Below, in pieces: positions 1 through 64,000 of a stretch of DNA of 64,000 bases (positions are counted from its first letter, which is position 1; every line of letters starts with the position of its first letter). The stretch lies in sequence record NC_027364.1; one strand, written 5' to 3'. Below the pieces are notes generated by a model. That model was given only the letters and a program-made list of their open reading frames with translations. It had not been told where the DNA came from and made no database searches. A program made the translations under genes and the position numbers.

Positions 1-5
1 TTACC

Positions 6-272
6 TTATTTAAATTCGACTGTAATTTTATCACCTTCAACTACGAACTTACAGTTGTAGCGACGTGCCATATCCATGTACATATGCTCAGAGTACCAAG
101 GAACATCAATAATCGGATGCTCTGCATATTGTAAAACTTCACGGTCGCCCACTGTAGTAATGATGAAAGGAATGTTCATCTCTCGTAAAAACAGTTCAGC
201 ACCAGGAGAACGATTAATAAATTCAGTATCATTACGTAAAGTAAATCCATTATATTGTAATTTAAGCTTCAT
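6..272 (-). CDS. hypothetical protein
   Basis: 88-aa ORF in packed minus-strand gene run, SD-like GAGG upstream. Confidence 0.7.
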   Translation of the reverse strand: MKLKLQYNGFTLRNDTEFINRSPGAELFLREMNIPFIITTVGDREVLQYAEHPIIDVPWYSEHMYMDMARRYNCKFVVEGDKITVEFK

Positions 273-286
273 ATGTTATCCTCTAT

Positions 287-631
287 TCAATACCATTCTT
301 TAAAACCATTAAGTTCGGCTACGTGAGTGATTATAACACATATAACATTCAGGTCAAGTATAATTTGATCATAATTTAATTTTATACGATCATCATTATA
401 TGCTCTAAAAACTACATCGTAATCAAAGAAATTTGCGTTTTCATCATTCATTGAAACGATTCGGTATCTACGTCTTCCATCTGTATTGAATATAGTTAAA
501 CACTGTTGAAACTTTCTCATTAACTGTTTAGATAGGATATTATAATATTCAATATCTTTTTGTGAATTACGTGGGTCATCAGGAAGATAGAATGAAACAA
601 ATTTCTTTAATTCTATTTGAGTTTTATCCAT
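287..631 (-). CDS. hypothetical protein
   Basis: 114-aa ORF coupled to neighbour. Confidence 0.7.
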   Translation of the reverse strand: MDKTQIELKKFVSFYLPDDPRNSQKDIEYYNILSKQLMRKFQQCLTIFNTDGRRRYRIVSMNDENANFFDYDVVFRAYNDDRIKLNYDQIILDLNVICVIITHVAELNGFKEWY

Positions 632-1064
632 ATATTACCTCATTTGTTTCTCTTTTACTTTGTCGGAACTCATCCTTTGCTTCCTTAACTGACATGATAC
701 GAACTAATTTAGCACTACCGCAATAGTACTGAACCTGATTACGACCAATGTCTACATGGTGGTCTGGAACTTCATATACAGATATAGCAAACCCAGCACG
801 ATGCAATTTACCTAAGTCCATAGTGAAGAATCTGAACAAATCTTTCAAACTTTGACAGCCAAATACCCATCCACTTTTGATTGAATAAATCCCATCCTCA
901 GTTGGTTCAGGTTGGAATTGAGAAGGTGTAGTCATGAGCAAACGGTCAAATCCATTTTTAGTACTGTATCTGGTTGAATACCGTGCAAACGGACCTACAG
1001 TTCGTGCAGGATCTAAGTTAGGTTCAATGTAACTAAATTTAAGTTCAAAACGATATACATACAT
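624..1064 (-). CDS. conserved phage hypothetical protein (possible ART-like fold)
   Basis: VYR...GPF...P.P..DG...FG.QS...F...GF..SVYEV...V..G..QV pattern typical of a widespread phage family. Confidence 0.6.
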   Translation of the reverse strand: MYVYRFELKFSYIEPNLDPARTVGPFARYSTRYSTKNGFDRLLMTTPSQFQPEPTEDGIYSIKSGWVFGCQSLKDLFRFFTMDLGKLHRAGFAISVYEVPDHHVDIGRNQVQYYCGSAKLVRIMSVKEAKDEFRQSKRETNEVIYG

Positions 1065-1092
1065 AATTAAAATCCTCTAATTTATTAAGAGA

Positions 1093-1122
1093 ATTATAAC
1101 AAAAAAGGCTGACCGAAGTCAA
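1093..1122 (-). promoter_or_regulatory. sigma70-type promoter TTGACT-N18-TATAAT (extended -10), overlapping a terminator
   Basis: motifs read directly. Confidence 0.7.
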
Positions 1123-1126
1123 CCTT
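1101..1126 (-). terminator. intrinsic terminator
   Basis: AAGGTTGAC-TTCG-GTCAGCCTT followed by T run. Confidence 0.75.
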
Positions 1127-1310
1127 TGTTTTGAAGTTCTTGAACTAATTGTCGTACTTCGTTAATATTTTTACACTGCTTTACAGTGAAGTAATCATAC
1201 TTACGACCATAGGTTCTTGGGTCATCACCTTCCATATACTGCTGCACATCAAAGATTTGTAAGTAGGGATGCTGCATAACACGAATATTATCACTTTGAT
1301 AAATCAACAT
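1119..1310 (-). CDS. hypothetical protein
   Basis: start moved to MLIYQ (AAGGA SD); ORF track gives 1364. Confidence 0.6.
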   Translation of the reverse strand: MLIYQSDNIRVMQHPYLQIFDVQQYMEGDDPRTYGRKYDYFTVKQCKNINEVRQLVQELQNKG

Positions 1311-1314
1311 AATA

Positions 1315-1665
1315 TCAATCCTTATATTTACACAAGCCACCAAAACTAGTTTCTTTAGCACCACGACGCATCATAACTAATTTAGCATATTGTGTGCCAT
1401 TACTATCTTCATATACATCTACTTCAATAAACGCTAAGAAGTTAGGGTCTGTGTCGTTAGAAAACTCAGTGAAGCTAATGTCGCCTACTGTATGCTCTTT
1501 AACAAACGTATATGATTGTCCATCAATATATACAATATCTCGATCGTCACTATCACCTTGATAGATATGTTTAATATTACCATCTGTACAAACTAAACCT
1601 TCCAATGGTTCAGCATATGACAATCCACACATTAACATACATACAAAAAATAAAATAATTTTCAT
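1315..1665 (-). CDS. secreted/periplasmic small protein with Cys pair
   Basis: signal peptide (..GLSYA/E), one Cys near each end of the mature part. Confidence 0.7.
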   Translation of the reverse strand: MKIILFFVCMLMCGLSYAEPLEGLVCTDGNIKHIYQGDSDDRDIVYIDGQSYTFVKEHTVGDISFTEFSNDTDPNFLAFIEVDVYEDSNGTQYAKLVMMRRGAKETSFGGLCKYKD

Positions 1666-1667
1666 GA

Positions 1668-2045
1668 TTATTTTCCTCCAACGTTAAGTGATTTCTTGTA
1701 CTGATATTCTTTATAAGTACTATACCATATATCACCAACGTAAATCAAGTACCACGTAGCAGGATAAAGAGCCAATCCAGTACTGATGTATACGAACTTT
1801 TGGTCAAGGACATCAAATACATACAGAAGGAAAGTTACTCCCATAATGCAAGAACAAATTAACCACAAGTTATAAGCAATCGAATCGCAAGCAAAAATAG
1901 AATCAAGCTTAGAAATTAGGACATATTTGTTTGTTAAAATGAAATGAATTACTGCAACTAAACAATATCCTGCCATAAAAATAGAAATTAAAAAAGACAG
2001 AATAATTGGAATATTCAACAACAAAAGTAAAATAGTGTTTACCAT
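1668..2045 (-). CDS. membrane protein
   Basis: about 3 hydrophobic segments. Confidence 0.7.
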   Translation of the reverse strand: MVNTILLLLLNIPIILSFLISIFMAGYCLVAVIHFILTNKYVLISKLDSIFACDSIAYNLWLICSCIMGVTFLLYVFDVLDQKFVYISTGLALYPATWYLIYVGDIWYSTYKEYQYKKSLNVGGK

Positions 2046-2055
2046 TTTTTAAGTC

Positions 2056-2415
2056 CTATATTTCACAGTGTAAGTTCAATTTATCTATATCTAGGTCACG
2101 GCGTACCGATGAGTCCAAGTAAATTACTATATAGATATCACCATTACCAGTTCTTGGGTCTACAATTAATATTACGTTTGCTAATGTACCAGAATCATCT
2201 CTATAAGTCGAGATTTTTTTATTACCGATAATACTTTCTACTTTAAAACGATAAATCACACCATCAACAACTATATTTTTACCATTTCTAGGGTCGTTAG
2301 TCAATACATGCCACGTTCCCTTAGTACTACGACAATATGTTTCTGCTGCTGCACCATAACTAAAACATGAAAATAATGCACACACAAGTGCTATTAATTT
2401 TATATAACTCTTCAT
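2056..2415 (-). CDS. secreted/periplasmic small protein, similar layout to 1315..1665
   Basis: signal peptide, Cys pair, IVVDGVIYRF vs IVYIDGQSYTF. Confidence 0.7.
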   Translation of the reverse strand: MKSYIKLIALVCALFSCFSYGAAAETYCRSTKGTWHVLTNDPRNGKNIVVDGVIYRFKVESIIGNKKISTYRDDSGTLANVILIVDPRTGNGDIYIVIYLDSSVRRDLDIDKLNLHCEI

Positions 2416-2493
2416 AACAAACCTCTAACGAGAAATACTTCTGTACTATATATATGTACAGAAGTATTTAATACTATAGAGATATTTTCACTG

Positions 2494-2820
2494 TTACATC
2501 TTATTCGTGAACTTGAATTTGATAATATCAATCCAAATTTTAACATTTCCTGCAAATAGTGCTTTGATTAGCCACATAATTGCAACAAAGTTCTCAACTA
2601 AATCCAAAGTTTTAACTACTGCACCGAGTGGGAAGATAAAACTCAAAACCCATACAATTACTGAAACCACAACGACTGCATAGAAAATACGCACAATCGG
2701 TGAATCAAGCATAAACAACTCAGAGAACTCTTTTTTATCATTATCATCAGTAATAAAGCATTCGTAAACCAGAAGCCAAATCAGAATTAAAGACGGAATT
2801 GAAATTAGTACTGATAGCAT
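2494..2820 (-). CDS. membrane protein
   Basis: hydrophobic segments. Confidence 0.7.
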   Translation of the reverse strand: MLSVLISIPSLILIWLLVYECFITDDNDKKEFSELFMLDSPIVRIFYAVVVVSVIVWVLSFIFPLGAVVKTLDLVENFVAIMWLIKALFAGNVKIWIDIIKFKFTNKM

Positions 2821-2866
2821 ATTTTTTACCTCAAGTTTAAGTGTTAAGTTTCAGACTACAGGAACC

Positions 2867-2894
2867 ATTATACAGTACTACGAACGTTTGTCAA
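2867..2894 (-). promoter_or_regulatory. promoter TTGACA-N16-TATAAT with TAGTACTG abutting the -10
   Basis: motifs read directly. Confidence 0.7.
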
Positions 2895-3120
2895 CATTTG
2901 TTTCTTCAATAAGCATAAGATAACTTAACACGAAGAGTAATACCGAAATAATATCAATAACCGTAAAGCTCACGGGAATAATAATAGACACTAGAACGAG
3001 TGCCACGTTTAGCAAGAATACAGTAGTGAGATCTACCATCGTTCGTCTAGTGGCTAATGCCACTAGTGTAGGATAGAACATAAACAATAGTGCAACAACA
3101 AAACTTAGTACTAGATACAT
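2878..3120 (-). CDS. superinfection immunity (Imm)-like membrane protein
   Basis: FYPTLVA..R....TVFLLNV pattern resembles the T4 Imm family. Confidence 0.45.
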   Translation of the reverse strand: MYLVLSFVVALLFMFYPTLVALATRRTMVDLTTVFLLNVALVLVSIIIPVSFTVIDIISVLLFVLSYLMLIEETNVDKRS

Positions 3121-3791
3121 TTCTTTTTCACCTTAATAAAATTATAACACAAAACCACATCAACATCTGGCTCATCACACAAGTACTCAAAACGTTCTTT
3201 ACTTCGTTTAGTACCGATATACTCACCATTCTTATGCCAACGCCATCCACCATCCTTTGGTTGTTCAGACTTCAGTACTGGGTGATAGCACAAGACAATT
3301 TCTTCTGGACCTTCAATTAGGTTCTTGTACTTCTTCATAATCTGTTCAAGCGTATCTGCTACACCATAAGATGAATGCATAAGATAAGACTCAGGACGTG
3401 GACGTCCACTTGGTAGAATATCATCAGTACTATTAAAGATAGCACGGAAGTCTTCAGATGTGTATAGACTTCCATCTTCATGGATCATTGGGTATTCATC
3501 CACGACATCGTAATCAGTGAAGTGTTCAATTGCATGTGCAGGTCGATAACCTGCAAGGATACCTGCATGTTTAGTCTGGACAATAGTCATAACAGATGTA
3601 TTGTTGTTTACATTTGGATCATGAATTTCAGCCCAAAACGGATGATTTGGATCAAAAGTTGCATTTACCAATGTACACTCACCAATGTAGTCAAACATAG
3701 TTTCCTTGAAGTTTAAAGAAACTCCACGTAATGCCCAGTCAGGTGAAGTGATGAAATTAAGATTAACTAACATAAGTATCCTCAGATGCAA
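3111..3791 (-). CDS. conserved phage hypothetical protein
   Basis: SYGVAD...GGWRWHK.GEYIG...EYL.DEP motif set; start uncertain. Confidence 0.7.
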   Translation of the reverse strand: MHLRILMLVNLNFITSPDWALRGVSLNFKETMFDYIGECTLVNATFDPNHPFWAEIHDPNVNNNTSVMTIVQTKHAGILAGYRPAHAIEHFTDYDVVDEYPMIHEDGSLYTSEDFRAIFNSTDDILPSGRPRPESYLMHSSYGVADTLEQIMKKYKNLIEGPEEIVLCYHPVLKSEQPKDGGWRWHKNGEYIGTKRSKERFEYLCDEPDVDVVLCYNFIKVKKKCI

Positions 3792-3805
3792 TTTTTTTGA
3801 TGTGG

Positions 3806-4021
3806 TTATTGTATCAAAGATGTATCGATTTGTACAACATTTATTGTAACTATTTCGTACATATAGTCAGGTGCATTGAACTCAGCATACCACTCAATGA
3901 TCTCACAAGCAGCATCAACTTGGTTGTTCGCATTAACACGTCTTGCATAGGTACTAGACATTTTATATCTACCATTTACATACACGTTATATACACCATG
4001 ACACCACCACATCTTAGTCAT
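3806..4021 (-). CDS. hypothetical protein
   Basis: 71-aa ORF coupled to neighbour. Confidence 0.6.
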   Translation of the reverse strand: MTKMWWCHGVYNVYVNGRYKMSSTYARRVNANNQVDAACEIIEWYAEFNAPDYMYEIVTINVVQIDTSLIQ

Positions 4022-4232
4022 TTATACTAGGCCATACTTTGTATTGTAAGTTCTGGTATTGAAATTTACCAATTTCATTTTTCTTACGGAATGATTCATC
4101 TACTTGAATTTCCGCATCGTACTGACCATCAGCCTGTACAACGTACTTAAATTCTTCTACGTGTGAAAAACGTAGACCTTCACCTTCTGGTTTATAGACT
4201 TGTACTAAACCTTCAACTAGATATAAATTCAT
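4014..4232 (-). CDS. hypothetical protein
   Basis: 72-aa ORF coupled to neighbour. Confidence 0.65.
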   Translation of the reverse strand: MNLYLVEGLVQVYKPEGEGLRFSHVEEFKYVVQADGQYDAEIQVDESFRKKNEIGKFQYQNLQYKVWPSIND

Positions 4233-4235
4233 TTA

Positions 4236-4457
4236 TCATTCCTCATCACTTTCAGTTAGTATAATGCTATGTACAGTTTCCACATAGCGGTGTGTTTTGG
4301 GTGTGTTATACTTTGTAATTTCATCAAACAATTTAAACAGTGCATCTACTTCACTAAGAGCACGAATGAATACATCCATCTTGGTGACTACTCTGGAAAA
4401 CCCGCGTATGTTATTAAATTCAGAGACGTGTTCATACACAACATAGTATCTATTCAT
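4236..4457 (-). CDS. hypothetical protein
   Basis: 73-aa ORF with ATGA overlap. Confidence 0.65.
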   Translation of the reverse strand: MNRYYVVYEHVSEFNNIRGFSRVVTKMDVFIRALSEVDALFKLFDEITKYNTPKTHRYVETVHSIILTESDEE

Positions 4458-4972
4458 ATATTAAAAAGTTCCATGAATTCATTGAATAAAGAAGTTCTAA
4501 TGCACATAACAAATTCAAAATCAACATCTATGGTGTCAAGTAGTTTGAACAACTTTGGTACTAATGGATCATTCACCTCAAAGTTATGAATCAAACTTTG
4601 TTGAAACACATTTTCTTCAGTACTATAATCAATAACAAAATATTCAGCAATACCAGGTGGTGTGTAAACATCATATAAAATATGGCGGTGATGATTTGTT
4701 TTAGAACTAGGGGAATATATAAGTTCTATTTCATAAGATTTATCAGCACTGCGTGCGTAACAAACAATATCAGTACTCGTTATTTCTGAACCATCACTTC
4801 TCTCTGAAAAACAAACATCAGCATAGCGTTTTCCAGAGAGATTCAAAAGGTCATGAGTTGTTTTACCATAACAGAAATCAGTTTCAATGCGTATCACATC
4901 TTGATATTCAATTGGTCTTGTATCGCGGCGTTCACGATTAAACACTAATTTCAACAACTCATTAATATCCAT
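4454..4972 (-). CDS. EExxFQxS-motif family protein
   Basis: C-terminal STEENVFQQSLIHN. Confidence 0.7.
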   Translation of the reverse strand: MDINELLKLVFNRERRDTRPIEYQDVIRIETDFCYGKTTHDLLNLSGKRYADVCFSERSDGSEITSTDIVCYARSADKSYEIELIYSPSSKTNHHRHILYDVYTPPGIAEYFVIDYSTEENVFQQSLIHNFEVNDPLVPKLFKLLDTIDVDFEFVMCIRTSLFNEFMELFNI

Positions 4973-5172
4973 TATTTCGCCTCGATAACCTTAAGGTTAA
5001 CAAAATCACCTTTTACTTTCATGCATTTGAATTCAGTGCGAGTTTCATCCCCACTATCGCGAGGCCAATGAGTGGCAGAGTAGCACTGGTCTGGTGTTTT
5101 ATATACACCTTCACCAATAGTACGAGTGATTTCACCATTGGTGAGAACTACTGCGAGATATAAAGTAAACAT
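4972..5172 (-). CDS. small exported/membrane protein with two Cys
   Basis: start at MFTLYL (AAGG SD); ORF track gives 5229. Confidence 0.6.
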   Translation of the reverse strand: MFTLYLAVVLTNGEITRTIGEGVYKTPDQCYSATHWPRDSGDETRTEFKCMKVKGDFVNLKVIEAK

Positions 5173-5182
5173 GATATTCGCC

Positions 5183-5329
5183 TTAGAATAATTTATTAAT
5201 AATAATAGCACCCAACGCAAGAACTGCAATAATTACAGATACCCACATTACTGCATTCACTGTACCAGTAAGTTCTTTATCAAACTCCCTGCACTTCTTG
5301 CGGTAATCTTCCCACTCTTTGTTATTCAC
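5183..5329 (-). CDS. small membrane protein (48 aa, not in ORF track)
   Basis: GTG start overlapping upstream TGA; MNNKEWEDYRKK...C-terminal TM. Confidence 0.55.
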   Translation of the reverse strand: MNNKEWEDYRKKCREFDKELTGTVNAVMWVSVIIAVLALGAIIINKLF

Positions 5330-5541
5330 ACTGCCACTCCTAATAGGTCGGTAGCTTTCTTGAGTACTACGTCAATGGTTTCCAGTACTGCACCTTTGTG
5401 TTCAATTGATACAATATTATTATAAGTATCAAGGTCCAAGTACTCCATATATTCAGTTTTGAATACACGAACATCAGTACTAGTGATTTTAATATCACAA
5501 CCTTTATCCCAAATAACCTGCATCATTTCATTGGTAGTCAT
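5326..5541 (-). CDS. hypothetical protein
   Basis: 71-aa ORF coupled to neighbour. Confidence 0.65.
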   Translation of the reverse strand: MTTNEMMQVIWDKGCDIKITSTDVRVFKTEYMEYLDLDTYNNIVSIEHKGAVLETIDVVLKKATDLLGVAV

Positions 5542-5816
5542 TATTCAACCTTATCATAAACAAGTTTGTGTGTGCTTAGTACTTTGTTGTGATGTCCAGG
5601 GCATTCATATACATACAATCGCTCCTGTCGTTTTTCCCAACCACCACAGATACGACCTGATTGTGTACATACCTCATACTCGTTAATAAAAGACTTACCT
5701 GTGAATGTACAATCCTGACGAACTAAGTCTTTTGCACTAAACCTGCCGTCATCATTACATGCTGTAAGAAACATTGTACAGAATACAAAGACAACTGTCA
5801 ATAGTTTTTTAATCAT
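5541..5816 (-). CDS. putative lipoprotein
   Basis: lipobox FLTAC; extra Cys residues. Confidence 0.7.
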   Translation of the reverse strand: MIKKLLTVVFVFCTMFLTACNDDGRFSAKDLVRQDCTFTGKSFINEYEVCTQSGRICGGWEKRQERLYVYECPGHHNKVLSTHKLVYDKVE

Positions 5817-6181
5817 TGAACATCACCCCAACGGAAGCCATTCATATAATTCAAATTCACCTCAACGAGTTCATGTGTTTTTGTACACCAAATTGATAGA
5901 GTTTTTGTAACATCACCAGGTGAACTTTCATACTTCACACAATACCCTTCAATGCGAAGAGTTTTGTTAGTCCAATGTTGCCACTCAATCCAAATTTCAT
6001 TAGGATAATAAACCATATCTTCCTTGAACCTATGGTATTGATCCATCGGTAAGTGACCTTCAACTTCAATTACTTCAGCACTTCGAACAAGTTTGTCAAG
6101 CTTGTACTTTATCTCAGCAAGATATTCTTCATCATTCAGACGAGTTAATAAATCTGCTGCACGTGTTGTATCAAGGCTCAT
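5813..6181 (-). CDS. hypothetical protein
   Basis: 122-aa ORF coupled to neighbour. Confidence 0.7.
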   Translation of the reverse strand: MSLDTTRAADLLTRLNDEEYLAEIKYKLDKLVRSAEVIEVEGHLPMDQYHRFKEDMVYYPNEIWIEWQHWTNKTLRIEGYCVKYESSPGDVTKTLSIWCTKTHELVEVNLNYMNGFRWGDVQ

Positions 6182-6183
6182 TG

Positions 6184-6429
6184 TTATTCTCCATGAATTA
6201 CGGAAGTGTTGATTCGTGTTTTACCGCTAGTGTATCCAGTACTTGTATTTGCATTAGGACAGTACACAGTGTATAAAGTCGCACCAGCACCATCTTGTTG
6301 CATACGATAAATCTTACACCCTGCTTCTTTTAATTCAGCAGGTAGAACAAAATCACTTGTACGTTCTTTGGTAGAAGCATCACATGCAGTGAGTAGAAAT
6401 GCGACGAGTACTGCTACGATATATTTCAT
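6184..6429 (-). CDS. putative lipoprotein
   Basis: lipobox LLTAC. Confidence 0.7.
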   Translation of the reverse strand: MKYIVAVLVAFLLTACDASTKERTSDFVLPAELKEAGCKIYRMQQDGAGATLYTVYCPNANTSTGYTSGKTRINTSVIHGE

Positions 6430-6737
6430 TAACGAACCTCCACTTCTTGAGAAAGAGCATGAGTCAGTGCATTTGAATTCGAACTATTCATTTCACGCTG
6501 ACATACAAACATAATGGCATCTTGTACTGAACCTGCGATTTCATACTCACGACCTTCTGGATCAGTTACCAGATGTTCAACGATACAACCACCACGCAGT
6601 ACAGAAGCACCAGTACTTACACTAATTCTGTAACCTAAGAAATCAAACTGCATACATGCGTCAGTAGGTTTCATCCAATAACCGCTGTTTTTATTCAAAT
6701 CGATGATTACAAAACCTTGAGTGTTAGTTTGAAACAT
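6429..6737 (-). CDS. hypothetical protein
   Basis: 102 aa, GAGG SD. Confidence 0.7.
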   Translation of the reverse strand: MFQTNTQGFVIIDLNKNSGYWMKPTDACMQFDFLGYRISVSTGASVLRGGCIVEHLVTDPEGREYEIAGSVQDAIMFVCQREMNSSNSNALTHALSQEVEVR

Positions 6738-6831
6738 AGTTAATTCCTCATTTAATTTAAAAGGGCGGGAACGCAGTGACGAGTACGATTATGCTGTCTT
6801 TCCTTTCACTGCATTCCCTTTTATATAAAAC

Positions 6832-6860
6832 ATAATACTGCTATTATTCAGTACTGTCAA
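6832..6860 (-). promoter_or_regulatory. promoter TTGACA-N17-TATTAT
   Basis: motifs read directly. Confidence 0.65.
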
Positions 6861-7150
6861 TCGATATAAGTACCTTTTTTAACATCACAGACTTCTTCCA
6901 TCCAATGTGGATTTTCGTTTTTATCAGTGAAGATTTGTTCTGCTTCTTCTTTTGTTTCAGCTAGGACAATACGATCCCCTTCATCCAAATCACGGATACG
7001 ATACACTTTCAGTTCTTGTTTCTTCTCAAGAATATTACACAGTTCACGTGCTTTTTCTTCATCGCACTTCCCTTCATTAGCATAAAACCAAATTGCTTTT
7101 TTAATAAGGTCACGTTCTTCTTTAGAAAAAGACATAATATTTCCTATCAT
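6857..7150 (-). CDS. hypothetical protein
   Basis: 97-aa ORF downstream of promoter. Confidence 0.65.
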   Translation of the reverse strand: MIGNIMSFSKEERDLIKKAIWFYANEGKCDEEKARELCNILEKKQELKVYRIRDLDEGDRIVLAETKEEAEQIFTDKNENPHWMEEVCDVKKGTYID

Positions 7151-7180
7151 TTGTTAAAGTGGATTTCGTTTGATATAAAC

Positions 7181-7208
7181 ATTATACAGTACTGATATCT
7201 TATGTCAA
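7181..7208 (-). promoter_or_regulatory. promoter TTGACA-N16-TATAAT with CAGTACTG abutting the -10
   Basis: motifs read directly. Confidence 0.7.
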
Positions 7209-7211
7209 GTA

Positions 7212-7295
7212 TTAATCACCAAAAATCATCAGATACCCAAACCAACCCACACAGACGACTAAGCTAACAATACCAAAGACAATCTCTAAAGTCAT
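7212..7295 (-). CDS. 27-aa membrane peptide (not in ORF track)
   Basis: MTLEIVFGIVSLVVCVGWFGYLMIFGD, GGA SD, fills the gap. Confidence 0.45.
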   Translation of the reverse strand: MTLEIVFGIVSLVVCVGWFGYLMIFGD

Positions 7296-7304
7296 GTTGT
7301 ATCC

Positions 7305-7523
7305 TTAATCAATGATTTTATATTCACGATGACCATAGAATCCAGCCTCAAGGATGCGATTGCCATCAGCATCTTCCAAGTCCCAACCACGGGATGTTTC
7401 GGCAATAATAGTCATGATGTGACCTCTTGGGAAAATCCCACTCAGAGTGGATACATCCTCAAGTAATTGAACTTTCTTTCCAACATTGGAATTCGGTTTA
7501 AACATTTTATGGCCCTTATTCAT
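7305..7523 (-). CDS. hypothetical protein (SH3-like beta barrel?)
   Basis: 72-aa ORF. Confidence 0.6.
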   Translation of the reverse strand: MNKGHKMFKPNSNVGKKVQLLEDVSTLSGIFPRGHIMTIIAETSRGWDLEDADGNRILEAGFYGHREYKIID

Positions 7524-7698
7524 TGATCACATCAAGTACTTTATCCAGCTTTTTACCAATGCTTTCCTTTGGTTTCTCACCATTCTGGAATACATCAGAA
7601 CTGCAATACTCAGGACGCGTATTAGGAAACTTCTCGTTCATCCAGGAGTGACCGTAAACACCCAGCATGATGCCAACGATAAGAATGATAATTTGCAT
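7516..7698 (-). CDS. small membrane-anchored protein
   Basis: N-terminal hydrophobic stretch. Confidence 0.6.
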   Translation of the reverse strand: MQIIILIVGIMLGVYGHSWMNEKFPNTRPEYCSSDVFQNGEKPKESIGKKLDKVLDVINE

Positions 7699-7713
7699 GA
7701 TAATTTCCTCTGA

Positions 7714-8502
7714 TTAAATGTTAGTAGTATAGTACTTGATTTCGTTTTGAATTGCAAGTTCTATTTGTTTATTGAAAAGAATTCCAAACTCTTTGATTGA
7801 TTCACAATCGAATTCAATAGAAAAAGTATACTCTGGTATACGTACATTGTCAATACCCAAATACTCTTTTATGTAAATTTTAATGAGTTCACATAGTGCA
7901 GTACTAAGACATTGAATTTCAAAATGTTTTGCACCTTTGTCAAAATACTTGAATGCATCAATATCACCTACAATAAAACTATTCTTTAATGTAGTGAATA
8001 GGTTCTCAGGAAACACGGTAATAGGTGACATTGATTTAAGAATGTATGTATCTTTGGCATTCTTAATGTACTCAATGAAGCAGTAGTTAACGTCAGGCTC
8101 GATTGAACGATCCGCGTTATGATACCAGTGTTTAAACTCACTGTATTCAGCAAACTTATGCTGGCGTAATGCGTTACAATCTTCACACAGTGCAGTCATG
8201 TTCTCTTTATCATTACCGCCCTGAAGACAGTCAAGTACATTATGGTCTAACGTCATGCGTACAAGGCGTTTCCCTTTAAGTACATAAGGTCTGAATTTAT
8301 AACGTTCTTTAGTACTGTGCTTATGTAAAGTGAATACCACATTGGATTCACCACAACAATCACATTTAAAGCCATCACGTGACATTACATGAATGAGTTT
8401 TCGAGTATTTGGACCAAACTCTGATTTGGTAATGTTACCTACAATTTCTGATGGTTTGTAGTATTTTGAATTCCGGCGAATCAATTCATCTATAGTGCTC
8501 AT
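7714..8502 (-). CDS. HNH endonuclease family protein
   Basis: RDGFKCDCCG...TLDH...GG...N...LCEDCN zinc-binding HNH pattern. Confidence 0.8.
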   Translation of the reverse strand: MSTIDELIRRNSKYYKPSEIVGNITKSEFGPNTRKLIHVMSRDGFKCDCCGESNVVFTLHKHSTKERYKFRPYVLKGKRLVRMTLDHNVLDCLQGGNDKENMTALCEDCNALRQHKFAEYSEFKHWYHNADRSIEPDVNYCFIEYIKNAKDTYILKSMSPITVFPENLFTTLKNSFIVGDIDAFKYFDKGAKHFEIQCLSTALCELIKIYIKEYLGIDNVRIPEYTFSIEFDCESIKEFGILFNKQIELAIQNEIKYYTTNI

Positions 8503-8503
8503 T

Positions 8504-8734
8504 TTATATTATTCCTTCTTTGTTACAACCTATAATTATTTTTGTAACTTCGATAACTCGTACCAAATGATATCCGTGAAAAAAGTTAAAACCATACATT
8601 TGTGCTAATGCATCGGCTTCAGATTTTGCACGGATACATGATAGATATAATTCTCGTATATCACCATCTAATGATGCTTGTTTCTCGTCATTGATAACAA
8701 TAGCACGAATCTCAAAACGAACACCATAACTCAT
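8504..8734 (-). CDS. hypothetical protein
   Basis: 76-aa ORF coupled to neighbour. Confidence 0.6.
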   Translation of the reverse strand: MSYGVRFEIRAIVINDEKQASLDGDIRELYLSCIRAKSEADALAQMYGFNFFHGYHLVRVIEVTKIIIGCNKEGII

Positions 8735-8940
8735 TTAGTTTGACCCACAATAAGTTTCTCTTTAGTATTACTATTGTAACACCACATTTGTTCTTTACTA
8801 ACTGTAATCCAAATATCTTTGTTTACTTGTTCGTATGTACTATCACGTAATGCAATGCATTGATTCATGGAATTCATTGGGGTTATTTGTACACCGGAAT
8901 TAACAGAAAAAGCTATTACTAAAAAGATTACTGAATTCAT
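8731..8940 (-). CDS. small exported protein with two Cys
   Basis: hydrophobic N-terminus; M.QC...WC. Confidence 0.65.
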   Translation of the reverse strand: MNSVIFLVIAFSVNSGVQITPMNSMNQCIALRDSTYEQVNKDIWITVSKEQMWCYNSNTKEKLIVGQTK

Positions 8941-9004
8941 TGGATATTCCTTAATGGTTAATCATCCATCTCTTCGAGATGTCTGTTCGCTTCTAATACT
9001 ACGT

Positions 9005-9033
9005 ATTCTACGCGAATGATTAATAACTGTCAA
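9005..9033 (-). promoter_or_regulatory. promoter TTGACA-N17-TAGAAT
   Basis: motifs read directly. Confidence 0.75.
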
Positions 9034-9044
9034 GGACTTTTAAT

Positions 9045-9522
9045 ATTGACGGGATTTGAGGAAGGGATTTTTCTTCCCCCCCACAAGGAGGGAAATTTGA
9101 CGCTGATGGTATCAGAGCTATTGCATTGAAGATTACTCATAACGAGTGCGAAAGCGGGTCATCCTGTTTCTCTCTACTTCAGTTTCATATGACGGTCTAC
9201 ACTTTTAAACATAGTGTATCTTCATTAAGTATCTATGCAATCAAATACTTAATGTGAGTACTCAAATTCTGGACGCAACTTTCCTGTACAAAATTTGATA
9301 ACTCTCCCTTAGATAATTCGTAAGGTGTTATCCTTATATGTCTATCAAGGAACCACCAGCTATCCTAACGTGGTTCTTTATACAGCCGCATTGCCGTGAG
9401 GGGTTCAAACTATGCCCACATCTAACGGGTTTCTTTTGCTGTTCGCACTGTCGGACTGCTCAACTGCCCTCTACGTTTTCGAGTGGATCAGGTACATGAA
9501 TATCATGCCAACAGAATTGTAC
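9045..9522 (-). ncRNA. candidate large structured ncRNA (about 480 nt), family unknown
   Basis: ORF-free on the minus strand, GC-richer, own extended -10 at 9529-9537, many stems including a long-range pseudoknot, G.U pairs fit the minus strand. Confidence 0.5.
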
Positions 9523-9528
9523 AAGATA

Positions 9529-9537
9529 ATTATATCA
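9529..9537 (-). promoter_or_regulatory. extended -10 promoter TGaTATAAT
   Basis: directly downstream of the sigma-gene terminator. Confidence 0.55.
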
Positions 9538-9558
9538 CAAACTTTTACTTCATCCCAT

Positions 9559-9589
9559 AAAAAAAGGTTGGCTTATGCCAACCTTTTTT
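9559..9589. terminator. bidirectional intrinsic terminator
   Basis: AAGGTTGGC-TTAT-GCCAACCTT flanked by A and T runs. Confidence 0.8.
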
Positions 9590-9591
9590 CT

Positions 9592-10557
9592 TTAGAAATC
9601 TTCGTATTCGTACCCTTTTGCAAGTACTAGCTTCTTAAGCTTTTGCATAGCTTCACTGTACTTTCGGTGTATTGATGAACGGGATTTAACATATTTTCCA
9701 TTATCATCAACAAAACCATTATCAGCAATCTCACGAAGCGTTTCAGGTTCATATTCACCTAGACCATGAACACGCTGGATAATCTCACGTTCTTTAGTAC
9801 TCAATTCGTTGGTCAGTTCATTGATAGCATAACGCAAAGGTGCACGGATACTATCAACATTGAGGTTAAAATCAGAAGCAGGTGAATGAATAATGTCACC
9901 TAATGTACCATCTGTAACACCGTCTAATGGTGCATCCAGCGAAGTGTATTCGCTTTGAAATAACAAACAATTATTAACATGCTGAATCTCAATCCCAGTA
10001 CCCTCTGAGATTATTTCAGGAGTTGGGCGAACACCATGTTTACGCATATATTCCTGACAGAATCTTTTTACTTTGATCTTATGAACACTCATATAACGTG
10101 GGAAGTGTACCATATAGTTAGCGTCAGAACTTTCGTTATAGACTGTCATGTAAATACTAGAAGAAGCATAGGTAATGAACTTAACATTCTTATTAAGATC
10201 AAAGGTTTTTAGTGCTCTCATGAACCCCTCAACACCATATGAAATCTTATCTTCAAATGGGATATAACAAGTACATTTACTTGCTACATCAATAATCAGT
10301 CCATAATTGTAACGAACTAACAGTTCAGTGTTTTTCTTTACATTGATACCAGCTTGAATATCACGAATTAGATCTTCATTGGAAACATTTGGTGGTCGCT
10401 TAAGTGTAATATTATATTTGAAACTGCTTTGTACTTTACCTTCATTTTCATCTTTATCTTCAACGAAATCTAAGGCTTCTAGTGTGTTGACTTCTTCATT
10501 AGCAAAACATTCATCCAGAACTTCTTCGGCAATTGTATTTAAATCAAGCTTTTTCAC
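9592..10557 (-). CDS. sigma70-family RNA polymerase sigma factor
   Basis: region 2 (N.GLI...EG..RA...FD...KF.TYA), region 3 (RPT.E...SLDAP), region 4 (LS.KERE.I...GL...TL.EIA). Confidence 0.9.
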   Translation of the reverse strand: MKKLDLNTIAEEVLDECFANEEVNTLEALDFVEDKDENEGKVQSSFKYNITLKRPPNVSNEDLIRDIQAGINVKKNTELLVRYNYGLIIDVASKCTCYIPFEDKISYGVEGFMRALKTFDLNKNVKFITYASSSIYMTVYNESSDANYMVHFPRYMSVHKIKVKRFCQEYMRKHGVRPTPEIISEGTGIEIQHVNNCLLFQSEYTSLDAPLDGVTDGTLGDIIHSPASDFNLNVDSIRAPLRYAINELTNELSTKEREIIQRVHGLGEYEPETLREIADNGFVDDNGKYVKSRSSIHRKYSEAMQKLKKLVLAKGYEYEDF

Positions 10558-10578
10558 TTACATCTCCTAATGACGAAA

Positions 10579-11076
10579 TCAAAATCGATATACATTAATA
10601 TTATCATCTGTGAAGCAATCATGGTTGTGCACATCCATGAAAGTACTAAACACTTTATCATATAAAGTTGTATGTTCTTCATGAATAGCAGCATCTAGCA
10701 TGTATTCTCCACCACTTCCCATAAAGAAAGTGTAGTCTTCATGTAGATATTCAAGTTTTTTAATAAACTTTCCTTTAGTTAAAATCATATGAATAACATA
10801 ATCTTTAGAAAGAAGCACACAATGGCAACTTAACTTTCTGTCAGGTATAACTGGTACTTTATTAATTAACCAATCCAGTACTTTATCAATTTCACTTACT
10901 ACCCCACTAGCACTGAATAAACGGTCATGTACATATAAAGTTTTTTGATTAACAACTCCATATTGATATTTTGGTCTTAGTGGGAAAAAACCAAATAAGT
11001 TTCGTGGTATAGTTGACGTAACTCTAGAATCGGTAATCAATAAATTTAATCGTTTATCAATATAAACAGTTGTCAT
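10579..11076 (-). CDS. HslV/proteasome-beta-like Ntn hydrolase
   Basis: N-terminal MTT, DSRVT, SG, GSGGEY match the HslV layout. Confidence 0.6.
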   Translation of the reverse strand: MTTVYIDKRLNLLITDSRVTSTIPRNLFGFFPLRPKYQYGVVNQKTLYVHDRLFSASGVVSEIDKVLDWLINKVPVIPDRKLSCHCVLLSKDYVIHMILTKGKFIKKLEYLHEDYTFFMGSGGEYMLDAAIHEEHTTLYDKVFSTFMDVHNHDCFTDDNINVYRF

Positions 11077-11077
11077 A

Positions 11078-11497
11078 TTAAACCTTATCTAAGAATTTAT
11101 CGTATATATAAAATTCTTTATCGGTGAATACATTAATTCTAGTATCGAATCTTTGCATTGTGTTCATATACAATGAACTTTTTAAATAAAAATACAAAGC
11201 AACAAATTCTGATATATGCATATTCTTTTTATTGTTACATAAATTCTTAAGCATTTTGATGCTATCAAATTCTTTTTCATCAAATCTGTATTGGTAAAAA
11301 TTGTATCTATTGGAACGGCACTCATAGATACGAAGTGCCATTATATCAATACATGCTTTAGATTTACAGTACTTATTCAATACGTCATAATCACCCGTAC
11401 ATAATGCTACAAAGATTTTATGTGCGAGTGTAGCTTTGCCTTCAATCGTATAATAGCCAAAAAATTTAATGATTAAGTACTGAATGAATGTAATCAT
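11078..11497 (-). CDS. hypothetical protein
   Basis: 139-aa ORF. Confidence 0.65.
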   Translation of the reverse strand: MITFIQYLIIKFFGYYTIEGKATLAHKIFVALCTGDYDVLNKYCKSKACIDIMALRIYECRSNRYNFYQYRFDEKEFDSIKMLKNLCNNKKNMHISEFVALYFYLKSSLYMNTMQRFDTRINVFTDKEFYIYDKFLDKV

Positions 11498-11502
11498 TTG
11501 AT

Positions 11503-11763
11503 TTAGAATTTCTCCGAAATTACTAGAGTGTCATCATAATCTTCTGCAATATCATGAAGAACTTTTAAGTTACTTTCACCAGAAACGCTTTTTACTTCGT
11601 TCAAAAGATAGTTTAGATCAACTTTAGTTACTTTTTCTGAATCAAACACACAGAAAGTTAATTCAGCGTTTGGACAGATCTTCTTCAGATTATCAGCAAC
11701 AACTTGTTTGAAGTTGAAAGATGGGGAAGCAACCAGGTTAACTGCAACGAGAATAGATTTCAT
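11503..11763 (-). CDS. hypothetical protein
   Basis: AAGGA SD, strong promoter upstream. Confidence 0.75.
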   Translation of the reverse strand: MKSILVAVNLVASPSFNFKQVVADNLKKICPNAELTFCVFDSEKVTKVDLNYLLNEVKSVSGESNLKVLHDIAEDYDDTLVISEKF

Positions 11764-11802
11764 AATGTTTTCCTTTTTAGCTGATAATTAAATTAGGAGC
11801 AC

Positions 11803-11831
11803 ATTGTACTCCATATTATTTGTTATGTCAA
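11803..11831 (-). promoter_or_regulatory. promoter TTGACA-N17-TACAAT
   Basis: motifs read directly. Confidence 0.75.
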
Positions 11832-11837
11832 ATACTT

Positions 11838-12089
11838 TTAGATACCAAGTGCAGTAGATAACTCTTTACGTTTGTTATATGAATCAGATTCAATCTTACT
11901 TTTCTTGTTGAAAAGGGATTCGATATCCTTATAGATTGCTTCGATAGATTTAGTTACTACCCATTCTGATTCTTGAAGCATACATTGGAGTCGTGTGTAC
12001 TCAACTTTGATAGTACTGCGAAGTTCTTCACAAACTTCTTCATTCTTAATTAGTGCAGCACTAAGTTCTTTGACCTTATCGATGTTCAT
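11838..12089 (-). CDS. coiled-coil hypothetical protein
   Basis: 83 aa, helical heptad composition. Confidence 0.7.
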   Translation of the reverse strand: MNIDKVKELSAALIKNEEVCEELRSTIKVEYTRLQCMLQESEWVVTKSIEAIYKDIESLFNKKSKIESDSYNKRKELSTALGI

Positions 12090-12123
12090 AAGTTCCTTAC
12101 TCTAATTTGTTTTTAACAAAATA

Positions 12124-12152
12124 ATTATATATAACATACTAAATTATGTCAA
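12124..12152 (-). promoter_or_regulatory. promoter TTGACA-N17-TATAAT
   Basis: perfect consensus. Confidence 0.85.
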
Positions 12153-12574
12153 GTATTTTTAGTACCTTCTTCTGCCATTTTTGTGATATACCAATTAAGT
12201 ACTGATTTGTGTACCATAAAAAATGTGAATGCAAATATAGCAATAGCTGCTGATGTAACACTATTAGATAATGACCCAAGTTGGATGTTAGTACCTAAAA
12301 TAACAATAAATGGATACAACACAATCAATCTACTGTAAGGTTCGTCTCCAGTATCACGGAGAAATCCAAGCCTTTCATGATCAGTATCCATAGTGACAAT
12401 TGGACAGAACATAAGTGCAGACATAAGAGCAATACCAATTTGTGCTACATTGGAAATTGTAAACCACAAAGGATTTAAACCATATGAAATATTATTTTCT
12501 GTACAGTAGTAACCAAACGAATTGAATGCACAAACTAAAAATACAAAAATACAAATCTTATTATAGCCTCTCAT
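12149..12574 (-). CDS. 4-TM membrane protein
   Basis: hydrophobic segments. Confidence 0.7.
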   Translation of the reverse strand: MRGYNKICIFVFLVCAFNSFGYYCTENNISYGLNPLWFTISNVAQIGIALMSALMFCPIVTMDTDHERLGFLRDTGDEPYSRLIVLYPFIVILGTNIQLGSLSNSVTSAAIAIFAFTFFMVHKSVLNWYITKMAEEGTKNT

Positions 12575-12993
12575 TTGTTTAGCTCCGTTAATTTTCGTTT
12601 AACTTCTAGATCATGAAACTCATCGGCATATGAGTTTTGAACAGTTCTGATGTATTCCAACATAACAAACATAGTTCCACATACCCATAGATATGTATAG
12701 TAATCAAATACAAATGCATATAACATACACGGTACTAAAATGAAAGTGTAAACAAAACTATATCGTGTAGTTCCAAATACTTTCAGATATAACAAACGTC
12801 GATAATCACGGGCAAATGTATTGATGCACACTGAAAATGTAATTAATGTATACCATGAAATACCCTGAATTAAACCTGAAACATTTAAAAGTTTATGTTC
12901 ATCGGAAAACCCCAGTGCATTTAGCACTGGAGCCATAACCCAACCAATAATACTAATAAGAAAAAGATATTTTGCATTACTTAGTGTGAACAT
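12571..12993 (-). CDS. 4-TM membrane protein
   Basis: hydrophobic segments, layout like its neighbour. Confidence 0.7.
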   Translation of the reverse strand: MFTLSNAKYLFLISIIGWVMAPVLNALGFSDEHKLLNVSGLIQGISWYTLITFSVCINTFARDYRRLLYLKVFGTTRYSFVYTFILVPCMLYAFVFDYYTYLWVCGTMFVMLEYIRTVQNSYADEFHDLEVKRKLTELNK

Positions 12994-12994
12994 A

Positions 12995-13453
12995 TTACTT
13001 TAGTCCCCATGCTTTTTTGATTGCATCAACAGAGTTTTGGTCCACTACTTCCTTTTTTTCTGATGTAGTTTGAAGTTTATTAATTACATATTCCTTTGCA
13101 TCTTTTTCTATCATAAATTTACCATCAACCAACACACCAAAAACTTTAGAATTTCGGGCTGGATATGGATTAATTTCATCAAGAGTACGGACTTTCTTAT
13201 CAACTATAATGGCTTTGATGTAACCAGTTTCAAGTACTGTTGTAATCACAGTCATTTCAATTGCAACTGGTGAATCTTCCCAATACGCAATCCATTTAGT
13301 AAAGCTACGATCAGGTGAATCTTTTGTGCATTTTAATTTAATTGCACTATTAAAAATGTATTGTTTAAAATTGTCATCGACAACTTCACTAATACTAAAA
13401 TAACCTTCACGCTCTTCAACATTACGTTTGAAATTTGTAGCTAATACATCCAT
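12995..13453 (-). CDS. hypothetical protein
   Basis: 152 aa, GGGGG SD. Confidence 0.7.
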   Translation of the reverse strand: MDVLATNFKRNVEEREGYFSISEVVDDNFKQYIFNSAIKLKCTKDSPDRSFTKWIAYWEDSPVAIEMTVITTVLETGYIKAIIVDKKVRTLDEINPYPARNSKVFGVLVDGKFMIEKDAKEYVINKLQTTSEKKEVVDQNSVDAIKKAWGLK

Positions 13454-13494
13454 TTTCCATCCCCCTTGGGTTACTTGGTGTGTTAATTATAATA

Positions 13495-13971
13495 CTAAGA
13501 ATCTTTGTTGTCAAACTTTTCCCTCAAATATTTTTCTATTAATCTAATTTGTGTTGGTGGTAAGATAAAGTAATCGTACATAGATTTACTACCATGTATC
13601 GAACAACCTACACTAATACTATAATCATATGGATATAAGTATATTGGATCTTGTATATCAGGTATGAAAACTATTCTTGATATATTACCATTTCCTATTC
13701 TTACTTGGACGTTATCATTATTATTAAGATAATTTCTTATACAGTACTCAATTATACCATTTACTTTAGAATCATAACCATAATTTTTATATTCAGGAAA
13801 AATGAAATAGCGTTCATGGTATAGATATGAGCATAGTAATGCTGGGAAAAAATTCCAAAAACCTTCATGCTTTGCAATTGTTTGTGCATATTTAAAATGA
13901 TTAGCATTACTAAAAATATTATACAGCACAAAATACACAAATGGACTTACCAATAACACTATTGTTAACAT
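13495..13971 (-). CDS. membrane-anchored hypothetical protein
   Basis: N-terminal TM. Confidence 0.65.
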   Translation of the reverse strand: MLTIVLLVSPFVYFVLYNIFSNANHFKYAQTIAKHEGFWNFFPALLCSYLYHERYFIFPEYKNYGYDSKVNGIIEYCIRNYLNNNDNVQVRIGNGNISRIVFIPDIQDPIYLYPYDYSISVGCSIHGSKSMYDYFILPPTQIRLIEKYLREKFDNKDS

Positions 13972-14432
13972 CAGAAGCCTCTGTATTTTTCATACACTTC
14001 AACGCATTCCATGATTTTGTCATCGTCCATCATATCATAGCCTTGTAGAAATTCTTCTTTATCAACCTTCCCTGCCATCATATCTGTGTCAGAAATTCTG
14101 GAGTCATAGAAGAAATACATATCTTTATAGTACTGGTTTTTGTGCTGCTCAATCTTTACTTTAGCATATCCAGCACAAAATGAAGGAGATTTAACAACTT
14201 CCCATTTATGCTTCTTGATGGGTTTATCATTAGCATGTTTTTCCCTGTATGTCTGACGATAACGTTCACGCATTTCAGGCATGTATTCTTCAGCAGTACG
14301 TTTAGGGGGAGTTTTACCAGTCCCAATAGTTTTAATAGTTTGACGTTGTTCTTCTGCGTGTACTGGGGAAATAAAACATGATGTACCAAACAGTACTGCT
14401 ACGATAACCATAAAATTCTTAAACATAATCAA
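13971..14432 (-). CDS. secreted hypothetical protein
   Basis: signal peptide ..PVHA/E, Cys pair. Confidence 0.7.
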   Translation of the reverse strand: MIMFKNFMVIVAVLFGTSCFISPVHAEEQRQTIKTIGTGKTPPKRTAEEYMPEMRERYRQTYREKHANDKPIKKHKWEVVKSPSFCAGYAKVKIEQHKNQYYKDMYFFYDSRISDTDMMAGKVDKEEFLQGYDMMDDDKIMECVEVYEKYRGF

Positions 14433-14656
14433 ACCTCTTTTACAATAATATCGATTGATACTGGAATTGCAATTTCACTATTACATGAATATACATCAGC
14501 ACAGTACTCAATATCTAGAACTTTATAATATTTCTCAAACCCACAAATGGTAAGATTCAACGTTGACCCAACTACTGGGAGTACAGGAAATGATAAGAAC
14601 GCAATTTTAGAATGAAATTCTTCATTGATATCTTGATATAGAGTTGCAGTAATCAC
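14429..14656 (-). CDS. hypothetical protein
   Basis: LP.VG...Y+V..I.Y pattern common in phage proteins. Confidence 0.65.
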   Translation of the reverse strand: MITATLYQDINEEFHSKIAFLSFPVLPVVGSTLNLTICGFEKYYKVLDIEYCADVYSCNSEIAIPVSIDIIVKEV

Positions 14657-15237
14657 AATGGTAACTCCTGTAGTGGTTTCATAATACCGAGTACTGGGTG
14701 ATTTTCAATCATTGGTCGCCCTGGTACACCAGTGAGGATAACTGGGATAGAACTAATATCTTTTACATAGTTGAATCCCTCAAACGTGAACTCTTGTTTT
14801 TTCTCATTATACAATACCCATAGTATTACGTCAGCTTTTTTCTGGATATTTTTTAACTGTCGAGTACTAACACATGGTCCAAAGTCAGTCCATGATTTAT
14901 ACTTGATACCTTTTACTTCAATACGAAGGTTGTTTACCTTAATATCACATTCACCGTCACGTGCTTCATTTTGGAATGCTGGATCGATATTAAGTTTAAT
15001 ACCAGTATTGTTTTCAATTTCATTAAAAAGTACTAAAGATGCGTGCTCACACACCATACCAACAAAATGACTATGTGCATGATTAAAACCATATGGCGAT
15101 TTACTTGCTGGAGCCAAAAGTTTATATCGTTCTGATTTTTCAATCGCTTTTGCCATAAAAGAATCAGCTTCATCTTTATATAACTTAACAGTCATTTTTC
15201 CATTTTTCAGTACTAATCTATTATCAATAACATTCAT
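14653..15237 (-). CDS. PD-(D/E)xK nuclease superfamily protein
   Basis: G...E...D-(x8)-EVK catalytic pattern (GECDIKVNNLRIEVK). Confidence 0.65.
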   Translation of the reverse strand: MNVIDNRLVLKNGKMTVKLYKDEADSFMAKAIEKSERYKLLAPASKSPYGFNHAHSHFVGMVCEHASLVLFNEIENNTGIKLNIDPAFQNEARDGECDIKVNNLRIEVKGIKYKSWTDFGPCVSTRQLKNIQKKADVILWVLYNEKKQEFTFEGFNYVKDISSIPVILTGVPGRPMIENHPVLGIMKPLQELPL

Positions 15238-15264
15238 AAAAACACCTCATTATTCATTCACTAC

Positions 15265-15293
15265 ATGATAACACCAAATCATACACCAGTCAA
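15265..15293 (-). promoter_or_regulatory. promoter TTGACT-N17-TATCAT
   Basis: motifs read directly. Confidence 0.65.
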
Positions 15294-15314
15294 GCTCATT
15301 TTTTGGATATGCAT

Positions 15315-15322
15315 AATAAATA
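15315..15322 (+). promoter_or_regulatory. candidate T4-type late promoter AATAAATA
   Basis: one mismatch to TATAAATA, about 30 nt before the only plus-strand gene. Confidence 0.4.
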
Positions 15323-15353
15323 CGTTATAATAATTATACCAATGGAGGGATAA

Positions 15354-16508
15354 ATGTCAAGGTCAATTGCTGCGGCTGGACGCTATAAGTTTGGTGAATG
15401 TGGTTATGTTGTTGATGGTGCAATCCTCAATGATGGAACTAGACTAAAAAATATTAGAATCTATCGCCAAAGAAGCCATAGATTATATGATTTAGTTGAT
15501 CCAAGAACTAATATAATATATCGTAAAGTACAAATAACAACTAAAGATAATAAAGGTTATCTATTAAATTACAATAAAACTAATGACCAACTATTAAGTG
15601 AAATTAATAAAAATTGTTTCTTTGTTCGTGGATATTCTGAAGAGCCACAAGAAACTGATACTGGATTTGTATATAAATTCATGCTACATAAAACAATTTT
15701 AGGTAGTTCACAAACCTTGTATCATATGTATACACCTGAATGTGGTATTATAGATCGTGATATAGATAATATTCTCATTTCACCAGTATTTGTTGGTAAT
15801 GACTCAATTAGTGGTAAATTATTCAATACTGGTTCAGAAATTGATACTAACGGTATGGTAATAACAATCGTATTACCAGACGGAACAGAATACTTTACTA
15901 CCCAATTTGTTAATGATGCATTTACAATTCCAGTTGATGTTATCACACAATCAGGAAAAGGTACTGCTACACTCACTTCTCCATATTATAACACTAAAGT
16001 GGTGGAATTTGATGTTCTTGAAAGTGGTGAGGATATTGATTTTGTTACATCAGTTCTTCTATCCCAATTTGAACCTGTTTCGGAAGGTGTATTTTCTGCG
16101 GTTGTTCCATTTGATGTTCATGATCGTGGACAGTACTTAGCACTTCAAGCATACAGTGGTGACTTATATCAAGTTGGTGTAGATCTTTCTGTAGACGCAG
16201 AAGGTAATATTACTGTGTATCAAACTGATAATTTACCTGTTTCTTTGAGTATAATCGGAAAAACACTGCATACTACTCCTTTCCATAAAGAATATACTTT
16301 AAGTGAGTGGGTTCTCGGTGAAGACTCTATGTACTCTATCTCGGTTCCAGTAACTGAACATGGTAAAGCACTACCACAAGTTCAATTATATTCTTCAGAC
16401 AATCATGTAGTTCATAGTGAAATACAAGTGGATGAAGATGATAATGTAATTCTTAAAGTAGTAGAACCGCTTGACTGCTCAGTCGTAATAGTTGGTTACA
16501 ACGCATAA
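15354..16508 (+). CDS. probable virion structural protein with duplicated C-terminal beta module
   Basis: 384 aa, GGAGG SD; two repeats VP...HDRG...LQAY and VP..EHGK..PQVQLY. Confidence 0.7.
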   Translation: MSRSIAAAGRYKFGECGYVVDGAILNDGTRLKNIRIYRQRSHRLYDLVDPRTNIIYRKVQITTKDNKGYLLNYNKTNDQLLSEINKNCFFVRGYSEEPQETDTGFVYKFMLHKTILGSSQTLYHMYTPECGIIDRDIDNILISPVFVGNDSISGKLFNTGSEIDTNGMVITIVLPDGTEYFTTQFVNDAFTIPVDVITQSGKGTATLTSPYYNTKVVEFDVLESGEDIDFVTSVLLSQFEPVSEGVFSAVVPFDVHDRGQYLALQAYSGDLYQVGVDLSVDAEGNITVYQTDNLPVSLSIIGKTLHTTPFHKEYTLSEWVLGEDSMYSISVPVTEHGKALPQVQLYSSDNHVVHSEIQVDEDDNVILKVVEPLDCSVVIVGYNA

Positions 16509-16509
16509 T

Positions 16510-16537
16510 AAAAAAGCCACTACATTGTAGTGGCTTT
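16510..16537. terminator. bidirectional terminator between convergent genes
   Basis: AAAGCCACTAC-ATT-GTAGTGGCTTT. Confidence 0.8.
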
Positions 16538-16549
16538 AATTTTATCTAA

Positions 16550-17362
16550 TTATTTGAAATTGTCACGTAGAACTTCTTCAAGTGTTTTATCTGGATTGCT
16601 AATGGCTACATTATAAATCAATTCTTTAAATGCAGTTAGTGCCTGTTCAGTTGCTTCTGGACCAAAGTTCTCACTAATGCTTTTAAACATACTTTGTGCA
16701 CGTTCTGATTTGATACAACTAGTTACAAACTTGTCAATTTCATTACGAAGCTGCTTAGTTGTCATGTCACCAATGAGCATCTCACTAATTTCTTTTGGTT
16801 CATCTGCACTTGTTCGGACATTCGTAAAACCAAACACATCATCACCTGAGCCAAAGCTACGTTTTTCTTTTTTAGTTTCTTTTACTGGTTCTTCTTCAAC
16901 TTCTTGTTCGTATTCTTTAGTAAAGAGATGAGATAGTACATCATCAAGATTTTTAACCATACCGTCAATACGAGATTCAGCATTCTTGGATACATGTTTG
17001 AATGCTTGCTCTAGTGCTTTTTCTTGAATCTGGTCACGAACATTATTAACTACATTACGAAGTTTTTCATTACAGTTGTCTAAAATTTCTAATACTTCAC
17101 CAGTTTTGATTTTTTCCAAAAGTACATCTAAATCAGATTTTACATGTTGTTTTTGACTTACTTCACCATTAAGAATTGAATTCAATTCTTTAGCACCTTC
17201 AACTGCTTCTTCATGTGTTTTAAATTCAACTGGTACGTCAACACCATCCAGTACAATATTAAGCACTTTACCATCAACGTAGGCGTAGGAGTAAGATGCT
17301 TTTTTGAAAGAAATAGTTTTGAAGAAAATGTTGCTCATATTGATATACTCCTTAATGCCCAC
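16550..17362 (-). CDS. hypothetical protein (helical/coiled-coil)
   Basis: 270-aa ORF. Confidence 0.75.
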   Translation of the reverse strand: MGIKEYINMSNIFFKTISFKKASYSYAYVDGKVLNIVLDGVDVPVEFKTHEEAVEGAKELNSILNGEVSQKQHVKSDLDVLLEKIKTGEVLEILDNCNEKLRNVVNNVRDQIQEKALEQAFKHVSKNAESRIDGMVKNLDDVLSHLFTKEYEQEVEEEPVKETKKEKRSFGSGDDVFGFTNVRTSADEPKEISEMLIGDMTTKQLRNEIDKFVTSCIKSERAQSMFKSISENFGPEATEQALTAFKELIYNVAISNPDKTLEEVLRDNFK

Positions 17363-17693
17363 TAGCTGGGAAGGTTTTAAACATATAGTGACATTGTACT
17401 AAATCATCGAACTTCAAGCCGAAGTCTTTAGTACCCATCAGTGTGTGGTAAAAATAATGCGAAATTGTATTAGTTTCAGCGTCTTTAATATAGATACCAA
17501 ATTCGGTACAGCAAAACTGGACAACTTCATTATAACTTTCTAACTTGGAAATTACAAGTACTTGATCATAAGAATTTTTATCAAATCCAATGATGTACAT
17601 TTCCTCTGTTTCTGGGTGTACAATCATCCCACCGCGAGAAATAATTTTCTCGAAGTTACTGCTCAAGTACTGAATTGTTGAACTTAAGTTCAT
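17352..17693 (-). CDS. hypothetical protein
   Basis: 113 aa, AAGGAG SD. Confidence 0.7.
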   Translation of the reverse strand: MNLSSTIQYLSSNFEKIISRGGMIVHPETEEMYIIGFDKNSYDQVLVISKLESYNEVVQFCCTEFGIYIKDAETNTISHYFYHTLMGTKDFGLKFDDLVQCHYMFKTFPASGH

Positions 17694-17906
17694 TTACAAC
17701 TCCTTACGTATTACTCGTCCGGTAAGATGTTCATCTGTACAGAACTTCATTATAAATGCTTTTAGATGGAAGTCTTCTAAAATTCTATATGCTTGCTTTT
17801 TCATAACGACTTCCTTCTTCTCCACATCAACAATTATATCATGTTTCTCGTGAAGTTCCTGGATCATTTGATATGAATTCAAACTTAGTACGCTCATAAC
17901 CACCAA
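17694..17906 (-). CDS. hypothetical protein
   Basis: 70 aa; true start probably internal. Confidence 0.55.
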   Translation of the reverse strand: MVVMSVLSLNSYQMIQELHEKHDIIVDVEKKEVVMKKQAYRILEDFHLKAFIMKFCTDEHLTGRVIRKEL

Positions 17907-18213
17907 TGTCCTCCATCTCCCACAAAATTTGAACTGCCACTTCTAATTCGTGGTGAATTTGAAAATAACCATTACTTGCAGTATAGATGTAGCCATTTTT
18001 AGTAATTGCATAACCCCACTTTTTACTTTGAGAATGCATCTCACGTTTCAACCCATAAGGTGATGGTGGCTTCTTGACTGGTTCTGGTTCTCGGTTTTCG
18101 TTGTAAATCTCTTGTTCGATTCGCAACGCTTTATGATATGAGTATACATGAATCAGGCGACAAAGTACAATAGTAATGCAACAAATAATTGTAAATGTTA
18201 TCAAGCTCATCAA
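17839..18213 (-). CDS. membrane-anchored hypothetical protein
   Basis: N-terminal TM. Confidence 0.65.
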   Translation of the reverse strand: MMSLITFTIICCITIVLCRLIHVYSYHKALRIEQEIYNENREPEPVKKPPSPYGLKREMHSQSKKWGYAITKNGYIYTASNGYFQIHHELEVAVQILWEMEDIGGYERTKFEFISNDPGTSRET

Positions 18214-18629
18214 TTTGCCCTCTGCCTAGATACATATTCATTAATTGCATCTTCCAAATCATACCCTGACATTTTTACATTATCAATTGAAACATGATAT
18301 TTTTTCAGCACTTTTTGTCCAGCAGTGTTCTCCCATATAGACCCATCAGGCTCAATATGAACTTTATGGTTCAGGATGAAATCGAACATTTCTTCTTTTG
18401 ATAAGTTTGCTTTACGGGTTTCAATGTGATTGGTATTAAGTAATTCACGAGTATGTTTAATGCCATATTCAGTGTGCACACCAACACTACGATGCAAAAC
18501 TTTTAACTGCTCGGAAGCAGTCTCTTCATCATAAACATGAATAGTTTCAGTACTATATAAAATATCCTGAATATTACCAGTACTTACTTCTGTCCAAGTG
18601 TCTTTGAAATGAATTTTGATTGTTTTCAT
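18210..18629 (-). CDS. hypothetical protein
   Basis: 139-aa ORF. Confidence 0.7.
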   Translation of the reverse strand: MKTIKIHFKDTWTEVSTGNIQDILYSTETIHVYDEETASEQLKVLHRSVGVHTEYGIKHTRELLNTNHIETRKANLSKEEMFDFILNHKVHIEPDGSIWENTAGQKVLKKYHVSIDNVKMSGYDLEDAINEYVSRQRAN

Positions 18630-18640
18630 GGAAGCTCGTA

Positions 18641-19087
18641 TTAGTTATATGCTGTGAATAGGTCAATGTTTTTATCATCTACACTGATTAATTTACCAGT
18701 TGAACTAACAAACACAATATTACCACCAGGGGTGATTTGAACACGCTGGTTTACTGAATATTGATCACTAAGGTTATAATTAGCCCATTCAACTACATAA
18801 CGCTGTTCAACACCGTTAGTATCATATAGATAAACGTGTGTAACGTCACGCATTTTTAAACGGTCTAACAGTGTAGAGTTGTCCATGAAATCCGATGGTG
18901 TATTGCTGCGTAATGCAATACCGAACTCACCGATAACAGTACTAATTGTCAGTCCGTTTGAAAAACGGCTACAAAGAGTTTTCTCATCAGCAATATGCAT
19001 CCATAAAACATTCTTTACATCAATATCAACAAATTCACAGTTTTCAAAAACTAAACCTACTTTGGAAACTTTACCATTAAATTGCAT
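18641..19087 (-). CDS. conserved phage hypothetical protein
   Basis: LVFENCE...RL..RDVTHVYL...Y.V.W...N.N motif set. Confidence 0.7.
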   Translation of the reverse strand: MQFNGKVSKVGLVFENCEFVDIDVKNVLWMHIADEKTLCSRFSNGLTISTVIGEFGIALRSNTPSDFMDNSTLLDRLKMRDVTHVYLYDTNGVEQRYVVEWANYNLSDQYSVNQRVQITPGGNIVFVSSTGKLISVDDKNIDLFTAYN

Positions 19088-19532
19088 TAGTAACTCCTAT
19101 TTTTTTATATTTTAAAATTAAATCACTCACGGCTTTCATTAGCTTATATGGAATAGCTAACTCTTGAACAGTACTTTCCATAAAATGTTCTTCTTCTGTA
19201 TCATAAAATGTTGAACTATAGTGTTCACAATCATCTATACTATCATAAAAAGAAGACGTAAGTTTATCAACAATGACAGTGATTTGTTTGTCAGTTTTGG
19301 CACATCCTACCTGAACGGTTAATCCAATATCATCAGCCTCTACACGAATTATAAACGAATTATTAGTATAGTTCAGCCAACAATCTTCACCAAAGTATAC
19401 AACACTGTGTTTCTTCTGAAATGAAGTTGCGGTGTTAAGAACACCAATAACAACATCAACTGTTTTTTCATTTAAAATATTAGACATTTTTATTCCTGCT
19501 TCGTATGTTTCGTGAAATCTCAAATATTCCAT
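19077..19532 (-). CDS. EExxFQxS-motif family protein
   Basis: DTEEEHFMESTVQEL. Confidence 0.7.
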   Translation of the reverse strand: MEYLRFHETYEAGIKMSNILNEKTVDVVIGVLNTATSFQKKHSVVYFGEDCWLNYTNNSFIIRVEADDIGLTVQVGCAKTDKQITVIVDKLTSSFYDSIDDCEHYSSTFYDTEEEHFMESTVQELAIPYKLMKAVSDLILKYKKIGVTNAI

Positions 19533-19908
19533 TCAACTGCTCAACAGTTAAACCCTGTAAATCGTAAACTGTTGATAGTTGAAAGAACATCTCTGAATCT
19601 ATAGTATCATGTTCAATTGGAAGACTCAAGAGGTCTTTATTAATAAAATAATCATATGTTCGAATTGTCAAAGAATCACCAAAGATATCAATGTAAAATT
19701 TCGGAACATTATGTAACGAAACATCTATTAATATGTTTTCAGCATATCTACACGAAATTTTAGAATTATTTTTATAAGATTGGTATGAAAAATTATAAGG
19801 TTCATCGACCAATGTGTATGATGAGGTATCACCTTCGGAAAATATTACACCACATTCAATAAGATGTGTTAACGACTTAGGTGGAATTTTTAACATTTCA
19901 CTTCCCAT
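19480..19908 (-). CDS. EExxFQxS-motif family protein
   Basis: DSEMFFQLSTVYDLQGLTVEQL. Confidence 0.7.
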   Translation of the reverse strand: MGSEMLKIPPKSLTHLIECGVIFSEGDTSSYTLVDEPYNFSYQSYKNNSKISCRYAENILIDVSLHNVPKFYIDIFGDSLTIRTYDYFINKDLLSLPIEHDTIDSEMFFQLSTVYDLQGLTVEQLNGIFEISRNIRSRNKNV

Positions 19909-20326
19909 CCTTACTCATATTACTACGGATCACCCCACTAAGAAAACATATTTTCCTTAATGTATCATAACTGATATTTGTAAGATCATGTACAAAATTC
20001 AACTGCAAGTACATTTCTTCAGTTAATTGATTAAATGTATCATCAACATGAATGTTAGTATGTTCCGTTATATCTATTTCTATATTATTTTCCCAAATAT
20101 CAATGCTAACAGCATAGTCTGATGTATGTCTGGATTGAACTGAAATAAAAATATTATTACTGTTGTATAATGTCTCTGTGTATCCATTCAAAAATGATCC
20201 AACGACAACATCAAAAATGCCATCTCTAATTGGGTTTTTTGTTTCAAACGTATCACTACAAACTTGACGGTATACAATGTCAACATACTTATCAATTAAA
20301 GTAAACAAATAACTCATTGCATTCAC
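19898..20326 (-). CDS. EExxFQxS-motif family protein
   Basis: LTEEMYLQLNFVHDLTNISYDTL. Confidence 0.7.
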   Translation of the reverse strand: MNAMSYLFTLIDKYVDIVYRQVCSDTFETKNPIRDGIFDVVVGSFLNGYTETLYNSNNIFISVQSRHTSDYAVSIDIWENNIEIDITEHTNIHVDDTFNQLTEEMYLQLNFVHDLTNISYDTLRKICFLSGVIRSNMSKDGK

Positions 20327-20335
20327 CTATATAAG

Positions 20336-20364
20336 AAAAAAGGCCGATTCATCGAATCAGCCTT
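20336..20364 (-). terminator. intrinsic terminator
   Basis: AAGGCTGATTC-GAT-GAATCGGCCTT + TTTT. Confidence 0.75.
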
Positions 20365-20365
20365 A

Positions 20366-20395
20366 AGTATAACACAGTAGAAGTTAAAAAGTCAA
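20366..20395 (-). promoter_or_regulatory. promoter TTGACT-N18-TATACT (extended -10)
   Basis: motifs read directly. Confidence 0.55.
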
Positions 20396-20551
20396 CTTCT
20401 AAATTACAGCATCCAAGAGGAATAAAAAGATACTGTTAGAGGGTAACGAATATAATGAATTTGAGGGTAATATCATTATACGTAAAAAAGTGATAGCTTC
20501 TATACATAAGGAGGAATCAGTACTGACTAGAAGCTATCGGGTTAAACGATT

Positions 20552-20836
20552 TCAGTACTGAGTGTTTAGTTTAGGATGAGTATTTCCATCTTCGATTTGT
20601 TTTATAATCGAGTCACGAATTTCTACTGCCCCTTGATAACTATATTTATCTTTTGGGAACACCCATGTATATTCGCCATCAGTGGTTTTAAAATCAATAC
20701 ATGGATTATCCCTGTATTCAGATGCAATGATTGCAATAACATGTAATGAATTCAATGAATGATTTGTATAAGGATAATTATTATTATCTCTGAACGTGAA
20801 TGTTTTAAGTTCATCAGGTGCAACAATGAATTCCAT
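20552..20836 (-). CDS. hypothetical protein
   Basis: 94-aa ORF coupled to neighbour. Confidence 0.7.
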   Translation of the reverse strand: MEFIVAPDELKTFTFRDNNNYPYTNHSLNSLHVIAIIASEYRDNPCIDFKTTDGEYTWVFPKDKYSYQGAVEIRDSIIKQIEDGNTHPKLNTQY

Positions 20837-21027
20837 TATTCATCCTCGTACTTCTTGAATGGTGGAACATCTACCTTGAAGTCTTTGCACATCTTAGTTG
20901 TACGAACTTCAGTATTGTTGTGATAATTTTTCTTAAATTCATAAGAAACATAATTACGAATACCAGGTGTATGAATAATAGCAAGAACCAATGTACGACC
21001 AAACAAGCATAATAAATTCCAGAACAT
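20836..21027 (-). CDS. hypothetical protein
   Basis: 63 aa, AGGAG SD. Confidence 0.6.
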   Translation of the reverse strand: MFWNLLCLFGRTLVLAIIHTPGIRNYVSYEFKKNYHNNTEVRTTKMCKDFKVDVPPFKKYEDE

Positions 21028-21036
21028 ATGAATCTC

Positions 21037-21402
21037 CTAATTGTGGGTTTTAACCAAACGTGAGACAGCTAGTATAGCATTAACCTCATCCAATGTCAAC
21101 CCACCAATGTCATTAATCATTGAGTACTGAAATAGTGATTCTTCAGTGTAATGGTAATCATGAGAAGCAATAAAGATTGCTGGTTTAGAGGCATCCAAAA
21201 TTATCTTTGTCATTGTACTATATATATCAAATTGATATAATAGATTTTCACCTGTATATGCTACGTAGATATTATTTGAATAGGCTGGATGTACCATTGT
21301 AAAACCATCATAACATAATATTTTTATGTTCGGATCGTCAAAATTGCCTGTATAAAGGTTATTACAAACATCTTGCATTATACGTACTATTAGACTAGTC
21401 AT
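21037..21402 (-). CDS. EExxFQxS-motif family protein
   Basis: YTEESLFQYSMINDIGGLTLDEV. Confidence 0.7.
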   Translation of the reverse strand: MTSLIVRIMQDVCNNLYTGNFDDPNIKILCYDGFTMVHPAYSNNIYVAYTGENLLYQFDIYSTMTKIILDASKPAIFIASHDYHYTEESLFQYSMINDIGGLTLDEVNAILAVSRLVKTHN

Positions 21403-21820
21403 TTAATGGATTTAGTACCTCTTCTGGAATCAACTTTTGAACTTTAAGTATAGCTTTAATGTCCTCAAATGTTAATCCTAATGTGTCGTTAAGGAGGCAG
21501 TACTGGAAGAATTTTTCTTCAGTATCAATATCGTTAACATTCAATTCAATTGATTCATCATCATAATCATAATCTTCATTATCACATTCATAACTTCTGA
21601 ATATAACTTTTTCAAAATACACATCAAATGAATAAAAATGATTATTGAATTCATAACCAAGAAAAATATTAAAACATTTACTCAAATCTGTGGTTTGATT
21701 CAAATCTGGATCATAGCAAAATACTCTAACTTCACCAATATCTTCTAATTGTACATCATGCAGTGACCATGCGTTGTTTTTTAATACATAGTTCACCATT
21801 TTAACAATGTTGTATGTCAT
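21395..21820 (-). CDS. EExxFQxS-motif family protein
   Basis: DTEEKFFQYCLLNDTLGLTFEDI. Confidence 0.7.
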   Translation of the reverse strand: MTYNIVKMVNYVLKNNAWSLHDVQLEDIGEVRVFCYDPDLNQTTDLSKCFNIFLGYEFNNHFYSFDVYFEKVIFRSYECDNEDYDYDDESIELNVNDIDTEEKFFQYCLLNDTLGLTFEDIKAILKVQKLIPEEVLNPLND

Positions 21821-21826
21821 AGTGTA

Positions 21827-21916
<90 letters not shown>

Positions 21917-21928
21917 AGAAGTAAGATA

Positions 21929-22101
<173 letters not shown>

Positions 22102-22144
22102 ATTGACCTCGTTAGATTAAAACCCCCAGTTTTCTTCTTGAACC

Positions 22145-22929
<785 letters not shown>

Positions 22930-22944
22930 TTATACCTCGCATTG

Positions 22945-23104
<160 letters not shown>

Positions 23105-23107
23105 GTA

Positions 23108-23233
<126 letters not shown>

Positions 23234-23242
23234 GTAGTATTT

Positions 23243-23602
23243 TCAGAAAAAAACCTTATTCAACACTTTAATTATCACAGAATTTAATTCATGTGGGAAC
23301 ACATTTTCATATACTGTGCGTTTCTGAAATTCATCTTCTTCATCAGCACTTAGCTGGAAGGTAATGTATTGAGCATTTATACTATTTATTATATCACGTA
23401 AAGTGTTATTTGTCCTTTTTATTTCTTCAAATGATTCAAAAACAATTACATCGTCATTTATAATAAATGATTCACCATATTCATTGAAAATGCGAATTCC
23501 AGGATTATCTTTACACCAGTTATTGGTATGGTCTGTTGTTAATTTTGAATTCAAAAATGATTTAAGAAACTCTTCATACTTTGAAATGTCTTTAACACTC
23601 AT
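23243..23602 (-). CDS. EExxFQxS-motif family protein (variant)
   Basis: ADEEDEFQKRTVYEN. Confidence 0.65.
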   Translation of the reverse strand: MSVKDISKYEEFLKSFLNSKLTTDHTNNWCKDNPGIRIFNEYGESFIINDDVIVFESFEEIKRTNNTLRDIINSINAQYITFQLSADEEDEFQKRTVYENVFPHELNSVIIKVLNKVFF

Positions 23603-23625
23603 ATCACCAACTTTAATTAAAAAAA

Positions 23626-23958
23626 TGGATGGTGACGCTTTTAAACGCCGCTGTTAATTCAGCTTTATAACCACCCGTTTTAACTTACCTTTCGGCTACC
23701 TTGACGTGGGGCGTACAGGCTACTAAAAGCAACTTCTGTAAACATATTTCCACGCCTTACCCTTTTAAATAAAAGTCCATCCGGTTTTCCAGTTTGGTGA
23801 AGGACTTTCACCTCTAGTTTCAACCTGCTAGTCAAGTAATAATTGCCTATCGTCCAATTATCAAACCCGTCTAGGTTAACATTCACCACTTCCTAGAGTA
23901 CCAGAGATCTTGTTCTGGTTAGCATCGACGTAACTTACACCATATACGTCTGATTGTG
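23626..23958 (-). ncRNA. candidate structured ncRNA (about 330 nt) with tRNA-like 3' domain
   Basis: promoter at 23965-23993, multiple stems, 3' GGGTGGT/ACCATCC-A helix then T run. Confidence 0.5.
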
Positions 23959-23964
23959 GAATTC

Positions 23965-24002
<38 letters not shown>

Positions 24003-24059
24003 ACAAATCTGGACGTTCATCTTTAAACATATTAATATCCTCAGTACTGAATTATTTAG

Positions 24060-24473
<414 letters not shown>

Positions 24474-24483
24474 CTTTTTTTTT

Positions 24484-24645
<162 letters not shown>

Positions 24646-24649
<4 letters not shown>

Positions 24650-24810
24650 GTTCGTACCATTATTTCAATAAAGAACCACGGATACGCTTCATGGTTTATA
24701 AGTTTATCGTATTCTGCTGGGTCTGACATGATTTCCCAATGATACTTTCTCCAGTTACCGAAACCTGCATATCTAAAATTAATGTCATTCATCCATTCTT
24801 CATGCGTCAT
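24646..24810 (-). CDS. MTHEEW microprotein (54 aa, not in ORF track)
   Basis: MTHEEWMNDINFRYAGFGNWRKYHW...PWFFIEIMVRT. Confidence 0.65.
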
Positions 24811-24814
24811 GGTT

Positions 24815-24916
<102 letters not shown>

Positions 24917-24920
24917 ATTT

Positions 24921-25036
<116 letters not shown>

Positions 25037-25053
25037 ATGTGATGTCCCATTAT

Positions 25054-25326
25054 TTATGATTCAGTTTGAGGATTAAATTTGATAAATTCATCTTTATGTT
25101 CATCTTCAAACGCAATATCTTCTACGTATTCAGGCCAAATCGTAGTGTCTCCTTGATAAAAGCGATAATTATCAAATACTGCACTACGCGTTCTTCCCTG
25201 TTCCCAGCCAATCGTACAGTCATGATATACATCCCCACTACTTGTACGAATACTAATGGTGTCTTGAGTTTCATAAAGAACTTCAATGCGTGTGTTACGA
25301 TTTACGTTGAATTTTTCAAAATGCAT
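25054..25326 (-). CDS. hypothetical protein
   Basis: 90 aa, GAGG SD. Confidence 0.7.
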   Translation of the reverse strand: MHFEKFNVNRNTRIEVLYETQDTISIRTSSGDVYHDCTIGWEQGRTRSAVFDNYRFYQGDTTIWPEYVEDIAFEDEHKDEFIKFNPQTES

Positions 25327-25358
25327 AATATTATCCTCATCTAGAACCAGTGATAATC

Positions 25359-25387
25359 ATTATATAATGAATTAATGATTTATGCAA
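25359..25387 (-). promoter_or_regulatory. promoter TTGCAT-N17-TATAAT, -10 inside a 14-bp palindrome
   Basis: motifs read directly. Confidence 0.6.
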
Positions 25388-25598
25388 GTGTTTTAGATAC
25401 ACCGACACCAATAATTCCAGTGATATCGATATGGATATTGGCAAGTTGATTACTATCATATGGGTTTGTTTCTGTAATAACCAATGTTGTATCATTGACT
25501 AAAACCACAGTACCTTTTACACGATAACCATGTAGTAGTACTTGAACCTCATCTTCAGGTTTTAATGATTGAATAACTTCAAATAAAGTTGTTTCCAT
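25380..25598 (-). CDS. hypothetical protein (Sm/SH3-like?)
   Basis: start moved to METTLF (AAGGA SD); ORF track gives 25706. Confidence 0.6.
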   Translation of the reverse strand: METTLFEVIQSLKPEDEVQVLLHGYRVKGTVVLVNDTTLVITETNPYDSNQLANIHIDITGIIGVGVSKTLA

Positions 25599-25614
25599 TT
25601 TTTGTATTCCTTGT

Positions 25615-25797
25615 TTAGTTTTGATTATTTGACTTTCTAAATGCCAGTTCGCATATAAACCAGGGTTTTCTGGTATCCAAAACATATGACCTGAAAAGAT
25701 TTTCATCTCTTAATATATCATAATGTACCTGACGAATGCCATTCCCAAAGCAGTCATGTTCTTTATGCTGTTTGGACATCCATTCTTCGTGTGTCAT
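25615..25797 (-). CDS. MTHEEW microprotein (60 aa)
   Basis: start reassigned to MTHEEW, just after the upstream TAA. Confidence 0.65.
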   Translation of the reverse strand: MTHEEWMSKQHKEHDCFGNGIRQVHYDILRDENLFRSYVLDTRKPWFICELAFRKSNNQN

Positions 25798-25798
25798 T

Positions 25799-26014
25799 TT
25801 ATGTATCCAGTACAATTAAGTGCTGCATCTCTTCTTTTGTAAAGAAAGCACTGTCATGAACAATAGAACCAGTCTTATCAACTACATAGTACAGGTTTCC
25901 ATATTGTTGAACATCAATTCCGTCAATTTCAATTCGTGGAAAATTTTGGACAATACAGTCTGCACCGAAAACCTCACCAAAAAAGTTTCCTGCTGGATTG
26001 ATAATGACTTTCAT
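25799..26014 (-). CDS. hypothetical protein
   Basis: 71 aa, AGGTG SD. Confidence 0.65.
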   Translation of the reverse strand: MKVIINPAGNFFGEVFGADCIVQNFPRIEIDGIDVQQYGNLYYVVDKTGSIVHDSAFFTKEEMQHLIVLDT

Positions 26015-26032
26015 ATTAAATCACCTTTATTG

Positions 26033-26114
<82 letters not shown>

Positions 26115-26138
26115 GTAATAACTATTATATTTATCTTA

Positions 26139-26315
26139 CTATTTTTTGTCTCTAATAGCAAGCTCGTAGATGAACCAGTGGTTGGAATCTTCGTCCAAAA
26201 CCAATGATTCGAACGTTTTTTTATCGTTCAAAACATCATAATGGCCTTGGCGTATACCAAATCCAAAATGATCATGTTTATATTTTAGTGACTCTATCCA
26301 TTCTTCATGTGTCAT
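26139..26315 (-). CDS. MTHEEW microprotein (58 aa)
   Basis: MTHEEWIESLKYKHDHFGFG...WFIYELAIRDKK. Confidence 0.65.
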   Translation of the reverse strand: MTHEEWIESLKYKHDHFGFGIRQGHYDVLNDKKTFESLVLDEDSNHWFIYELAIRDKK

Positions 26316-26316
26316 T

Positions 26317-26390
26317 TTATGTATCCAGTTCAATTAAGTGTTTCATTTATTCTTCTGTAAAGAAAGCATTGCAATGGACAATGGAAAAGG
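26317..26390 (-). pseudogene. remnant of the 3' end of the 25799..26014 gene
   Basis: SIVHCNAFFTEE*MKHLIELDT vs SIVHDSAFFTKEEMQHLIVLDT, with in-frame stop. Confidence 0.65.
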
Positions 26391-26393
26391 TTA

Positions 26394-26573
26394 TTATATT
26401 TTTTTGTCTCTAACCGCAAGCTCATAGATGAACCAACGATTTCCATTCTCATCTAGTACATATGATTCGAACTTATATTTGTCTCGTAAAATATCGAAAT
26501 GACCATCAATAAATCCATTTCCAAACTGGTCATAACGTTTTTTCATCATTGCCATCCATTCTTCATGTGTCAT
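26394..26573 (-). CDS. MTHEEW microprotein (59 aa, not in ORF track)
   Basis: MTHEEWMAMMKKRYDQFGNG...WFIYELAVRDKKI. Confidence 0.65.
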   Translation of the reverse strand: MTHEEWMAMMKKRYDQFGNGFIDGHFDILRDKYKFESYVLDENGNRWFIYELAVRDKKI

Positions 26574-26755
26574 CTCTTAATATCCATAACGGCTATACTA
26601 AAATATGTACCAAAATCATCACAATTGATAATGTTGTTATAGTACTCAATTGGGTTACGCAATGATATATACAATTCAAGCTTAAAATAGTATATATCTG
26701 CTGCATTTATATTATAGTGTAGATTAAACCACTCATCAAATGTCTTAGGCTGCAT
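26570..26755 (-). CDS. hypothetical protein, possible distant MTHEEW relative
   Basis: KTFDEW start, similar size and aromatic pattern. Confidence 0.55.
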   Translation of the reverse strand: MQPKTFDEWFNLHYNINAADIYYFKLELYISLRNPIEYYNNIINCDDFGTYFSIAVMDIKR

Positions 26756-27149
26756 TATATTTATCTTTATAAAAATCCATGATTTTAGTCAACAGTACTG
26801 CAATCGTATAATCTAAATCAGGATAAAGTAAATTGTACTGAAATTCTTCCTCAACACTATAGTTAGTGGTACAGTACTGGTAATCTTTATAACCTATTGA
26901 AAAATAATTCGGATACAATGTACAACGGAAGCGATAAGCTTCATCTGTCATATAATCATTGTATTCAACACAGAAGTATAGTGATTTTGAATTTAATTCG
27001 ATAAGCTCCACGAAACCATCTGGTAATGAATGGTTATAAATTACTGAATCTTCATTAAACCATTCATAGTATTTTTCCAAAAAATCACTAATGGATACAT
27101 CCAGACTTTGTATAGGTGGAGTTATGATAATTTGAACTTCTTTATTCAT
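26745..27149 (-). CDS. EExxFQxS-motif family protein (variant)
   Basis: SVEEEFQYNLLYPDL. Confidence 0.65.
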   Translation of the reverse strand: MNKEVQIIITPPIQSLDVSISDFLEKYYEWFNEDSVIYNHSLPDGFVELIELNSKSLYFCVEYNDYMTDEAYRFRCTLYPNYFSIGYKDYQYCTTNYSVEEEFQYNLLYPDLDYTIAVLLTKIMDFYKDKYNAA

Positions 27150-27649
27150 TTCGACCCCTTACTATATTTCACGTATGGGCTATCATACAGATCATAACTT
27201 TTTTGTGCACGTTCTTTTCGGCGTTCATACATGATTCTATCATACTCTTTAGCTTTCTGATTTGCTTCATTATACAATTTTAAAATTAGCAAAAATGCAT
27301 CAAGATCGGGATAGTTTGCTGGATTGATAGTACTCAGCATAAATCGTTCTTCTTCAGTTCTAGCTAAGTCAAATTCATACTTAATAGTTTTATACCCACT
27401 CCATTTATATATATGCGTTACTTTATTAGTAAGTACATTATATTCAACGAAGTCAGTACTACCATCAAGTACACGAGTAATCTTAATAGATGTACCAATG
27501 ACAATCTGCACAGAACTCATTTCTGAAGTTTTAAAGTAATAAATGTTATTACGGCGAAGATTAACTTCTCGATCTCCAATGCGAACATGCTTAATAACTT
27601 CCATTAATGGTTCTGGGACACCACGAATCGGCATGTTAGTATTCCTCAA
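27146..27649 (-). CDS. EExxFQxS-motif family protein (variant)
   Basis: RTEEERFMLSTINP. Confidence 0.65.
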   Translation of the reverse strand: MRNTNMPIRGVPEPLMEVIKHVRIGDREVNLRRNNIYYFKTSEMSSVQIVIGTSIKITRVLDGSTDFVEYNVLTNKVTHIYKWSGYKTIKYEFDLARTEEERFMLSTINPANYPDLDAFLLILKLYNEANQKAKEYDRIMYERRKERAQKSYDLYDSPYVKYSKGSK

Positions 27650-28205
27650 TAACGGTTAGGAATCTATCCCAACCAGTATAAGTGAAATGATCAAAGTATT
27701 GTTTTTCGCCACCTACCATATATACTTCAATTAAACCGTGGTCGAAATAATTTTTTGGTTTTTTAACTTCAGTTACGATTGCTTTATGTCTGAAACCATT
27801 ATAATCAGTATATGTTACAATATCGTGAATTTTGATATTATCAGGTGTATAAGTGTTGGCGTTATTATTGAGAACATGAAGATGATGGTCTACGATTTCT
27901 TTACTGGAAATTACTCCAAATATGTTACCAGAAAATACTTTATTACCATTACAGGTCAATGCCCAGCCATCACCAACTTCAATAGATTCAAATACATAAT
28001 GTGTGCAAATTTTAGATACATCTGACGTATCCCAGTAATCACCATCAAGATTGGTGAATTTATAAACAGTTTTGAGTTTTTCGCCATCAAATGAAAGCAA
28101 TGATACTCCGATAACAACCGTTCCGTCTTTAAGAATAATATTAAATTTATTATTTGTATTAAAGTATGCTTCTGACTCATATGTGTTGAATTTAATAAAG
28201 TTCAT
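27636..28205 (-). CDS. hypothetical protein
   Basis: 189 aa, AAGGAG SD. Confidence 0.7.
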   Translation of the reverse strand: MNFIKFNTYESEAYFNTNNKFNIILKDGTVVIGVSLLSFDGEKLKTVYKFTNLDGDYWDTSDVSKICTHYVFESIEVGDGWALTCNGNKVFSGNIFGVISSKEIVDHHLHVLNNNANTYTPDNIKIHDIVTYTDYNGFRHKAIVTEVKKPKNYFDHGLIEVYMVGGEKQYFDHFTYTGWDRFLTVIEEY

Positions 28206-28252
28206 ATGTTCTCCTTAGTAAGTCATAGTATTATATCAGAGTTTCATTGCAC

Positions 28253-28645
28253 TTACCAGCATGTTTTCATAACTTCTGTGATGTAAATCATTTTATCTTT
28301 TAGTGTGTAAGGGATGCAAATTTCACCTGGGCTTAACGTTGTGTTCTTTTGAAACTCATCTTCTTCGGAATCAGCCAGGTAAAATGGGTGTGTCACAAAG
28401 GTATCATCAACTGGACGATTATGTGGTTTCATTAATGCATCATGATTGACAAAATAATAAGCATCAATATCAGGACGGAAATACAAACAATCAACCTTAA
28501 TGCACGGGTGTAACCATAAGGACAAAGAATATGTTATTTGGTTACCAATTTGTCTTGGGCCTGATGCAATTGTATTGATGTTATTTTTATCTTGTACCAT
28601 TTCATAAATGAAATCTATCATTTCGTGTAGTTCTGATTCAGTCAT
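28253..28645 (-). CDS. EExxFQxS-motif family protein (variant)
   Basis: DSEEDEFQKNTTL. Confidence 0.65.
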   Translation of the reverse strand: MTESELHEMIDFIYEMVQDKNNINTIASGPRQIGNQITYSLSLWLHPCIKVDCLYFRPDIDAYYFVNHDALMKPHNRPVDDTFVTHPFYLADSEEDEFQKNTTLSPGEICIPYTLKDKMIYITEVMKTCW

Positions 28646-28656
28646 TTTATTTCCTT

Positions 28657-28687
28657 AAAAAAATACCCAGTACTTGACTGGGTATTT
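28657..28687 (-). terminator. intrinsic terminator
   Basis: AAATACCCAGT-CAAGT-ACTGGGTATTT + TTTT. Confidence 0.75.
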
Positions 28688-28699
28688 ACAAAGTAACGT

Positions 28700-28849
28700 T
28701 TAATCAGATTTCTTTTCGTAATCTGTAAAAACTGTCAGGATTGTTGCACATAGTGAATCAACTACTGATGCACGTGTGTTATCAAGGTCTTTAGCTAGTG
28801 CTTGAATCTCTTGAAGTTTTACTACTAAGTCGATTTTTTGATTACTCAT
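28700..28849 (-). CDS. 49-aa protein (not in ORF track)
   Basis: MSNQKIDLVVKLQEIQ...; AGGAG SD. Confidence 0.55.
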   Translation of the reverse strand: MSNQKIDLVVKLQEIQALAKDLDNTRASVVDSLCATILTVFTDYEKKSD

Positions 28850-28871
28850 TACTTCTCCTATTGGATGTTTT

Positions 28872-29162
28872 TTAGATATTAATTTTTATACCACTAAGGT
28901 CTAGAACTTTTTTATTAGATACTGTTTCTGATTCTAATTTAGTTTCTTTTACCTCAGTGTTAATATTTACGTCATCTTTGAGAATATCAGGGATAATACC
29001 ATGTTGAATATCATCGTACATAGAAACAACGGTTTCGGCACAAGATAACATTTCACGAACTTTGTACTGATAACCCTGTGGTAACTCATTGATGATTTCC
29101 ATAATATCTAGTAATTTAGTTTGGACATCAATAAGAATTTTTCTTGATTTTTCTGGTTCCAT
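28872..29162 (-). CDS. hypothetical protein
   Basis: 96-aa ORF coupled to neighbour. Confidence 0.7.
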   Translation of the reverse strand: MEPEKSRKILIDVQTKLLDIMEIINELPQGYQYKVREMLSCAETVVSMYDDIQHGIIPDILKDDVNINTEVKETKLESETVSNKKVLDLSGIKINI

Positions 29163-29668
29163 TACTCCAACTCCACAACATTACTTTTTTTGGATTTAAT
29201 CACTGATGGTGGCTCATTAACGCTTGTTTGACCACGAAGTGATTTTTCCAACGCAATGATGCGTTTTAAAGTTTTTATTGATGGTCGCTTCTTCGTCAAC
29301 TCAGCTTTTGCTTCTGAATAATATTTTCTTACATATCCATAGGCATAATATTTTGAACCAATGAAAATTTCAGCAACTACTGGATTTGAGTATTGTGTAT
29401 CAATTCCATCTAGATCCGTGTCTACCGAGTAGAATGAAATATTTGTATCACATGCTGAAATTTTAGCCACCAAAAGATTTGCATCGAACTTATCTAAAAT
29501 TAGAGAAATTGTTTTTTCGGCATCAGCACTATATGGCATAGCAGACATTAAAAGTTGGAATGTCTTAAAGTACTTACTTCCACTAATCATGGTATTGAAA
29601 ATCAATCCAATGGTGATTAATGCAAGTGTACCAATACACACAAACAAAAACCAATATTCAACACTCAT
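29162..29668 (-). CDS. membrane-anchored hypothetical protein
   Basis: N-terminal TM, GAGGA SD. Confidence 0.7.
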   Translation of the reverse strand: MSVEYWFLFVCIGTLALITIGLIFNTMISGSKYFKTFQLLMSAMPYSADAEKTISLILDKFDANLLVAKISACDTNISFYSVDTDLDGIDTQYSNPVVAEIFIGSKYYAYGYVRKYYSEAKAELTKKRPSIKTLKRIIALEKSLRGQTSVNEPPSVIKSKKSNVVELE

Positions 29669-29733
29669 TTATAAATCCTCTTACTTTATATGATTAAAAT
29701 GCCCCATCAAAAATGATGAGGCGGTAAGATAAA

Positions 29734-29943
29734 TTACTTACGATTTGCTTTACGCAGTTCAGATAGTTCTTCTTGAAGACTTTTCTTCCATGCAATCAAG
29801 TGAGCAAAACGGATTGGCCTTGCACCAGTACCGTGGAATACTGCTAGAGCTTCTTCTGCTTGATGAATCTGGAATTGAATGTAGTTCACAGTGCGGTCGA
29901 AGTCGGTGATATCTAGTACTTGTGCGTTAGTTTCTTTAGCCAT
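29734..29943 (-). CDS. hypothetical protein (own promoter and terminator)
   Basis: 69 aa, AAGGGG SD. Confidence 0.7.
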   Translation of the reverse strand: MAKETNAQVLDITDFDRTVNYIQFQIHQAEEALAVFHGTGARPIRFAHLIAWKKSLQEELSELRKANRK

Positions 29944-30058
29944 TTTAATACCCTTTTATTTCTTTTTTATGAAAAACCCTCATCATTGAGGAATGGTTTG
30001 CATTTTAATATCTGCCGATAACAAACATTATATCACAATATCTGTTCTTGTCCAATTT

Positions 30059-30355
30059 TTAATTATTAGAAAGAACAATTTTTGAAACTGGTAAATCTGT
30101 ATCATTTACACGTTGTTCATTATATCCATTCTGTACAAGAATGTCAATAACTTTAGACTTATCAATTGTAAATGATTCTAACATATCATATCGGTAATAA
30201 CCAATAGTCTGACTGAACTCATATTTTCCTGGCTGTTGACGACAACACGTATTTGTTTCAGCCATAATCTTATTGATTAGGTAATATGTTTCAGTACTAT
30301 CAATATTTGGAATATAGATCTTATCATCAAAATGAATTACTTCATGTTTATTCAT
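30059..30355 (-). CDS. hypothetical protein
   Basis: start moved to MNKHEV; ORF track gives 30418. Confidence 0.6.
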   Translation of the reverse strand: MNKHEVIHFDDKIYIPNIDSTETYYLINKIMAETNTCCRQQPGKYEFSQTIGYYRYDMLESFTIDKSKVIDILVQNGYNEQRVNDTDLPVSKIVLSNN

Positions 30356-30617
30356 AGAGTGATTCAATCTCCGCTTTAAGAATGGAAATGATCTCTTTCT
30401 GAAGGCCAGTAATTTCACTGTTCAAAGATGATAGTCGCTTCGATAATGCCATGAATTGCTTTGCATCTTCTTTAGAACGGTCATTTCGTACTTTATCAGA
30501 ACTCCAGTTAGCATATGATTGCTCATCTTTCCTGTTAAGGATATCCCAGTCTAAACGTACTAGTTTACGTTCTTTCTTCAGTTCGCTTAAGCGAGATTTC
30601 ATTTCGTCTTTAGTCAT
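30348..30617 (-). CDS. coiled-coil hypothetical protein
   Basis: 89 aa, charged helical composition. Confidence 0.65.
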   Translation of the reverse strand: MTKDEMKSRLSELKKERKLVRLDWDILNRKDEQSYANWSSDKVRNDRSKEDAKQFMALSKRLSSLNSEITGLQKEIISILKAEIESLYE

Positions 30618-30907
30618 TAGATTGTTCCTTTCATGAAGTCTGGAATAACGATTACGATAGGAGGATTATACTCTACATAACCATTTTTTGTCAATAGACT
30701 TTTAATATCTGAAATCACATTATCATGCTGTTCAATATCTTTATCACAAAAGATTTCTAATTCTTTCTGAAACGGTTTTTTAACCGAGATGTTTTGAGTC
30801 AGTGTTTGGATTCTCTGTAACATATCAATTGGATCTGGACTGAACTCATTACCAACATAAAGAGTACCAGATGCATCTTTTTCTAGCAAGACTTCTAAAA
30901 TTTTCAT
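30617..30907 (-). CDS. hypothetical protein
   Basis: 96-aa ORF coupled to neighbour. Confidence 0.65.
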   Translation of the reverse strand: MKILEVLLEKDASGTLYVGNEFSPDPIDMLQRIQTLTQNISVKKPFQKELEIFCDKDIEQHDNVISDIKSLLTKNGYVEYNPPIVIVIPDFMKGTI

Positions 30908-31740
30908 TTCGTATCCTTCAATTTACTAAAGTTTTCTCGTGTAAATCCAGGAACTGGAAAATATACATCACAGTCAACATCAGGATTCATAATTACCATG
31001 TCATTACATATTATATCACGAATTTTACTGCCGTCCACGATTTTTTGCATTAAATCATTCCATTTTTTACGAGAAATAACGAATGTACTAATTATACATA
31101 AATCATGTCCACGTTTTGAAATATATCCTAGTACTTCATTATCGTAAACAACACGTATGGTAACTTTTCCAATTGTAACCCCTCTTACTGGATTAATACT
31201 AGTATCTTCAAAAATTAATTCTAATTTAAGTTTACCATTCGAAATAAGTGATGAAGTATATTTAGAAACCATTTTATCAATTTCTTGAGTCAAATCATCT
31301 CTACCTAGATATTCAAATACAGAATAAGTTAATTCGTCTGCACCTAGCTGTTGGATAGTTGGAAGCTGTGCAACCATATCTAAAGATACAGGTTCGATAT
31401 ATATTCTTTCAATATCAGAAGATTGTACAAATAGACAACCATCAGGTGTCGTATCTCTAACAATTTCGGCATAATATGTATAAAGATAAAAAACATTAGA
31501 CTCGGATGAGTCAGTTTCTACCCAAATCTCAGATTGTTTCATTTCATCTTTATGAAGAATTCGTTGAGTAAATCCTATGTAAAAACCAAGATATAAATCA
31601 TCATCAGTTTCAAACGGATTAAACATCAAATACGGATATTTGTCAAGGTACTCATTGAACTTACGCTGTACATCTCTATCACAATCCATGATATACTTTC
31701 GGAATTCAGAAATGATTATTTTTTCTAATGACATAATCAA
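30904..31740 (-). CDS. hypothetical protein
   Basis: 278-aa ORF. Confidence 0.75.
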   Translation of the reverse strand: MIMSLEKIIISEFRKYIMDCDRDVQRKFNEYLDKYPYLMFNPFETDDDLYLGFYIGFTQRILHKDEMKQSEIWVETDSSESNVFYLYTYYAEIVRDTTPDGCLFVQSSDIERIYIEPVSLDMVAQLPTIQQLGADELTYSVFEYLGRDDLTQEIDKMVSKYTSSLISNGKLKLELIFEDTSINPVRGVTIGKVTIRVVYDNEVLGYISKRGHDLCIISTFVISRKKWNDLMQKIVDGSKIRDIICNDMVIMNPDVDCDVYFPVPGFTRENFSKLKDTK

Positions 31741-31934
31741 TCCTCAAGATGCATGTAGTACATAAACATCGCCAACCATATAAAAAACCCGAAACAACGA
31801 AGTAAAATATCAATTGTTGGATCTGTCCCACCATTAACTTGGTAAACGATTACTGGGATTGAAGAAATAGCAATAGACACTGTACATAAGATGAATGCAA
31901 CAAACACCTCAAACATAAACTTAATCGTTTCCAT
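31737..31934 (-). CDS. 2-TM membrane protein
   Basis: hydrophobic segments. Confidence 0.65.
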   Translation of the reverse strand: METIKFMFEVFVAFILCTVSIAISSIPVIVYQVNGGTDPTIDILLRCFGFFIWLAMFMYYMHLED

Positions 31935-32493
31935 TATTATCCTTCAATGTGTAGTGTAGTACATCTAAAAAGTTATACATTGATTCATTACGCACAACCT
32001 TGATTGTTAAATTACGACAACCCAACATACGTTTGAGGCGACGCTTCACCGCAGTTAAATCATGTGTACTATTCGTATACAGACCATTAACCTGACCTGG
32101 AACAGTTGGCACATGAAGAATGTAATCATAATTCATTAGTAAGCGTTGATTATATTTCTTTAATGCTTGCTTGTATTCTGAAATATTTTCAAAGAATGTA
32201 CAATAACGGTCGTAACGATTCATTTTATTCAAAATTGAAATACGAAAAGCGTTACCACTATTCCAATCATCTTCAGTTGGGTTTGGGTTGATATGTGCCA
32301 TGTTAGCTGTACTGTACCCACCACTTGTGAAAACTTCAGAATATCCATTCTCAAAAACATACAATGTTGCTTTGTGGCCTCTGAATTTTTTACGGTACTT
32401 TGACAGTACTTGAATGTGATTACGCTTGGACTTGTACATCTCGTAACCTTCATAATCTGAACTGAATTCACAAATTTTATCAACACCAGCCAT
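31921..32493 (-). CDS. hypothetical protein
   Basis: 190 aa, GAGG SD, strong promoter. Confidence 0.75.
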   Translation of the reverse strand: MAGVDKICEFSSDYEGYEMYKSKRNHIQVLSKYRKKFRGHKATLYVFENGYSEVFTSGGYSTANMAHINPNPTEDDWNSGNAFRISILNKMNRYDRYCTFFENISEYKQALKKYNQRLLMNYDYILHVPTVPGQVNGLYTNSTHDLTAVKRRLKRMLGCRNLTIKVVRNESMYNFLDVLHYTLKDNNGND

Positions 32494-32525
32494 TTCGTAT
32501 ATCCTCGTTTAATTAATATAGGAGT

Positions 32526-32554
32526 ATTATACATACTCCATTTTCATGTGTCAA
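32526..32554 (-). promoter_or_regulatory. promoter TTGACA-N17-TATAAT, -10 inside an inverted repeat
   Basis: perfect consensus. Confidence 0.85.
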
Positions 32555-32694
32555 GCTTTATAATACGGAAGACTTTTTACTAAAGATTCAGACGTATTAT
32601 TTTTTACCCATGTACTACCGTTGTCATTAGATACGTATCCAGTACCATTAATAAATTTACGCATAATACCAGTAAAAATATTAGTATACACCAT
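32551..32694 (-). CDS. 47-aa protein (not in ORF track)
   Basis: MVYTNIFTGIMRKFINGTGY...; TAATG coupling. Confidence 0.45.
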   Translation of the reverse strand: MVYTNIFTGIMRKFINGTGYVSNDNGSTWVKNNTSESLVKSLPYYKA

Positions 32695-32891
32695 TACTCA
32701 GTATCCTTTGGTTTAGAATGTAAACCATACTTTTCATCATAACGATCATAGGTAGTACCATTAGTACTAGCTTTGATGCTTTCAGTACGATTGATTGGTT
32801 CAATCTTAACACCACGATAACCAATCTCTTCTTTAAATTGTTCCCATGATTCACGTAGACTCATTTTAGCCCCTTTTGTTATTTCATACAC
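32694..32891 (-). CDS. hypothetical protein
   Basis: 65 aa; start possibly MSLRES. Confidence 0.55.
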   Translation of the reverse strand: MYEITKGAKMSLRESWEQFKEEIGYRGVKIEPINRTESIKASTNGTTYDRYDEKYGLHSKPKDTE

Positions 32892-33024
32892 TCACGTAGG
32901 TCAATCTTTTCTACTGACCCACCGAGCACTAGATAGTGAAAATTAGAATCTTTGTTTGCCATATTCAAAAGATCTGCTTTCTGTTGAAGCGTAAAGCGTG
33001 AAGTACTGTTACGTACTGGCATAG

Positions 33025-33468
33025 TTACTCCTTAAAGTAGATATCACGAATTTGTTTAATCATCTCTAACTCTTGAAGTCCTATCATACCAAAGTCTTCT
33101 TGTATTGTCAACTGCTGAAAGTACATTTCTTCTAAATTATTGTACGGAATCTCAACAAGATTCAAAGGCTCACTTTCCACACGATAAATTGTATCTTGTA
33201 CATCATGTTTTTCGATATGAATACTAAATGTATCTTTTTGAATTCTAAATTTATAAAATGTTTGATTTGTTGTAAACAAACCAACTTTAGGATGGAATCC
33301 CATTTGAATACACAAACAATCTTCATCCTTATATTTCAAGTATATAGCTTTTGACGTTGCTAGTACTTTAGATTTTGGGAAATAAAAATCACCCATCAGC
33401 TTCTGACGTTTCCAGTCCTCATATACAACTGGATGCTTAACCTTCTTCAATTGGTGCAGTACTGTCAT
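33025..33468 (-). CDS. EExxFQxS-motif family protein
   Basis: NLEEMYFQQLTIQEDFG. Confidence 0.7.
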   Translation of the reverse strand: MTVLHQLKKVKHPVVYEDWKRQKLMGDFYFPKSKVLATSKAIYLKYKDEDCLCIQMGFHPKVGLFTTNQTFYKFRIQKDTFSIHIEKHDVQDTIYRVESEPLNLVEIPYNNLEEMYFQQLTIQEDFGMIGLQELEMIKQIRDIYFKE

Positions 33469-33848
33469 AGTTTTTTCCAGTCCAATGAATCGAAATCGAT
33501 TTGTTCAGGATTATCAACAGCGACAACTCGTGCATTATGAAGAGTTTCAAAGTAGCCGTTCCACGGTGTACGTACTGGAATTTTTTCATCTCCAATTTTT
33601 ACAAAGAAAGAGAATTCACATGACATTGGATCAAACCATTCTTTATGTTTGGCTTCATCGATTATTGTCGCACGTTCGTTACTATATGCATCATCGAGTT
33701 TCTTAAAGAATACCCAATGCTCTTTCAAAGACTGTAATGCTACAACTGCCTCATCCTTTGATTCCCATTGAACATCCAATGTATTGGTAACTGAATCTTC
33801 AGTTTCAGTGTCCCCTGTAGTGTAATGTACTTCAATGCTGTATTTCAT
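33465..33848 (-). CDS. conserved phage hypothetical protein
   Basis: Y.I.V.YTTGD...W...A...L....EH...W.GYFE.L...+V pattern. Confidence 0.7.
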   Translation of the reverse strand: MKYSIEVHYTTGDTETEDSVTNTLDVQWESKDEAVVALQSLKEHWVFFKKLDDAYSNERATIIDEAKHKEWFDPMSCEFSFFVKIGDEKIPVRTPWNGYFETLHNARVVAVDNPEQIDFDSLDWKKL

Positions 33849-34303
33849 TAATCATCGCCTTTTAGTAATTTACAAATTTCAATCATATGATAATAACATG
33901 TATTCCAAAATTGTCCATTAGTACTTCCAACATCATGCACAGTACTTTGTTGGAAAACATATTCATCGTTGAACATCATTTTAATATCATCAATGTAAAA
34001 TTCTGGTTTTGAATCATTATTGTATTCAATACTCGTTTCACCATCTGGATCAAGTGAAATTGATGATATGTCGTGAATTCCTCTCGGATTTGTTGGATAA
34101 ATTCTCAACGTAAGAGGATAGAAGTCTGGATCGGTTTCATAAGTATATTCGATTATGTAATAACCATCACCAGTAATTGATTGATATTTAAATGTAGTTT
34201 CAATTGAATTTGAGATGTTAAATCCCAGTTTCTTTATCTCATCTACATGAGATAATATTTTATGTAAAGTTCCTAAAACATGAATCAAATTATCAATTTT
34301 CAT
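33848..34303 (-). CDS. EExxFQxS-motif family protein
   Basis: NDEYVFQQSTVHDVG. Confidence 0.7.
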   Translation of the reverse strand: MKIDNLIHVLGTLHKILSHVDEIKKLGFNISNSIETTFKYQSITGDGYYIIEYTYETDPDFYPLTLRIYPTNPRGIHDISSISLDPDGETSIEYNNDSKPEFYIDDIKMMFNDEYVFQQSTVHDVGSTNGQFWNTCYYHMIEICKLLKGDD

Positions 34304-34842
34304 TTACGAACCTTTGAAAAGTTTAGTTTAAAAGATTTACCAAATTCCATTGTAGCTTTACCCAGATTGTTAATATTTTCCTTTAACATTTCTTGCATCT
34401 TATTCATACTTTCAATCCAAGCTTCTTCTTCGATACGAAGAATTGGTCGCAATCGTTCCTGAATATCGATAAAACGTGTATTGAGTTCTACTAATGATTC
34501 ATATGTGAAATCTTTCATGTCGATAATAGTACTTCGTTGAAAGAATTCTTCTTCGGATAAATTACTTAAAATGATTTTATCACGACCAATAGATAATGTC
34601 AATTCATCATCTTTATTTTTTTTAATTACAATACTAACAGGTGTTTTTAATGTAATGCAAATATCATGATTATTAAATGTTTCAGTTTGGTTTGACATTC
34701 TGAATTGAAGTTTCCCAGATAAAGCATGTACTGGTGATGGTTTCTTTTTACCAGTAATAACATCTTCCCATGAATCGAGAATATTATTAATAATTTTAAC
34801 ATAAGGAATTGGCATATATGCACCTATGAAAAATCCACGCAA
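34300..34842 (-). CDS. EExxFQxS-motif family protein with coiled-coil tail
   Basis: LSEEEFFQRSTIIDMKDFTYESL. Confidence 0.7.
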   Translation of the reverse strand: MRGFFIGAYMPIPYVKIINNILDSWEDVITGKKKPSPVHALSGKLQFRMSNQTETFNNHDICITLKTPVSIVIKKNKDDELTLSIGRDKIILSNLSEEEFFQRSTIIDMKDFTYESLVELNTRFIDIQERLRPILRIEEEAWIESMNKMQEMLKENINNLGKATMEFGKSFKLNFSKVRK

Positions 34843-34857
34843 TGCGTGGATTTGTAA

Positions 34858-35388
34858 TTATTCAAGTATAGTAATTTCAATTAAACGAATTTCGATAAAC
34901 TCGTTTTCAGTTTCCCATGACGTGCCAAATTTCTTTTCAAGTTCAGATTTCACATCACTTTTAAATTTTCCCATAGTATTAGGAATAATTTGTTTGGTTA
35001 ATTTGTCGTAACCACAATAAAACATAGGTTTCTCCCTTCGAGATATTAGCTGAACAAAATCTTTTGGATATGCAGGTATGTTATGCATCACTTCATGAAT
35101 ACACTCAGTACTTGAATCTTGTACTTTGTACATTACATTAAGTTTACCTCTGAAATTTGCGGTCATATCAACAATAGTTCCTTTACCCGATTTAAGTAAA
35201 GTTCCATTCTTTGAATGAGAGCAATAAAATACCTCATCACCAATATTAGGATAATACAAATTAAATTCTAATTCAGATTTTACAGCCAGCCGTTTGAAAC
35301 TTTCTGTACGTTTTATATAAGTTTGGTATTTGTTTATGTTCAAAAGAATATCTCTCTTAGTAAATGTGATATAACTGGCATAGTCCAT
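34858..35388 (-). CDS. hypothetical protein
   Basis: 176 aa; overlaps MTase 3' end, start uncertain. Confidence 0.65.
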   Translation of the reverse strand: MDYASYITFTKRDILLNINKYQTYIKRTESFKRLAVKSELEFNLYYPNIGDEVFYCSHSKNGTLLKSGKGTIVDMTANFRGKLNVMYKVQDSSTECIHEVMHNIPAYPKDFVQLISRREKPMFYCGYDKLTKQIIPNTMGKFKSDVKSELEKKFGTSWETENEFIEIRLIEITILE

Positions 35389-36200
35389 CCATTCCCAAGC
35401 ATTTTGTATGCTTGTGTCTTACTAGACACTTTAAAGAAATCTTCAGGAACACCCTGTAATTTACAACATTCTACTACACTTAAGTGTCTATAGTCAATAT
35501 TTCTTTTGCCATTCTCTAATAGATATTGACGACTGATCACTGGGTCACGAAACACCAATTGTCGTCTGGATTTATTAAAGTACTGGTTACAATCACCACC
35601 TTTAAAATAGTTAGCATCTATACAGTACGAAGCGGTTCTGTCAGTGTACCAACCATCTTCAATAATATCTTGAAGTTTAGGTGCATTGGATAATGCAGGT
35701 GGTATAAAAAGCTTATCAGTACTGTACCAGTAATATCTCTGCCTGAAGTGAGGCGTATAATGCTGGGAGTTTATCAGTACTGGCGTGATTCCTAAAATAC
35801 TATTAATGTATTCTTTGAAATCTTCTTTCATTTTAACATTTTCAAACAGAAATTTCAAGTTAGGATTAAGACTTTTGATATGATCAAAAATTTCAACCAT
35901 TACTAAAAATAACTGCCCACGTATATCATTTAAACCACCCTGTTTACCTGCTACTGACCAGGCTTGGCATGGGAAACCACCCATTAATAAATCTATTTTG
36001 TCCCACTCAATATCCCATTCTCTCCACTTAGTTACATCACCCAATTGGATAATATCAGGAAAGTTAGATTGAGATTCAGCTATTGCGTACTTATCAATTT
36101 CGGATGAATAATATTTTTCAACTGGGATACCAGCATCTTGCAATGCCATATATCCCACACTCATTCCATTAAAAAGAGAAAGTACTCGGATAGGTTTCAT
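35340..36200 (-). CDS. DNA (cytosine-5)-methyltransferase
   Basis: motif I SLFNG, IV GFPCQ, VI ENV, VIII RQRYY, X GNGW. Confidence 0.92.
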   Translation of the reverse strand: MKPIRVLSLFNGMSVGYMALQDAGIPVEKYYSSEIDKYAIAESQSNFPDIIQLGDVTKWREWDIEWDKIDLLMGGFPCQAWSVAGKQGGLNDIRGQLFLVMVEIFDHIKSLNPNLKFLFENVKMKEDFKEYINSILGITPVLINSQHYTPHFRQRYYWYSTDKLFIPPALSNAPKLQDIIEDGWYTDRTASYCIDANYFKGGDCNQYFNKSRRQLVFRDPVISRQYLLENGKRNIDYRHLSVVECCKLQGVPEDFFKVSSKTQAYKMLGNGWTMPVISHLLREIFF

Positions 36201-36252
36201 ATAAAATCCTTTTTATATTGTTAAGGTACTATAATATATTATAGCATCTTAT

Positions 36253-36543
36253 TTAGAAATCTTCCAAACTTTTTTCATCACACCATCGTGATGTACAGAT
36301 GATTGCAGATGCCAGAATTGAAGCACTTGCACGTCCTCCACCGAGTAAGTACTGGCTAATTACGCCAATCATATTGAACACTTTATCATACTCGGTTAGT
36401 TGTTCAAAACCTTTCTTCCAATGCTGATATTCTTCTTCTGTGACATTAAACTCACCATCAAGTTCCTTTAAAATCTTTTTAAGCACAGCACTATGTTCAC
36501 TCATCATCATCTCCATATCGTTCGTCATAAAAATCATCATCAC
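36253..36543 (-). CDS. hypothetical protein
   Basis: 96 aa; start uncertain. Confidence 0.6.
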   Translation of the reverse strand: MMMIFMTNDMEMMMSEHSAVLKKILKELDGEFNVTEEEYQHWKKGFEQLTEYDKVFNMIGVISQYLLGGGRASASILASAIICTSRWCDEKSLEDF

Positions 36544-36582
36544 GATCTAATGGTTCTTTTGGCTTTTCAGACATATATTTCC

Positions 36583-36843
36583 TCACATGGTAAAGGTATT
36601 ATCACCATCCATATCTTCATCAGTTGCTTCAGCTAATGTCTTGATTGTAAGTAATCCACGCTTCACGTACAACATGAAGACCTTTTCATAATTACCAAAC
36701 ATAATCTCAGGTGACATGTAATTCTCTGTTACAATGACGATTGGACGGCCCTGTGAAAGCATACGAAACATAGTACGATATTTGTCAAATGTGCGAAATT
36801 CATCCATGTTCATCATGTGGCGTTTACGAACTACTTTAGTCAT
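36583..36843 (-). CDS. hypothetical protein
   Basis: 86 aa, AAGG SD. Confidence 0.7.
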   Translation of the reverse strand: MTKVVRKRHMMNMDEFRTFDKYRTMFRMLSQGRPIVIVTENYMSPEIMFGNYEKVFMLYVKRGLLTIKTLAEATDEDMDGDNTFTM

Positions 36844-36857
36844 CTTAATACCTTTAG

Positions 36858-37298
36858 TTAATTGAACTCTACTTCTGGATAATGATTATAGAACATCTCA
36901 CGAACTGCGTCAAGATGTTCTTGAAATTGTTTTATATCTTCTAATGATGGTGCATCAATAACAGTGCTAAGTTGAAACAACGATTCTTCTGTGTTATATA
37001 GTGACATATCAAATGAGTTATTGTTGTCATCAGTTATGATATTATCACAAATTTCGTATGTGTCAATACAAACATCATCAAGTGTTGTATTATCATATAC
37101 AGTGTATACGAATACAAAAATAAAAGAAGAATGTTCTTTACCATAACGCGGTGGGTCATATGTCACATAGCATTTGTGGTCAAATGTATCGAGTTCCATA
37201 GACACCACCCCAGCTTCACGATATTCATTAGTTTCACTGGTAAGATCCGGTATTGATGTTATCGAAAGTAAGTGGAGAAATTTACTTGGATTTAGCAT
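36858..37298 (-). CDS. EExxFQxS-motif family protein
   Basis: NTEESLFQLSTVIDAPSLEDI. Confidence 0.7.
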   Translation of the reverse strand: MLNPSKFLHLLSITSIPDLTSETNEYREAGVVSMELDTFDHKCYVTYDPPRYGKEHSSFIFVFVYTVYDNTTLDDVCIDTYEICDNIITDDNNNSFDMSLYNTEESLFQLSTVIDAPSLEDIKQFQEHLDAVREMFYNHYPEVEFN

Positions 37299-37753
37299 TT
37301 CACCACCATTGGATTTTGCGACTGTATATTAAAAAGGGATAATACAAAAGTACTCAATTTTTCGAAACAATCTATTAATACATTTAACTCATCATAACTA
37401 ACACCAATTTCACGAATAAGCGATTGTTGAAAGAATCCTTCTTCGGTTAACGTTAAACTACTAACCTCAGTTATGTTATAATAACTTTGGGATGTTGTGG
37501 TTGATATTATTTGTATTGCAATCGTATCTGATGTTGTGTTGTACAGATATAAATATTTTGTTTTTCTTTCCAATGGATCTATACATGAAAGATCGATCAT
37601 GTCATAGGTTTTTCCAATAAAAATATTACAATCATCTGACAATTCACAACAAATGCGTATATGTTCTTTCGGGTCATGAACACGTTGTGTGTCAAATTCA
37701 CATGACATTGCAATTTCAAAATGATTTTTTATTTCGTCAACATTCATCTGCAC
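37292..37753 (-). CDS. EExxFQxS-motif family protein
   Basis: LTEEGFFQQSLIREIGVSYDEL. Confidence 0.7.
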   Translation of the reverse strand: MQMNVDEIKNHFEIAMSCEFDTQRVHDPKEHIRICCELSDDCNIFIGKTYDMIDLSCIDPLERKTKYLYLYNTTSDTIAIQIISTTTSQSYYNITEVSSLTLTEEGFFQQSLIREIGVSYDELNVLIDCFEKLSTFVLSLFNIQSQNPMVVKC

Positions 37754-38121
37754 CCACCATTAATTCTTATATTTGTATAGTTTAATGCTTTTTTAATAAT
37801 ACCAATTTCTGTAATTCCTATTACATTTTTCTCAATCAATGACAATTGGAATAGTTCCTCTTCGGAAATATCAATACTGTGAATTCTTGTACAATAATCG
37901 TTGAAGTCATATACATATCGTATTGTATAGTCGTTTATAGAAACTGATACAATTGCAATCCCATCATGGATGTAAGTTAGTTCATTTGAGTATCTATTAA
38001 AAATTAACCTATCTGGTGAACCTAATGGTAGTTGAAATGTATTTCTAGTATCTTGAACAATAACAAAATCATCATCTATATTTTTACTCAGAACACCCAA
38101 AATATCATATATAGTAGTCAT
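37744..38121 (-). CDS. EExxFQxS-motif family protein
   Basis: ISEEELFQLSLIEKN. Confidence 0.7.
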   Translation of the reverse strand: MTTIYDILGVLSKNIDDDFVIVQDTRNTFQLPLGSPDRLIFNRYSNELTYIHDGIAIVSVSINDYTIRYVYDFNDYCTRIHSIDISEEELFQLSLIEKNVIGITEIGIIKKALNYTNIRINGGCR

Positions 38122-38122
38122 G

Positions 38123-38527
38123 TTATTCTTTACCTTCAGCAGTTCTGATAATTTTCATAACTTCTCTGGATAGTGCGTATATTTTTTTATAGTACTCAAA
38201 TGTAACTGAACCAAAATCATTAATAGTACTAGCCATGAAGAACGATTCTTCTGTATATAGTTCATTTGACAAAGCAACCAGTTCTTGGTGAAATTTTGCG
38301 TCCTTCCAATAACGAAATTCAAAAACAAATTGTCCGTCATGACCGACTCTACAACATTCAGAACGATCACTGTCTACACAGCTAAACACAATATCCCTTT
38401 CAGAGTCGTACCAGATATTTCCAATATTTGTTTCAATAACAGCATAATCAATTTTTTTAGAATTTGGAATTAAACCTTTTTTCACCAGCACTAAACTGGT
38501 ATTGTCAATATCTAGTAAACTTACCAT
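38123..38527 (-). CDS. EExxFQxS-motif family protein
   Basis: YTEESFFMASTINDFGSVTFEYY. Confidence 0.7.
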   Translation of the reverse strand: MVSLLDIDNTSLVLVKKGLIPNSKKIDYAVIETNIGNIWYDSERDIVFSCVDSDRSECCRVGHDGQFVFEFRYWKDAKFHQELVALSNELYTEESFFMASTINDFGSVTFEYYKKIYALSREVMKIIRTAEGKE

Positions 38528-38528
38528 A

Positions 38529-38939
38529 TCAATTCCTCATTACTAAAGTGTTTTTAATCTCTAACAATTCACTATACATCTTCTTGAATTGTAATATATC
38601 TTCAAAAGTAATACCACCAAGATCATCAACTAATGAACGTTGGAATAAAGATTCACTTGTTTGTAATGTATCTAAATCGGTGATTTTTAATAAAGAACTT
38701 GGATTAAGTGTTTCGACTAGTAGTATGTTTTTGTATGGTACATATGTGATCTTGATGTTCTTTTTATAATTAATCTTATAAAATCGCATAATTGACGATT
38801 CATCACTTAGTTGGATAATTGGGTCGTCTTGATCATTAGACCACCATACAGTACTAGTCATATGATTGACGTGGTGGTTCAATTCTGATATGTCCAAATC
38901 TAAAAAATATTTTAGTTCATTGTGTAAATCTAAACTCAT
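38529..38939 (-). CDS. EExxFQxS-motif family protein
   Basis: TSESLFQRSLVDDLGGITFEDI. Confidence 0.7.
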   Translation of the reverse strand: MSLDLHNELKYFLDLDISELNHHVNHMTSTVWWSNDQDDPIIQLSDESSIMRFYKINYKKNIKITYVPYKNILLVETLNPSSLLKITDLDTLQTSESLFQRSLVDDLGGITFEDILQFKKMYSELLEIKNTLVMRN

Positions 38940-38968
38940 AATTTATCCTCAATGCAGCATCATCATGT

Positions 38969-38997
38969 ATTGTAGGATAAACCCACAATAATGTCAA
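38969..38997 (-). promoter_or_regulatory. promoter TTGACA-N17-TACAAT
   Basis: motifs read directly. Confidence 0.75.
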
Positions 38998-39389
38998 GAT
39001 GTGAAATAATTATACCAGTAATATAGTTCTTTTAATTCTTCAGTACTGAACAATACTTCTTCTATTGTAGATTGTTGAAAGTGATATTCATCATTTAGAT
39101 ACATAGAAATATTACTATATACTTTCCTATTGTATTGACATAAAAAAGAAGTTTTTTGATTAATGTATTCAGTAAATGTTAATTTATCTAACTCAATATC
39201 GAATGATAATTTAATAATATGAGTATTATCATTTACATACATTAGTTTCTTTGAAAAATGATCAATTGTAATATATTCTTTATGAGAGAACTGAAATATA
39301 TTATTAAATTTATTACCATTTGTGCTTCTAAATTTTTCAAGGTAATAAGAAAGTGGTTTAATTATTGAAGTTCCAATATTGTTCTTCAT
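38994..39389 (-). CDS. EExxFQxS-motif family protein
   Basis: NDEYHFQQSTIEEVLFSTEEL. Confidence 0.7.
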   Translation of the reverse strand: MKNNIGTSIIKPLSYYLEKFRSTNGNKFNNIFQFSHKEYITIDHFSKKLMYVNDNTHIIKLSFDIELDKLTFTEYINQKTSFLCQYNRKVYSNISMYLNDEYHFQQSTIEEVLFSTEELKELYYWYNYFTS

Positions 39390-39410
39390 ATATCCTCAAT
39401 TTTAGATAAG

Positions 39411-39434
39411 AAAAATGCCCCGAAGATCGGGGCA
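39411..39434 (-). terminator. intrinsic terminator
   Basis: TGCCCCGA-TCT-TCGGGGCA + TTTTT. Confidence 0.8.
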
Positions 39435-39549
39435 GTACTAAAATGATTTTGTACCAAAAGGGGAATAAGAACAAAATGAAAATATAATAACGCATCATTA
39501 TTATGTAAGGGAGGAAAGTAACATGATATGTTAACCATTTCTGGTATAT

Positions 39550-40101
39550 TTATTTATCATTTAATTCTTTAAGTTGGGTTTGTATATCTTTAGTTATATT
39601 TCGAATTTTCTTAAAGCAATAAACACTATCGTCCAATTCGATTTTAAGTTCATGTGTAAATGCATACAGAAGTTCAGCAAATACTAAATCTTGACGCATC
39701 CAGTTTCCATCTTTATATAAAGTCATTACACAATATGGGCATTCACTATTAGAAGTTTGCTTTCCAATAAAAACACTTTGAATTGATTCATGCTTAAAGC
39801 CAATAAAACTTTCATTTATTTTTTTAATTTCAGTACTGATATCGAATTTAGCACTGGTGTTGATTGCAAAAATTTTATTCCCACTTTCATCAGTATTGAT
39901 ATTGAGTTCAATATCACTACCTAGTTTACGTACTGCTAGAGTATAAAGAAGTAATTCATACATGTCGTAACTTGTTACATTACCATTTGGTGCAATTACA
40001 TCAACACTAACACCGTGCATTTTTACTTCTGTATTAAATCCATCTTTATCAGAAAGAAAATCAGTGATTTGCTTTGTAAGGATTTTAATTTGGTCTATCA
40101 T
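39550..40101 (-). CDS. hypothetical protein (possible internal duplication)
   Basis: YELLLYT vs FAELLYA halves; AAGGA SD. Confidence 0.7.
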   Translation of the reverse strand: MIDQIKILTKQITDFLSDKDGFNTEVKMHGVSVDVIAPNGNVTSYDMYELLLYTLAVRKLGSDIELNINTDESGNKIFAINTSAKFDISTEIKKINESFIGFKHESIQSVFIGKQTSNSECPYCVMTLYKDGNWMRQDLVFAELLYAFTHELKIELDDSVYCFKKIRNITKDIQTQLKELNDK

Positions 40102-40121
40102 ATTTCATTTCCTTATGTGAT

Positions 40122-40146
40122 AAAAGCCTCCATTATGGAGGCTTTT
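40122..40146. terminator. bidirectional terminator
   Basis: AAAAGCCTCCA-TTA-TGGAGGCTTTT. Confidence 0.8.
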
Positions 40147-40154
40147 GTATTTAC

Positions 40155-40583
40155 TTAGAGAGATTCTTCGTATTCAGCAACAATCCCAACCATTTCATTA
40201 ATGAACTTGATGTGAGAATGTGTCACTGTACGGAAGTCGTAAACAAGTGACTGTTGGAAAAATACATCTTCATCAAGAGAACCATCAAAGTTCAAATCAA
40301 TGTTTTCATCGTCATTGCTTGGTGCAACTTTAATATTCAGAAGATTTTCATCAACTGCAAGTTTTACAACACAACCCAGTGCAATGGCAAGAACATATGC
40401 TGGTTTCTTAGCTTTTTCATTACGGAATGGTGCACGTAGAGCACAAAAAGTACTGCTAATCTCATCATTTGGTTCTTTGTATTTAACATTGACCATTAGT
40501 TCTTCGATTTTGACGCTCTCAATAACACGACCAGTTTCTGGAGCGAAGAAAGAATGTTCACGGATAGTTTGTTCGATATTCAT
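40155..40583 (-). CDS. EExxFQxS-motif family protein
   Basis: LDEDVFFQQSLVYDFRTVTHSHI. Confidence 0.7.
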   Translation of the reverse strand: MNIEQTIREHSFFAPETGRVIESVKIEELMVNVKYKEPNDEISSTFCALRAPFRNEKAKKPAYVLAIALGCVVKLAVDENLLNIKVAPSNDDENIDLNFDGSLDEDVFFQQSLVYDFRTVTHSHIKFINEMVGIVAEYEESL

Positions 40584-40586
40584 ATA

Positions 40587-40781
40587 TTATTCCTTATTTA
40601 GATTGCTAAAAATACGAAGATTGCGGTTTGCTTTAAACTGTTTCAAATCACCAAATCTATCATCAACGATGAAAGTTGCTGATTTCTTTGACTGACATAT
40701 TGTACAAATCAACATACCTTGTATTGTATACTCAGTTGAGCAATTTGTACAGTACTTTTTTTCATAAAGTTCAGTACTCAT
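40587..40781 (-). CDS. zinc-ribbon protein
   Basis: CxxC...CxxC. Confidence 0.65.
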   Translation of the reverse strand: MSTELYEKKYCTNCSTEYTIQGMLICTICQSKKSATFIVDDRFGDLKQFKANRNLRIFSNLNKE

Positions 40782-41113
40782 AAAACCTTCACATCAGTAC
40801 GTTTTTCTCTTTGTTCTTTTTTAACCTCATCAGTTCTAGTATCTTCTAATTGTAACACAACTTCTTTTAGAATGTCAACATCAATTGTTGCTTCTACATA
40901 TTGATAGTCGTTTACACCAAAAACATACTTTACTGCAACCCATACACGGTTATACCATTTTAAAAAAGGATTTAAACGCATACTTATCAGACATTGACCA
41001 AGTTTATCATCTCCATATTCCTCTGTCAAGTCAAATTGTGCAATGTGAACGCAATGCTCCATTTTATCGCCACAAGAACAACGTAAAATATACTCTTTAC
41101 TATCTTCACTCAT
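40778..41113 (-). CDS. conserved phage hypothetical protein
   Basis: RC.C...EH...WY.R.W.A.KY+FG pattern. Confidence 0.7.
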   Translation of the reverse strand: MSEDSKEYILRCSCGDKMEHCVHIAQFDLTEEYGDDKLGQCLISMRLNPFLKWYNRVWVAVKYVFGVNDYQYVEATIDVDILKEVVLQLEDTRTDEVKKEQREKRTDVKVL

Positions 41114-41532
41114 ACTGGATAAGCCTTTAAAAATTGTTTAAGAACTCCAAACTTAGATGAATCGTAATCGTATTGATAGTTAAGCTCTCGCTTATCATTC
41201 ATACGATACACCATATGAAAATTTGGATAACCAATTCTAACAGGTTTTTTAGGATTAGCAAGTAAAATTGCCCATTCTTTTACTGGAAATACGTTTTCAG
41301 TCAGCATTTTGATATTTGTTTCAAAATACTTCATGGCTTGCTTTCCGTGTTTGTAATCTTCTTCACTAATCTCTTGACAATCAATTCTATGTGTTTCGGT
41401 ATCTAACACCCATTGTTGATCTTCGGTATATAAATCAATTACATCATCAATAGTATAACTATCAGGTAAATCATAAAATACCCAATGAGATAAACCAGAA
41501 CTTACACCAATTCGAATTTTAAAGAACTTCAT
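41110..41532 (-). CDS. hypothetical protein
   Basis: 140-aa ORF coupled to neighbour. Confidence 0.7.
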   Translation of the reverse strand: MKFFKIRIGVSSGLSHWVFYDLPDSYTIDDVIDLYTEDQQWVLDTETHRIDCQEISEEDYKHGKQAMKYFETNIKMLTENVFPVKEWAILLANPKKPVRIGYPNFHMVYRMNDKRELNYQYDYDSSKFGVLKQFLKAYPV

Positions 41533-41690
41533 TCTTTATCACCTTTTACATAATTATAACACACGACACAGTGAATTACAAGAAGAATTATTTCCACAAT
41601 GTTAAGAGACAATACATGACTCTGCGGTGTGAAAAGTGCCAATAACAACATTATAGCAGGTATTGTGAATATTTTCCAAGTTTTTTTCAT
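41529..41690 (-). CDS. 2-TM small membrane protein
   Basis: start moved to MKKTWK (AAGGA SD); ORF track gives 41834. Confidence 0.55.
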   Translation of the reverse strand: MKKTWKIFTIPAIMLLLALFTPQSHVLSLNIVEIILLVIHCVVCYNYVKGDKE

Positions 41691-41691
41691 T

Positions 41692-41922
41692 TTATTCCTT
41701 TGTATATGCATATGGTAAAAATAAAACCTCTGCATTAGGAATGCATTGTGCCAATCCTTCAACAATAGATTTGTTTTTATTACATTGCCAAACTTTAGTA
41801 ATTTTATGTCTAAATACTTTTTTATCAACGACAATCCAGTACATGTCCATTTTAACAGTACTGTTATCAGATGGTGTTAGTAAAGTATCGATGTCATATG
41901 TATCAAAGATTTTGTCGTTCAT
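41692..41922 (-). CDS. conserved phage hypothetical protein
   Basis: YWIV.D...QCN.N..I...L...AEV.FLP.AY pattern; AGGAG SD. Confidence 0.7.
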   Translation of the reverse strand: MNDKIFDTYDIDTLLTPSDNSTVKMDMYWIVVDKKVFRHKITKVWQCNKNKSIVEGLAQCIPNAEVLFLPYAYTKE

Positions 41923-42181
41923 ATAATCTCCTAATAAAATATTCTCGATTCTCTCTTATATACCCAGATACACAGTTAGTTGTGGCTTGGTTAGTGAATG
42001 AAATCTCACTATTGGACACGCCATTTGCATCACACAAAGGACATATTCCCATGTACTTGGGGGTCGGGTAGGTGTCCAATTTGTATTTTTCATTACACAC
42101 CATGTACTGCTGTGGCAATACATCTAATATTATTTCATATTCTTCATCAAACACCTTGAAGCATACCCAACATTTACCCAT
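41903..42181 (-). CDS. hypothetical zinc-binding protein
   Basis: C...CPLC...C; start uncertain. Confidence 0.55.
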   Translation of the reverse strand: MGKCWVCFKVFDEEYEIILDVLPQQYMVCNEKYKLDTYPTPKYMGICPLCDANGVSNSEISFTNQATTNCVSGYIRENREYFIRRLYERQNL

Positions 42182-42665
42182 TATAGTTTTCCTTTAACAC
42201 CGTTCTTATATATTCGAATGTTTTAACAAACCAATCATGTTCGTCGGATACATCTACAACTTTACCACCATATACATAGTAATGGTAAAAAGGTAACTTG
42301 CTTTTTCTTAATCTTTCGGCTAACTCTGGATTTTGAATTATCTTAGCACAAATAGCATCTTGAATAATAGAAATACAATCATCCGTCATTTCAATTCGAT
42401 CATGCATATATTTGTTAGCGGCTGCTTTTGCTGCTGCACCAGATACTTTTCTAAGGTCATCATGTTTTTGCCCAGTTAAAAACCAAAAGTAAAATGTTTC
42501 AACTGAAGGGAACCAACCATATGGTTCAAGTGTGAAGCTATGCGAAGAAAAGTTAGATAGATCTCTACCTAACTTAGTTCTAGCTTTACTATAAATGTTA
42601 ATGTGTCGGTATCCATCATCAGTAGGGTCAATAAAGTCAAATGACTCTTCTGGGAACTCAAACAT
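42174..42665 (-). CDS. NADAR superfamily protein (T4 gp30.3-like)
   Basis: LSNF...F...G.F.SVE.FY...R..SG.AA..A...I.QNP.L...L..S pattern. Confidence 0.65.
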   Translation of the reverse strand: MFEFPEESFDFIDPTDDGYRHINIYSKARTKLGRDLSNFSSHSFTLEPYGWFPSVETFYFWFLTGQKHDDLRKVSGAAAKAAANKYMHDRIEMTDDCISIIQDAICAKIIQNPELAERLRKSKLPFYHYYVYGGKVVDVSDEHDWFVKTFEYIRTVLKENYNG

Positions 42666-42667
42666 AA

Positions 42668-43021
42668 TTATTCTTCTTCTCCTGAAGGAGTTCCACGTAG
42701 TTTGTCAAAATCAACCCAAATACCATGCTGATTTTTAAATCTACATTTCTCATAGTACCAGCTATAGTCAGTTTCAACACCTTGTGATATAGATCTAACA
42801 CTACAATCATACATATTATATAAATGATCCCTGACAATATACGTATTAATCAGAATAACAAACAATACAATAATACCACAGACTTTAGGATGATCCATAA
42901 TCAAATCTAGAACGGAACTCGTTTCAGTACTGTCAATTTTACTACGACCGATGGCAACAGCTTTCAGTACTGCTAATGATACCAGTAATGAAATAACAAG
43001 AACACTCAAATAAATTAGCAT
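42668..43021 (-). CDS. 2-TM membrane protein
   Basis: TMs plus C-terminal C...C..W domain. Confidence 0.7.
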   Translation of the reverse strand: MLIYLSVLVISLLVSLAVLKAVAIGRSKIDSTETSSVLDLIMDHPKVCGIIVLFVILINTYIVRDHLYNMYDCSVRSISQGVETDYSWYYEKCRFKNQHGIWVDFDKLRGTPSGEEE

Positions 43022-43023
43022 AA

Positions 43024-43605
43024 TTAGACTCCTACACCAAAACGTAAAAGGATGTTATTAACAAACACAAAATCAAATGGAGACTTTGGTTCAGATACCG
43101 AGTACTGAAAAGTTTCAGCGGAGAAACTTTCCCTATTGTGCCATGTTGATGAATCGATTAGTAATTGTTTATCACCAATTGACGTTGAATGTAATGGAAC
43201 GTGTGCTGATGAATTTATGGAATACGCATTTAGTTTTCCTTGTTCATCTAATGTGATACTAAGATAATATTTTTTCTCAATATCAGGAATAAGTTCTTTT
43301 GTATACGAATAGATTGAATCAACCCATTCATCATGTACATTTTCTGCACCAATCAGGTGTCCGAATGATAAATTACGTTTAACTGGCTTTGATCCTGGTC
43401 GAGTTAGAATGAATTGTTTTGTTAAGTAAAAATTATTATGTTTTACTTCAATATTAACATTTTTAAAATTCACAACTTTATCATATACATTTCGAAAAAC
43501 TGTTATATCCCAAGTACTAATTTCATCCATAATACTTATCACCAGTTCTTCTAGTTCTTGGATAAATGGCAAATCATCCTGATGAAATCTAGTCATGGTT
43601 TTCAT
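43024..43605 (-). CDS. hypothetical protein
   Basis: 193-aa ORF. Confidence 0.7.
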   Translation of the reverse strand: MKTMTRFHQDDLPFIQELEELVISIMDEISTWDITVFRNVYDKVVNFKNVNIEVKHNNFYLTKQFILTRPGSKPVKRNLSFGHLIGAENVHDEWVDSIYSYTKELIPDIEKKYYLSITLDEQGKLNAYSINSSAHVPLHSTSIGDKQLLIDSSTWHNRESFSAETFQYSVSEPKSPFDFVFVNNILLRFGVGV

Positions 43606-44203
43606 ATACCTTTTTCAAATTCATAATTTCTAGAATGCTGTATTCTTTATCACCAATCAAATCTTCAGTGAATGCAGTGGGGTCGGCATCGCTATACAAC
43701 TTACCATTGATGATAACACAACCATTACTAAGATACAATGCACTCATGATCTGTTGTCCTTCTTTCACATTTTGTGCTAGACCTGTATTTGTTACTACAA
43801 ATCCATTTGTTGCTAATGATGATGTTAGTTCTGACCATTCAACTGATATTAAGTCGCGATAGTCCTTAGATACTTTTATATTCACAATACAAGCAACTCG
43901 TTTAATAGGTGGAGTGCTAATCGTGTACATTTGTGGTTGTTGGTAATTAGAGTTGTATGTTTGTGGTGTTTTAACAGCAGTTCCTGAATTTTGAGTTGAT
44001 TTGGTAATTACTGGTTCTACACTGGGGACTGTTGTTCTTAGTGATATAATACGTCCAGTTTCATCCAATTTAAGGACTAAACGATGAGTTTCATCCTCAG
44101 AGTAATAGGGAAACAAGCCACCGGAATTCATATTTTGAAGCATTTTAATTAATTCATAAGTATTTTTTAAAAACATAGTACACCCCATAGAAAAGGGGAG
44201 CAC
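43589..44203 (-). CDS. hypothetical protein
   Basis: true start probably MFLKNT. Confidence 0.65.
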   Translation of the reverse strand: MLPFSMGCTMFLKNTYELIKMLQNMNSGGLFPYYSEDETHRLVLKLDETGRIISLRTTVPSVEPVITKSTQNSGTAVKTPQTYNSNYQQPQMYTISTPPIKRVACIVNIKVSKDYRDLISVEWSELTSSLATNGFVVTNTGLAQNVKEGQQIMSALYLSNGCVIINGKLYSDADPTAFTEDLIGDKEYSILEIMNLKKVYENHD

Positions 44204-44214
44204 AAAGTACTCCC
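44191..44214 (-). terminator. intrinsic terminator
   Basis: GGGAGTAC-TTT-GTGCTCCC + CTTTT. Confidence 0.75.
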
Positions 44215-44223
44215 AACATTTAA

Positions 44224-44778
44224 TTATAGTTTAATTGATTCTTGAATACCAGTATCCATTGCTTTCTTGGTACGTGTATCAGATACTACTGTACAAAGGT
44301 GTTCAATATTTTCACTTGGAAACGTATTCGAATCAAGAATTTTGGAATTCCAGAAGCCTTTGCGGAACTTAGCATAATCAGTACACTGGTCAATTTTCAT
44401 TTTCTGAAGATTGTTGAACTTTGTACGTCCTGCTTCAATTGTCACCATCAATTCCTGATAAATTTTAGGATCAAGATTTGGAACCTGTTGTTGAATCTGT
44501 GACATTACAAACTTCTGGTCAACACCTTCACGCCCTTTAAAGTATGACTCAATCGTTTCTTTCAACGCATTTTTGTACTTATCTGCTACTTGAACCTTAT
44601 CTTGAATAGTAAGAGTATAATTGCTAAGTTGACTTTCAGATGCATCATAGTACTTTTTAATGTTTCCTTCAAACTCAACTGCACGATCATGTGCACCAAC
44701 ATACATACTAATAGAACCAAACACCATTAGTACAATAACTACCAAAATACCAATTAACGCAAGGAGTTTACCATTCAT
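44224..44778 (-). CDS. LemA-like single-TM helical protein
   Basis: N-terminal TM followed by a helical domain; resemblance to LemA by eye only. Confidence 0.45.
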   Translation of the reverse strand: MNGKLLALIGILVVIVLMVFGSISMYVGAHDRAVEFEGNIKKYYDASESQLSNYTLTIQDKVQVADKYKNALKETIESYFKGREGVDQKFVMSQIQQQVPNLDPKIYQELMVTIEAGRTKFNNLQKMKIDQCTDYAKFRKGFWNSKILDSNTFPSENIEHLCTVVSDTRTKKAMDTGIQESIKL

Positions 44779-45869
44779 AAATCGTTATCCCTCATATAAA
44801 GGCCAATGAAAATAGACAGAATCAACAAAACAATGGAAGCACCGATAAGAACATCTTTTCTAGGTTCCATTTTTACTGACAAGTACTCAAACTCTTTATT
44901 AGAGAGTCTCTCAAACTGTGTGTCAATATTATGTACTTCTTTAACTAGTAAGTCAAGAGTTAATTTTTCATTTAATGCATCAATACGCATCTTTGCATGT
45001 AACTCTTCATTCTTCATTCCTTGTGCAAATGATGTACTGTAAAATTTGACAACGTTACCATCATTGTCAATACCAAAGAACATAATAACATCATTCTTCT
45101 TACCACCACGCCACGATGCAAGGGTAGCATCAACAAAATCCACATCTTTGTAATCATAAACTAGTACTTGGATGTTTACCTGCTTTCGTGCACCCATCGT
45201 TTTTAGCTCATTACGAAGGTATTCATCGTAACCATCAACGTTGTAATTTGTAGTGTTAATTACGTGATGTGTTTTGTAATAATCAACTACACTTGGGTAT
45301 TCTGGAATAGTACTAAGATACTTTTCATCATACATGTTGTGTAGTTCTTCAGGACTAAACAATGAGTTCTTATCAGCAAATAGATAGTTGATATATGAAC
45401 TCTCTGCGGCGGCATAGTCACCAATCATAACTTGCTGCCAACGTGGTGGTGTCATTGTACCTTGACGGTTCACACGTTCAATCTCAAACTCACCTACTGT
45501 ACTTTTCACATACCAATCAACTTCATATGAGTAATCAAAAACCTTATATGATTCACACTCACGATGTGATTTACCTTTACTATCATATCGCGTATGGCAC
45601 TTCTCATGCCATGTATAGTGCTTACATGAACTAGATTGTGTGCAATATTCTTTGTGGCTGTATTTTGAAGTTACTTGACCATTCAGAATCTCAACATCAT
45701 AAAGCTGGCTATAGTTGATTGCGTATGAAATACCAAGAACAAGAGCCGCACCAACCAGACAACAACCAATATGAATCAATAGTTCTTTAGTACTGATATG
45801 CTTATCGTACATGTATTTCATAACGAATACAACGATAAGAGCAGGTATTAACAGAATAATGAAATTCAT
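44775..45869 (-). CDS. multi-pass membrane protein with large periplasmic domain
   Basis: 2 N-terminal TMs, Cys-rich insert, C-terminal TM. Confidence 0.7.
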   Translation of the reverse strand: MNFIILLIPALIVVFVMKYMYDKHISTKELLIHIGCCLVGAALVLGISYAINYSQLYDVEILNGQVTSKYSHKEYCTQSSSCKHYTWHEKCHTRYDSKGKSHRECESYKVFDYSYEVDWYVKSTVGEFEIERVNRQGTMTPPRWQQVMIGDYAAAESSYINYLFADKNSLFSPEELHNMYDEKYLSTIPEYPSVVDYYKTHHVINTTNYNVDGYDEYLRNELKTMGARKQVNIQVLVYDYKDVDFVDATLASWRGGKKNDVIMFFGIDNDGNVVKFYSTSFAQGMKNEELHAKMRIDALNEKLTLDLLVKEVHNIDTQFERLSNKEFEYLSVKMEPRKDVLIGASIVLLILSIFIGLYMRDNDL

Positions 45870-45872
45870 GTA

Positions 45873-46562
45873 TTAATCCATTTTAAGCTTGTTTAGACAG
45901 AATGAAATCTGGATTGCTTCACGTGCTGCATCAAACAGTGGGTGATGTAACTCCAACCCATTAATCCCACACGTATTTACATATGTGATAAATTTATCCA
46001 ACTGTACCGAAACGATTTCATCCATTTCAATACGAGCTTCTTCATTCAATAAACGTTTCAATGTGCGTGCATTTTCAGGTGCATCATACTTCCACAACTC
46101 ACCAGCGTTCATTAGTTTTAAATGGTTTGCTTGTAAAATGCTACAATCGAAGTTACATCCGTTACCCCAGACTGAATGAGGAACTTCTTCACCATAATCA
46201 TTGTAACGTAATTCTTTCCAGAAATCAACAATACTACTGTATGCAAAAAATCGTCGTGATTGACCATTCGGTCCATACAGTTCAGGTGCTTTGAGTTTCA
46301 TAGTACTGGCAACTTCAGCATATGCATTAGGGTATTCTTTCTGACATGTATTCATCCAAAAATCCATTGCACCTGCGTCTGATTTTAAACCAGTAGCAAC
46401 TTGATCCTGGTATGGTAATTTAATATATAAGAACTGACGAATGTCATTTTCAGGTTTACTTGGAACTACTACTGCTGCGTAATTTGGGATAATAATATCA
46501 TAACCGGAAAGTTCAGGTGTTCCAAGAGCTTCAATATCAACACTAATATGACGACGTTTCAT
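45873..46562 (-). CDS. DEDDh 3'-5' exonuclease (RNase T/Rv2179c-like)
   Basis: VDIE.LG...WGNG..FD...HHPLFDA. Confidence 0.8.
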   Translation of the reverse strand: MKRRHISVDIEALGTPELSGYDIIIPNYAAVVVPSKPENDIRQFLYIKLPYQDQVATGLKSDAGAMDFWMNTCQKEYPNAYAEVASTMKLKAPELYGPNGQSRRFFAYSSIVDFWKELRYNDYGEEVPHSVWGNGCNFDCSILQANHLKLMNAGELWKYDAPENARTLKRLLNEEARIEMDEIVSVQLDKFITYVNTCGINGLELHHPLFDAAREAIQISFCLNKLKMD

Positions 46563-46591
46563 AAGTTAGTTCCTTATCTGTACATTAAAAA

Positions 46592-46629
46592 GAGTGCGTT
46601 TTCAATAAGATTATATTAAAAACGCACTC
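46592..46629 (-). terminator. large-loop terminator containing the next promoter's -10
   Basis: 11-bp stem GAGTGCGTTTT/AAAACGCACTC followed by TTTTT. Confidence 0.6.
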
Positions 46630-46638
46630 ATATGTCAA
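46610..46638 (-). promoter_or_regulatory. promoter TTGACA-N17-TATAAT
   Basis: perfect consensus. Confidence 0.8.
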
Positions 46639-46641
46639 CTA

Positions 46642-47778
46642 TTACTTGTTAGCTTTTTCGGCAATTTCACGAAGAGTGTCTTCCAGTTCATAGGAAAGTT
46701 GTGCAATTTCCTGTTTAGCACGTTCACGTTCCAATTTACCTTTTTTCTCTTCTTCAATAACTGCTTCAATACTGTCAATCATCGTTTTATGTACATTACG
46801 CAAGGTTTTAATATCCACAATACCACGGTTGTTTGCCTTTGCTGCGTCCAACATATTTGCTGCAACCATTTTAGAGTTAGTTTCCAAAAGACGGTTTGTC
46901 TCATTATCAATTAGATTGCCTAGTTCATTATCCTTACGTTGACGCTCGGAAATTAACTGTTCAGCCAATTGAGACTTCCATGCTGGAATAACAACAGATT
47001 TTAAATCTTCAAACTTAGAAACAGTGTTCAAGTTTACTTTTTTCATACTCATCAAACGTGGACCACTTAGCTCGCACATCATGATAAGACGACGAATCTT
47101 ATCTTCTTGTTTAGAAAGTGCTTCACAAATCATCTTTTGCTCTTGAATAGCAAAAGAGTCTACATTTTTGTCTGCTTGCATTTCTAATAATAATGCATCT
47201 TGTGTTTTAGTTACTTCTTCTAAACCAACTAATGTATCACGTAATTCAAACAAATATTCTTTGTTTTCATTATATGCTTTATCAAGCCATTCACATTCTC
47301 CGTGCTGGCGATTAATACCAGTTTGAAGAGTTTTCATAATTTCGTCAATTTGCTCTTTACTGTTTTTGTACTGATCACCTACTTTCTGTTGAGCATTAAC
47401 AAAGAATTTCTTAATACGACCAACAATTGATTTATCTTCTTGAAGACTGTCAATATCAACTGCACGAGTCAACGTAAGAATTGTGGTGATTGATTTACCA
47501 AACTCGGTATTGTCATCCGTTACATTAACTTTAGACATAATTTCATCAGCCAAACGCCCAACAGCAGCACCAGCAGTTGTACCAACAGTATTGATGTTTT
47601 GAACTGTTAGAGACATAGTATTTCCCTTAACATCTTTCAGTACTGGTAGTGATTTTGTAGTTTGGTTAAAAATATCACTTGCATCAATTGTATGACCTTT
47701 AGACGCAGTTTTAGTAGTGCGTTTTGCTGATTTAGCTGCGGTGGATGCTTTTTTAGGATTGATTTCTTTCTCGGACAT
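46642..47778 (-). CDS. telA: toxic anion resistance (TelA) family protein
   Basis: IKKFF...Y....EQID.I...L; IP.WK.QL....Q; NETN.LL..N...V; G+VDI.TL. Confidence 0.75.
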   Translation of the reverse strand: MSEKEINPKKASTAAKSAKRTTKTASKGHTIDASDIFNQTTKSLPVLKDVKGNTMSLTVQNINTVGTTAGAAVGRLADEIMSKVNVTDDNTEFGKSITTILTLTRAVDIDSLQEDKSIVGRIKKFFVNAQQKVGDQYKNSKEQIDEIMKTLQTGINRQHGECEWLDKAYNENKEYLFELRDTLVGLEEVTKTQDALLLEMQADKNVDSFAIQEQKMICEALSKQEDKIRRLIMMCELSGPRLMSMKKVNLNTVSKFEDLKSVVIPAWKSQLAEQLISERQRKDNELGNLIDNETNRLLETNSKMVAANMLDAAKANNRGIVDIKTLRNVHKTMIDSIEAVIEEEKKGKLERERAKQEIAQLSYELEDTLREIAEKANK

Positions 47779-47826
47779 TTAGTATTCCTCGTTTAATTTA
47801 ATATGATGTGCTGCTCTGTGATAAAC

Positions 47827-47855
47827 ATTATACGGGCAGCACGTATGATAGTCAA
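47827..47855 (-). promoter_or_regulatory. promoter TTGACT-N17-TATAAT
   Basis: motifs read directly. Confidence 0.8.
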
Positions 47856-47863
47856 GTATTTTT

Positions 47864-48991
47864 TTACTCTTTGTTACCATATGCCAGATTACGAATAATT
47901 TCTACAGTACTCTCATCCACAGCTTTACCTGTCTGTGATTGTAAACGATTGATAATCAAAGGAATAGTAATAGTTTGAATATCTACCATACGATTCATAT
48001 CAACTTGATATTGCTTACTTGTTGCAATAATGCTCGTTTCAGTCATGGAGGTGGTGATTCCCATTTTCATAATACGTTCTAATGTTAATTCATATTCAAA
48101 CGCATCATCCACACAACGTAGTGCGTATTCACAACCCAACTTACCATATTCAAGTTCATTTTTGATTTCATTAACTTCGTTTCTAAGTTCTGAAAACATC
48201 GTACTAAGACCACTAAACTTATTAGTGTCATACTTAACTGCTTCATTTAGTGCTTTCATCACTTTTGGCAAATCTGATGGTTGCACTTTGATATCAGTTT
48301 TACCAAACAATTTCTGTGTAAAGGTCGGCTTCAATGGGAACAACGTCTCCAACGCAACAGTAAGGTTATTCATAAGCATTCTAATATAATCACTATGCTG
48401 TTGTAATGCTGAGTTAAGATCCAATTGACGTTCTGAAATTTGTTGAATCTTAGTTCCAATTTCTTGTGCACAAACTGGTAAGTTTACAAACCAGTCTAGT
48501 ACTTTTACTGAATTCTTTTCAATAGTACTAGGGAATTCAACCCATCTTTCAATGTCATCAATTCTGCTATCGTCTGGGTTGATAGGTTTTTTCTTAAGAA
48601 CAATAGGTGCAGGTACATCTGGTGATGTTTGTACCAAGTCTAAACGTGGTTTGGCACGACCTTCTTTCCATTCACGATATTCACGCTCTAATGGCGGTAC
48701 TGGCATGTTAGGATCAATTCTAATATTACTAAAATGAATTTTATCCTTCATTAAATCAAGAACTTTCAGACGTTTATTATCAAAATAGATTTCATCTAAT
48801 GACAGAGTTTTTACATCAAATAACGGATTACCCAGCGAGTCATAGGTGCGACGTACAATTACATTGTAAATGTATTTTTTGTTTGATGAACGGTCATATT
48901 GTTTCAATAAAGAGTTCAGTACATAATTATAGTTAAATTCTTGAATCTCAACTTCTTTGCCATTTTCAATGAAAAAATATTTACCTTTCAT
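47864..48991 (-). CDS. helical protein, possibly divergent TelA-like, with extra N-terminal domain
   Basis: G.KI..IS...; F.QKLFG; I...TIP.I echo the TelA layout. Confidence 0.45.
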   Translation of the reverse strand: MKGKYFFIENGKEVEIQEFNYNYVLNSLLKQYDRSSNKKYIYNVIVRRTYDSLGNPLFDVKTLSLDEIYFDNKRLKVLDLMKDKIHFSNIRIDPNMPVPPLEREYREWKEGRAKPRLDLVQTSPDVPAPIVLKKKPINPDDSRIDDIERWVEFPSTIEKNSVKVLDWFVNLPVCAQEIGTKIQQISERQLDLNSALQQHSDYIRMLMNNLTVALETLFPLKPTFTQKLFGKTDIKVQPSDLPKVMKALNEAVKYDTNKFSGLSTMFSELRNEVNEIKNELEYGKLGCEYALRCVDDAFEYELTLERIMKMGITTSMTETSIIATSKQYQVDMNRMVDIQTITIPLIINRLQSQTGKAVDESTVEIIRNLAYGNKE

Positions 48992-49032
48992 TATAAAACC
49001 TCATAATCAATTAAAATTTACGCTATGGTGAT

Positions 49033-49061
49033 ATTGTACATACTTCGACTACACATGTCAA
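49033..49061 (-). promoter_or_regulatory. promoter TTGACA-N17-TACAAT
   Basis: motifs read directly. Confidence 0.75.
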
Positions 49062-49072
49062 CACCTGAAAAG

Positions 49073-49102
49073 AAAAAAGGACGCACCTTAGTGCATCCTT
49101 TT
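49073..49102 (-). terminator. intrinsic terminator
   Basis: AAGGATGCAC-TAAG-GTGCGTCCTT + TTTT. Confidence 0.75.
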
Positions 49103-49906
49103 GTTACTTTTATCCTTGTACCATACAAATGTCTTGACAGGTGGATATTTTTCATTCTTTGGTGGTTCAGGCATGTCGTATACAGTTGCATTTCTAAACT
49201 TAAGAATGTATGTGTCCATTAAACGGATTATACAATAGTTTAAACATTTTTGTGCTCTTTCTTTCCAAAAATGTTTATATGGTTCTGGACAACCAAGATA
49301 ATCAAGTTTATACATACTCATAGCAACTTGCATAAATCTTTGGGCCGAGAATTTTCGCTTATCAATCTTACTTGCTCTGTGTTGGTCACATGTCCAACTT
49401 GATACACCAGGCAAGTGACAAAACAAATCAAAACTAACCATACTATCAAAGTATTTGTTATGACCATGTAACTCACCATAAAATACAGCTTCTGACACAG
49501 TATCATATAATGAGAAATTTGAATGTATATGTTCATTATCAAAAATACTTTTTAAATCTTTATAAGTTTCTGGAACAGGTGGCTCAGGTAATACTTCACC
49601 GAATACTTCAACACACCATATCTTCCATAAACCTTTTGTAAATTTATTTTCTAATTCTCTATCACTATCAATATAAAAAGTTTTTTCATTTATGAAAACT
49701 TTTCTAGCCATGTATGCTTTAAAAATTGCATCTGGATCAATGTCTTCACGATTTACATCATCCCAGCCTTTACCAATTCTTGAAATTTCAAATCTACGCA
49801 TATACATACGACATGCTAAATCTTTAGTAAGGCTGCGACGATACTTTTCATCCTGATGTAATTTGGTTGTTTCGTGAAGAGATTTAAGCATATTTAAAAT
49901 TCTCAT
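49088..49906 (-). CDS. hypothetical protein
   Basis: 272-aa ORF. Confidence 0.7.
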   Translation of the reverse strand: MRILNMLKSLHETTKLHQDEKYRRSLTKDLACRMYMRRFEISRIGKGWDDVNREDIDPDAIFKAYMARKVFINEKTFYIDSDRELENKFTKGLWKIWCVEVFGEVLPEPPVPETYKDLKSIFDNEHIHSNFSLYDTVSEAVFYGELHGHNKYFDSMVSFDLFCHLPGVSSWTCDQHRASKIDKRKFSAQRFMQVAMSMYKLDYLGCPEPYKHFWKERAQKCLNYCIIRLMDTYILKFRNATVYDMPEPPKNEKYPPVKTFVWYKDKSNKRMH

Positions 49907-50583
49907 CGCAACACCAAATATTTCCCGTTTCTTCCAATTACATATTGATCACCACTTCGTAGTACTGTATAGCTTTCCCCTAGTATGGAACTAAGACGCG
50001 AAGTGTCTAATTGTGTATCATTCTTTAATAACTTTTTCACATATGTTTCTGAAACAAAACCGCTTCCAGTACTGTAATGTAATTTACCATATGCTGTTTT
50101 TAATGTCAACATGTTTCCTTCTTTGATTACTGAAACACCAGCATAATCAAGGAACTCACTAATTGAACTAGGAATACCCAAATCAATTCTCTGCTGTATT
50201 TCTTCAAAATCAACATCGATTGGGTCATTAACACCATATAGTTGTATTTTCCAACCTGGGTCTGGACAAATATTTTCAATAGTTTTAATTAAACGTAAAA
50301 GTTTTTCAGGGAATTCAGCATTTCGTTCCATTTCAACATAAACTTGATATCGACCATCTAAATTTGGTGTTTCTGCTGCTTCTGTATCAGCTACATCAAT
50401 AGGTGATTTTTCAATAAAAGAAGATAAATCATATGCTGCATCAAAATTGTTAAGTACCTGAAACATAATAACAATATTACTATCTTCAATTTTAGGAGTA
50501 TATTCATCAACACTAATGATAGGATGAATCAAATCTTTGAGAACTTGCGGACGTAAGCCTTGTTCATTTAATTTCTTTTTCAT
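49903..50583 (-). CDS. conserved jumbo-phage hypothetical protein
   Basis: EGLRP..LKDLI...ISVDEY.PK......IV..F pattern. Confidence 0.75.
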   Translation of the reverse strand: MKKKLNEQGLRPQVLKDLIHPIISVDEYTPKIEDSNIVIMFQVLNNFDAAYDLSSFIEKSPIDVADTEAAETPNLDGRYQVYVEMERNAEFPEKLLRLIKTIENICPDPGWKIQLYGVNDPIDVDFEEIQQRIDLGIPSSISEFLDYAGVSVIKEGNMLTLKTAYGKLHYSTGSGFVSETYVKKLLKNDTQLDTSRLSSILGESYTVLRSGDQYVIGRNGKYLVLR

Positions 50584-51146
50584 TACATTCCACCTTCTTG
50601 TGTCTCATCCGTTACTTCTACATCTAAATCCACATCATCACCAGTTACAGGTTCTTCAATATTCTCAGGAGAATTCATTGGATTACTATTGAATTCTGCT
50701 GCCATTAGTTTATATTCATCAAAACTTTCTGGATTAATCAAGTTTCGTGGAATCTGCACTCTAACCAATAGTACTGGGATTCTTTCATTTTTTGGTATAC
50801 GTACAGAGCCAGATTGTGTCGCTACACTTTTCATGTCAGCTTGACGATTTGGTTCTTTAATAGGAGTTATTTCATAATCAGCTTTAACATATACTTTAGT
50901 TCCATGTTTCTCTAAAATAGAGAATGCGGTAGGATCGGGAAAATTTTCACGATAGTATTTAAATGTAACAGTACACCAATACTTACTTACAATTGGCCCC
51001 TCTACCAACTCACCCTCAATAATTCCTTTATACGCATATAAATCATTATCATCGAAATATTTCTCTACAGCAAGAAGTATATCTAACATACCACTGTTAT
51101 CATACAACTGCTGAATAGCATTATCTGTATAATCTAAATCGTCCAT
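50583..51146 (-). CDS. conserved jumbo-phage hypothetical protein
   Basis: LD.LL..E.YFD..DLYAY....GELVEGP...KYW..VTF pattern. Confidence 0.75.
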   Translation of the reverse strand: MDDLDYTDNAIQQLYDNSGMLDILLAVEKYFDDNDLYAYKGIIEGELVEGPIVSKYWCTVTFKYYRENFPDPTAFSILEKHGTKVYVKADYEITPIKEPNRQADMKSVATQSGSVRIPKNERIPVLLVRVQIPRNLINPESFDEYKLMAAEFNSNPMNSPENIEEPVTGDDVDLDVEVTDETQEGGM

Positions 51147-51207
51147 ATTTTATATTATCCTTAAAAACTAGCACATATAATACTATTTACTACTTTTAAA
51201 ATACAAC

Positions 51208-51230
51208 AAAAGGGGTTTGAATCAAACCCC
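51208..51230 (-). terminator. intrinsic terminator
   Basis: GGGGTTTGA-T-TCAAACCCC + TTTT. Confidence 0.7.
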
Positions 51231-51242
51231 AATTTAAAAGTT

Positions 51243-51887
51243 TTATTTGTAATATTTACCTAGTACTGAATAAATTTTCAGTCTAAGTTCTGTCCAGTTT
51301 TCGATATATTCAAAACCACTATGATTCTTATACATAGTATTATGAGAACATCCCATCATAACTGATGGAATACCAAGACCCATAGCAGTTTCAATATTAT
51401 TGATATAATCATCAATCATTAGTTTTACATCATATCGTGTTTGTAAATCCTCTAATGCTTCTTTCTTTGATTCATTCATTTCTATGATAATAATCTCATC
51501 AAAGCAGTTTTCACCAAATTCACGCATTAGATTTACATTTCGTAAAACTTCACCATAGCCTTTTTTACCACATTTTGTGAGTACTACGAATTTTTCTTTA
51601 TGAAAACGATCACGTAGCTCTTGTACAATATCAACTGTATTTGGTTCGACTGGCTTTAACAACCCAAACAAATATGATTGTTGGTTGAACTGTTCAAGAA
51701 TCTTTTTAACTTCAGGTTGAGGAACACCCAACCAGTCTGATAAATCATATTCTAATGGGTATGGTGTTGATGGTGTGATATTATAAGTTTGTTTTACAAA
51801 CTCAGAAAGCATACCCATATGGTCCAATAGAACTTCATCACAATCAAAAACTATACAACGTGGTTTCATTACATGTTCCCCGAACAA
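51243..51887 (-). CDS. HAD-superfamily 5'(3')-deoxyribonucleotidase-like protein
   Basis: motif I FDCDEVLLD, K, motif IV IDD..N. Confidence 0.75.
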   Translation of the reverse strand: MFGEHVMKPRCIVFDCDEVLLDHMGMLSEFVKQTYNITPSTPYPLEYDLSDWLGVPQPEVKKILEQFNQQSYLFGLLKPVEPNTVDIVQELRDRFHKEKFVVLTKCGKKGYGEVLRNVNLMREFGENCFDEIIIIEMNESKKEALEDLQTRYDVKLMIDDYINNIETAMGLGIPSVMMGCSHNTMYKNHSGFEYIENWTELRLKIYSVLGKYYK

Positions 51888-52822
51888 ATTAGGTCAATCT
51901 CACACAGTAAAGCACTAAGATTCATTTCACGGTCTGATACTGTTGCTTGCTTAACAACTGCATCACGAATTTTAACTTTAATCTTCATCAGTGTGATTTC
52001 ATCAGTACTGAACATTTCAGCATTTCTGTACAAGTAAGAGAAAAATGCATCCATCTCATCATCAGGGATATTTTGTACAATTTGTTCACGCATTTGGCGA
52101 ATGTTGCCTGCCTTTAATGCTTCAACAATTGCAGTACGATACCCTGCTGAATTTTCAATACTATCTTCAAGTTTTACTAGCTTACCATCAACAACTGAAC
52201 TTTGCAATACGTTTAGTGTTTTACGGAAATCAGGATAGGAAGCATTGATGTACTTTTGAACTTGTTCAACACTATCATCACTACTCAAATCAACACCTTC
52301 TGCTAGAAGAATATTATAAATTCGAGTCATGAATTGTTCCATATCATGCTTTTCGATTGTAATAACTTGAACACGAGAAATGATAGGTTTTTGAATTTTA
52401 TGTGGTTCGTTACTTGTTAAAATAAAGCGAGCATTTTCATGATAGTCTTCCATTACACGTTTCAAACTACCTTGTGCTTTGTGGTTCATCTGCTCCATTT
52501 CTTCAAGAACAAAAATACGATATCTACCAAAACATGATAGCTTTGCTGCGGCATCGATTTTGTCACGAACAGCATCAATGCCTTCATCGGACATGTTAAG
52601 CGTGGTCACATCACTTGGATCAAGGTGTCCATTTTGAACTAGTCCATTAATTAGTACTTTGATCGCAGATGTTTTACCAGTTCCTGCTGGGCCAAAAAAC
52701 CCAATATGTGGAATGTCACCAGTCTTAATCCATTCTTCCATTTTCTGGCGTAGTGCATCGTTTTTTGATACATAATCTTCCATTGATTGTGGGCGATATT
52801 TTTCAGTCCATAGTGTGGTCAT
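51869..52822 (-). CDS. clamp loader subunit (RFC / T4 gp44-like AAA+ ATPase)
   Basis: LWTEKYRP, GPAGTGKT, LEEME, SR; start MTTLW (ORF track gives 52858). Confidence 0.92.
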   Translation of the reverse strand: MTTLWTEKYRPQSMEDYVSKNDALRQKMEEWIKTGDIPHIGFFGPAGTGKTSAIKVLINGLVQNGHLDPSDVTTLNMSDEGIDAVRDKIDAAAKLSCFGRYRIFVLEEMEQMNHKAQGSLKRVMEDYHENARFILTSNEPHKIQKPIISRVQVITIEKHDMEQFMTRIYNILLAEGVDLSSDDSVEQVQKYINASYPDFRKTLNVLQSSVVDGKLVKLEDSIENSAGYRTAIVEALKAGNIRQMREQIVQNIPDDEMDAFFSYLYRNAEMFSTDEITLMKIKVKIRDAVVKQATVSDREMNLSALLCEIDLICSGNM

Positions 52823-52845
52823 TTGTATTTCCTTATGTGTACGTG

Positions 52846-53118
52846 TTATAGAATCCAATCGGCTGAATTATATAATAAAGCCGTGAAAAGTTCTTCTGTC
52901 ATTTCCAATTGATTTAATAAAAAATTAAAAGAATTTGCCTTATTTTTAATCCCAGTACTTTCAGCTTGGGCTGATGCAACTAATAAAACTTTAAACATAT
53001 CATGTGAAACTTCATATACATATTTGGTATTTTTTCTATCTTCAAACATGAATCTTCCGTTTTTAGATACTAATGTTACATCCTTGAAACTAAATTTTCC
53101 ATCATCAGTTATCATCAA
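52846..53118 (-). CDS. hypothetical protein
   Basis: 90-aa ORF. Confidence 0.6.
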   Translation of the reverse strand: MMITDDGKFSFKDVTLVSKNGRFMFEDRKNTKYVYEVSHDMFKVLLVASAQAESTGIKNKANSFNFLLNQLEMTEELFTALLYNSADWIL

Positions 53119-53131
53119 AATCTGTCCAAAT

Positions 53132-53159
53132 AAAAAGCCCAGATATTCATCCGAGCTTT
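53132..53159 (-). terminator. intrinsic terminator
   Basis: AAAGCTCGGA/TCTGGGCTTT + TT. Confidence 0.6.
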
Positions 53160-53171
53160 AATTATATTTTA

Positions 53172-53498
53172 TTAACGACCAAAGGTTAGCATTTTAGTTC
53201 GTGGATCTTCATCTGAAACTAAACTAACTGCGGCTGGATAATCAACCAAGTTTAATTCAATACCATCAACTTCAATAGTTCTTGACCATCGACCATGATC
53301 AATTAAAATCCATTGACCTTCTTTAATATCAGTAATGTCTTCGCCTACAGAATAAACTTTTGCCCAGCGAGAACGAATACCTCTAATTTTACCGTCATCG
53401 TTTGTTAAAACGATACCACCTGCTGTTTTGCGTTCACCATGTTCCAGTTCAGTTACCAGTACTTTACCTTTACATGCAGTCATTACTTTATTAGTCAT
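53172..53498 (-). CDS. groES: GroES-like co-chaperonin
   Basis: KVLV...E.KTAGGIVL...V.SVG....D+K.G..+L. Confidence 0.8.
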   Translation of the reverse strand: MTNKVMTACKGKVLVTELEHGERKTAGGIVLTNDDGKIRGIRSRWAKVYSVGEDITDIKEGQWILIDHGRWSRTIEVDGIELNLVDYPAAVSLVSDEDPRTKMLTFGR

Positions 53499-53506
53499 TT
53501 AATATA

Positions 53507-53851
53507 TTACTCCTGATCTTTGGTTCTAGCTCGACGTGGTGCTTTCTTCTCTTCAGAAACCTCAGCTTCTTGTTCTTCGGGCTTAACTTCAAAACTCTCA
53601 TCATCCCATACTTCATCCGTACCATGTTCAGTACTATGAAGTTGATGTTCAGGGATATAATCAGGAATTTGCATTTCTCGTTCTTTTTCTTGAATCAACT
53701 CTTCACGAGTTTTAATAATTGTTCCACCTGAACCGATTTTATCACCACGTGCGTTTAAATTAGCATTACCTAATGCTACCTGATGTTGATTTTGGTACTT
53801 GAGCATATCCATGTCAATTGTTGTACCACGATAAGTTGTATGTTTAGACAT
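53507..53851 (-). CDS. conserved hypothetical protein adjacent to GroES
   Basis: G..IDM..L...N....ALGN...NARGD.IG.GG.I. Confidence 0.7.
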   Translation of the reverse strand: MSKHTTYRGTTIDMDMLKYQNQHQVALGNANLNARGDKIGSGGTIIKTREELIQEKEREMQIPDYIPEHQLHSTEHGTDEVWDDESFEVKPEEQEAEVSEEKKAPRRARTKDQE

Positions 53852-53914
53852 ATCAAAATCCTTTTATTGTATGTGTGATATAAGCCTACAATAAACATTA
53901 TATCACATGTTTTT

Positions 53915-54433
53915 CTACCATTTCAAAAATTCGTTAACATCAAGTTCGTACTTCAATGAATCTACCATATGTAGTCCAATCAAAAACAAACAGTATGATG
54001 CAACAGAGCTTCCACGACCTAGACCCCAAAAGATCTCATTTTCTTCCATATAATCAACAAGCCATATCATACATCTTAGTAGCTTTGTCATATTATAATA
54101 TTCATATAAATCAAGTTCATACTCAACACGTTTTCGTGCTTCATCGGATGTGCATTTTTGTAAGAAAAAGTCACGCAGATTTATATTGTCGTATACTGGA
54201 TCATATCGCCACAGTTCATGATTTTTATCATGCTCAATTGTATAATCCAGCATACGTTGTTCTAAGCCAAATTTTTTACAGTTATCATTGAATTTCAACC
54301 TTTCAGGTTCATCAATTTCCTGCAATTGTAAGTACTGGATATCTGCACCGCAATTGATTGCATAAACAACTGCGTTAAGATTACATTTCACATCACCATT
54401 GGGACTTATAAATCTGTTTCCTTGTACTTTCAT
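53915..54433 (-). CDS. DNA polymerase III alpha (DnaE) fragment-like protein
   Basis: RVEYEL...GLGRGSSVASY.LFLIG+H.+D.LKY.L...EFLK matches the DnaE palm N-half. Confidence 0.75.
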   Translation of the reverse strand: MKVQGNRFISPNGDVKCNLNAVVYAINCGADIQYLQLQEIDEPERLKFNDNCKKFGLEQRMLDYTIEHDKNHELWRYDPVYDNINLRDFFLQKCTSDEARKRVEYELDLYEYYNMTKLLRCMIWLVDYMEENEIFWGLGRGSSVASYCLFLIGLHMVDSLKYELDVNEFLKW

Positions 54434-54704
54434 TTTTCTTCTTCTGGGCCTCTTCGTTGTCAGTTAGATATGAATCCATATCGAAGATACATGGGTCTTC
54501 TTCGTCATAAACAGTTTTTTCTTTTTGTCCTTGGCGAAGTTCTAGTTCAGCATAACATTGATTTAAGACAGTTTGCATATTACCAATAATCATGTCGCTT
54601 AGGCCAGCAGCACGAGCAGAAGTTAAACGCATTGACTGTTCATTAATTTTTAACTGTAGTTCTTTTTCCGTCATTCCAGACGGGTCAAAAAACGGATTAA
54701 ACAT
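54393..54704 (-). CDS. hypothetical protein
   Basis: MFNP...L..EL..KI pattern; AGGAGG SD. Confidence 0.7.
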   Translation of the reverse strand: MFNPFFDPSGMTEKELQLKINEQSMRLTSARAAGLSDMIIGNMQTVLNQCYAELELRQGQKEKTVYDEEDPCIFDMDSYLTDNEEAQKKKNESTRKQIYKSQW

Positions 54705-54705
54705 A

Positions 54706-57099
54706 TTAACCTCCTATGTTATTGTTTTGCAATGTAATCAAAAATGTATCTGAAACATAATTCACTGATTCATGCGAAAAGTATCCGAATTCAACCGATG
54801 TGATTTCGAACTCTACACCTACCATTGTACCATGTTCATTGTTCTGAAGTAAAGTGTTGAAAAATGCTTCACCTTTGCCTGGTTGACAATATGCAACTGG
54901 AATGATAGGCATGAATTTTTTCTGTATACCATCTTCAATGTATGGGTGATTCATAAATCTTGGGACCGTATCAAGCATTTCATCACTGATACTTGGTATC
55001 GCATCAACGTATAGACCACGATTTTGTAAATCGGTTGGGTCTTTTACTAAGTTGGTTGTGTCTTCACCAATAGCCTGAAAAATATTTTGTCGTAAACCAA
55101 ATAATTCACCAAGCTGACCGTTGTCGATTTGAGTATATTGACGTGGATTTTTGGATACAGATACTAAAGAACCTTCAGGTAAAACCTCTCTATATAATAG
55201 ATCATATTGTAAGTTACCTTGATTGTCAAGTGCTGATATTATTTTATAATTACCCATTACCATTTTAAATTTTCCATTTGGAATAGTAGTTCCATTTGGG
55301 TTAATTATACTATTTCTCAATACTTTCTTGATATCAGAAAGGTTAGTATATGGATACGTTTGACTTAGGAAGTTTTCTTTCAATAACATCTTCGGTATTT
55401 TCTGAAGACCATATCTATTGTCAGATTGTCGGAAAAATAGTTGATTAGTGAATGATGAAGTACTTATACATTTAAACCATTCTCTCTCAAATGCAACCGA
55501 AGGTAATACATGTGCACTCAAATAATTCTGTCCGAATCCTCTTACAATCTTAAGGTTAAATATTTTTCTTGCTTCACCACCTTCAGTACTAAATGCTTTA
55601 ACATAAAACGATAATTTAATATCATCATTTTCACTAAAATCAATACTTTTGGCATATGCAGTTCCTACAAGATATCCATCTGGTGTCAAATCTATCCCAT
55701 ACTTTCTAATGTCATCACCACCATCTAAAACATACGAAACTTGATTAGAGCTATCAGTTTCAATTTTAGGATATATACTGTCTCCAAAATATTCACCAAC
55801 ATGTATGGTTCCTAAATCACTATCAGTAATAAAGTTTATATTATTACCTTCTTCTGCGTTTATCAAAACCCTGAACATTTTTTGCATACCAATGATATTA
55901 TCACCAAGAGTAGAGTCATAATATCCTAAATCAATCCAATCACTACTATCATAAACGGGCTTAATTGTTCCATTATCGTATTCACCACTAATTACGTATG
56001 GATACACAACATTATCTTTTAATTGATATAAATGATTGGGTAGTGGTTTTTCTGAAATAGAATATATAGTATCTATGTCTTCAGGACAAACCCACATTTG
56101 ATATGCTTTATATCGTTGATTGATAGCAAACCTTTCACTTTCTTCGGTGTATGTACTTAATATATCAACAATCTCAACTTTAAAATATGCATCACAAGCA
56201 TCTGAGTCATATAAAAATGTTTGCAATAATTGCCCATTTGGGTTGAACACCATTCCAGTGTCAATTAAATTACCATTTCTATTTTGAATATTAACTTTTA
56301 CTTCTTTGTTTATACCAGAAATAGGCCATGTTGATTGTGCTGGCTTGAATACTGCGAAATCATTCGTAATATGTTTATCTGGAACTTCAGAAATATCCAT
56401 GTCAATCAAACGATATGCTGGAAAAAAGACACGAGGTGTAATATCAGTAGTCATGTCAGTACCCAAAATGAAAGGTCGTCTTCTTCCAAATCCTTGAACG
56501 AACAATGTACTGTTGGAGCCATACTCAACATCACCAATACAATAAAGCTTTTTGTCATCACCAATCTCAACTCCGGGTGTAACCCAAACTTCTTGACTAT
56601 CATATGTTATTGATGTATCAGTTAATCCTAGAACACCACTTGGTGAAATATTTCCAAAATACATAACATTTACTGCTTGTAAATAAAAATTTATAATTTC
56701 TGTATTATTATAGGTTCCATCATTTTTACAATGAATTTTTATAAAATAAACATCTTCACTATTAGTACTTGCAGATAAGTTAAATTCATTTTTGCTGATT
56801 TTACACTTATGCTTACCATTTACTAATTTATTACCAGTTGTACCATCTGAAATAGGAACAAAAGTATTTTCGTCATTACCAACATAAAAAGTATAATGTG
56901 GTTCTGGATCAAATACAGCACCTGAACTATCCAAGCATTGTATGTTAAGAATCATTTCTAAGTATTCATCTTCATTTAATACATAGCTATCATCCGTTGT
57001 GCTTTCTTTATTGATACTCAAACGCACAAGAATGTCTTGTCCTTCTTGTATATATCGAGCATCGGCTTTTATATCCCATCGTGGGGTAAAAGTTGTCAT
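54706..57099 (-). CDS. probable virion baseplate wedge/structural protein
   Basis: about 797 aa; FITDSDLGTI...SY.L..G....G+.L..DG.L.G Ig-like repeat; TATAAATA upstream; start MTTF with GGAG SD. Confidence 0.6.
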   Translation of the reverse strand: MTTFTPRWDIKADARYIQEGQDILVRLSINKESTTDDSYVLNEDEYLEMILNIQCLDSSGAVFDPEPHYTFYVGNDENTFVPISDGTTGNKLVNGKHKCKISKNEFNLSASTNSEDVYFIKIHCKNDGTYNNTEIINFYLQAVNVMYFGNISPSGVLGLTDTSITYDSQEVWVTPGVEIGDDKKLYCIGDVEYGSNSTLFVQGFGRRRPFILGTDMTTDITPRVFFPAYRLIDMDISEVPDKHITNDFAVFKPAQSTWPISGINKEVKVNIQNRNGNLIDTGMVFNPNGQLLQTFLYDSDACDAYFKVEIVDILSTYTEESERFAINQRYKAYQMWVCPEDIDTIYSISEKPLPNHLYQLKDNVVYPYVISGEYDNGTIKPVYDSSDWIDLGYYDSTLGDNIIGMQKMFRVLINAEEGNNINFITDSDLGTIHVGEYFGDSIYPKIETDSSNQVSYVLDGGDDIRKYGIDLTPDGYLVGTAYAKSIDFSENDDIKLSFYVKAFSTEGGEARKIFNLKIVRGFGQNYLSAHVLPSVAFEREWFKCISTSSFTNQLFFRQSDNRYGLQKIPKMLLKENFLSQTYPYTNLSDIKKVLRNSIINPNGTTIPNGKFKMVMGNYKIISALDNQGNLQYDLLYREVLPEGSLVSVSKNPRQYTQIDNGQLGELFGLRQNIFQAIGEDTTNLVKDPTDLQNRGLYVDAIPSISDEMLDTVPRFMNHPYIEDGIQKKFMPIIPVAYCQPGKGEAFFNTLLQNNEHGTMVGVEFEITSVEFGYFSHESVNYVSDTFLITLQNNNIGG

Positions 57100-57137
57100 T
57101 ATAATTCTCCATAGCCAAGCTGCCATTATCTATAGAT

Positions 57138-57145
57138 TATTTATA
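57138..57145 (-). promoter_or_regulatory. T4-type late promoter TATAAATA
   Basis: exact T4 late consensus upstream of a structural gene. Confidence 0.65.
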
Positions 57146-57186
57146 TAAAGGACAAGGAAGACCCATAAGGTCTTCCATTAAATATA

Positions 57187-58599
57187 TCAATTGTCTGATT
57201 TAGGAGTAAAGTCAATCTTTCTTAGTTCTTTTAGTTCAGATTTATAAATGTCCCAAATTAAGTCATGATTAGATAACAGTTCATTGTACTTATCCATCAA
57301 ATCAAGATTATCTTGAATATCTTGTAGTACTGATTGATAATTATCTTGCGTCCAGCGATATGAAGGGAAGTTTACAATGCTTTGAATATTCTCTTCCGTT
57401 GCTTCAATTTCGGTATTTAACGATTTAACGAATTCAACCATTTCAGCACGGTTTGCAAATCCTTTTACCTTAGCAATCATATCATTATCGAAACATTCTT
57501 TAATTAGAATTTTATAACGAACTTCAGCAGCACAATCATCAAGTTTCTTTTCATAACGCTTGATGTAATATTTGAAACGGAAATCAACGAAGTCTTTAAT
57601 CAAATCCATCGTAGTATCGTAAACTTTCACTTTGCCATTTTCACCTAGAACAGTTAAATGTTGAGTCATTTTTTTGTTAATGCCAAAATACTCAATAACA
57701 TCCATCTCTGTCCATTTAGCTGACGTTCCACGTGGAAGTTTAATGGTAATATCAATTACATCAGTACTATCATTGTCATAATCACGAATCTCACCATCAT
57801 CACTCATTTTGATTAGTTTTTCGATGAATTTCTCAATACTGTAATTAGGTGGTAAGCCTGTTACTTTAACAGTGCTTGCATCAATAACCTCAGCTTTACC
57901 ATAGAATTCATACTTATTTTCATCAAGCTTAGTCACAACATCACTTGCACCACATGAAACATAATATGGGGTCATTTCTTTTAGTGGTTTTTTATCAATA
58001 GCACGAATGCAATTATCAATAATATCTTCAATTTTATGTGGTAGAATTGTACTCTTATAACCAACTGACATACTATCATTACCAAACAATGATAATGGAA
58101 TAATAGGCAAGAAATGAACAGGTTCATATGTTGTCCCGTCATAGTTCTCTTTCATTGGTATAATATCAGCATCACGCAAAACAAGCATCTCAGTACTCTT
58201 ATTCTTTTTAACATAAGTGTAACGAGCAGATGCTGGTGTACTGTTTACTTGTGTACCAAAACCACCACGTTTTCCAATAAGAGGATAGTTGTTAGCTACT
58301 GGAGATGCTAGATTTTGAAGTGTTCCTGATGCTGACGTGTCCCCATGAAGATAGATACCATCACTAATCATTTTTCCAGCACATGATACTGTTTTAATTT
58401 CCCCACTAATTTTAGATAATGTGAAGATTGCTTTACGTTGTGAACTCTTTAGACCATCAATTCCAGGAATAGCACGGTCTAGTGTATACATCGAATATTC
58501 TAGTGATGTTGTATTCACATAATCAGAACTGTTATAATCTAGTAGAGTTAGTGTTTGGTTATCGATATTATGATTTTCTGTTTTTTTACTTTTAGCCAT
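57187..58599 (-). CDS. DNA topoisomerase II medium subunit (GyrA/ParC N-domain, T4 gp52-like)
   Basis: RAIPGIDGLK.SQRK, YLHGD.S, active-site ASARYT, FLPIIP. Confidence 0.92.
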   Translation of the reverse strand: MAKSKKTENHNIDNQTLTLLDYNSSDYVNTTSLEYSMYTLDRAIPGIDGLKSSQRKAIFTLSKISGEIKTVSCAGKMISDGIYLHGDTSASGTLQNLASPVANNYPLIGKRGGFGTQVNSTPASARYTYVKKNKSTEMLVLRDADIIPMKENYDGTTYEPVHFLPIIPLSLFGNDSMSVGYKSTILPHKIEDIIDNCIRAIDKKPLKEMTPYYVSCGASDVVTKLDENKYEFYGKAEVIDASTVKVTGLPPNYSIEKFIEKLIKMSDDGEIRDYDNDSTDVIDITIKLPRGTSAKWTEMDVIEYFGINKKMTQHLTVLGENGKVKVYDTTMDLIKDFVDFRFKYYIKRYEKKLDDCAAEVRYKILIKECFDNDMIAKVKGFANRAEMVEFVKSLNTEIEATEENIQSIVNFPSYRWTQDNYQSVLQDIQDNLDLMDKYNELLSNHDLIWDIYKSELKELRKIDFTPKSDN

Positions 58600-58615
58600 T
58601 CCATTGTCTCTTGGT

Positions 58616-58638
58616 AAAAGGGGAACACCATGTTCCCC
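58616..58638 (-). terminator. intrinsic terminator
   Basis: GGGGAACA-TGG-TGTTCCCC + TTTT. Confidence 0.8.
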
Positions 58639-58649
58639 ATTAGTCTATA

Positions 58650-60614
58650 TTATTCCATCCAGTTCTTACGATCATCTGCACGTTTCTTGTTGAAAATCAA
58701 ATCAAGAGTTTCTCCAAGACGTCCATCATCGGTGATCGCTACTGCAACACTATTAGTGAATGCATCACGGAAGTTTGCTTTTTCTAAAGTTCCTAAACCT
58801 TTTGCACGCGTTGCTTTCCAGCCTTTCCAATCATCTGGGTTATATTCATGCACATTATGACCATAGTAGTATTTTGATTCTTTACCTTTCTCAAGAATGA
58901 TAAATGGTGTTTTGAATACATACACAAATGGATTTTCTGGGTCTTGAAACAATTCAGGCCAGAATTTAAATAAGAAGTTACACACTAGAGCACCAATGTT
59001 CTTCCCATCTTCATCTTCATCAGCACAGATGTAAAGCTTACCATAGTTTAGTTCAGAACGTTCTGCTTTAACACCTGGAACTAAGTTGATACTAGCCATT
59101 ATATCATGTAAAGCCATTGAATCCATTAATTCTTTGGTTTTCTCAGTACCACTGACGTTCATAATTTTCCCACGCAATGGTAGAATACCATGAATACTTG
59201 GTATACGAGCACTAGCCATGTTGGAAATTGCAGAGTCACCTTCTGCAATCAATAGAATACACTGTGAACGGTCTGTTCCAGTACTATCCAATAGTTTTGC
59301 AACTTTACCTTTTAGAAGTTTCTTTGCTAGGCGACGATCTTCTTCTGCATCTTTCTTATTTGTACGGGCAGCACAACGTTCGAAGATTTCATCAACCCAT
59401 TCTTTGTTCTTCTTAACTAATTCATCAAACCATTCGGTACTCATAGCTTGTTGAATTGGACGGATTACGTTTTCATTAGTTAGTTTAGATTTAATCTGTG
59501 AGTTGAATGAAGGTGCTTTCATAGTTGTGACATTATAAATCAACAAACCTTCTTCAATATCAGAACGATTAGGTTTCATCCTACGTTTCTTAGATTCTTT
59601 CTCTAGTGCAGTTCCTACACCGAGTGAGAAGAATTTCTTGAATGTATCAAGATGTGTACCACCATCAAATGCAGGAGCATTGTTAACCAACCCATGCATA
59701 TGGAAATTCGTGTTCATGCCAGCTACTGCATTAGGAACAATATAAAAAGTACTGTTAAAATTGAATGAATCATCTTTAACATTCAACTGCATTAATTTAG
59801 ATGCATTGAAGAGTGCTTTTTCAGTGTTTCCTTTAATAGCAATACGTTTCCCGTTCAGAAAGATTTTATAAGTTGGGTTAGCTGCTGCCATTTCTTTAAG
59901 AATACTATAAAGTAATTCGGTTGGTAGTTTTCTGTTTGGAAAAACTTCTTTACTCAAAGTAAAACGAATTGTTGTTCCAGTTTTATCGGTTTGTACCTTT
60001 CTAATAGTAGGTTCGTGTACATGAAGCTCAGGGAACATAATAGTTCCTTCCTCAAACTTCTGATTGAACTTATAAAACCCATCATAACCATCATTACTAC
60101 TTTGTGTTTTATACGGACGACCTTGGCGATGAATTTCTAACTCTGCCTTAGAACTGACAATCATTGCAACAGAACCACCTAAACCATTCTGACCAATCGT
60201 TTCATCACGTTTTGAATCGTCAAAGTTACGGCCTGTTTTTGTTTCAGTCATTACCATAGTACACAAGTTTTTCTGATACTCTGGAACATAATCAATTGGA
60301 ATACCACGTCCATTGTCACTAATTTCAAATGATAGTTCTTCTTCATTGAAATCAACTTTCAAAACAGGTTCTTTGGTTCCAGCTTTTTTAAATTCATCTA
60401 AGCTGTTATCAATAATTTCACGTGTAGCAGTAAGAATTGCAGGAACCCATTCTACGTTCTTAACCTCATAACCTGATTCACCAAAAATCAGTACTTGACT
60501 TTCATGCACTGAACGAGAACCAAGATACATCTCGGTACGCAAACGAGCATGTTGATAATCATTTAGTCGTTGAACATCATGTTCCTGTAGAACAGCACTT
60601 TCTTTCTTAGCCAT
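58650..60614 (-). CDS. DNA topoisomerase II large subunit (GHKL ATPase + TOPRIM, T4 gp39+60-like)
   Basis: EIIDNSLDE, DNGRGIP, GQNGLGG, EGDSA, PLRGKI, DEDEDG, AKGLG. Confidence 0.93.
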   Translation of the reverse strand: MAKKESAVLQEHDVQRLNDYQHARLRTEMYLGSRSVHESQVLIFGESGYEVKNVEWVPAILTATREIIDNSLDEFKKAGTKEPVLKVDFNEEELSFEISDNGRGIPIDYVPEYQKNLCTMVMTETKTGRNFDDSKRDETIGQNGLGGSVAMIVSSKAELEIHRQGRPYKTQSSNDGYDGFYKFNQKFEEGTIMFPELHVHEPTIRKVQTDKTGTTIRFTLSKEVFPNRKLPTELLYSILKEMAAANPTYKIFLNGKRIAIKGNTEKALFNASKLMQLNVKDDSFNFNSTFYIVPNAVAGMNTNFHMHGLVNNAPAFDGGTHLDTFKKFFSLGVGTALEKESKKRRMKPNRSDIEEGLLIYNVTTMKAPSFNSQIKSKLTNENVIRPIQQAMSTEWFDELVKKNKEWVDEIFERCAARTNKKDAEEDRRLAKKLLKGKVAKLLDSTGTDRSQCILLIAEGDSAISNMASARIPSIHGILPLRGKIMNVSGTEKTKELMDSMALHDIMASINLVPGVKAERSELNYGKLYICADEDEDGKNIGALVCNFLFKFWPELFQDPENPFVYVFKTPFIILEKGKESKYYYGHNVHEYNPDDWKGWKATRAKGLGTLEKANFRDAFTNSVAVAITDDGRLGETLDLIFNKKRADDRKNWME

Positions 60615-60676
60615 TTGAATTCCTTATCATGTCTCTTTGTCATAAAACATTGTATCACCAATGTTTTGTTTGTCTC

Positions 60677-60710
60677 AAAAAAAAAATATCGGAACAATTT
60701 GTCCCGATAT
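60677..60710 (-). terminator. intrinsic terminator
   Basis: ATATCGGGACA/TGTTCCGATAT + 10 T. Confidence 0.8.
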
Positions 60711-60714
60711 ATTA

Positions 60715-61505
60715 TTATTTTACTAACATAAGTTGAAGTTCGGCACTTGGACTTGATTCATCATCACTCCAGTACTTATGAACCTTATCTGGACTCGCCT
60801 TTGCAAGTACTTCACCACCACCAACAATATAAACTTGATGGGAACCAATTAAACGGGTCCAGAATTTAATTGCATCATCAGTATGCAGACTATCACTCAG
60901 AACTTTAATACCATGTGATATCATATCCATAAAAATATTATAAATTATACCTTTAGTTCCAGTTTTAGATGCAGTTGCGGCAATTTCAAAAACGTTTTGA
61001 ACACCAAGTACTGCATCATTGGATAAATGCCCACTAACTATAGCAAGCTGTTTACCAGACTTATCGTAAGCGATAAATCCAGTACCGTTTTTGTTCATAT
61101 ATACATCATAGTCTTTATGTTCTGCGAACTTAACCATGTTGTGCTTACCTGTCATTTCGGCAGTTTTATCGACAAACTCGTCTCGGTCTTGACCTTGAAA
61201 ACTATCGAAACGTTGTGGCATTTCATCCAACTTATCTTTGTCGTCTTCACATGAATCCATTATATCACAAGTTCTGTCGTCTGTATCAGCTAATTCTGCA
61301 TCTTGTACAATATCGACTAAACTACGCATACTTGCTTCTTTTACTTTATTAGGAAGTTTAGAACTTTTTTTAAGATTTCCTTCCTTTTCATCAGCGGCAT
61401 TCCATTCTTTAGCAGCACTTTGTGAAATTCCAGCTTTCTTTGCAAATTCTGGATTGTGTGCGGCGGCTGCGAAGAATTTAGCCTGACTTTTACTCTTACT
61501 TGGCA

Positions 61506-61506
<1 letters not shown>
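60715..61506 (-). CDS. hypothetical protein (possible virion/head protein)
   Basis: N-terminal MPSKSKSQAKFFAAAAHNPEFAKKAGI..S.AKEW motif common in phage proteins. Confidence 0.65.
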
Positions 61507-63672
<2,166 letters not shown>

Positions 63673-63683
63673 AAGTCTATATT

Positions 63684-64000
<317 letters not shown>

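Follow-up and report, generated by a model that had tools for sequence, protein, structure and literature searches.

A massively expanded, highly diverged protein family of Rak2-like jumbo phages with one sharply conserved segment

The window analysed here, a stretch of 64,000 nucleotides that matches the genome of Escherichia phage PBECO4 at 100% (a Rak2-like jumbo myovirus; record NC_027364, positions 186001–250000), carries 21 small open reading frames (ORFs) in which a variable N-terminal part, here called the head, precedes a C-terminal part, the tail, with a common short motif. This raises the question whether these ORFs belong to one family and, if so, what use a phage could make of so many versions of one protein.

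All of the 21 ORFs singled out in a preliminary description of this DNA were verified at their coordinates, and each carries the motif. All are on the minus strand, which makes the numbers given there as starts the stop-codon ends. RefSeq annotates 20 of them as coding sequences in NC_027364, the exception being the ORF at 19480–19908. A loose pattern of the motif matches 20 of the 357 window ORFs of at least 40 aa, all 20 being listed members, against 2.3 ± 1.5 ORFs after residue shuffling, and a strict pattern gives 12 matches against 0.01 in shuffles. The 21st member, gp394 (26745–27149, 134 aa), is the weakest one (HMM E-value 1.6e-11) and has a motif variant with one residue fewer. An iterated HMM search of the window retrieves these 21 and no others, even at E < 10. 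Leave-one-out searches with a tail-only HMM put 19 of the 21 held-out members at first rank, each with E < 5e-4, while gp394 and gp397 (28253–28645, 130 aa; E 0.11) rank second. A head-only HMM fails to recover held-out members in the same kind of search. Both AGY and TCN codons are used for the Ser of the motif, and both synonymous codons for its Glu, Phe and Gln; because the motif codons vary synonymously, the conservation is at the level of protein and not of DNA. The 21 genes truly belong to a single protein family, uncharacterised and so diverged that mean pairwise identity is about 17% and most pairs escape pairwise search. The notion of paralogues that have diversified but have one segment sharply conserved is therefore borne out.

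The size first proposed for the family, about 21 members, does not hold beyond the window. Our whole-genome census of PBECO4 counts 64 copies (about 12% of the phage genes), of which 21, or about one third, are in the window, about 37 are in a second array at 97.8–125.5 kb of the record, and a few are single. Family members are small, about 105–220 aa. In the window, gp342 (4454–4972, 172 aa; motif at about residue 119, HMM E-value 5e-16, first rank in the tail search) is an isolated copy. The genes are found in tightly packed co-oriented arrays, in which stop and start codons often overlap. Further members in the window are gp380 (21395–21820, 141 aa), gp384 (23243–23602, 119 aa), which adjoins a tRNA cluster, gp413 (33848–34303, 151 aa), gp420 (37292–37753, 153 aa; RefSeq start 37747), gp421 (37744–38121, 125 aa), gp422 (38123–38527, 134 aa), gp423 (38529–38939, 136 aa; RefSeq start 38861), gp424 (38994–39389, 131 aa) and gp426 (40155–40583, 142 aa). 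Two members have a C-terminal extension. That of gp395 (27146–27649, 167 aa; RefSeq start 27634) is basic and about 40 residues long, and that of gp414 (34300–34842, 180 aa; RefSeq start 34815) is about 45 residues long, so that 69 and 84 residues, respectively, follow the start of the motif, where the median is 39. Pfam shows no domain in the extension of gp395 and no significant one in gp414.

The array region also holds tRNAs, a sigma factor gene and sigma-70-like promoter matches. Such matches lie upstream of two member-containing units, directly upstream of gp376 (19898–20326, 142 aa) at 20395–20366 and, as a strong match (11/12), upstream of gp385 (24060–24413, 117 aa) at 24472–24445; taken together, promoter-like sites are no more frequent than expected by chance. 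For phage CBB, the equivalent region has been proposed to be early (PMC5259590). The array region is presumably an early or host-takeover region, and the family would then probably be expressed early. The ClpS-domain protein gp457 is encoded at the right end of the window.

Are these genes kept for a function? All 20 members between 18 and 41 kb of the window have syntenic reciprocal-best orthologues in phage WPEC3. Identity to the orthologue is 62% for gp375 (19077–19532, 151 aa) and 98% for gp394, and in gp411 (33025–33468, 147 aa) it is 66% for the head and 94% for the tail. The 142-aa member at 19480–19908, which is without RefSeq annotation, has an orthologous ORF of 53% identity, located in synteny at the position of an annotated WPEC3 coding sequence. 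Heads, tails and neighbouring genes have the same dS, about 0.52, and their dN/dS values are 0.33, 0.21 and 0.17, respectively. The head value is raised and yet well below 1, so that a direct sign of an arms race is absent. Purifying selection maintains every paralogue as a 1:1 orthologue, which suggests that each has its own job. Jumbo genomes have been proposed to expand by tandem duplication (Hua et al. 2017, PMC5646251), and it could be argued from the tandem arrangement and the lack of a known function that the genes are filler, amassed after enlargement of the capsid and of little or no use. This is disfavoured, and we regard it as very improbable: all 20 members tested persist as orthologues at dS of about 0.5 with dN/dS of 0.21–0.33, the motif is kept in more than 250 diverged members across many phages, and no broken family copies are seen in the window.

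The AlphaFold2 (AF2) model of gp379 (21037–21402, 121 aa; RefSeq start 21378; pLDDT 89, pTM 0.81) is one compact alpha/beta domain with the order helix, five strands, motif helix (residues 87–96) and helix (residues 104–114). The model of gp419 (36858–37298, 146 aa, last of a seven-gene run) is of moderate confidence (pLDDT 69, pTM 0.62) and has the same element order, although the structural neighbours of the two models overlap poorly. In both, the motif helix is the second of three helices and follows the five-stranded sheet. Among 254 members non-redundant at 60% identity (gp379 numbering), Phe91 is conserved in 99%, Gln92 in 92%, Thr/Leu95 in 93%, Glu87 in 87%, Glu88 in 82%, Ser94 in 84% and Asp98 in 64%. 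The heads contain a conserved position as well, Tyr56 (78% Tyr and 15% Phe), which lies about 35 residues N-terminal of the invariant Phe, and their strands show hydrophobic positions alternating with variable ones. A head-only profile built from distant relatives finds heads in 8 of its best 21 matches against 1.2 expected. The conserved Tyr and the strand periodicity thus indicate that the heads are homologous. They had been described as unrelated in appearance, which is correct for pairwise and small-profile sequence comparison, but Tyr56, the periodicity and the common element order argue for homology.

On a helical wheel the three variable positions of the motif helix (89, 93 and 97) share one face, while the conserved residues span about three quarters of the circumference. 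It is this wheel pattern, and not the model coordinates, that suggests a largely buried core helix. In the predicted models, the proteins look like a single compact domain whose core helix is nearly invariant, rather than a head joined to a separate docking tail. The layout of a variable head and a constant docking tail, as put forward in the preliminary description, is not recovered, since AF2 places the motif helix inside one domain and yields no independent tail module. The same description held that its model would be refuted if the tail were a buried structural core with no binding partner; the wheel comes close to that picture, but the near-invariant polar residues (two Glu, Gln, Ser and Asp) exceed what simple core packing would call for and hint at a possible shared functional site.

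Such a site is what an adaptor library would need, in which the conserved helix-loop-helix docks on a common partner and the variable part recruits targets. The most concrete candidate for this partner is the phage Clp machinery, as PBECO4 encodes a ClpS-domain protein (gp457), a ClpA-like double AAA+ ATPase (gp539) and ClpP (gp105), and the family would in that case deliver chosen host proteins for degradation. Docking would be in line with the near-invariant polar residues of the motif helix and of the stretch behind it, a ClpS-like gene belongs to the core gene set of 72 Rak2-like phage records, the same clade as the family, and phage ClpS has been proposed to bring targets to ClpAP (Iyer et al. 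2021, PMC7824862). However, common descent is a complete confounder of the joint occurrence with Clp genes, the conserved residues run round most of the helix as in a core helix, and the models show a single domain. F-box, BTB and poxvirus PRANC adaptors are likewise many paralogues with one conserved segment and the rest diversified, but they consist of two modules, with a constant domain that folds by itself and docks on a known hub, in contrast to the single domain predicted here, which has the conserved helix inside it. To ClpS/SspB-type adaptors the likeness is in idea only, that of small proteins possibly bridging substrates to a phage-encoded protease; general searches, rather than a direct ClpS/SspB comparison, show no similarity to any characterised family and hence none to known Clp adaptors. 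The adaptor model with a docking tail is weakened by these points and remains weakly supported, and we consider it rather unlikely.

Our leading explanation, to which we give a chance somewhat short of even, is a conserved scaffold with variable surfaces. The motif helix and the mid-sheet Tyr would most likely form the structural core that holds the fold of N-terminal helix, five-stranded antiparallel sheet and two helices, the motif being the first of the C-terminal pair, while the outward sheet face, the exposed helix faces and the loops may vary freely. Individual members would then most likely bind different host or competitor proteins stoichiometrically, and the family would constitute a library of intracellular binders or inhibitors on one scaffold, for host takeover or counter-defence. 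This explanation leaves unexplained the shared functional site at which the polar residues hint.

Family members are more acidic than other ORFs (median pI 4.8 against 5.5, median net charge −9 against −4), the most acidic having a net charge of −26. They could therefore be imagined as acidic nucleic-acid mimics or self-assembling proteins, which would form homo- or hetero-oligomers through the conserved helices and serve as DNA or RNA mimics or as decoys for host proteins that bind nucleic acids, among them restriction enzymes, nucleoid proteins and RNA polymerase. Small size and location in a presumed early region are compatible with this, and the element order (N-terminal helix, antiparallel sheet, two C-terminal helices) is reminiscent of acidic oligomeric proteins like those of the p32/MAM33 family. 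In Foldseek, however, p32/MAM33 appears at rank 22 as a non-significant match (TM 0.25), and no mimic gives a significant structural match. Moreover, a few members are basic (pI 8.6–9.3, with 9.3 in gp395), and charge mimicry alone poorly explains 64 distinct paralogues. Ocr and Arn, which are DNA mimics, and anti-CRISPR proteins are similarly small, acidic, non-virion and among presumed early genes, but they show no sequence or fold similarity to the family and are usually single genes, in contrast to 64 copies with an invariant motif. We judge a mimic role to be distinctly unlikely.

For phAPEC6, Table 1 of the published virion proteome (PMC7247149) lists no protein between gp078c and gp149c or between gp347 and gp549, the intervals in which mapping of gene order places both arrays. 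By this proteome and mapping, family members are not part of the phAPEC6 virion. T-even internal proteins are diverse and small, share one short conserved segment, and in some cases act against host defence. That segment, a capsid-targeting sequence, is N-terminal and cleaved by the prohead protease, and the proteins that bear it are packaged, whereas the segment of the present family is C-proximal, helical and carried by proteins absent from the phAPEC6 virion. A motif serving as protease processing site or degron, by which the head is released or destruction is timed, is highly doubtful as well. Its acidic-aromatic-Gln pattern is superficially like Gln-specific protease sites and resembles the recognition site of tobacco etch virus NIa protease, and many peptidases are encoded by the phage: ClpP and a T4-type prohead protease are identified in PBECO4, and two more are annotated without a Pfam match. 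However, the phage has no annotated protease of the 3C/NIa type and none was detected in it, the models place the motif in a helix within a compact domain and not in an accessible linker, the residue following Gln is variable with the conserved Ser one position further, and the family is missing from the virion proteome.

Expansions of this kind have precedents in jumbo phages. A zinc-ribbon family of about 35 copies has been described in Bacillus phage G (Iyer et al. [quoted passage not shown] All share tandem co-oriented arrays and a sizeable part of the genome with the present family, but the latter is larger (64 copies), far more deeply diverged and without a recognisable domain, and RCC1-like proteins are found in the virion. 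It is not described in the papers on these expansions, nor did we find a description in the literature searched. Pfam, NCBIfam, PADLOC and PDB give no match by sequence or fold (Foldseek against PDB included), so that no functional anchor comes from similarity to characterised proteins; PHROGs divides the family into about 20 families, all of unknown function, and Foldseek against BFVD retrieves only uncharacterised proteins of Rak2-like phages. That the motif is not a named domain, as first noted, is thus confirmed for a family which makes up such a large share of the PBECO4 genes.

Relatives in other phages, more than 250 at 60% non-redundancy, occur in similar arrays. Among 1.84 billion proteins we find 111 clusters (50% identity, E ≤ 1e-3), nearly all with the motif. 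Scanned for the motif at the DNA level, 596 Gb of cellular genomes yield single matches only, one in each of 102 stretches, as by chance. In IMG/VR, matches of the same scan fall almost only in Rak2-like phage contigs of 345–378 kb, the examined pieces of which contain 136 members. This massively expanded, lineage-specific family is particular to Rak2-like jumbo phages. One metagenome contig carries 17 members within 20 kb, adjoining a DNA methylase as in the PBECO4 window.

The window begins at position 186,001 of the record of Escherichia phage PBECO4 (Asteriusvirus), a Rak2-like jumbo myovirus of 348,113 bp, to which the two stretches compared, of 8 kb and 23 kb, are 100% identical. It has a GC content of about 33% and carries nearly all of its genes on the minus strand. 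All 21 open reading frames (ORFs) assigned to the family in the preliminary description are found in it, every one of them on the minus strand, and since they lie on that strand the positions given there as starts are the low-coordinate (stop) ends of the genes. RefSeq lists 20 of the 21 as hypothetical proteins. The ORF at 19480–19908 (minus strand) is a family member left unannotated in RefSeq NC_027364, and it has a reciprocal-best orthologous ORF in phage WPEC3, at an annotated CDS position. This ORF shares 53 bases with the one at 19077–19532 (minus strand), so the true start of the latter is probably an internal methionine.

Analysis of the motif confirms that these ORFs share a conserved segment in their C-terminal part. 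A loose form of the motif pattern is matched by 20 of the 357 window ORFs, all of them listed members, as against 2.3 ± 1.5 matches in shuffled proteins, and for a strict form the numbers are 12 and 0.01. The member at 26745 carries a variant of the motif which is one residue shorter. An iterated profile run on the window ORFs returns the 21 members and no others even at E < 10, and all 21 score at E ≤ 1.6e-11 against the family profile, which was built from these same members. When a profile of the motif segment (the tail) was built with one member left out at a time, in 19 of the 21 cases the held-out member came out on top, at E < 5e-4. An HMM of the variable N-terminal part (the head), trained on 20 sequences, gave no signal for the held-out member; pairwise searches link only a few of the members, whose identity to the first one in the alignment averages about 17%. 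The motif starts 83–118 residues from the N-terminus, and 32–84 residues separate its start from the C-terminus. Within it, the serine codons are of both the AGY and the TCN type, and glutamate, phenylalanine and glutamine each use both of their codons. Because the codons of these residues vary, the conservation acts at the protein level; an embedded promoter or recombination signal in the DNA was rejected on account of this synonymous variation, together with that among the six serine codons.

The family is three times bigger than the approximately 21 members proposed earlier, a number which holds for the window only. In a census for which the rest of the PBECO4 record was taken in pieces and the ORFs of each were searched, the iterated profile converges on 64 ORFs, or about 12% of the genes of this phage (64 of 551 annotated): a single unrecognised family in a member of a well-known jumbo-phage group. 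Besides the 21 members in the window, about 37 form a second dense array at record 97.8–125.5 kb (about 11800–39500 of the stretch handled as locus L049), many of them 150–207 aa in length, and single copies are situated near record 29, 46, 85, 156 and 185 kb. Most of the additional copies contain the motif; around a dozen members, all but one of them outside the window, do not match the loose pattern. Adjacent members often overlap by 4–11 bases or lie 1 base apart, as judged from their coordinates, a spacing usual within operons. Upstream of 24413 and of 20326 there are strong sigma-70-like promoter matches, in a window where matches of this kind are overall no more numerous than chance predicts. 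In phage CBB, the region equivalent to the window arrays has been proposed to be early (PMC5259590). A sigma-factor gene (gp356, 9592–10557, minus strand) is located in the interval that separates the isolated member at 4454 from the arrays, as would suit a regulatory or early region.

Outside PBECO4, when 1.84 billion representative proteins were searched in full with HMMER, 111 clusters at 50% identity were recovered (E ≤ 1e-3; 62–217 aa), and the motif occupies an equal relative place in nearly all of them. In one metagenome contig, 17 members are packed into 20 kb next to a cytosine methylase gene, an arrangement like that of the window. A scan of IMG/VR with a narrowed degenerate DNA pattern of the motif, which picks up about one member in four, gives 43 stretches, nearly all on contigs of 345–378 kb; the pieces examined contain 136 members, RaK2 for example accounting for at least 22 and 121Q for at least 33. 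Over 596 Gb of genomes from bacteria and archaea, the same pattern is matched in 102 stretches, once in each and in unrelated taxa, or about as often as chance would produce. The contigs in IMG/VR and the chance-level result in cellular genomes therefore indicate that the family is specific to the Rak2-like jumbo phages. Among the 102 cellular stretches there is one plausible relative, a 61-aa ORF in Pantoea rwandensis LMG 26275 (NZ_MLFR01000023.1; 6137–6322 of the stretch handled as locus L058), which matches the family profile in its motif part only (E 5e-5). It may be a captured fragment from a phage. The ORF lies in a low-GC island (33–36%, compared with 52–57% in the rest of the stretch) adjoining an HNH endonuclease gene.

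The statement that the motif corresponds to no named domain holds for all the resources consulted. Pfam gives no match above its curated cut-offs, with a best E of 0.0095 and a best hit differing from member to member; the NCBIfam and PADLOC profiles give no match for the members, and PHROGs, rather than uniting them, spreads the 21 over 24 families, every one of 'unknown function'. The longest members were searched for an extra or fused domain as a functional clue and none was found. Nothing significant is returned by the family profile from PDB sequences, where the entry that came closest (E 0.057), a ribosome hibernation factor, was dismissed as noise. The family is not described in the papers on the PBECO4 relatives CBB, phAPEC6, 121Q, Munch, Sharanji, fEgEco12 and RaK2, nor in a comparative study of 224 jumbo phages. 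Nearly 10% of the gene products of RaK2 have been stated to be paralogues (PMC3622015). An expansion of zinc-ribbon genes in phage G, with about 35 copies, has been called unprecedented (PMC7824862), and the PBECO4 family with its 64 copies exceeds it. We conclude that this is an undescribed and very large family.

AlphaFold2 predicts gp379 (21037–21402, minus strand) as a single compact domain, with mean pLDDT of 89 and pTM of 0.81 from an alignment of 148 sequences. The model consists of a helix (residues 4–15), five strands within residues 26–79, the motif helix (87–96) and a further helix (104–114), which is the amphipathic helix noticed earlier. For gp419 (36858–37298, minus strand), which has a head dissimilar in sequence to the one of gp379, the model shows an identical order of elements at pLDDT of 69. 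Foldseek finds no PDB entry at E ≤ 0.001 for the gp379 model (best E 0.1, all TM < 0.3), and its only BFVD hits are uncharacterised proteins from the Rak2-like phages UB, CBB, RaK2 and fHe-Yen9-04; the gp419 model, of moderate confidence, has weak BFVD neighbours, one of them shared with gp379. The fold is probably new.

The preliminary description had likened the family to F-box and BTB adaptors, with a constant tail as a module separate from the head. Localization of the motif in our models does not agree with this, as the motif helix is predicted to follow directly after the sheet and to be succeeded by one more helix. In F-box, BTB and PRANC adaptors the constant docking domain folds on its own, whereas gp379 and gp419 are each modelled as one domain.

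Conservation by column was analysed in 254 members, non-redundant at 60% identity (gp379 numbering). The motif reads Thr (48%) or Ser (24%) at position 86, Glu at 87 (87%) and 88 (82%), Phe at 91 (99%), Gln (92%) or Met (8%) at 92, Ser at 94 (84%), Thr (60%) or Leu (33%) at 95, Val (42%), Ile (36%) or Leu (15%) at 96 and Asp at 98 (64%). Position 93, directly after the glutamine, is variable, with Gln (24%), Leu (19%) and Tyr (15%) as its most frequent residues. The motif helix varies only at 89, 93 and 97, which fall on one face of the helical wheel. In the strands, hydrophobic positions alternate with highly variable ones, and position 56 in the head is Tyr (78%) or Phe (15%). Read on the predicted fold, this pattern suggests that most of the motif helix would contact the remainder of the domain, the outward faces being the variable part. 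When a head-only profile was built from 51 distant relatives, its top 21 hits included 8 window heads, compared with 1.2 expected; the heads are therefore homologous, though extremely diverged. Their unrelated appearance, as reported earlier, stands at the level of pairwise and leave-one-out searches, most of which fail, but the enrichment and the shared order of elements show that the 'unrelated heads' are one fold. A working definition of the new family, which fits the 21 window ORFs, is a protein of 105–220 aa encoded in arrays of Rak2-like phages, with a helix, five strands and two helices in this order, a tyrosine in the middle strand and the near-invariant phenylalanine and glutamine of the motif helix.

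All 20 members situated at 18–41 kb of the window have a syntenic reciprocal-best orthologue in WPEC3 (dS about 0.52). Between the two phages dN/dS is 0.33 for the heads, 0.21 for the tails and 0.17 for neighbouring non-family genes. The family thus evolves faster than its neighbours yet is clearly constrained, and every paralogue has been retained. That the members are genome filler is a less likely reading. The proteins are acidic, with median pI of 4.8 and net charge of −9 (pI 5.5 and charge −4 for other ORFs of similar size); a few are basic and have C-terminal extensions. A role as nucleic-acid mimics is likewise considered less likely.

None of the 21 members is labelled as a virion protein in the annotation. 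Phage phAPEC6, which is 99.4% identical in DNA to the window over the 8-kb stretch compared, has a published virion proteome (PMC7247149), and its Table 1 contains no protein between gp078c and gp149c, nor between gp347 and gp549, intervals taken to hold both family arrays by the gene-order mapping made in this analysis. On the basis of this proteome and mapping, the family is not packaged in the virion, unlike the RCC1-like 'DNA condensation proteins' which the same proteome contains. It also differs from the internal proteins of T-even phages, which are packaged by means of a capsid-targeting sequence; their targeting peptide is N-terminal, whereas the conserved segment here starts far from the N-terminus.

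The best-supported reading is that the family is a single-domain scaffold, which would have an invariant core helix and free surfaces and would have been multiplied into a library of intracellular proteins, each with a distinct activity. As regards function, we infer that this activity is most likely the binding of host or competitor proteins in takeover or counter-defence. The adaptor library proposed earlier, in which the motif region binds a common hub and the variable part different targets, is weakened because of the single-domain prediction and the core-like conservation. It is kept in play because several of the invariant motif residues are polar, and a candidate hub is present in the Clp genes of the phage itself. 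These encode a ClpP (gp105), a ClpA-like double AAA+ ATPase (gp539) and a protein with a ClpS domain (gp457; 63684–64000, truncated at the right window edge, the gene extending to record 250229), annotated as 'ATP-dependent protease' and matching Pfam PF02617; together they indicate that PBECO4 possesses its own Clp system. The ClpP is annotated as 'head maturation protease'. A ClpS-like gene occurs in 72 Rak2-like phage records and is core to the clade carrying the family, but descent confounds this co-distribution, which is proof of nothing. We consider it quite improbable that the family is a substrate-adaptor library for the phage Clp, in which an invariant patch of acidic residues, Gln and Ser on the motif helix would dock while the hypervariable sheet faces of the 64 paralogues would capture different host or defence proteins for degradation. 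If true, viruses of bacteria would have an equivalent of the expanded F-box and PRANC adaptors seen in eukaryotes and their large viruses.

Other readings concern the motif itself, which we take to bear some likeness to potyvirus protease, sliding-clamp-binding, helix-hairpin-helix and SAP-like motifs. All four are disfavoured by the predicted helical context. A site of the potyvirus NIa/3C type was rejected, the motif being predicted as helical and the residue after the glutamine being variable; the peptidases identified in PBECO4 are ClpP and an S77 prohead protease, two more annotated peptidases having no Pfam match. A processing site or degron is a less likely role for the motif. As regards clamp binding, the segment is helical and internal in the gp379 model and Thr occupies the key position in 60% of members, both of which speak against it.

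The initial observation is thus confirmed and extended, and its interpretation in part supported. Current resources split the hundreds of diverged relatives into many 'hypothetical' families; viewed as one family, much of the Rak2-like 'dark matter' would become a single problem. This view would offer a probable new fold, would show a natural scaffold bearing near-total sequence replacement around one invariant helix, and would supply a defined candidate set for host-takeover or counter-defence functions.

Other genes accompany the arrays. A cytosine DNA methyltransferase gene lies inside the family array of the window (35340–36200) and also in that of the distant metagenomic relative (10888–11745 of the stretch handled as locus L003), so that methyltransferase and array form a conserved neighbourhood. 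Six tRNA genes are interspersed among the family genes of the window, and amid tRNA genes at 24485–26573 there is a separate mini-family of five small ORFs of about 54–66 aa (24485–24649, 24646–24810, 25615–25815, 26139–26333 and 26394–26573, all minus strand; phmmer E < 1e-4). A pair of paralogous ORFs at 1315–1665 and 2056–2415 (minus strand) has no relation to the main family. Elsewhere in the record, ten RCC1-like genes annotated as 'regulator of chromosome condensation' stand in tandem on the plus strand at 157.8–170.1 kb (21841–34100 of the stretch handled as locus L047), and probably represent the array of very similar tandem genes that has been mentioned in connection with 121Q.

Follow-up and report, generated by a model that had tools for sequence, protein, structure and literature searches.

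Large RNAs with extensive conserved tertiary structure are rare, and most have proved to be ribozymes, ribonucleoprotein cores or self-assembling particles. Among described systems, ROOL (RF03087) and GOLLD (RF01998) come closest to the RNA family reported here. Like it, they are several hundred nucleotides long and contain many pseudoknots and invariant junction bases; they are carried by phages or prophage-like elements and form their own transcription unit without a partner protein gene. The families nevertheless differ in several respects. Five members of the present family gave no covariance-model match to RF03087 or RF01998 at E≤10, and the present family is found in Enterobacterales and jumbo myoviruses, whereas ROOL and GOLLD belong to Firmicutes/Lactobacillales. 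It also shows 4-5 regularly spaced, co-oriented copies per genome, a conserved promoter, and a 3′ motif with a repeated short motif, which set it apart from both. The likeness, made up of a large ornate fold, a phage or prophage location and the lack of a partner protein gene, is best read as a resemblance in kind and would not count as evidence of homology.

Other systems share more limited features with the locus. 6S RNA (RF00013) and Ms1 are likewise non-coding RNAs, and one copy of the present family lies beside a sigma factor gene; architecture and size differ, however, there is no match at E≤10, and the sigma adjacency is not conserved. The layout of the cassette is compatible with that of ColE1 RNA II and the T4 origins oriF and oriG, in which transcription from a promoter runs toward a conserved site with AT-rich DNA behind it; several such sites occur per genome, and the phage studied here has a T4-type replisome and RNase H. 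To our knowledge, none of the known origin RNAs has a conserved pseudoknotted core, and the R-loops of T4 form within tens of nucleotides of the promoter. The pRNA of phi29 is also a phage-encoded structured RNA with covarying loop-to-strand pairing, and one such pairing in the present family (PK2, see below) could in principle be intermolecular. The present RNA is, however, ~3 times larger and multi-copy, has no RF00044 match, and the loop of each paralogue matches its own partner strand; moreover, we know of no T4-type packaging motor that uses RNA. IscB omega RNA (HEARO) is similarly a large, pseudoknotted, multi-copy, mobile and intergenic RNA, but no IscB/TnpB gene is found near the present copies, the model gives no match, and no guide segment is seen. 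Finally, the related Pseudomonas jumbo phage PA5oct carries ncRNA001-004, also four regions, which are ORF-free, transcribed and 236-619 nt long, two of them being very abundant in RNA-seq (PMC7318152). These show no sequence or profile similarity to the present family and are not homologous to it.

The locus in Escherichia phage PBECO4

The window, meaning the whole 64,000-nt stretch of record NC_027364.1 that was analysed, matches Escherichia phage PBECO4 at 100% identity. PBECO4, an Asteriusvirus, is a Rak2-like jumbo myovirus (348 kb); window positions equal PBECO4 record positions minus 186,000. The initial annotation had pointed to an ORF-free, GC-richer gap downstream of a sigma gene, and both observations hold. 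The gap at 8941-9591 is ORF-poor and has a GC content of 0.415-0.46 against ~0.30-0.34 in its flanks. On one side lies a sigma-70-family gene (9592-10557, minus strand) with its own terminator hairpin directly after it, and on the other a set of small minus-strand ORFs, beyond which an HNH-like ORF is found at 7714-8502, 0.5 kb downstream of the RNA copy. No record carries a gene annotation inside the gap, and one labels a "repeat_region" there. The other three PBECO4 copies of the family all lie outside the window, which contains no further copy.

The comparative evidence strongly supports a genuine non-coding RNA gene of ~480 nt at 9046-9523 (minus strand), belonging to a previously undescribed family. 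An undescribed large phage RNA on the minus strand, with its own promoter, is what had first been proposed, and covariation together with conservation across 136 relatives now argues strongly for it. By the same comparison, the gene is shown to be an independent cassette, in which a conserved, predicted extended −10 promoter precedes a core of ~400 nt, with a GC hairpin and a tail, both conserved, at the 3′ end. A coding function is excluded: every frame of the RNA strand contains at least four stops in all 79 representatives, the longest ORF has a median length of 47 aa, and most indels have lengths that three does not divide. The strand is given by G.U pairs, which occur at four pairs in 41, 35, 29 and 27 of 42 sequences when read on the minus strand, as had been noted for the single sequence; on the opposite strand they would be A-C mismatches.

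The family is regarded as previously undescribed since it has no Rfam 15 match and no published description was found, either in literature searches or in the broader surveys that were also checked. Searched against Rfam 15, the whole window at the gathering threshold and the locus and four distant members at E≤10 returned only tRNAs elsewhere, terminator look-alikes and noise. The earlier statement that the locus does not convincingly match a tmRNA, RNase P or group I core is borne out. ARAGORN detected no tRNA or tmRNA in 8900-9650, and tmRNA was rejected on the lack of tRNA-like ends or a tag frame in that interval and of any Rfam match. RNase P RNA gave no match at E≤10, and the CR-V-like ACAG..ACCCGC lies in a hairpin loop that pairs elsewhere (PK3). 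A group I intron was dismissed as well, the RNA being intergenic, with its own promoter and without a match to RF00028. A hammerhead look-alike, CAGAUGAG-stem-CGAA, has A at the U4 position, no stem I that could be found and no Rfam match. Its UGA (9460-9462) may instead pair with the 3′ UCA (9098-9100) and close the core, a 3-bp pairing for which covariation is uninformative because both triplets are invariant. A resemblance to the 11-nt tetraloop receptor, judged by eye, was dismissed and does not survive the covariation model.

Distribution in jumbo phages and bacterial islands

When phage records were searched with BLAST at high sensitivity, ~450 nt of the gap proved to be conserved at ~70% identity in other jumbo phages, whose hosts are Cronobacter, Pectobacterium, Serratia, Erwinia, Yersinia, Salmonella, Klebsiella and Xanthomonas, with 3-5 matching places per genome. 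PBECO4 itself carries the RNA gene at four places (38.0, 93.7, 195.1 and 305.0 kb, the third being the window copy), always on the same strand, and identity to the window copy is 69-86% for the other three. Viral, genome and metagenome collections were scanned with sequence patterns, and the matches, confirmed by an nhmmer profile, amounted to 136 full-length relatives, which form 79 clusters at 97% identity. Overall, Rak2-like jumbo phage genomes carry 4-5 copies, and integrative islands of Enterobacterales carry single copies.

The arrangement of the phage copies is regular. In each of 12 complete jumbo genomes, the 4-5 copies are all on one strand, and in five-copy genomes the gaps between them are mostly 60-86 kb; those of Serratia phage BF measure 63, 81, 84, 77 and 52 kb. 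Several four-copy genomes have one gap of about double size (142-163 kb) where a copy is missing. Under random placement, the chance of a smallest gap as large as that seen is <0.001 to 0.07 per genome, statistics that amount to roughly one observation because the copy positions are orthologous and syntenic across genera. Spacing was measured in genomes whose copies were fetched by exact patterns, and the copy counts agree with the BLAST place counts. In PBECO4, copies 1, 2 and 4 are co-directional with their downstream genes. Copy 3 keeps the genome-wide orientation and is antisense to its neighbours, as is its orthologue in phage 7t3. No sign change of GC or AT skew marks the four PBECO4 loci.

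Full-length members were also found in the chromosomes of E. coli, Citrobacter, Enterobacter, Silvania, Buttiauxella and Serratia, and in metagenome-assembled genomes. The islands share a common order, starting with an integrase of the tyrosine or large serine type, followed by the RNA, an ORF-poor stretch, a divergent cI-like repressor and a Cro-like protein, then by an unnamed 286-aa protein, an LprI-like protein, a resolvase and variable cargo, which in one island includes kwaB of the Kiwa defence system. The island RNA copies converge on cI. A third context is provided by ParB/RepB-like genes. Scans with Pfam, PHROGs and NCBIfam gave no name to the recurrent 286-aa protein. When the island-neighbour proteins were compared with the whole of PBECO4 (tblastn), the only matches were one to DUF4326 and weak ones of spurious ORFs inside the RNA gene; no protein partner common to phage and island contexts was found next to the phage copies.

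In a maximum-likelihood tree, the island copies are scattered over three or more positions among those of phages, which indicates repeated movement of the cassette between phages and islands. The copy from the E. coli island, for example, groups as sister with a Serratia/Yersinia phage paralogue (100/97 support). The PBECO4 paralogues, all four of them, form one cluster (98/98 support); within Asteriusvirus, the paralogues were either homogenised or recently duplicated.

Fold, promoter and 3′ end of the RNA

The structure was derived from an alignment of 42 non-redundant copies. On this alignment, RNAalifold predicted 58 pairs, 39 of them with compensatory changes, and pseudoknots were added through a search for covarying column pairs. 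The curated model comprises 82 pairs in 19 helices (14 nested and five pseudoknots), and its elements are listed in Table 1. Standard pairs occupy 96.8% of its paired cells across the 42 copies, against 33-40% in slid controls; 62 pairs are changed on both sides, against 17-26; and the covariation score is 0.55, against 0.06-0.09. None of 500 shuffles reached the observed values. Covariation supports 13 of the 14 nested helices and all five pseudoknots. The fold is a multi-branched core with five pseudoknots. Folding energies of the single sequence do not differ significantly from those of shuffles on the two strands (z = −1.1 and −1.65); the case for structure is therefore comparative and not thermodynamic.

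Table 1. Features of the RNA gene in the window, listed from the promoter to the 3′ end of the RNA
Feature	Window position	Strand	Observation
Weak −35-like box ATGGGAT (consensus ATGAAAC)	9553..9559	-	T, G, A positions invariant in 16 aligned members
Extended −10 TGnTATAAT	9530..9538 (TG 9538-9537; TATAAT 9535-9530)	-	kept in PBECO4 paralogues, distant and chromosomal members
Whole RNA gene	9046..9523	-	extent set by limits of family conservation; predicted start to end of conserved 3′ tail
5′ leader motif ACAAYYCUGNN	9508..9522	-	9511-9515 (CUGUU) with H2 loop 9448-9452 forms PK5
Hairpin H1, loop GAAAAYGUA	9464..9491	-	double-sided changes in 7 of 8 pairs
Hairpin H2, loop is 3′ strand of PK5	9445..9459	-	pair 49/62 is UA 19, AU 13, CG 10
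H3/H4 domain, A-rich internal loops and variable hairpin	9382..9442	-	H3: 3 of 5 pairs covarying
PK4	9389-9391 with 9338-9340	-	pair 148/213 is GC 33, AU 9
Hairpin H5	9350..9376	-	all 6 pairs covary
Hairpin H6, preceded by invariant GAUAGA	9321..9336	-	2 of 4 pairs covary, rest invariant
PK1, H5 loop with strand just 5′ of invariant UAAGGGAG	near 9312-9313	-	covaries; register shifts between subfamilies
Variable insert closed by covarying 2-bp base	9257..9303	-	holds position-flexible module
Position-flexible module (UUUGUACA...GCGUCC...AAUUUG)	9263-9293	-	in other members: same insert, H12 apex, or both
Hairpin H7	9223..9254	-	10 of 12 pairs covary
PK2, H7 apical loop with downstream strand	9236-9241 with 9120-9125	-	6 of 6 covarying; 99.6% paired
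Hairpin H8	9197..9219	-	3 of 4 pairs covary
3′ domain (H10, H11, H12, PK3)	9127..9193	-	covariation in all four
PK3, GUUGC-type strand with H11 loop	9189-9193 with 9158-9162	-	3 of 5 pairs covary
H10	9177-9181 with 9127-9131	-	4 of 5 pairs covary
H11	9170-9174 with 9150-9154	-	4 of 5 pairs covary
H12	9144-9147 with 9135-9138	-	4 of 4 pairs covary
Core end and first short-repeat copy (CCAUCAGCGUCAA)	9097..9109	-	co-varies as identical with second copy
C-run/G-run hairpin (3′ GC hairpin)	9074..9094	-	in 50 of 50 members examined; no U tract after
Second short-repeat copy (CAAAUCCCGUCAA), end of conserved 3′ tail	9046..9058	-	~40 nt AT-rich DNA after

Part of this architecture had been read from the single sequence. 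The stems 9350-9356/9370-9376, 9321-9325/9332-9336, 9224-9232/9245-9253 and 9198-9203/9213-9218 correspond to the covariation-supported H5, H6, H7 and H8, respectively, and the 3′ GC hairpin was correctly placed. Three other proposed pairings have no counterpart in the covariation model. The stem 9295-9301/9342-9348 has no overlap with any helix of the model and does not pass the test of conservation, the stem 9127-9133/9218-9224 overlaps H10 and H8, and the arms of an 8-bp long-range pair (9145-9152/9442-9449) overlap the covarying H2/H3 and H11/H12; taken together, these three are 52% paired across the 42 sequences, no better than slid controls. The RNA is thus pseudoknotted, as had been claimed, through five interactions other than the long-range pair on which the claim was based.

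The pseudoknot formed by the CUGNN of the 5′ leader and the H2 loop (PK5) was confirmed on a separate alignment. Its two variable pairs covary (AU 18/UA 10/CG 6/UG 6 and UA 21/AU 11/GC 3), and its three CUG/CAG pairs are invariant. Pairing of the leader CUG with the ACAG of the H11 loop was considered and rejected, covariation placing the partner in the H2 loop. Invariant unpaired positions number in the dozens and include GAUAGA, AAGGGA, GACCGU, ACCCGC and UGAG. A module of ~30 nt (UACAAUAUAGAUCCGUCC type) occupies one of two alternative sites, or both, depending on the member; peripheral docking elements of large RNAs behave in a similar way.

Upstream of the RNA, the extended −10 announced by the initial annotation is real, its placement at 9529-9537 being off by one base. 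The −35-like box is preceded by an A/T-rich tract and lies just downstream of the sigma-gene terminator (minus strand); a promoter consensus scan did not call it as a promoter. The same layout, consisting of an A/T-rich tract, a weak −35-like ATGAAAC and TGnTATAAT or TATACT, is common to every member examined, including the chromosomal ones. The promoter appears to be of the sigma-70 extended −10 type and, since the layout recurs in the chromosomal island copies, host RNA polymerase would make the RNA, presumably early in infection. The transcript is predicted to start ~7 nt after the −10, near 9523.

At the other end, the 3′ tail is nearly invariant and ends in AAAUCYCGUCAR in 50 of 50 members examined. 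The two short repeats co-vary as identical and not as complementary sequences, with TT 32/CC 9 at one position and GG 28/AA 10 at another. In about half of the members, a terminator-like hairpin with U7 lies between the core and the 3′ motif, which is kept even downstream of such inserts; no canonical terminator was found for the window copy. The identical co-variation of the repeats and the retention of the motif past terminator-like inserts hint at a function at the DNA level or in protein binding. Within PBECO4, the 3′ motif occurs only together with the RNA genes and nowhere else, and the ~40 nt that follow it have a GC content of 0.23, compared with 0.34 for the PBECO4 genome. The motif was also considered as a promoter, a candidate rejected on the finding that the −10-like box after the second repeat is missing from island copies. 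The downstream ORFs in the window have a strong promoter of their own, TTGACA-17-TAGAAT at 9033-9005.

Possible functions of the RNA

We propose, with a rough probability of 0.42, that the family encodes a phage RNA that folds compactly and acts in trans, of the same type as ROOL and GOLLD, several copies of which supply dosage. The RNA would fold into a compact globular particle whose invariant junction and loop nucleotides form a tertiary core, and would act in trans, as ROOL and GOLLD are thought to do. The density of invariant unpaired bases and pseudoknots, as found in ribozymes, ribonucleoprotein cores and self-assembling RNAs, suggests such a particle, and a discrete trans-acting product fits the terminator-like hairpin and U7 found directly after the core in about half of the members. 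Candidate activities include that of a self-assembling particle, of a scaffold or decoy binding a conserved host or phage component, or of a ribozyme; to single out one of them (cage, decoy or ribozyme) would be a guess. Several gene copies would supply dosage, and multi-copy RNA genes kept for dosage often cluster together, as the four PBECO4 paralogues do. Several observations speak against a trans role. An RNA that acts purely in trans would not be expected to have evenly spaced copies in a single orientation; no canonical terminator follows the window copy; the 3′ motif and repeats hint at a DNA-level or protein-binding function; and no protein partner is common to phages and islands.

The regular spacing and shared orientation of the copies make an origin RNA the main rival, and the initial annotation had itself named a replication origin as the outcome that would refute its proposal. 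On this view, a T4-like replisome would use each cassette as a replication origin, and the transcript, or its 3′ part, would form an R-loop or primer at the 3′ motif and the AT-rich stretch, broadly as in ColE1 RNA II or T4 oriF/oriG; placing the hybrid, or recruiting replication proteins, would fall to the folded body, and islands would carry the cassette so that an infecting jumbo phage replicates them. We consider this tentative and somewhat unlikely. It would account for the co-orientation in 12 of 12 jumbo genomes with gaps mostly of 60-86 kb in those with five copies, for copy 3 keeping the genome-wide orientation despite opposite-strand neighbours, and for a 3′ motif that occurs only with the RNA genes and persists after terminator-like inserts. 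The two repeats, which co-vary as identical, are iteron-like, a 40-nt stretch of low GC follows the motif (0.23 vs 0.34), island and phage copies were exchanged at least three times, and PBECO4 encodes T4-type replication and recombination proteins as well as RNase H. However, five pseudoknots and dozens of invariant unpaired bases are far more elaborate than any known origin RNA, about half of the members have terminator-like hairpins between the core and the 3′ motif, and neither GC nor AT skew changes sign at the four loci. The spacing statistics, drawn from orthologous positions, are roughly one observation, and the island cassettes do not lie beside a recognisable initiator gene. Stated more broadly, and with the same doubt, the family could be a new kind of origin or genome-spacing element: a large pseudoknotted RNA, made in place by host RNA polymerase, that would mark 4-5 co-oriented sites at even distances on a 350-kb chromosome and prime or organise replication, with small integrative islands carrying defence genes having repeatedly captured the cassette, either to be copied by the jumbo phage or to interfere with it.

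The remaining explanations fare less well. That the RNA is part of a mobile element, as a guide or scaffold of the IscB/TnpB omega-RNA or bridge-RNA type or as a selfish cassette whose repeats and hairpins are recombination or cleavage sites, is improbable. In its favour, the RNA is multi-copy, intergenic and repeatedly exchanged between phages and islands; promoter and 3′ motif invariably accompany the cassette, identical short repeats flank the hairpins, island copies adjoin tyrosine or serine recombinases, and the HNH-like ORF is only 0.5 kb away on the downstream side of the window copy. Yet there is no adjacent IscB, TnpB or IS110-type gene and no protein common to phage and island contexts, the Rfam models of HEARO and other element RNAs give no match, copy positions are syntenic across genera and not scattered, and no guide-like hypervariable segment is seen, the variable segments all covarying internally. 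A cis-regulatory leader of downstream genes (riboswitch, processive antiterminator or attenuator) is very improbable: the co-directional downstream genes of copies 1, 2 and 4, the lack of a canonical terminator in the window copy and the terminator-like hairpins after the core of many members would suit it, but copy 3 and its phage 7t3 orthologue run antisense to the genes around them and the RNA copies in islands converge on cI, which argues that the RNA is not a leader. The downstream genes, moreover, differ in every context, and those in the window have the separate promoter described above. Scarcely any room is left for the first suggestion, drawn from position, that the RNA is 6S/Ms1-like and binds RNA polymerase or the sigma factor of the phage. 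Although the window copy directly follows a sigma-70-family gene, it is the only one of the four PBECO4 copies to do so, and the adjacency is coincidental; the other three and all island copies are not near a sigma gene, the islands having an integrase and cI instead. Nor is the fold the single long irregular hairpin with an open-promoter-like bubble that characterises 6S RNA, being multi-branched with five pseudoknots, and no 6S model matches.

A trans-acting folded RNA remains the reading that we favour, and the family lends itself to experiment, with cultivable E. coli phages, one of which grows on K-12, and a deep covarying alignment. It stands out by its striking layout in phage genomes and by its counterparts in islands that carry anti-phage defence genes. 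Once found, its role would address either the purpose of ornate phage RNAs or the way in which replication of 350-kb phage genomes starts.

Arrangement of the RNA copies in jumbo phage genomes

In PBECO4 and in 11 other jumbo phage genomes, all RNA copies, which number four or five per genome, are carried on a single strand. Their spacing is fairly regular: most copy-to-copy distances in the five-copy genomes lie between 60 and 86 kb, and the distance approximately doubles where one copy is absent. The PBECO4 record also contains two more stretches of about 2 kb that are devoid of annotated genes, neither of which holds an RNA copy.

Coordinates of the features discussed (L003, L004, L006 and L008, other stretches of the PBECO4 record; L143, L144 and L166, bacterial sequences with RNA-bearing integrative islands)
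Feature	Location	PBECO4 record	Strand
RNA copy	L003:38049-38506	38.0 kb	
RNA copy	L004:43712-44130	93.7 kb	
RNA copy	window 9092-9495	195.1 kb	
RNA copy	L008:6009-6393	305.0 kb	
Stretch without annotated genes	L006:1711-3705	151.7-153.7 kb	
Stretch without annotated genes	L008:44865-47144	343.9-346.1 kb	
Near-consensus sigma-70 promoter	window 9005-9033		minus
262-aa ORF	window 7714-8502		minus
tRNA cluster	window 21838-25010		minus
91-nt direct repeat	window 25778-25868, 26296-26386		
Island protein, 257-286 aa	L144:5039-5899; L143:8257-9030; L166:10159-11019; and relatives		
Defence-type cargo	L166:13083-14625; L143:9995-11726		
AUC(N)CGUC, module	window 9263-9293		
AUC(N)CGUC, core end	window 9097-9109		
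AUC(N)CGUC, tail	window 9046-9058		

Genes surrounding the RNA in the phage and in bacterial islands

Immediately past the RNA cassette lies a near-consensus sigma-70 promoter (TTGACA-17-TAGAAT), and the small ORFs lying from position 8940 toward lower coordinates are presumably transcribed from it. A related record describes the 262-aa ORF, which sits 0.5 kb downstream from the RNA, as resembling an HNH endonuclease; the ORF may encode a homing endonuclease of the free-standing kind. About 12 kb away from the RNA copy, six tRNA genes are clustered, one of which is detected at the Rfam threshold, and a direct repeat, whose copies are 87% identical and 518 nt apart, sits just past this cluster.

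In the integrative islands, the commonest neighbour of the RNA is a protein of 257-286 aa that has no match in Pfam, PHROG or NCBIfam and no homologue in PBECO4. The RNA-bearing islands also hold defence-type cargo. One of them encodes KwaB (Kiwa) together with an adjoining ORF, and the E. coli island, located next to ffs, holds a DUF4326/DUF488/dual-OB cluster.

Leader hairpin and repeated motif of the RNA

One RNA subfamily shows a strong hairpin with a U-run on its 3′ side, positioned directly 3′ of the promoter and 5′ of the conserved leader motif (leaders of the family members in L020, L023, L031, L038, L045, L070, L092, L089 and L028); this element may stabilise the 5′ end or serve as an attenuator. 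Each RNA carries three to four copies of the short motif AUC(N)CGUC, located in the module, the end of the core and the tail, and the core-end and tail copies co-vary in such a way that both remain identical in sequence. This pattern suggests a shared binding partner or cleavage site.

Follow-up and report, generated by a model that had tools for sequence, protein, structure and literature searches.

The DNA that we analysed (64,000 nt of sequence record NC_027364.1, hereafter the window) is from Escherichia phage PBECO4 (Asteriusvirus), a jumbo coliphage. Positions 23626-23958 of the window lie inside a 457-nt unannotated gap of the PBECO4 tRNA island, and this interval is kept as non-coding sequence in ~70 phage genomes; in the Klebsiella jumbo phages, 80% identity is confined to the non-coding stretch and the flanks are unalignable. 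Sequence comparison indicates that the interval is a composite of three modules, RNA-A, B1 and B2 (the latter two together forming RNA-B), each with a separate distribution. The features of the locus are the following:

23965-23997, minus strand: sigma-70-type promoter (TTGACT 23993-88, N17, TAAAAT 23970-65)
23771-23958, minus strand: RNA-A, ~188 nt, a double pseudoknot identified by homologs and covariation
23950-45/23932-27, minus strand: RNA-A hairpin H1
23919-14/23905-00, minus strand: RNA-A hairpin H2
23896-92/23875-71, minus strand: RNA-A hairpin H3
23861-55/23845-39, minus strand: RNA-A hairpin H4, with the conserved loop GACGAUA
23837-33/23827-23 (S1) and 23831-28/23817-14 (S2), minus strand: RNA-A pseudoknot a, H-type
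23812-08/23800-796 (S1) and 23805-02/23778-75 (S2), minus strand: RNA-A pseudoknot b, H-type
23792-89/23784-81, minus strand: RNA-A hairpin H7
23685-23762, minus strand: B1, a hairpin domain identified by covariation and homologs
23756-50, minus strand: B1 5' strand GGCGUGG, with the alternative partners ACGCC (23714-10) or CCACGUC (23709-03)
23740-36/23718-14 (P2) and 23733-29/23723-19 (P3), minus strand: B1 inner hairpin
23696-87, minus strand: B1 GNRA hairpin, GCC-GAAA-GGU
23626-23676, minus strand: B2, a 51-nt three-way junction identified by covariation and copies (the 'mini-tRNA' of the preliminary description)
23676-70/23633-27, minus strand: B2 outer stem GGGUGGU/ACCAUCC, 7 bp, third pair G.U
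23669-64, minus strand: B2 junction UAUAAA
23663-60/23653-50, minus strand: B2 hairpin 1
23649-46/23637-34, minus strand: B2 hairpin 2
23657-52 and 23634-29, minus strand: promoter-like hexamers of B2, TTAACA and CACCAT, separated by a 17-nt spacer
23626, minus strand: unpaired A of B2, followed by U7
23619-23625, minus strand: U7 tract immediately past B2, whose stem is preceded by an A-rich run (UAAAAC)
23243-23602, minus strand: 119-aa ORF beginning 24 nt past B2, outside the RNA

The promoter that the preliminary description had placed in front of the RNA is indeed found at 23993-23965 on the minus strand, with a scan score of 10/12 and a TG preceding the -10 element, and the 23965-23997 segment contains an inverted repeat (AGTACT..AGTACT). 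A promoter of the same family occurs at 23233-23205, in front of tRNA-Ser, and in phage K64-1 a promoter of the PBECO4 RNA-A type drives tRNA-Met. Because this promoter and the U-tract at 23625-19 bracket ~335 nt, a single primary transcript is plausible in PBECO4. The single RNA of ~330 nt first described may therefore exist as a transcript. In the RNA-seq data examined, the contigs placed on the window left 23744-23960 uncovered and showed no informative ends, and the raw-read run contained no phage reads. The interval is not one evolutionary unit: a TTGAAC-N17-TATAAT promoter is inserted between RNA-A and RNA-B in K64-1, a tRNA-Arg gene separates the two in L050, JNE01 retains only the RNA-B part and EJP2 only the RNA-A part.

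The reading of the region as a novel, promoter-driven structured non-coding RNA held up against Rfam 15, where it has no match; searches with the window, a 391-nt region and the Kuravirus locus, at the gathering score and at E<=10, returned only noise. Literature searches, in a comparison excluding the catalogue of 10,006 candidates (PMC10690425), found no description of these RNAs, and not a single copy was present in 5,426 complete E. coli genomes. When folded as a single sequence, the region was only mildly more stable than its shuffles (z = -1.97 and -2.20), and we consider the structure more than chance because the comparative evidence, from both conservation and covariation, is strong.

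The predicted fold of RNA-A comprises four or five hairpins and, after them, two H-type pseudoknots in tandem. The three hairpins listed in the preliminary description (H1 to H3) are all present, and the upstream stems, whose lack of covariation that description would have counted against its RNA, do covary. Its suggestion that the loop of the GGUGA/UCACC hairpin could engage a downstream segment was also borne out: the loop GUCC (23805-02) pairs with GGAC (23778-75), and this pairing, pseudoknot b, covaries, with six different complementary sequence pairs across relatives. The second pseudoknot, ACUUG[A CUAG]CAGGU...CUAG at 23837-23814, had been overlooked. The 25 pairs of the RNA-A core (five helices) were 97.1% paired and 14 of them showed changes on both sides, values that were reached by none of 1000 shuffles, and slid controls paired at 24-45%. 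RNA-A by itself has no Rfam match at the gathering score or at E<=10. Several likenesses to known RNAs were judged by eye and dropped: those to RNase P P4/CR-I (the GAAAGUCC motif is PBECO4-specific), to preQ1-I (pseudoknot a has no L2 pocket) and to an 11-nt GAAA receptor in the H1 loop (wrong geometry), and those to ZTP, c-di-GMP-I and the T-box GGGUGGU motif for want of Rfam support in each case.

Homologs of RNA-A occur in the tRNA arrays of Bragavirus, Novosibvirus, Ishigurovirus, Stephanstirmvirinae and RaK2-like phages, as well as in metagenomic contigs, and most of the phages carry RNA-A alone, without RNA-B. In these arrays RNA-A is encoded on the tRNA strand and directly adjoins tRNA genes, two of which enclose it in T4-like, T5-like and other phages. 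In Bragavirus and Novosibvirus, for example, the 5' 187 nt stand alone at 82-90% identity, 1-11 nt from the flanking tRNA genes. Phage PM2 has tRNA-Gly (2426-2497), RNA-A and tRNA-Asp (from 2699) in this order, Proteus phage 1 has tRNA-Leu (to 2499), RNA-A and tRNA-Ser (from 2699), RNA-A ends 2 nt before tRNA-Asn in L106, and in KP13-16 and the Aeromonas phages RNA-A is likewise inside the tRNA operon. Pattern scans added little to this set. The IMG/VR scan for RNA-A gave four loci only, three of them in phages already known, and a second IMG/VR pattern gave only chance matches among the matches listed; a scan of metagenomes and species genomes yielded ~220 pattern matches, mostly due to chance, of which nhmmer kept five metagenomic members and, with this loose pattern, no bacterial genome. 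Clustering of the ORFs within 2.5 kb of RNA-A at 12 loci revealed no co-occurring protein family, the clusters consisting of spurious ORFs that overlap the RNA or the tRNAs.

This setting resembles that of the T4 species 1 and 2 RNAs (rnaC and rnaD), stable small RNAs whose genes adjoin tRNA genes, on the strand of the latter, within the tRNA operon of T4. The T4 RNAs are released by tRNA-processing enzymes. Since T4-like and T5-like phages have RNA-A in the space between two tRNA genes, 3' processing of the upstream tRNA together with RNase P cleavage at the downstream one would release it in a similar manner. RNA-A differs from rnaC and rnaD in being longer, in its two-pseudoknot core and in having a promoter of its own in PBECO4, and our model R2 found no homology to RNA-A in rnaC/rnaD, in PA5oct ncRNA001/002 or in the Kuravirus region; its sole match in the T4 locus (E = 5.5) fell elsewhere than rnaC and rnaD. 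The GOLLD and ROOL RNAs are likewise phage and prophage non-coding RNAs with multiple pseudoknots, often adjoin tRNA islands and are non-essential (PMC12286853). These are 500-800+ nt long and form multimeric cages, whereas RNA-A is ~190 nt, has no Rfam match to either and, in contrast to them, is hosted by phages of Enterobacterales and Aeromonas.

B1, the 5' domain of RNA-B, contains the GAAA tetraloop that had been noted at first (in the 23696-87 hairpin), and its 5' strand can form two mutually exclusive pairings. Both of the alternative partners covary with this strand, and three states are seen among relatives (PBECO4/K64-1, L050 and Kuravirus), so that B1 looks like a conformational switch. 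It is preceded by a promoter of its own in K64-1, L056 and L050. In the Kuraviruses a homologous 54-76 nt of B1 is found in the absence of B2.

B2 is the last 51 nt of the interval (23676-23626) and, as originally described, consists of a 7-bp helix enclosing two hairpins, an arrangement that we found to be conserved: its 15 pairs are 99% paired, and five of them have changes on both sides. Although a pattern scan for B2 returned mostly chance matches, model R1 retained RaK2 and one new contig. By this model the window holds a single copy, the IMG/VR contig L248 likewise one, and the Klebsiella jumbo phages K64-1/RaK2 three. In two cases a tRNA gene ends 8-9 nt before the copy, and the L248 copy lies between protein genes of an unrelated 44-kb phage contig, far from tRNAs and 27 nt upstream of an ATG with a ribosome-binding site. 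What follows the other copies is mutually unrelated: ORFs of 47-52, 174 and 186 aa, a tRNA promoter, or RNA-A.

The 3' end of the unit has the appearance of an intrinsic terminator, in that an A-rich run, a G+C-containing stem and 6-9 U close the non-coding unit. The B2 stem (four G-C and one G.U of 7 bp) is followed by one A and U7, all of eight Asteriusvirus sequences retain the U-tract, with a length of 6-9 U, and the corresponding K64-1 tail, AAUUUUAAUUU, is found behind a simple hairpin past tRNA-Arg as well. The U7 tract at 23619-23625 is therefore, judged from these features, a likely point of intrinsic termination. B2 differs from ordinary intrinsic terminators in that its stem encloses two conserved hairpins with conserved loops, and its branched 'loop' of 37 nt keeps a consensus scan from calling it; in the K64-1-type copies, moreover, the U's are set back from the stem by three A's, which is poor for intrinsic termination. 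A branched terminator, which the preliminary description had named as the outcome that would undo its own tRNA-like proposal, is thus the best reading of the 3' element.

The same 51 bp also carry promoter-like hexamers. Two copies, c3 of K64-1 and the L248 copy, have TTGACA-N17-TATTAT and the others TTRACA-N17-CAC(C/T)AT, and in all eight aligned copies the A2 and T6 of the -10 element are kept, together with a G two bases upstream. In the window these hexamers are weak (TTAACA/CACCAT, 8/12) and are not called by the scan. Copy c3 occupies the position that the canonical RNA-A promoter has in PBECO4, so that if termination at c3 were efficient, RNA-A of K64-1 would depend wholly on the embedded promoter. 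PeSL elements of T4-like phages are short conserved intergenic stem-loops with a sigma-70-type promoter at 17-nt spacing, located in hyperplastic regions as cassettes whose flanking modules are shuffled between phages (PMC4122927). B2 is similar in its stem-loop, its U-rich tail, its TTGACA-N17-(T/C)A(T/C)(T/C)AT hexamers and its place beside shuffled RNA and tRNA modules; it thus combines, in a plastic intergenic region, a stem-loop with -35 and -10 elements at the 16-18-nt spacing by which PeSL elements are recognized. It is unlike them in that its hexamers are inside a three-way junction rather than beside a simple hairpin, and its activities are predicted ones.

We consider it probable that the interval is a three-module non-coding unit running from promoter to terminator within the PBECO4 tRNA island, in which RNA-A would be an accessory RNA, B1 a switch and B2 a terminator and promoter. 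Conservation, structure, modularity, genomic context and the lack of an Rfam match are shown by the comparisons above, from which we infer the transcript ends, termination, promoter activity and any function in trans. The three modules, which occur apart and in other orders in other phages, would have been assembled here into one unit. RNA-A may act in trans as a stable accessory RNA of the phage tRNA/translation module, and our favoured guess is that it binds or decoys a host factor acting on tRNA or on translation. B1 would serve as a small switch-like domain through its two mutually exclusive pairings. The branched stem-loop and U-tract of B2 would terminate the unit, with no mimicry of tRNA, and the DNA of B2 could function as a sigma-70-like promoter with the -35 element in hairpin 1, the 17-bp spacer formed by hairpin 2 and the -10 element by the outer stem's 3' strand. 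With a promoter embedded in a terminator fold, B2 would be a PeSL-type cassette that restarts transcription of whatever lies downstream; in PBECO4, the 119-aa ORF would be the unit served by this promoter or by read-through.

A doubtful alternative is that RNA-B is a cis-acting riboswitch or attenuator leader, with B1 as the sensor and B2 as the regulated terminator. Its appeal comes from K64-1, L056 and L050, in which a promoter is followed by a 150-nt structured leader, a stem with a U-rich tail and, 17-24 nt further on, an ORF, and from the covarying, mutually exclusive pairings of B1. A leader of this kind would place a sensor before related genes and couple its pairing to the terminator, and RNA-B shows neither: the downstream genes are unrelated (119 aa in PBECO4 against 47-52 aa in K64-1 and L050), and no pairing linking B1 to the B2 stem, nor any antiterminator pairing of more than 4 bp, was found. 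The Kuraviruses, moreover, have B1 without B2, and the copies of B2 behind tRNAs and in L248 have no B1.

It is rather unlikely that B2 is a decayed tRNA gene, or a tRNA-derived RNase P/RNase E signal that separates RNAs and has neither charging nor promoter function. The location in a tRNA island, sometimes 8-9 nt past a tRNA, would fit such an origin, as would the outer stem of 7 bp, after which UA occupies the places of residues 8 and 9 in tRNA, the AU-rich trailer that B2 has in common with tRNAs (a plausible RNase E site) and the D-arm-less tRNA-like gene already present in this phage group. However, B2 has no detectable similarity to tRNA in sequence or by covariance model, the L248 copy is outside any tRNA context, and the conserved TTGACA-N17-yAyyAT would be left unexplained.

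The preliminary description had proposed that the RNA ends in a mini-tRNA with alanine identity, that is, that B2 is a D-arm-less element released by RNase P, furnished with CCA and charged by AlaRS in the manner of mascRNA or a viral tRNA-like structure, and this we now judge very unlikely. B2 does share with tRNA minihelices, mascRNA and the tRNA-like domains of plant viruses and tmRNA a 7-bp terminal helix coaxial with a hairpin, hairpin 2 stacking on the 3' strand to give an 11-12-bp arm like an acceptor/T minihelix. As in a tRNA-Ala minihelix, the PBECO4 copy has G1-C, G2-C, G3.U70 and an unpaired A after the helix, and G3.U70 with A73 is seen in all RNA-B-linked lineages (4/4, the window included). 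The described likeness of the 3' flank is real as well, since the same AUUUUAAUUAAAG tail follows the tRNA-like gene at 24838 and also K64-1 tRNAs, and the two copies 8-9 nt behind tRNA genes agree with this reading. In the other four of the eight copies, however, the third pair is A3-U70, with U replacing the A after the helix in two of these four, and in CMSTMSU the 5' strand is short by one G, so that the register is shifted. The 4-5 bp of hairpin 2 close a loop of UUAAAA type (6-8 nt), unlike a T-arm with its 5 bp and 7-nt T-loop, and the 6-nt loop of hairpin 1 is not anticodon-like. The helix is followed by A and U7 with no encoded CCA, even though the neighbouring tRNA-like gene does encode one. 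The proposed check with ARAGORN and Infernal went against a tRNA-like 3' end: ARAGORN called no tRNA or tmRNA, Rfam gave no tRNA, tmRNA or further tRNA-like family at E<=10, and RF00005 did not match the B2 region at that threshold. One copy, finally, lies among protein genes distant from any tRNA, and a mini-tRNA does not explain why the conserved 'loops' read as -35 and -10 elements at 17-nt spacing. There is only a slim chance of the more elaborate version, in which a pseudoknot-rich RNA of a DNA phage ends in an AlaRS-charged G3.U70/A73 minihelix (trimmed by RNase P/RNase E and with CCA added) and RNA-A is a mobile element acting in trans against host tRNA metabolism or tRNA-targeting defence nucleases; if true, phages would have their own equivalent of mascRNA or of the tRNA-like 3' ends of plant viruses.

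The interval can hardly be protein-coding. A 69-aa ORF starting with GTG does exist at 23889-23680, and some records, those of 121Q and E9.1 among them, list it as a hypothetical protein, yet it is interrupted by a 40-nt promoter insert and a 2-nt deletion in K64-1, split by a tRNA gene in L050 and represented in Bragavirus and Novosibvirus by its first part only, between tRNAs. Substitutions track base-pairing rather than codons, and every candidate ORF of the interval has frame-breaking indels among relatives. The 69-aa 'hypothetical protein' that several GenBank records put over these RNAs should accordingly be corrected.

A one- or two-piece tmRNA with the tag ANQNKISGTLGSGEC, to which a short ORF starting with GCU after a hairpin, several pseudoknots and a 3' helix with G.U as the third pair had pointed, is practically discounted and, as far as sequence analysis reaches, refuted: ARAGORN finds none and Rfam has no tmRNA match, either at the gathering score or with E<=10, no pairing joins the 5' end (CCACAAUC) to the 3' end in a common tRNA-like domain, a local alignment with E. 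coli ssrA scores z = 0.6-1.6, neither resume codon nor frame is conserved, and RNA-A stands alone in most phages. The misfit to both tmRNA architectures that had been remarked at the outset is therefore upheld by frame, ends and ssrA alike. As to the short ORF near the 5' end, it exists as stated and is not conserved, its GCU being GCA in 121Q and GAA in K64-1, and 5- to 7-nt deletions fall within it in SdyM006 and Proteus phage 1.

Phage tRNA islands are now viewed as counter-measures to tRNA-directed host defences and to translational shut-off. To our knowledge, the non-tRNA RNAs of these islands are unexplained, those of T4 (species 1 and 2) for fifty years and GOLLD/ROOL more recently, and RNA-A is an additional, compact family of ~190 nt. 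Its apparent exchange among unrelated phage families at 82-90% identity is the pattern to be expected of a selected accessory function. The strong covariation makes RNA-A experimentally tractable, in phages of hosts that are easy to handle (E. coli, Klebsiella, Proteus, Shigella and Aeromonas), and close relatives lacking RNA-A, RNA-B or, like phAPEC6, both are available as natural knock-outs. Confirmation of B2 would provide a clear example of 51 bp that specify an RNA terminator fold and a DNA promoter at once, and would help to account for the shuffling of RNA and tRNA cassettes between phages.

The 601-nt query around the interval is 100% identical to Escherichia phage PBECO4 (Asteriusvirus, 348 kb), in which it falls, on the minus strand, within an unannotated 457-nt gap between a coding sequence ending at 24060 and another starting at 23602. 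This gap is part of a phage tRNA island, with same-strand tRNA genes at 26112-21837 (ARAGORN, Rfam). The elements listed in the preliminary description were all found in place: the promoter, three 5' hairpins, a GAAA-capped hairpin, a GGUGA/UCACC hairpin with a loop able to pair further downstream, and the 51-nt element at the end (a 7-bp helix enclosing two hairpins, with G.U as its third pair and one unpaired A). The promoter scores 10/12, with a TG ahead of its -10, and its family also occurs upstream of tRNA-Ser, at 23233-23205. Folding energies were unimpressive relative to shuffles (z = -2.0 and -2.2), and the case therefore depends on comparison with relatives. We refer to the parts of the interval as follows:

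23771-23958, minus strand: RNA-A, ~188 nt
23685-23762, minus strand: B1, the 5' domain of RNA-B
23626-23676, minus strand: B2, the 51-nt 3' element of RNA-B, followed by U7

The non-coding stretch was matched in ~70 phage records (BLASTN), in a family census that combined BLAST, nhmmer and a small number of pattern scans, two of them with too-loose patterns. In the Klebsiella jumbo phages K64-1 and RaK2 the RNA region alone aligns (80% identity), the flanks being without alignment, and the first ~187 nt (RNA-A) recur alone at 82-90% identity in Proteus, Morganella and Shigella Bragavirus (three T4-like groups) and in the T5-like Novosibvirus. The Bragavirus and Novosibvirus copies fit into the interval between a pair of tRNA genes, leaving 1-11 nt per side; tRNA arrays of Aeromonas phages 65 and avDM6, Klebsiella phage KP13-16, a 120-kb IMG/VR contig and metagenomic contigs hold more diverged versions. 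RNA-A is separated from the remainder by a TTGAAC-N17-TATAAT promoter in K64-1 and by a tRNA-Arg in contig L050. Among close relatives, JNE01 retains just the 3' part (RNA-B), and EJP2 just the 5' part (RNA-A) plus a B2 copy at a distance of 3.6 kb. The 601-nt query aligns to phAPEC6, G17 and Sharanji in no more than four short pieces (40% coverage), and these three are absent from the BLASTN records matching the RNA region alone. Since RNA-A and the rest are separated or found singly in relatives, the ~330-nt interval is an Asteriusvirus-specific juxtaposition without an inner promoter. It was originally proposed to be a single RNA; it may well be one primary transcript in Asteriusviruses, but it is not one RNA gene. 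The same five phages, as natural deletion variants, present a presence/absence polymorphism among close relatives.

A 14-member alignment of RNA-A, analyzed with RNAalifold and by separate pair counts, revealed hairpins H1-H4 followed by two H-type pseudoknots in tandem. In pseudoknot a (S1, NNUUG/CAGNN; loop A-CUAG), the loop pairs with a downstream CUAG past an A-rich linker, and this CUAG:CUAG pairing becomes CUGG:CCAG in KP13-16 and in a further locus, L106. In pseudoknot b (S1, GGNNN/NNNCC), pairing between the loop tetramer and the 3' tail takes six forms (GUCC:GGAC, ACCC:GGGU, GCCC:GGGC, AUCC:GGAU, UCCC:GGGA and GCCU:AGGC). The five helices comprise 25 pairs, 97.1% paired, with two-sided changes in 14/25; column shuffles attained neither value (0/1000), and pairing fell to 24-45% when the 3' partners were slid, these controls being uncorrected for phylogeny, which the slid ones retain. 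Several conserved motifs are unpaired (AAGUG, ACGGG, GGACGAUA, UUGACU, AGAGGU and CCGGAUGG), suggesting possible tertiary contacts or a binding surface. The initial observation is real, and partly better than its author knew, given the two pseudoknots and the wide conservation.

RNA-A matched no Rfam family even at E<=10 (391-nt region) and had no similarity to E. coli ssrA, and its core covariance model gave no hits to T4 rnaC/rnaD, to abundant ncRNAs described for the relative PA5oct (PMC7318152) or to Kuraviruses. No copy occurred among 5,426 complete E. coli genomes, none of the sequence-pattern matches in 185,579 species genomes was a true member, and no neighboring protein family travels with it. 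The short "tag" ORF, which spans H1-H3, is broken by substitutions and 5- to 7-nt deletions, with the H2 hairpin preserved instead. Several GenBank records (121Q gp129, E9.1 CDS0520) annotate a 69-aa hypothetical protein over RNA-A and RNA-B (window 23680-23889, minus strand); the indels and the pairing-driven substitutions of relatives point to an erroneous annotation.

In K64-1 and in contigs L056 and L050, a promoter stands ahead of B1. The domain forms an extended hairpin from P2 and P3, which covary in L050, and its 5' strand (GGCGUGG) has two possible, mutually exclusive partners, ACGCC and the adjoining CCACGUC. The three segments change jointly in L050 (GGUGUGG, ACACC, CCACAUC) and again in Kuraviruses (GCUGUGG, ACGGC, CCUCAGC), both pairings being retained each time, and the C-to-U change in Asteriusvirus TH47 is accommodated by both partners as G.U. 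Such alternative pairings are the signature of a putative bistable element; a controlled target was sought and not found.

B2 is a repeated module (nhmmer and a covariance model), present once in the window and three times each in K64-1 and RaK2, where one copy follows tRNA-Ser, one forms the end of RNA-B and one lies directly upstream of RNA-A. A further copy follows tRNA-Arg in contig L056, and two protein genes flank the one in an unrelated 44-kb IMG/VR contig (L248). The fold is a three-way junction of 15 pairs (99% paired), occurring with different versions of the outer stem (GGGUGGU/ACCAUCC, GGAUAGU/ACUAUCC, GGAUGAU/AUUAUCC) and of hairpin 2 (GGCG/CGUC, GACU/AGUC, GACG/CGUC, GACA/UGUC, AACAG/CUGUU). 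It had been read as an alanine-tRNA-like or mascRNA-like 3' end, but the hairpin beside the 3' strand has no T-loop, CCA is not encoded and the G.U is only one of two states of the third pair (A-U in half of the copies). This reading is very improbable; the unpaired base after the helix is U in two copies. B2 fails membership tests for tRNA, tRNA-like and tmRNA, and a tmRNA, with no ssrA similarity and a broken tag ORF, has next to no probability.

The conserved "loops" of B2 read TTGACA and, exactly 17 nt downstream, (T/C)A(T/C)(T/C)AT, and in all aligned copies (8/8) the second base of this -10 is A, the sixth is T, and G stands two bases upstream of it. In K64-1 copy c3 (TTGACA-N17-TATTAT), the putative promoter occupies the place of the canonical RNA-A promoter of PBECO4, and the identical perfect hexamer pair lies in L248, 27 nt upstream of an ATG with a ribosome-binding site. 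The units 3' of different B2 copies are mutually unrelated, so that B2 looks like a general expression signal rather than a gene-specific regulator. The B2 stem of PBECO4 comes after an A-run and ahead of U7, a tract of 6-9 U in eight Asteriusviruses, and the equivalent place after tRNA-Arg in K64-1 is taken by a plain hairpin that shares the AAUUUUAAUUU tail. Together with the hexamers, these features fit a putative terminator/promoter, in which the B2 fold would terminate transcription and its 3' strand would double as the -10 of the next promoter. B2 resembles intrinsic terminators and PeSL; it may be a condensed form of the PeSL terminator/promoter cassettes, which have been proposed as agents of module shuffling among T4-like phages (PMC4122927).

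Inverted repeats occur inside promoters of PBECO4 (AGTACT..AGTACT; window 23965-23997, 23205-23233 and 24444-24472) and K64-1 (TTGAAC..GTTCAA, the -35 hexamer pairing with the spacer; locus L002, 3750-3782 and 4160-4192), so promoter-embedded stem-loops seem a general habit of this phage group. Further elements of the window are:

24838-24916, minus strand: tRNA-like gene lacking a D-arm, with a UCU anticodon loop, ~20-nt variable arm, canonical T-arm and encoded CCA
24646-24810 and 24485-24649, minus strand: adjacent 54-aa ORFs overlapping by 4 nt, both starting MTHEEWM

The tRNA-like gene scores 29.3 bits against the Rfam tRNA threshold of 29, is not called by ARAGORN, and has a AUUUUAAUUAAAGG tail identical to that of B2, then a ribosome-binding site and an ORF. 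The two ORFs, located between this gene and the next promoter, resemble a small gene duplicated in tandem. In K64-1, a structured module lies between tRNA-Gly and copy c3 (L002 2334-2444; closing helix ACAGGU/ACCUGU), with GUGUACA/UGUACAC interleaved with GGGUUA/UAACCC as a likely pseudoknot and a 3' part similar to the GNRA-hairpin segment of RNA-B. Kuravirus XT32 (locus L007, ~1693-1865) and ev_rybdy3 (locus L300, ~440-605) carry a tRNA-like RNA of ~170 nt, with an acceptor helix UACAGGU/ACCUGUA followed by A and CCA, a canonical T-arm (GGUUCGAAUCC in ev_rybdy3) and a ~100-nt insert replacing the anticodon region; ARAGORN and Rfam scans of the XT32 locus missed it. A 76-nt module at L007 1637-1712 recurs at 88-98% identity in many of 157 matching records, mostly Gamaleyavirus, Kuravirus and Klebsiella podophages and some under tRNA-Cys, tRNA-OTHER or tRNA-Undet annotations, which suggests a second widely shuffled small-RNA module.

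RNA-A may work in the manner of T4 species 1 and 2 RNAs, with which it is not homologous. Like GOLLD and ROOL, it is associated with phage tRNA islands and rich in pseudoknots (PMC12286853), but it is much smaller than they are and unrelated in sequence. We rate the whole as phage tRNA-island non-coding RNAs plus their punctuation signals, and we favor interpreting it as a modular non-coding unit, in which a probably new tRNA-island double-pseudoknot RNA is followed by a bistable small RNA domain and this by a branched terminator/promoter cassette.
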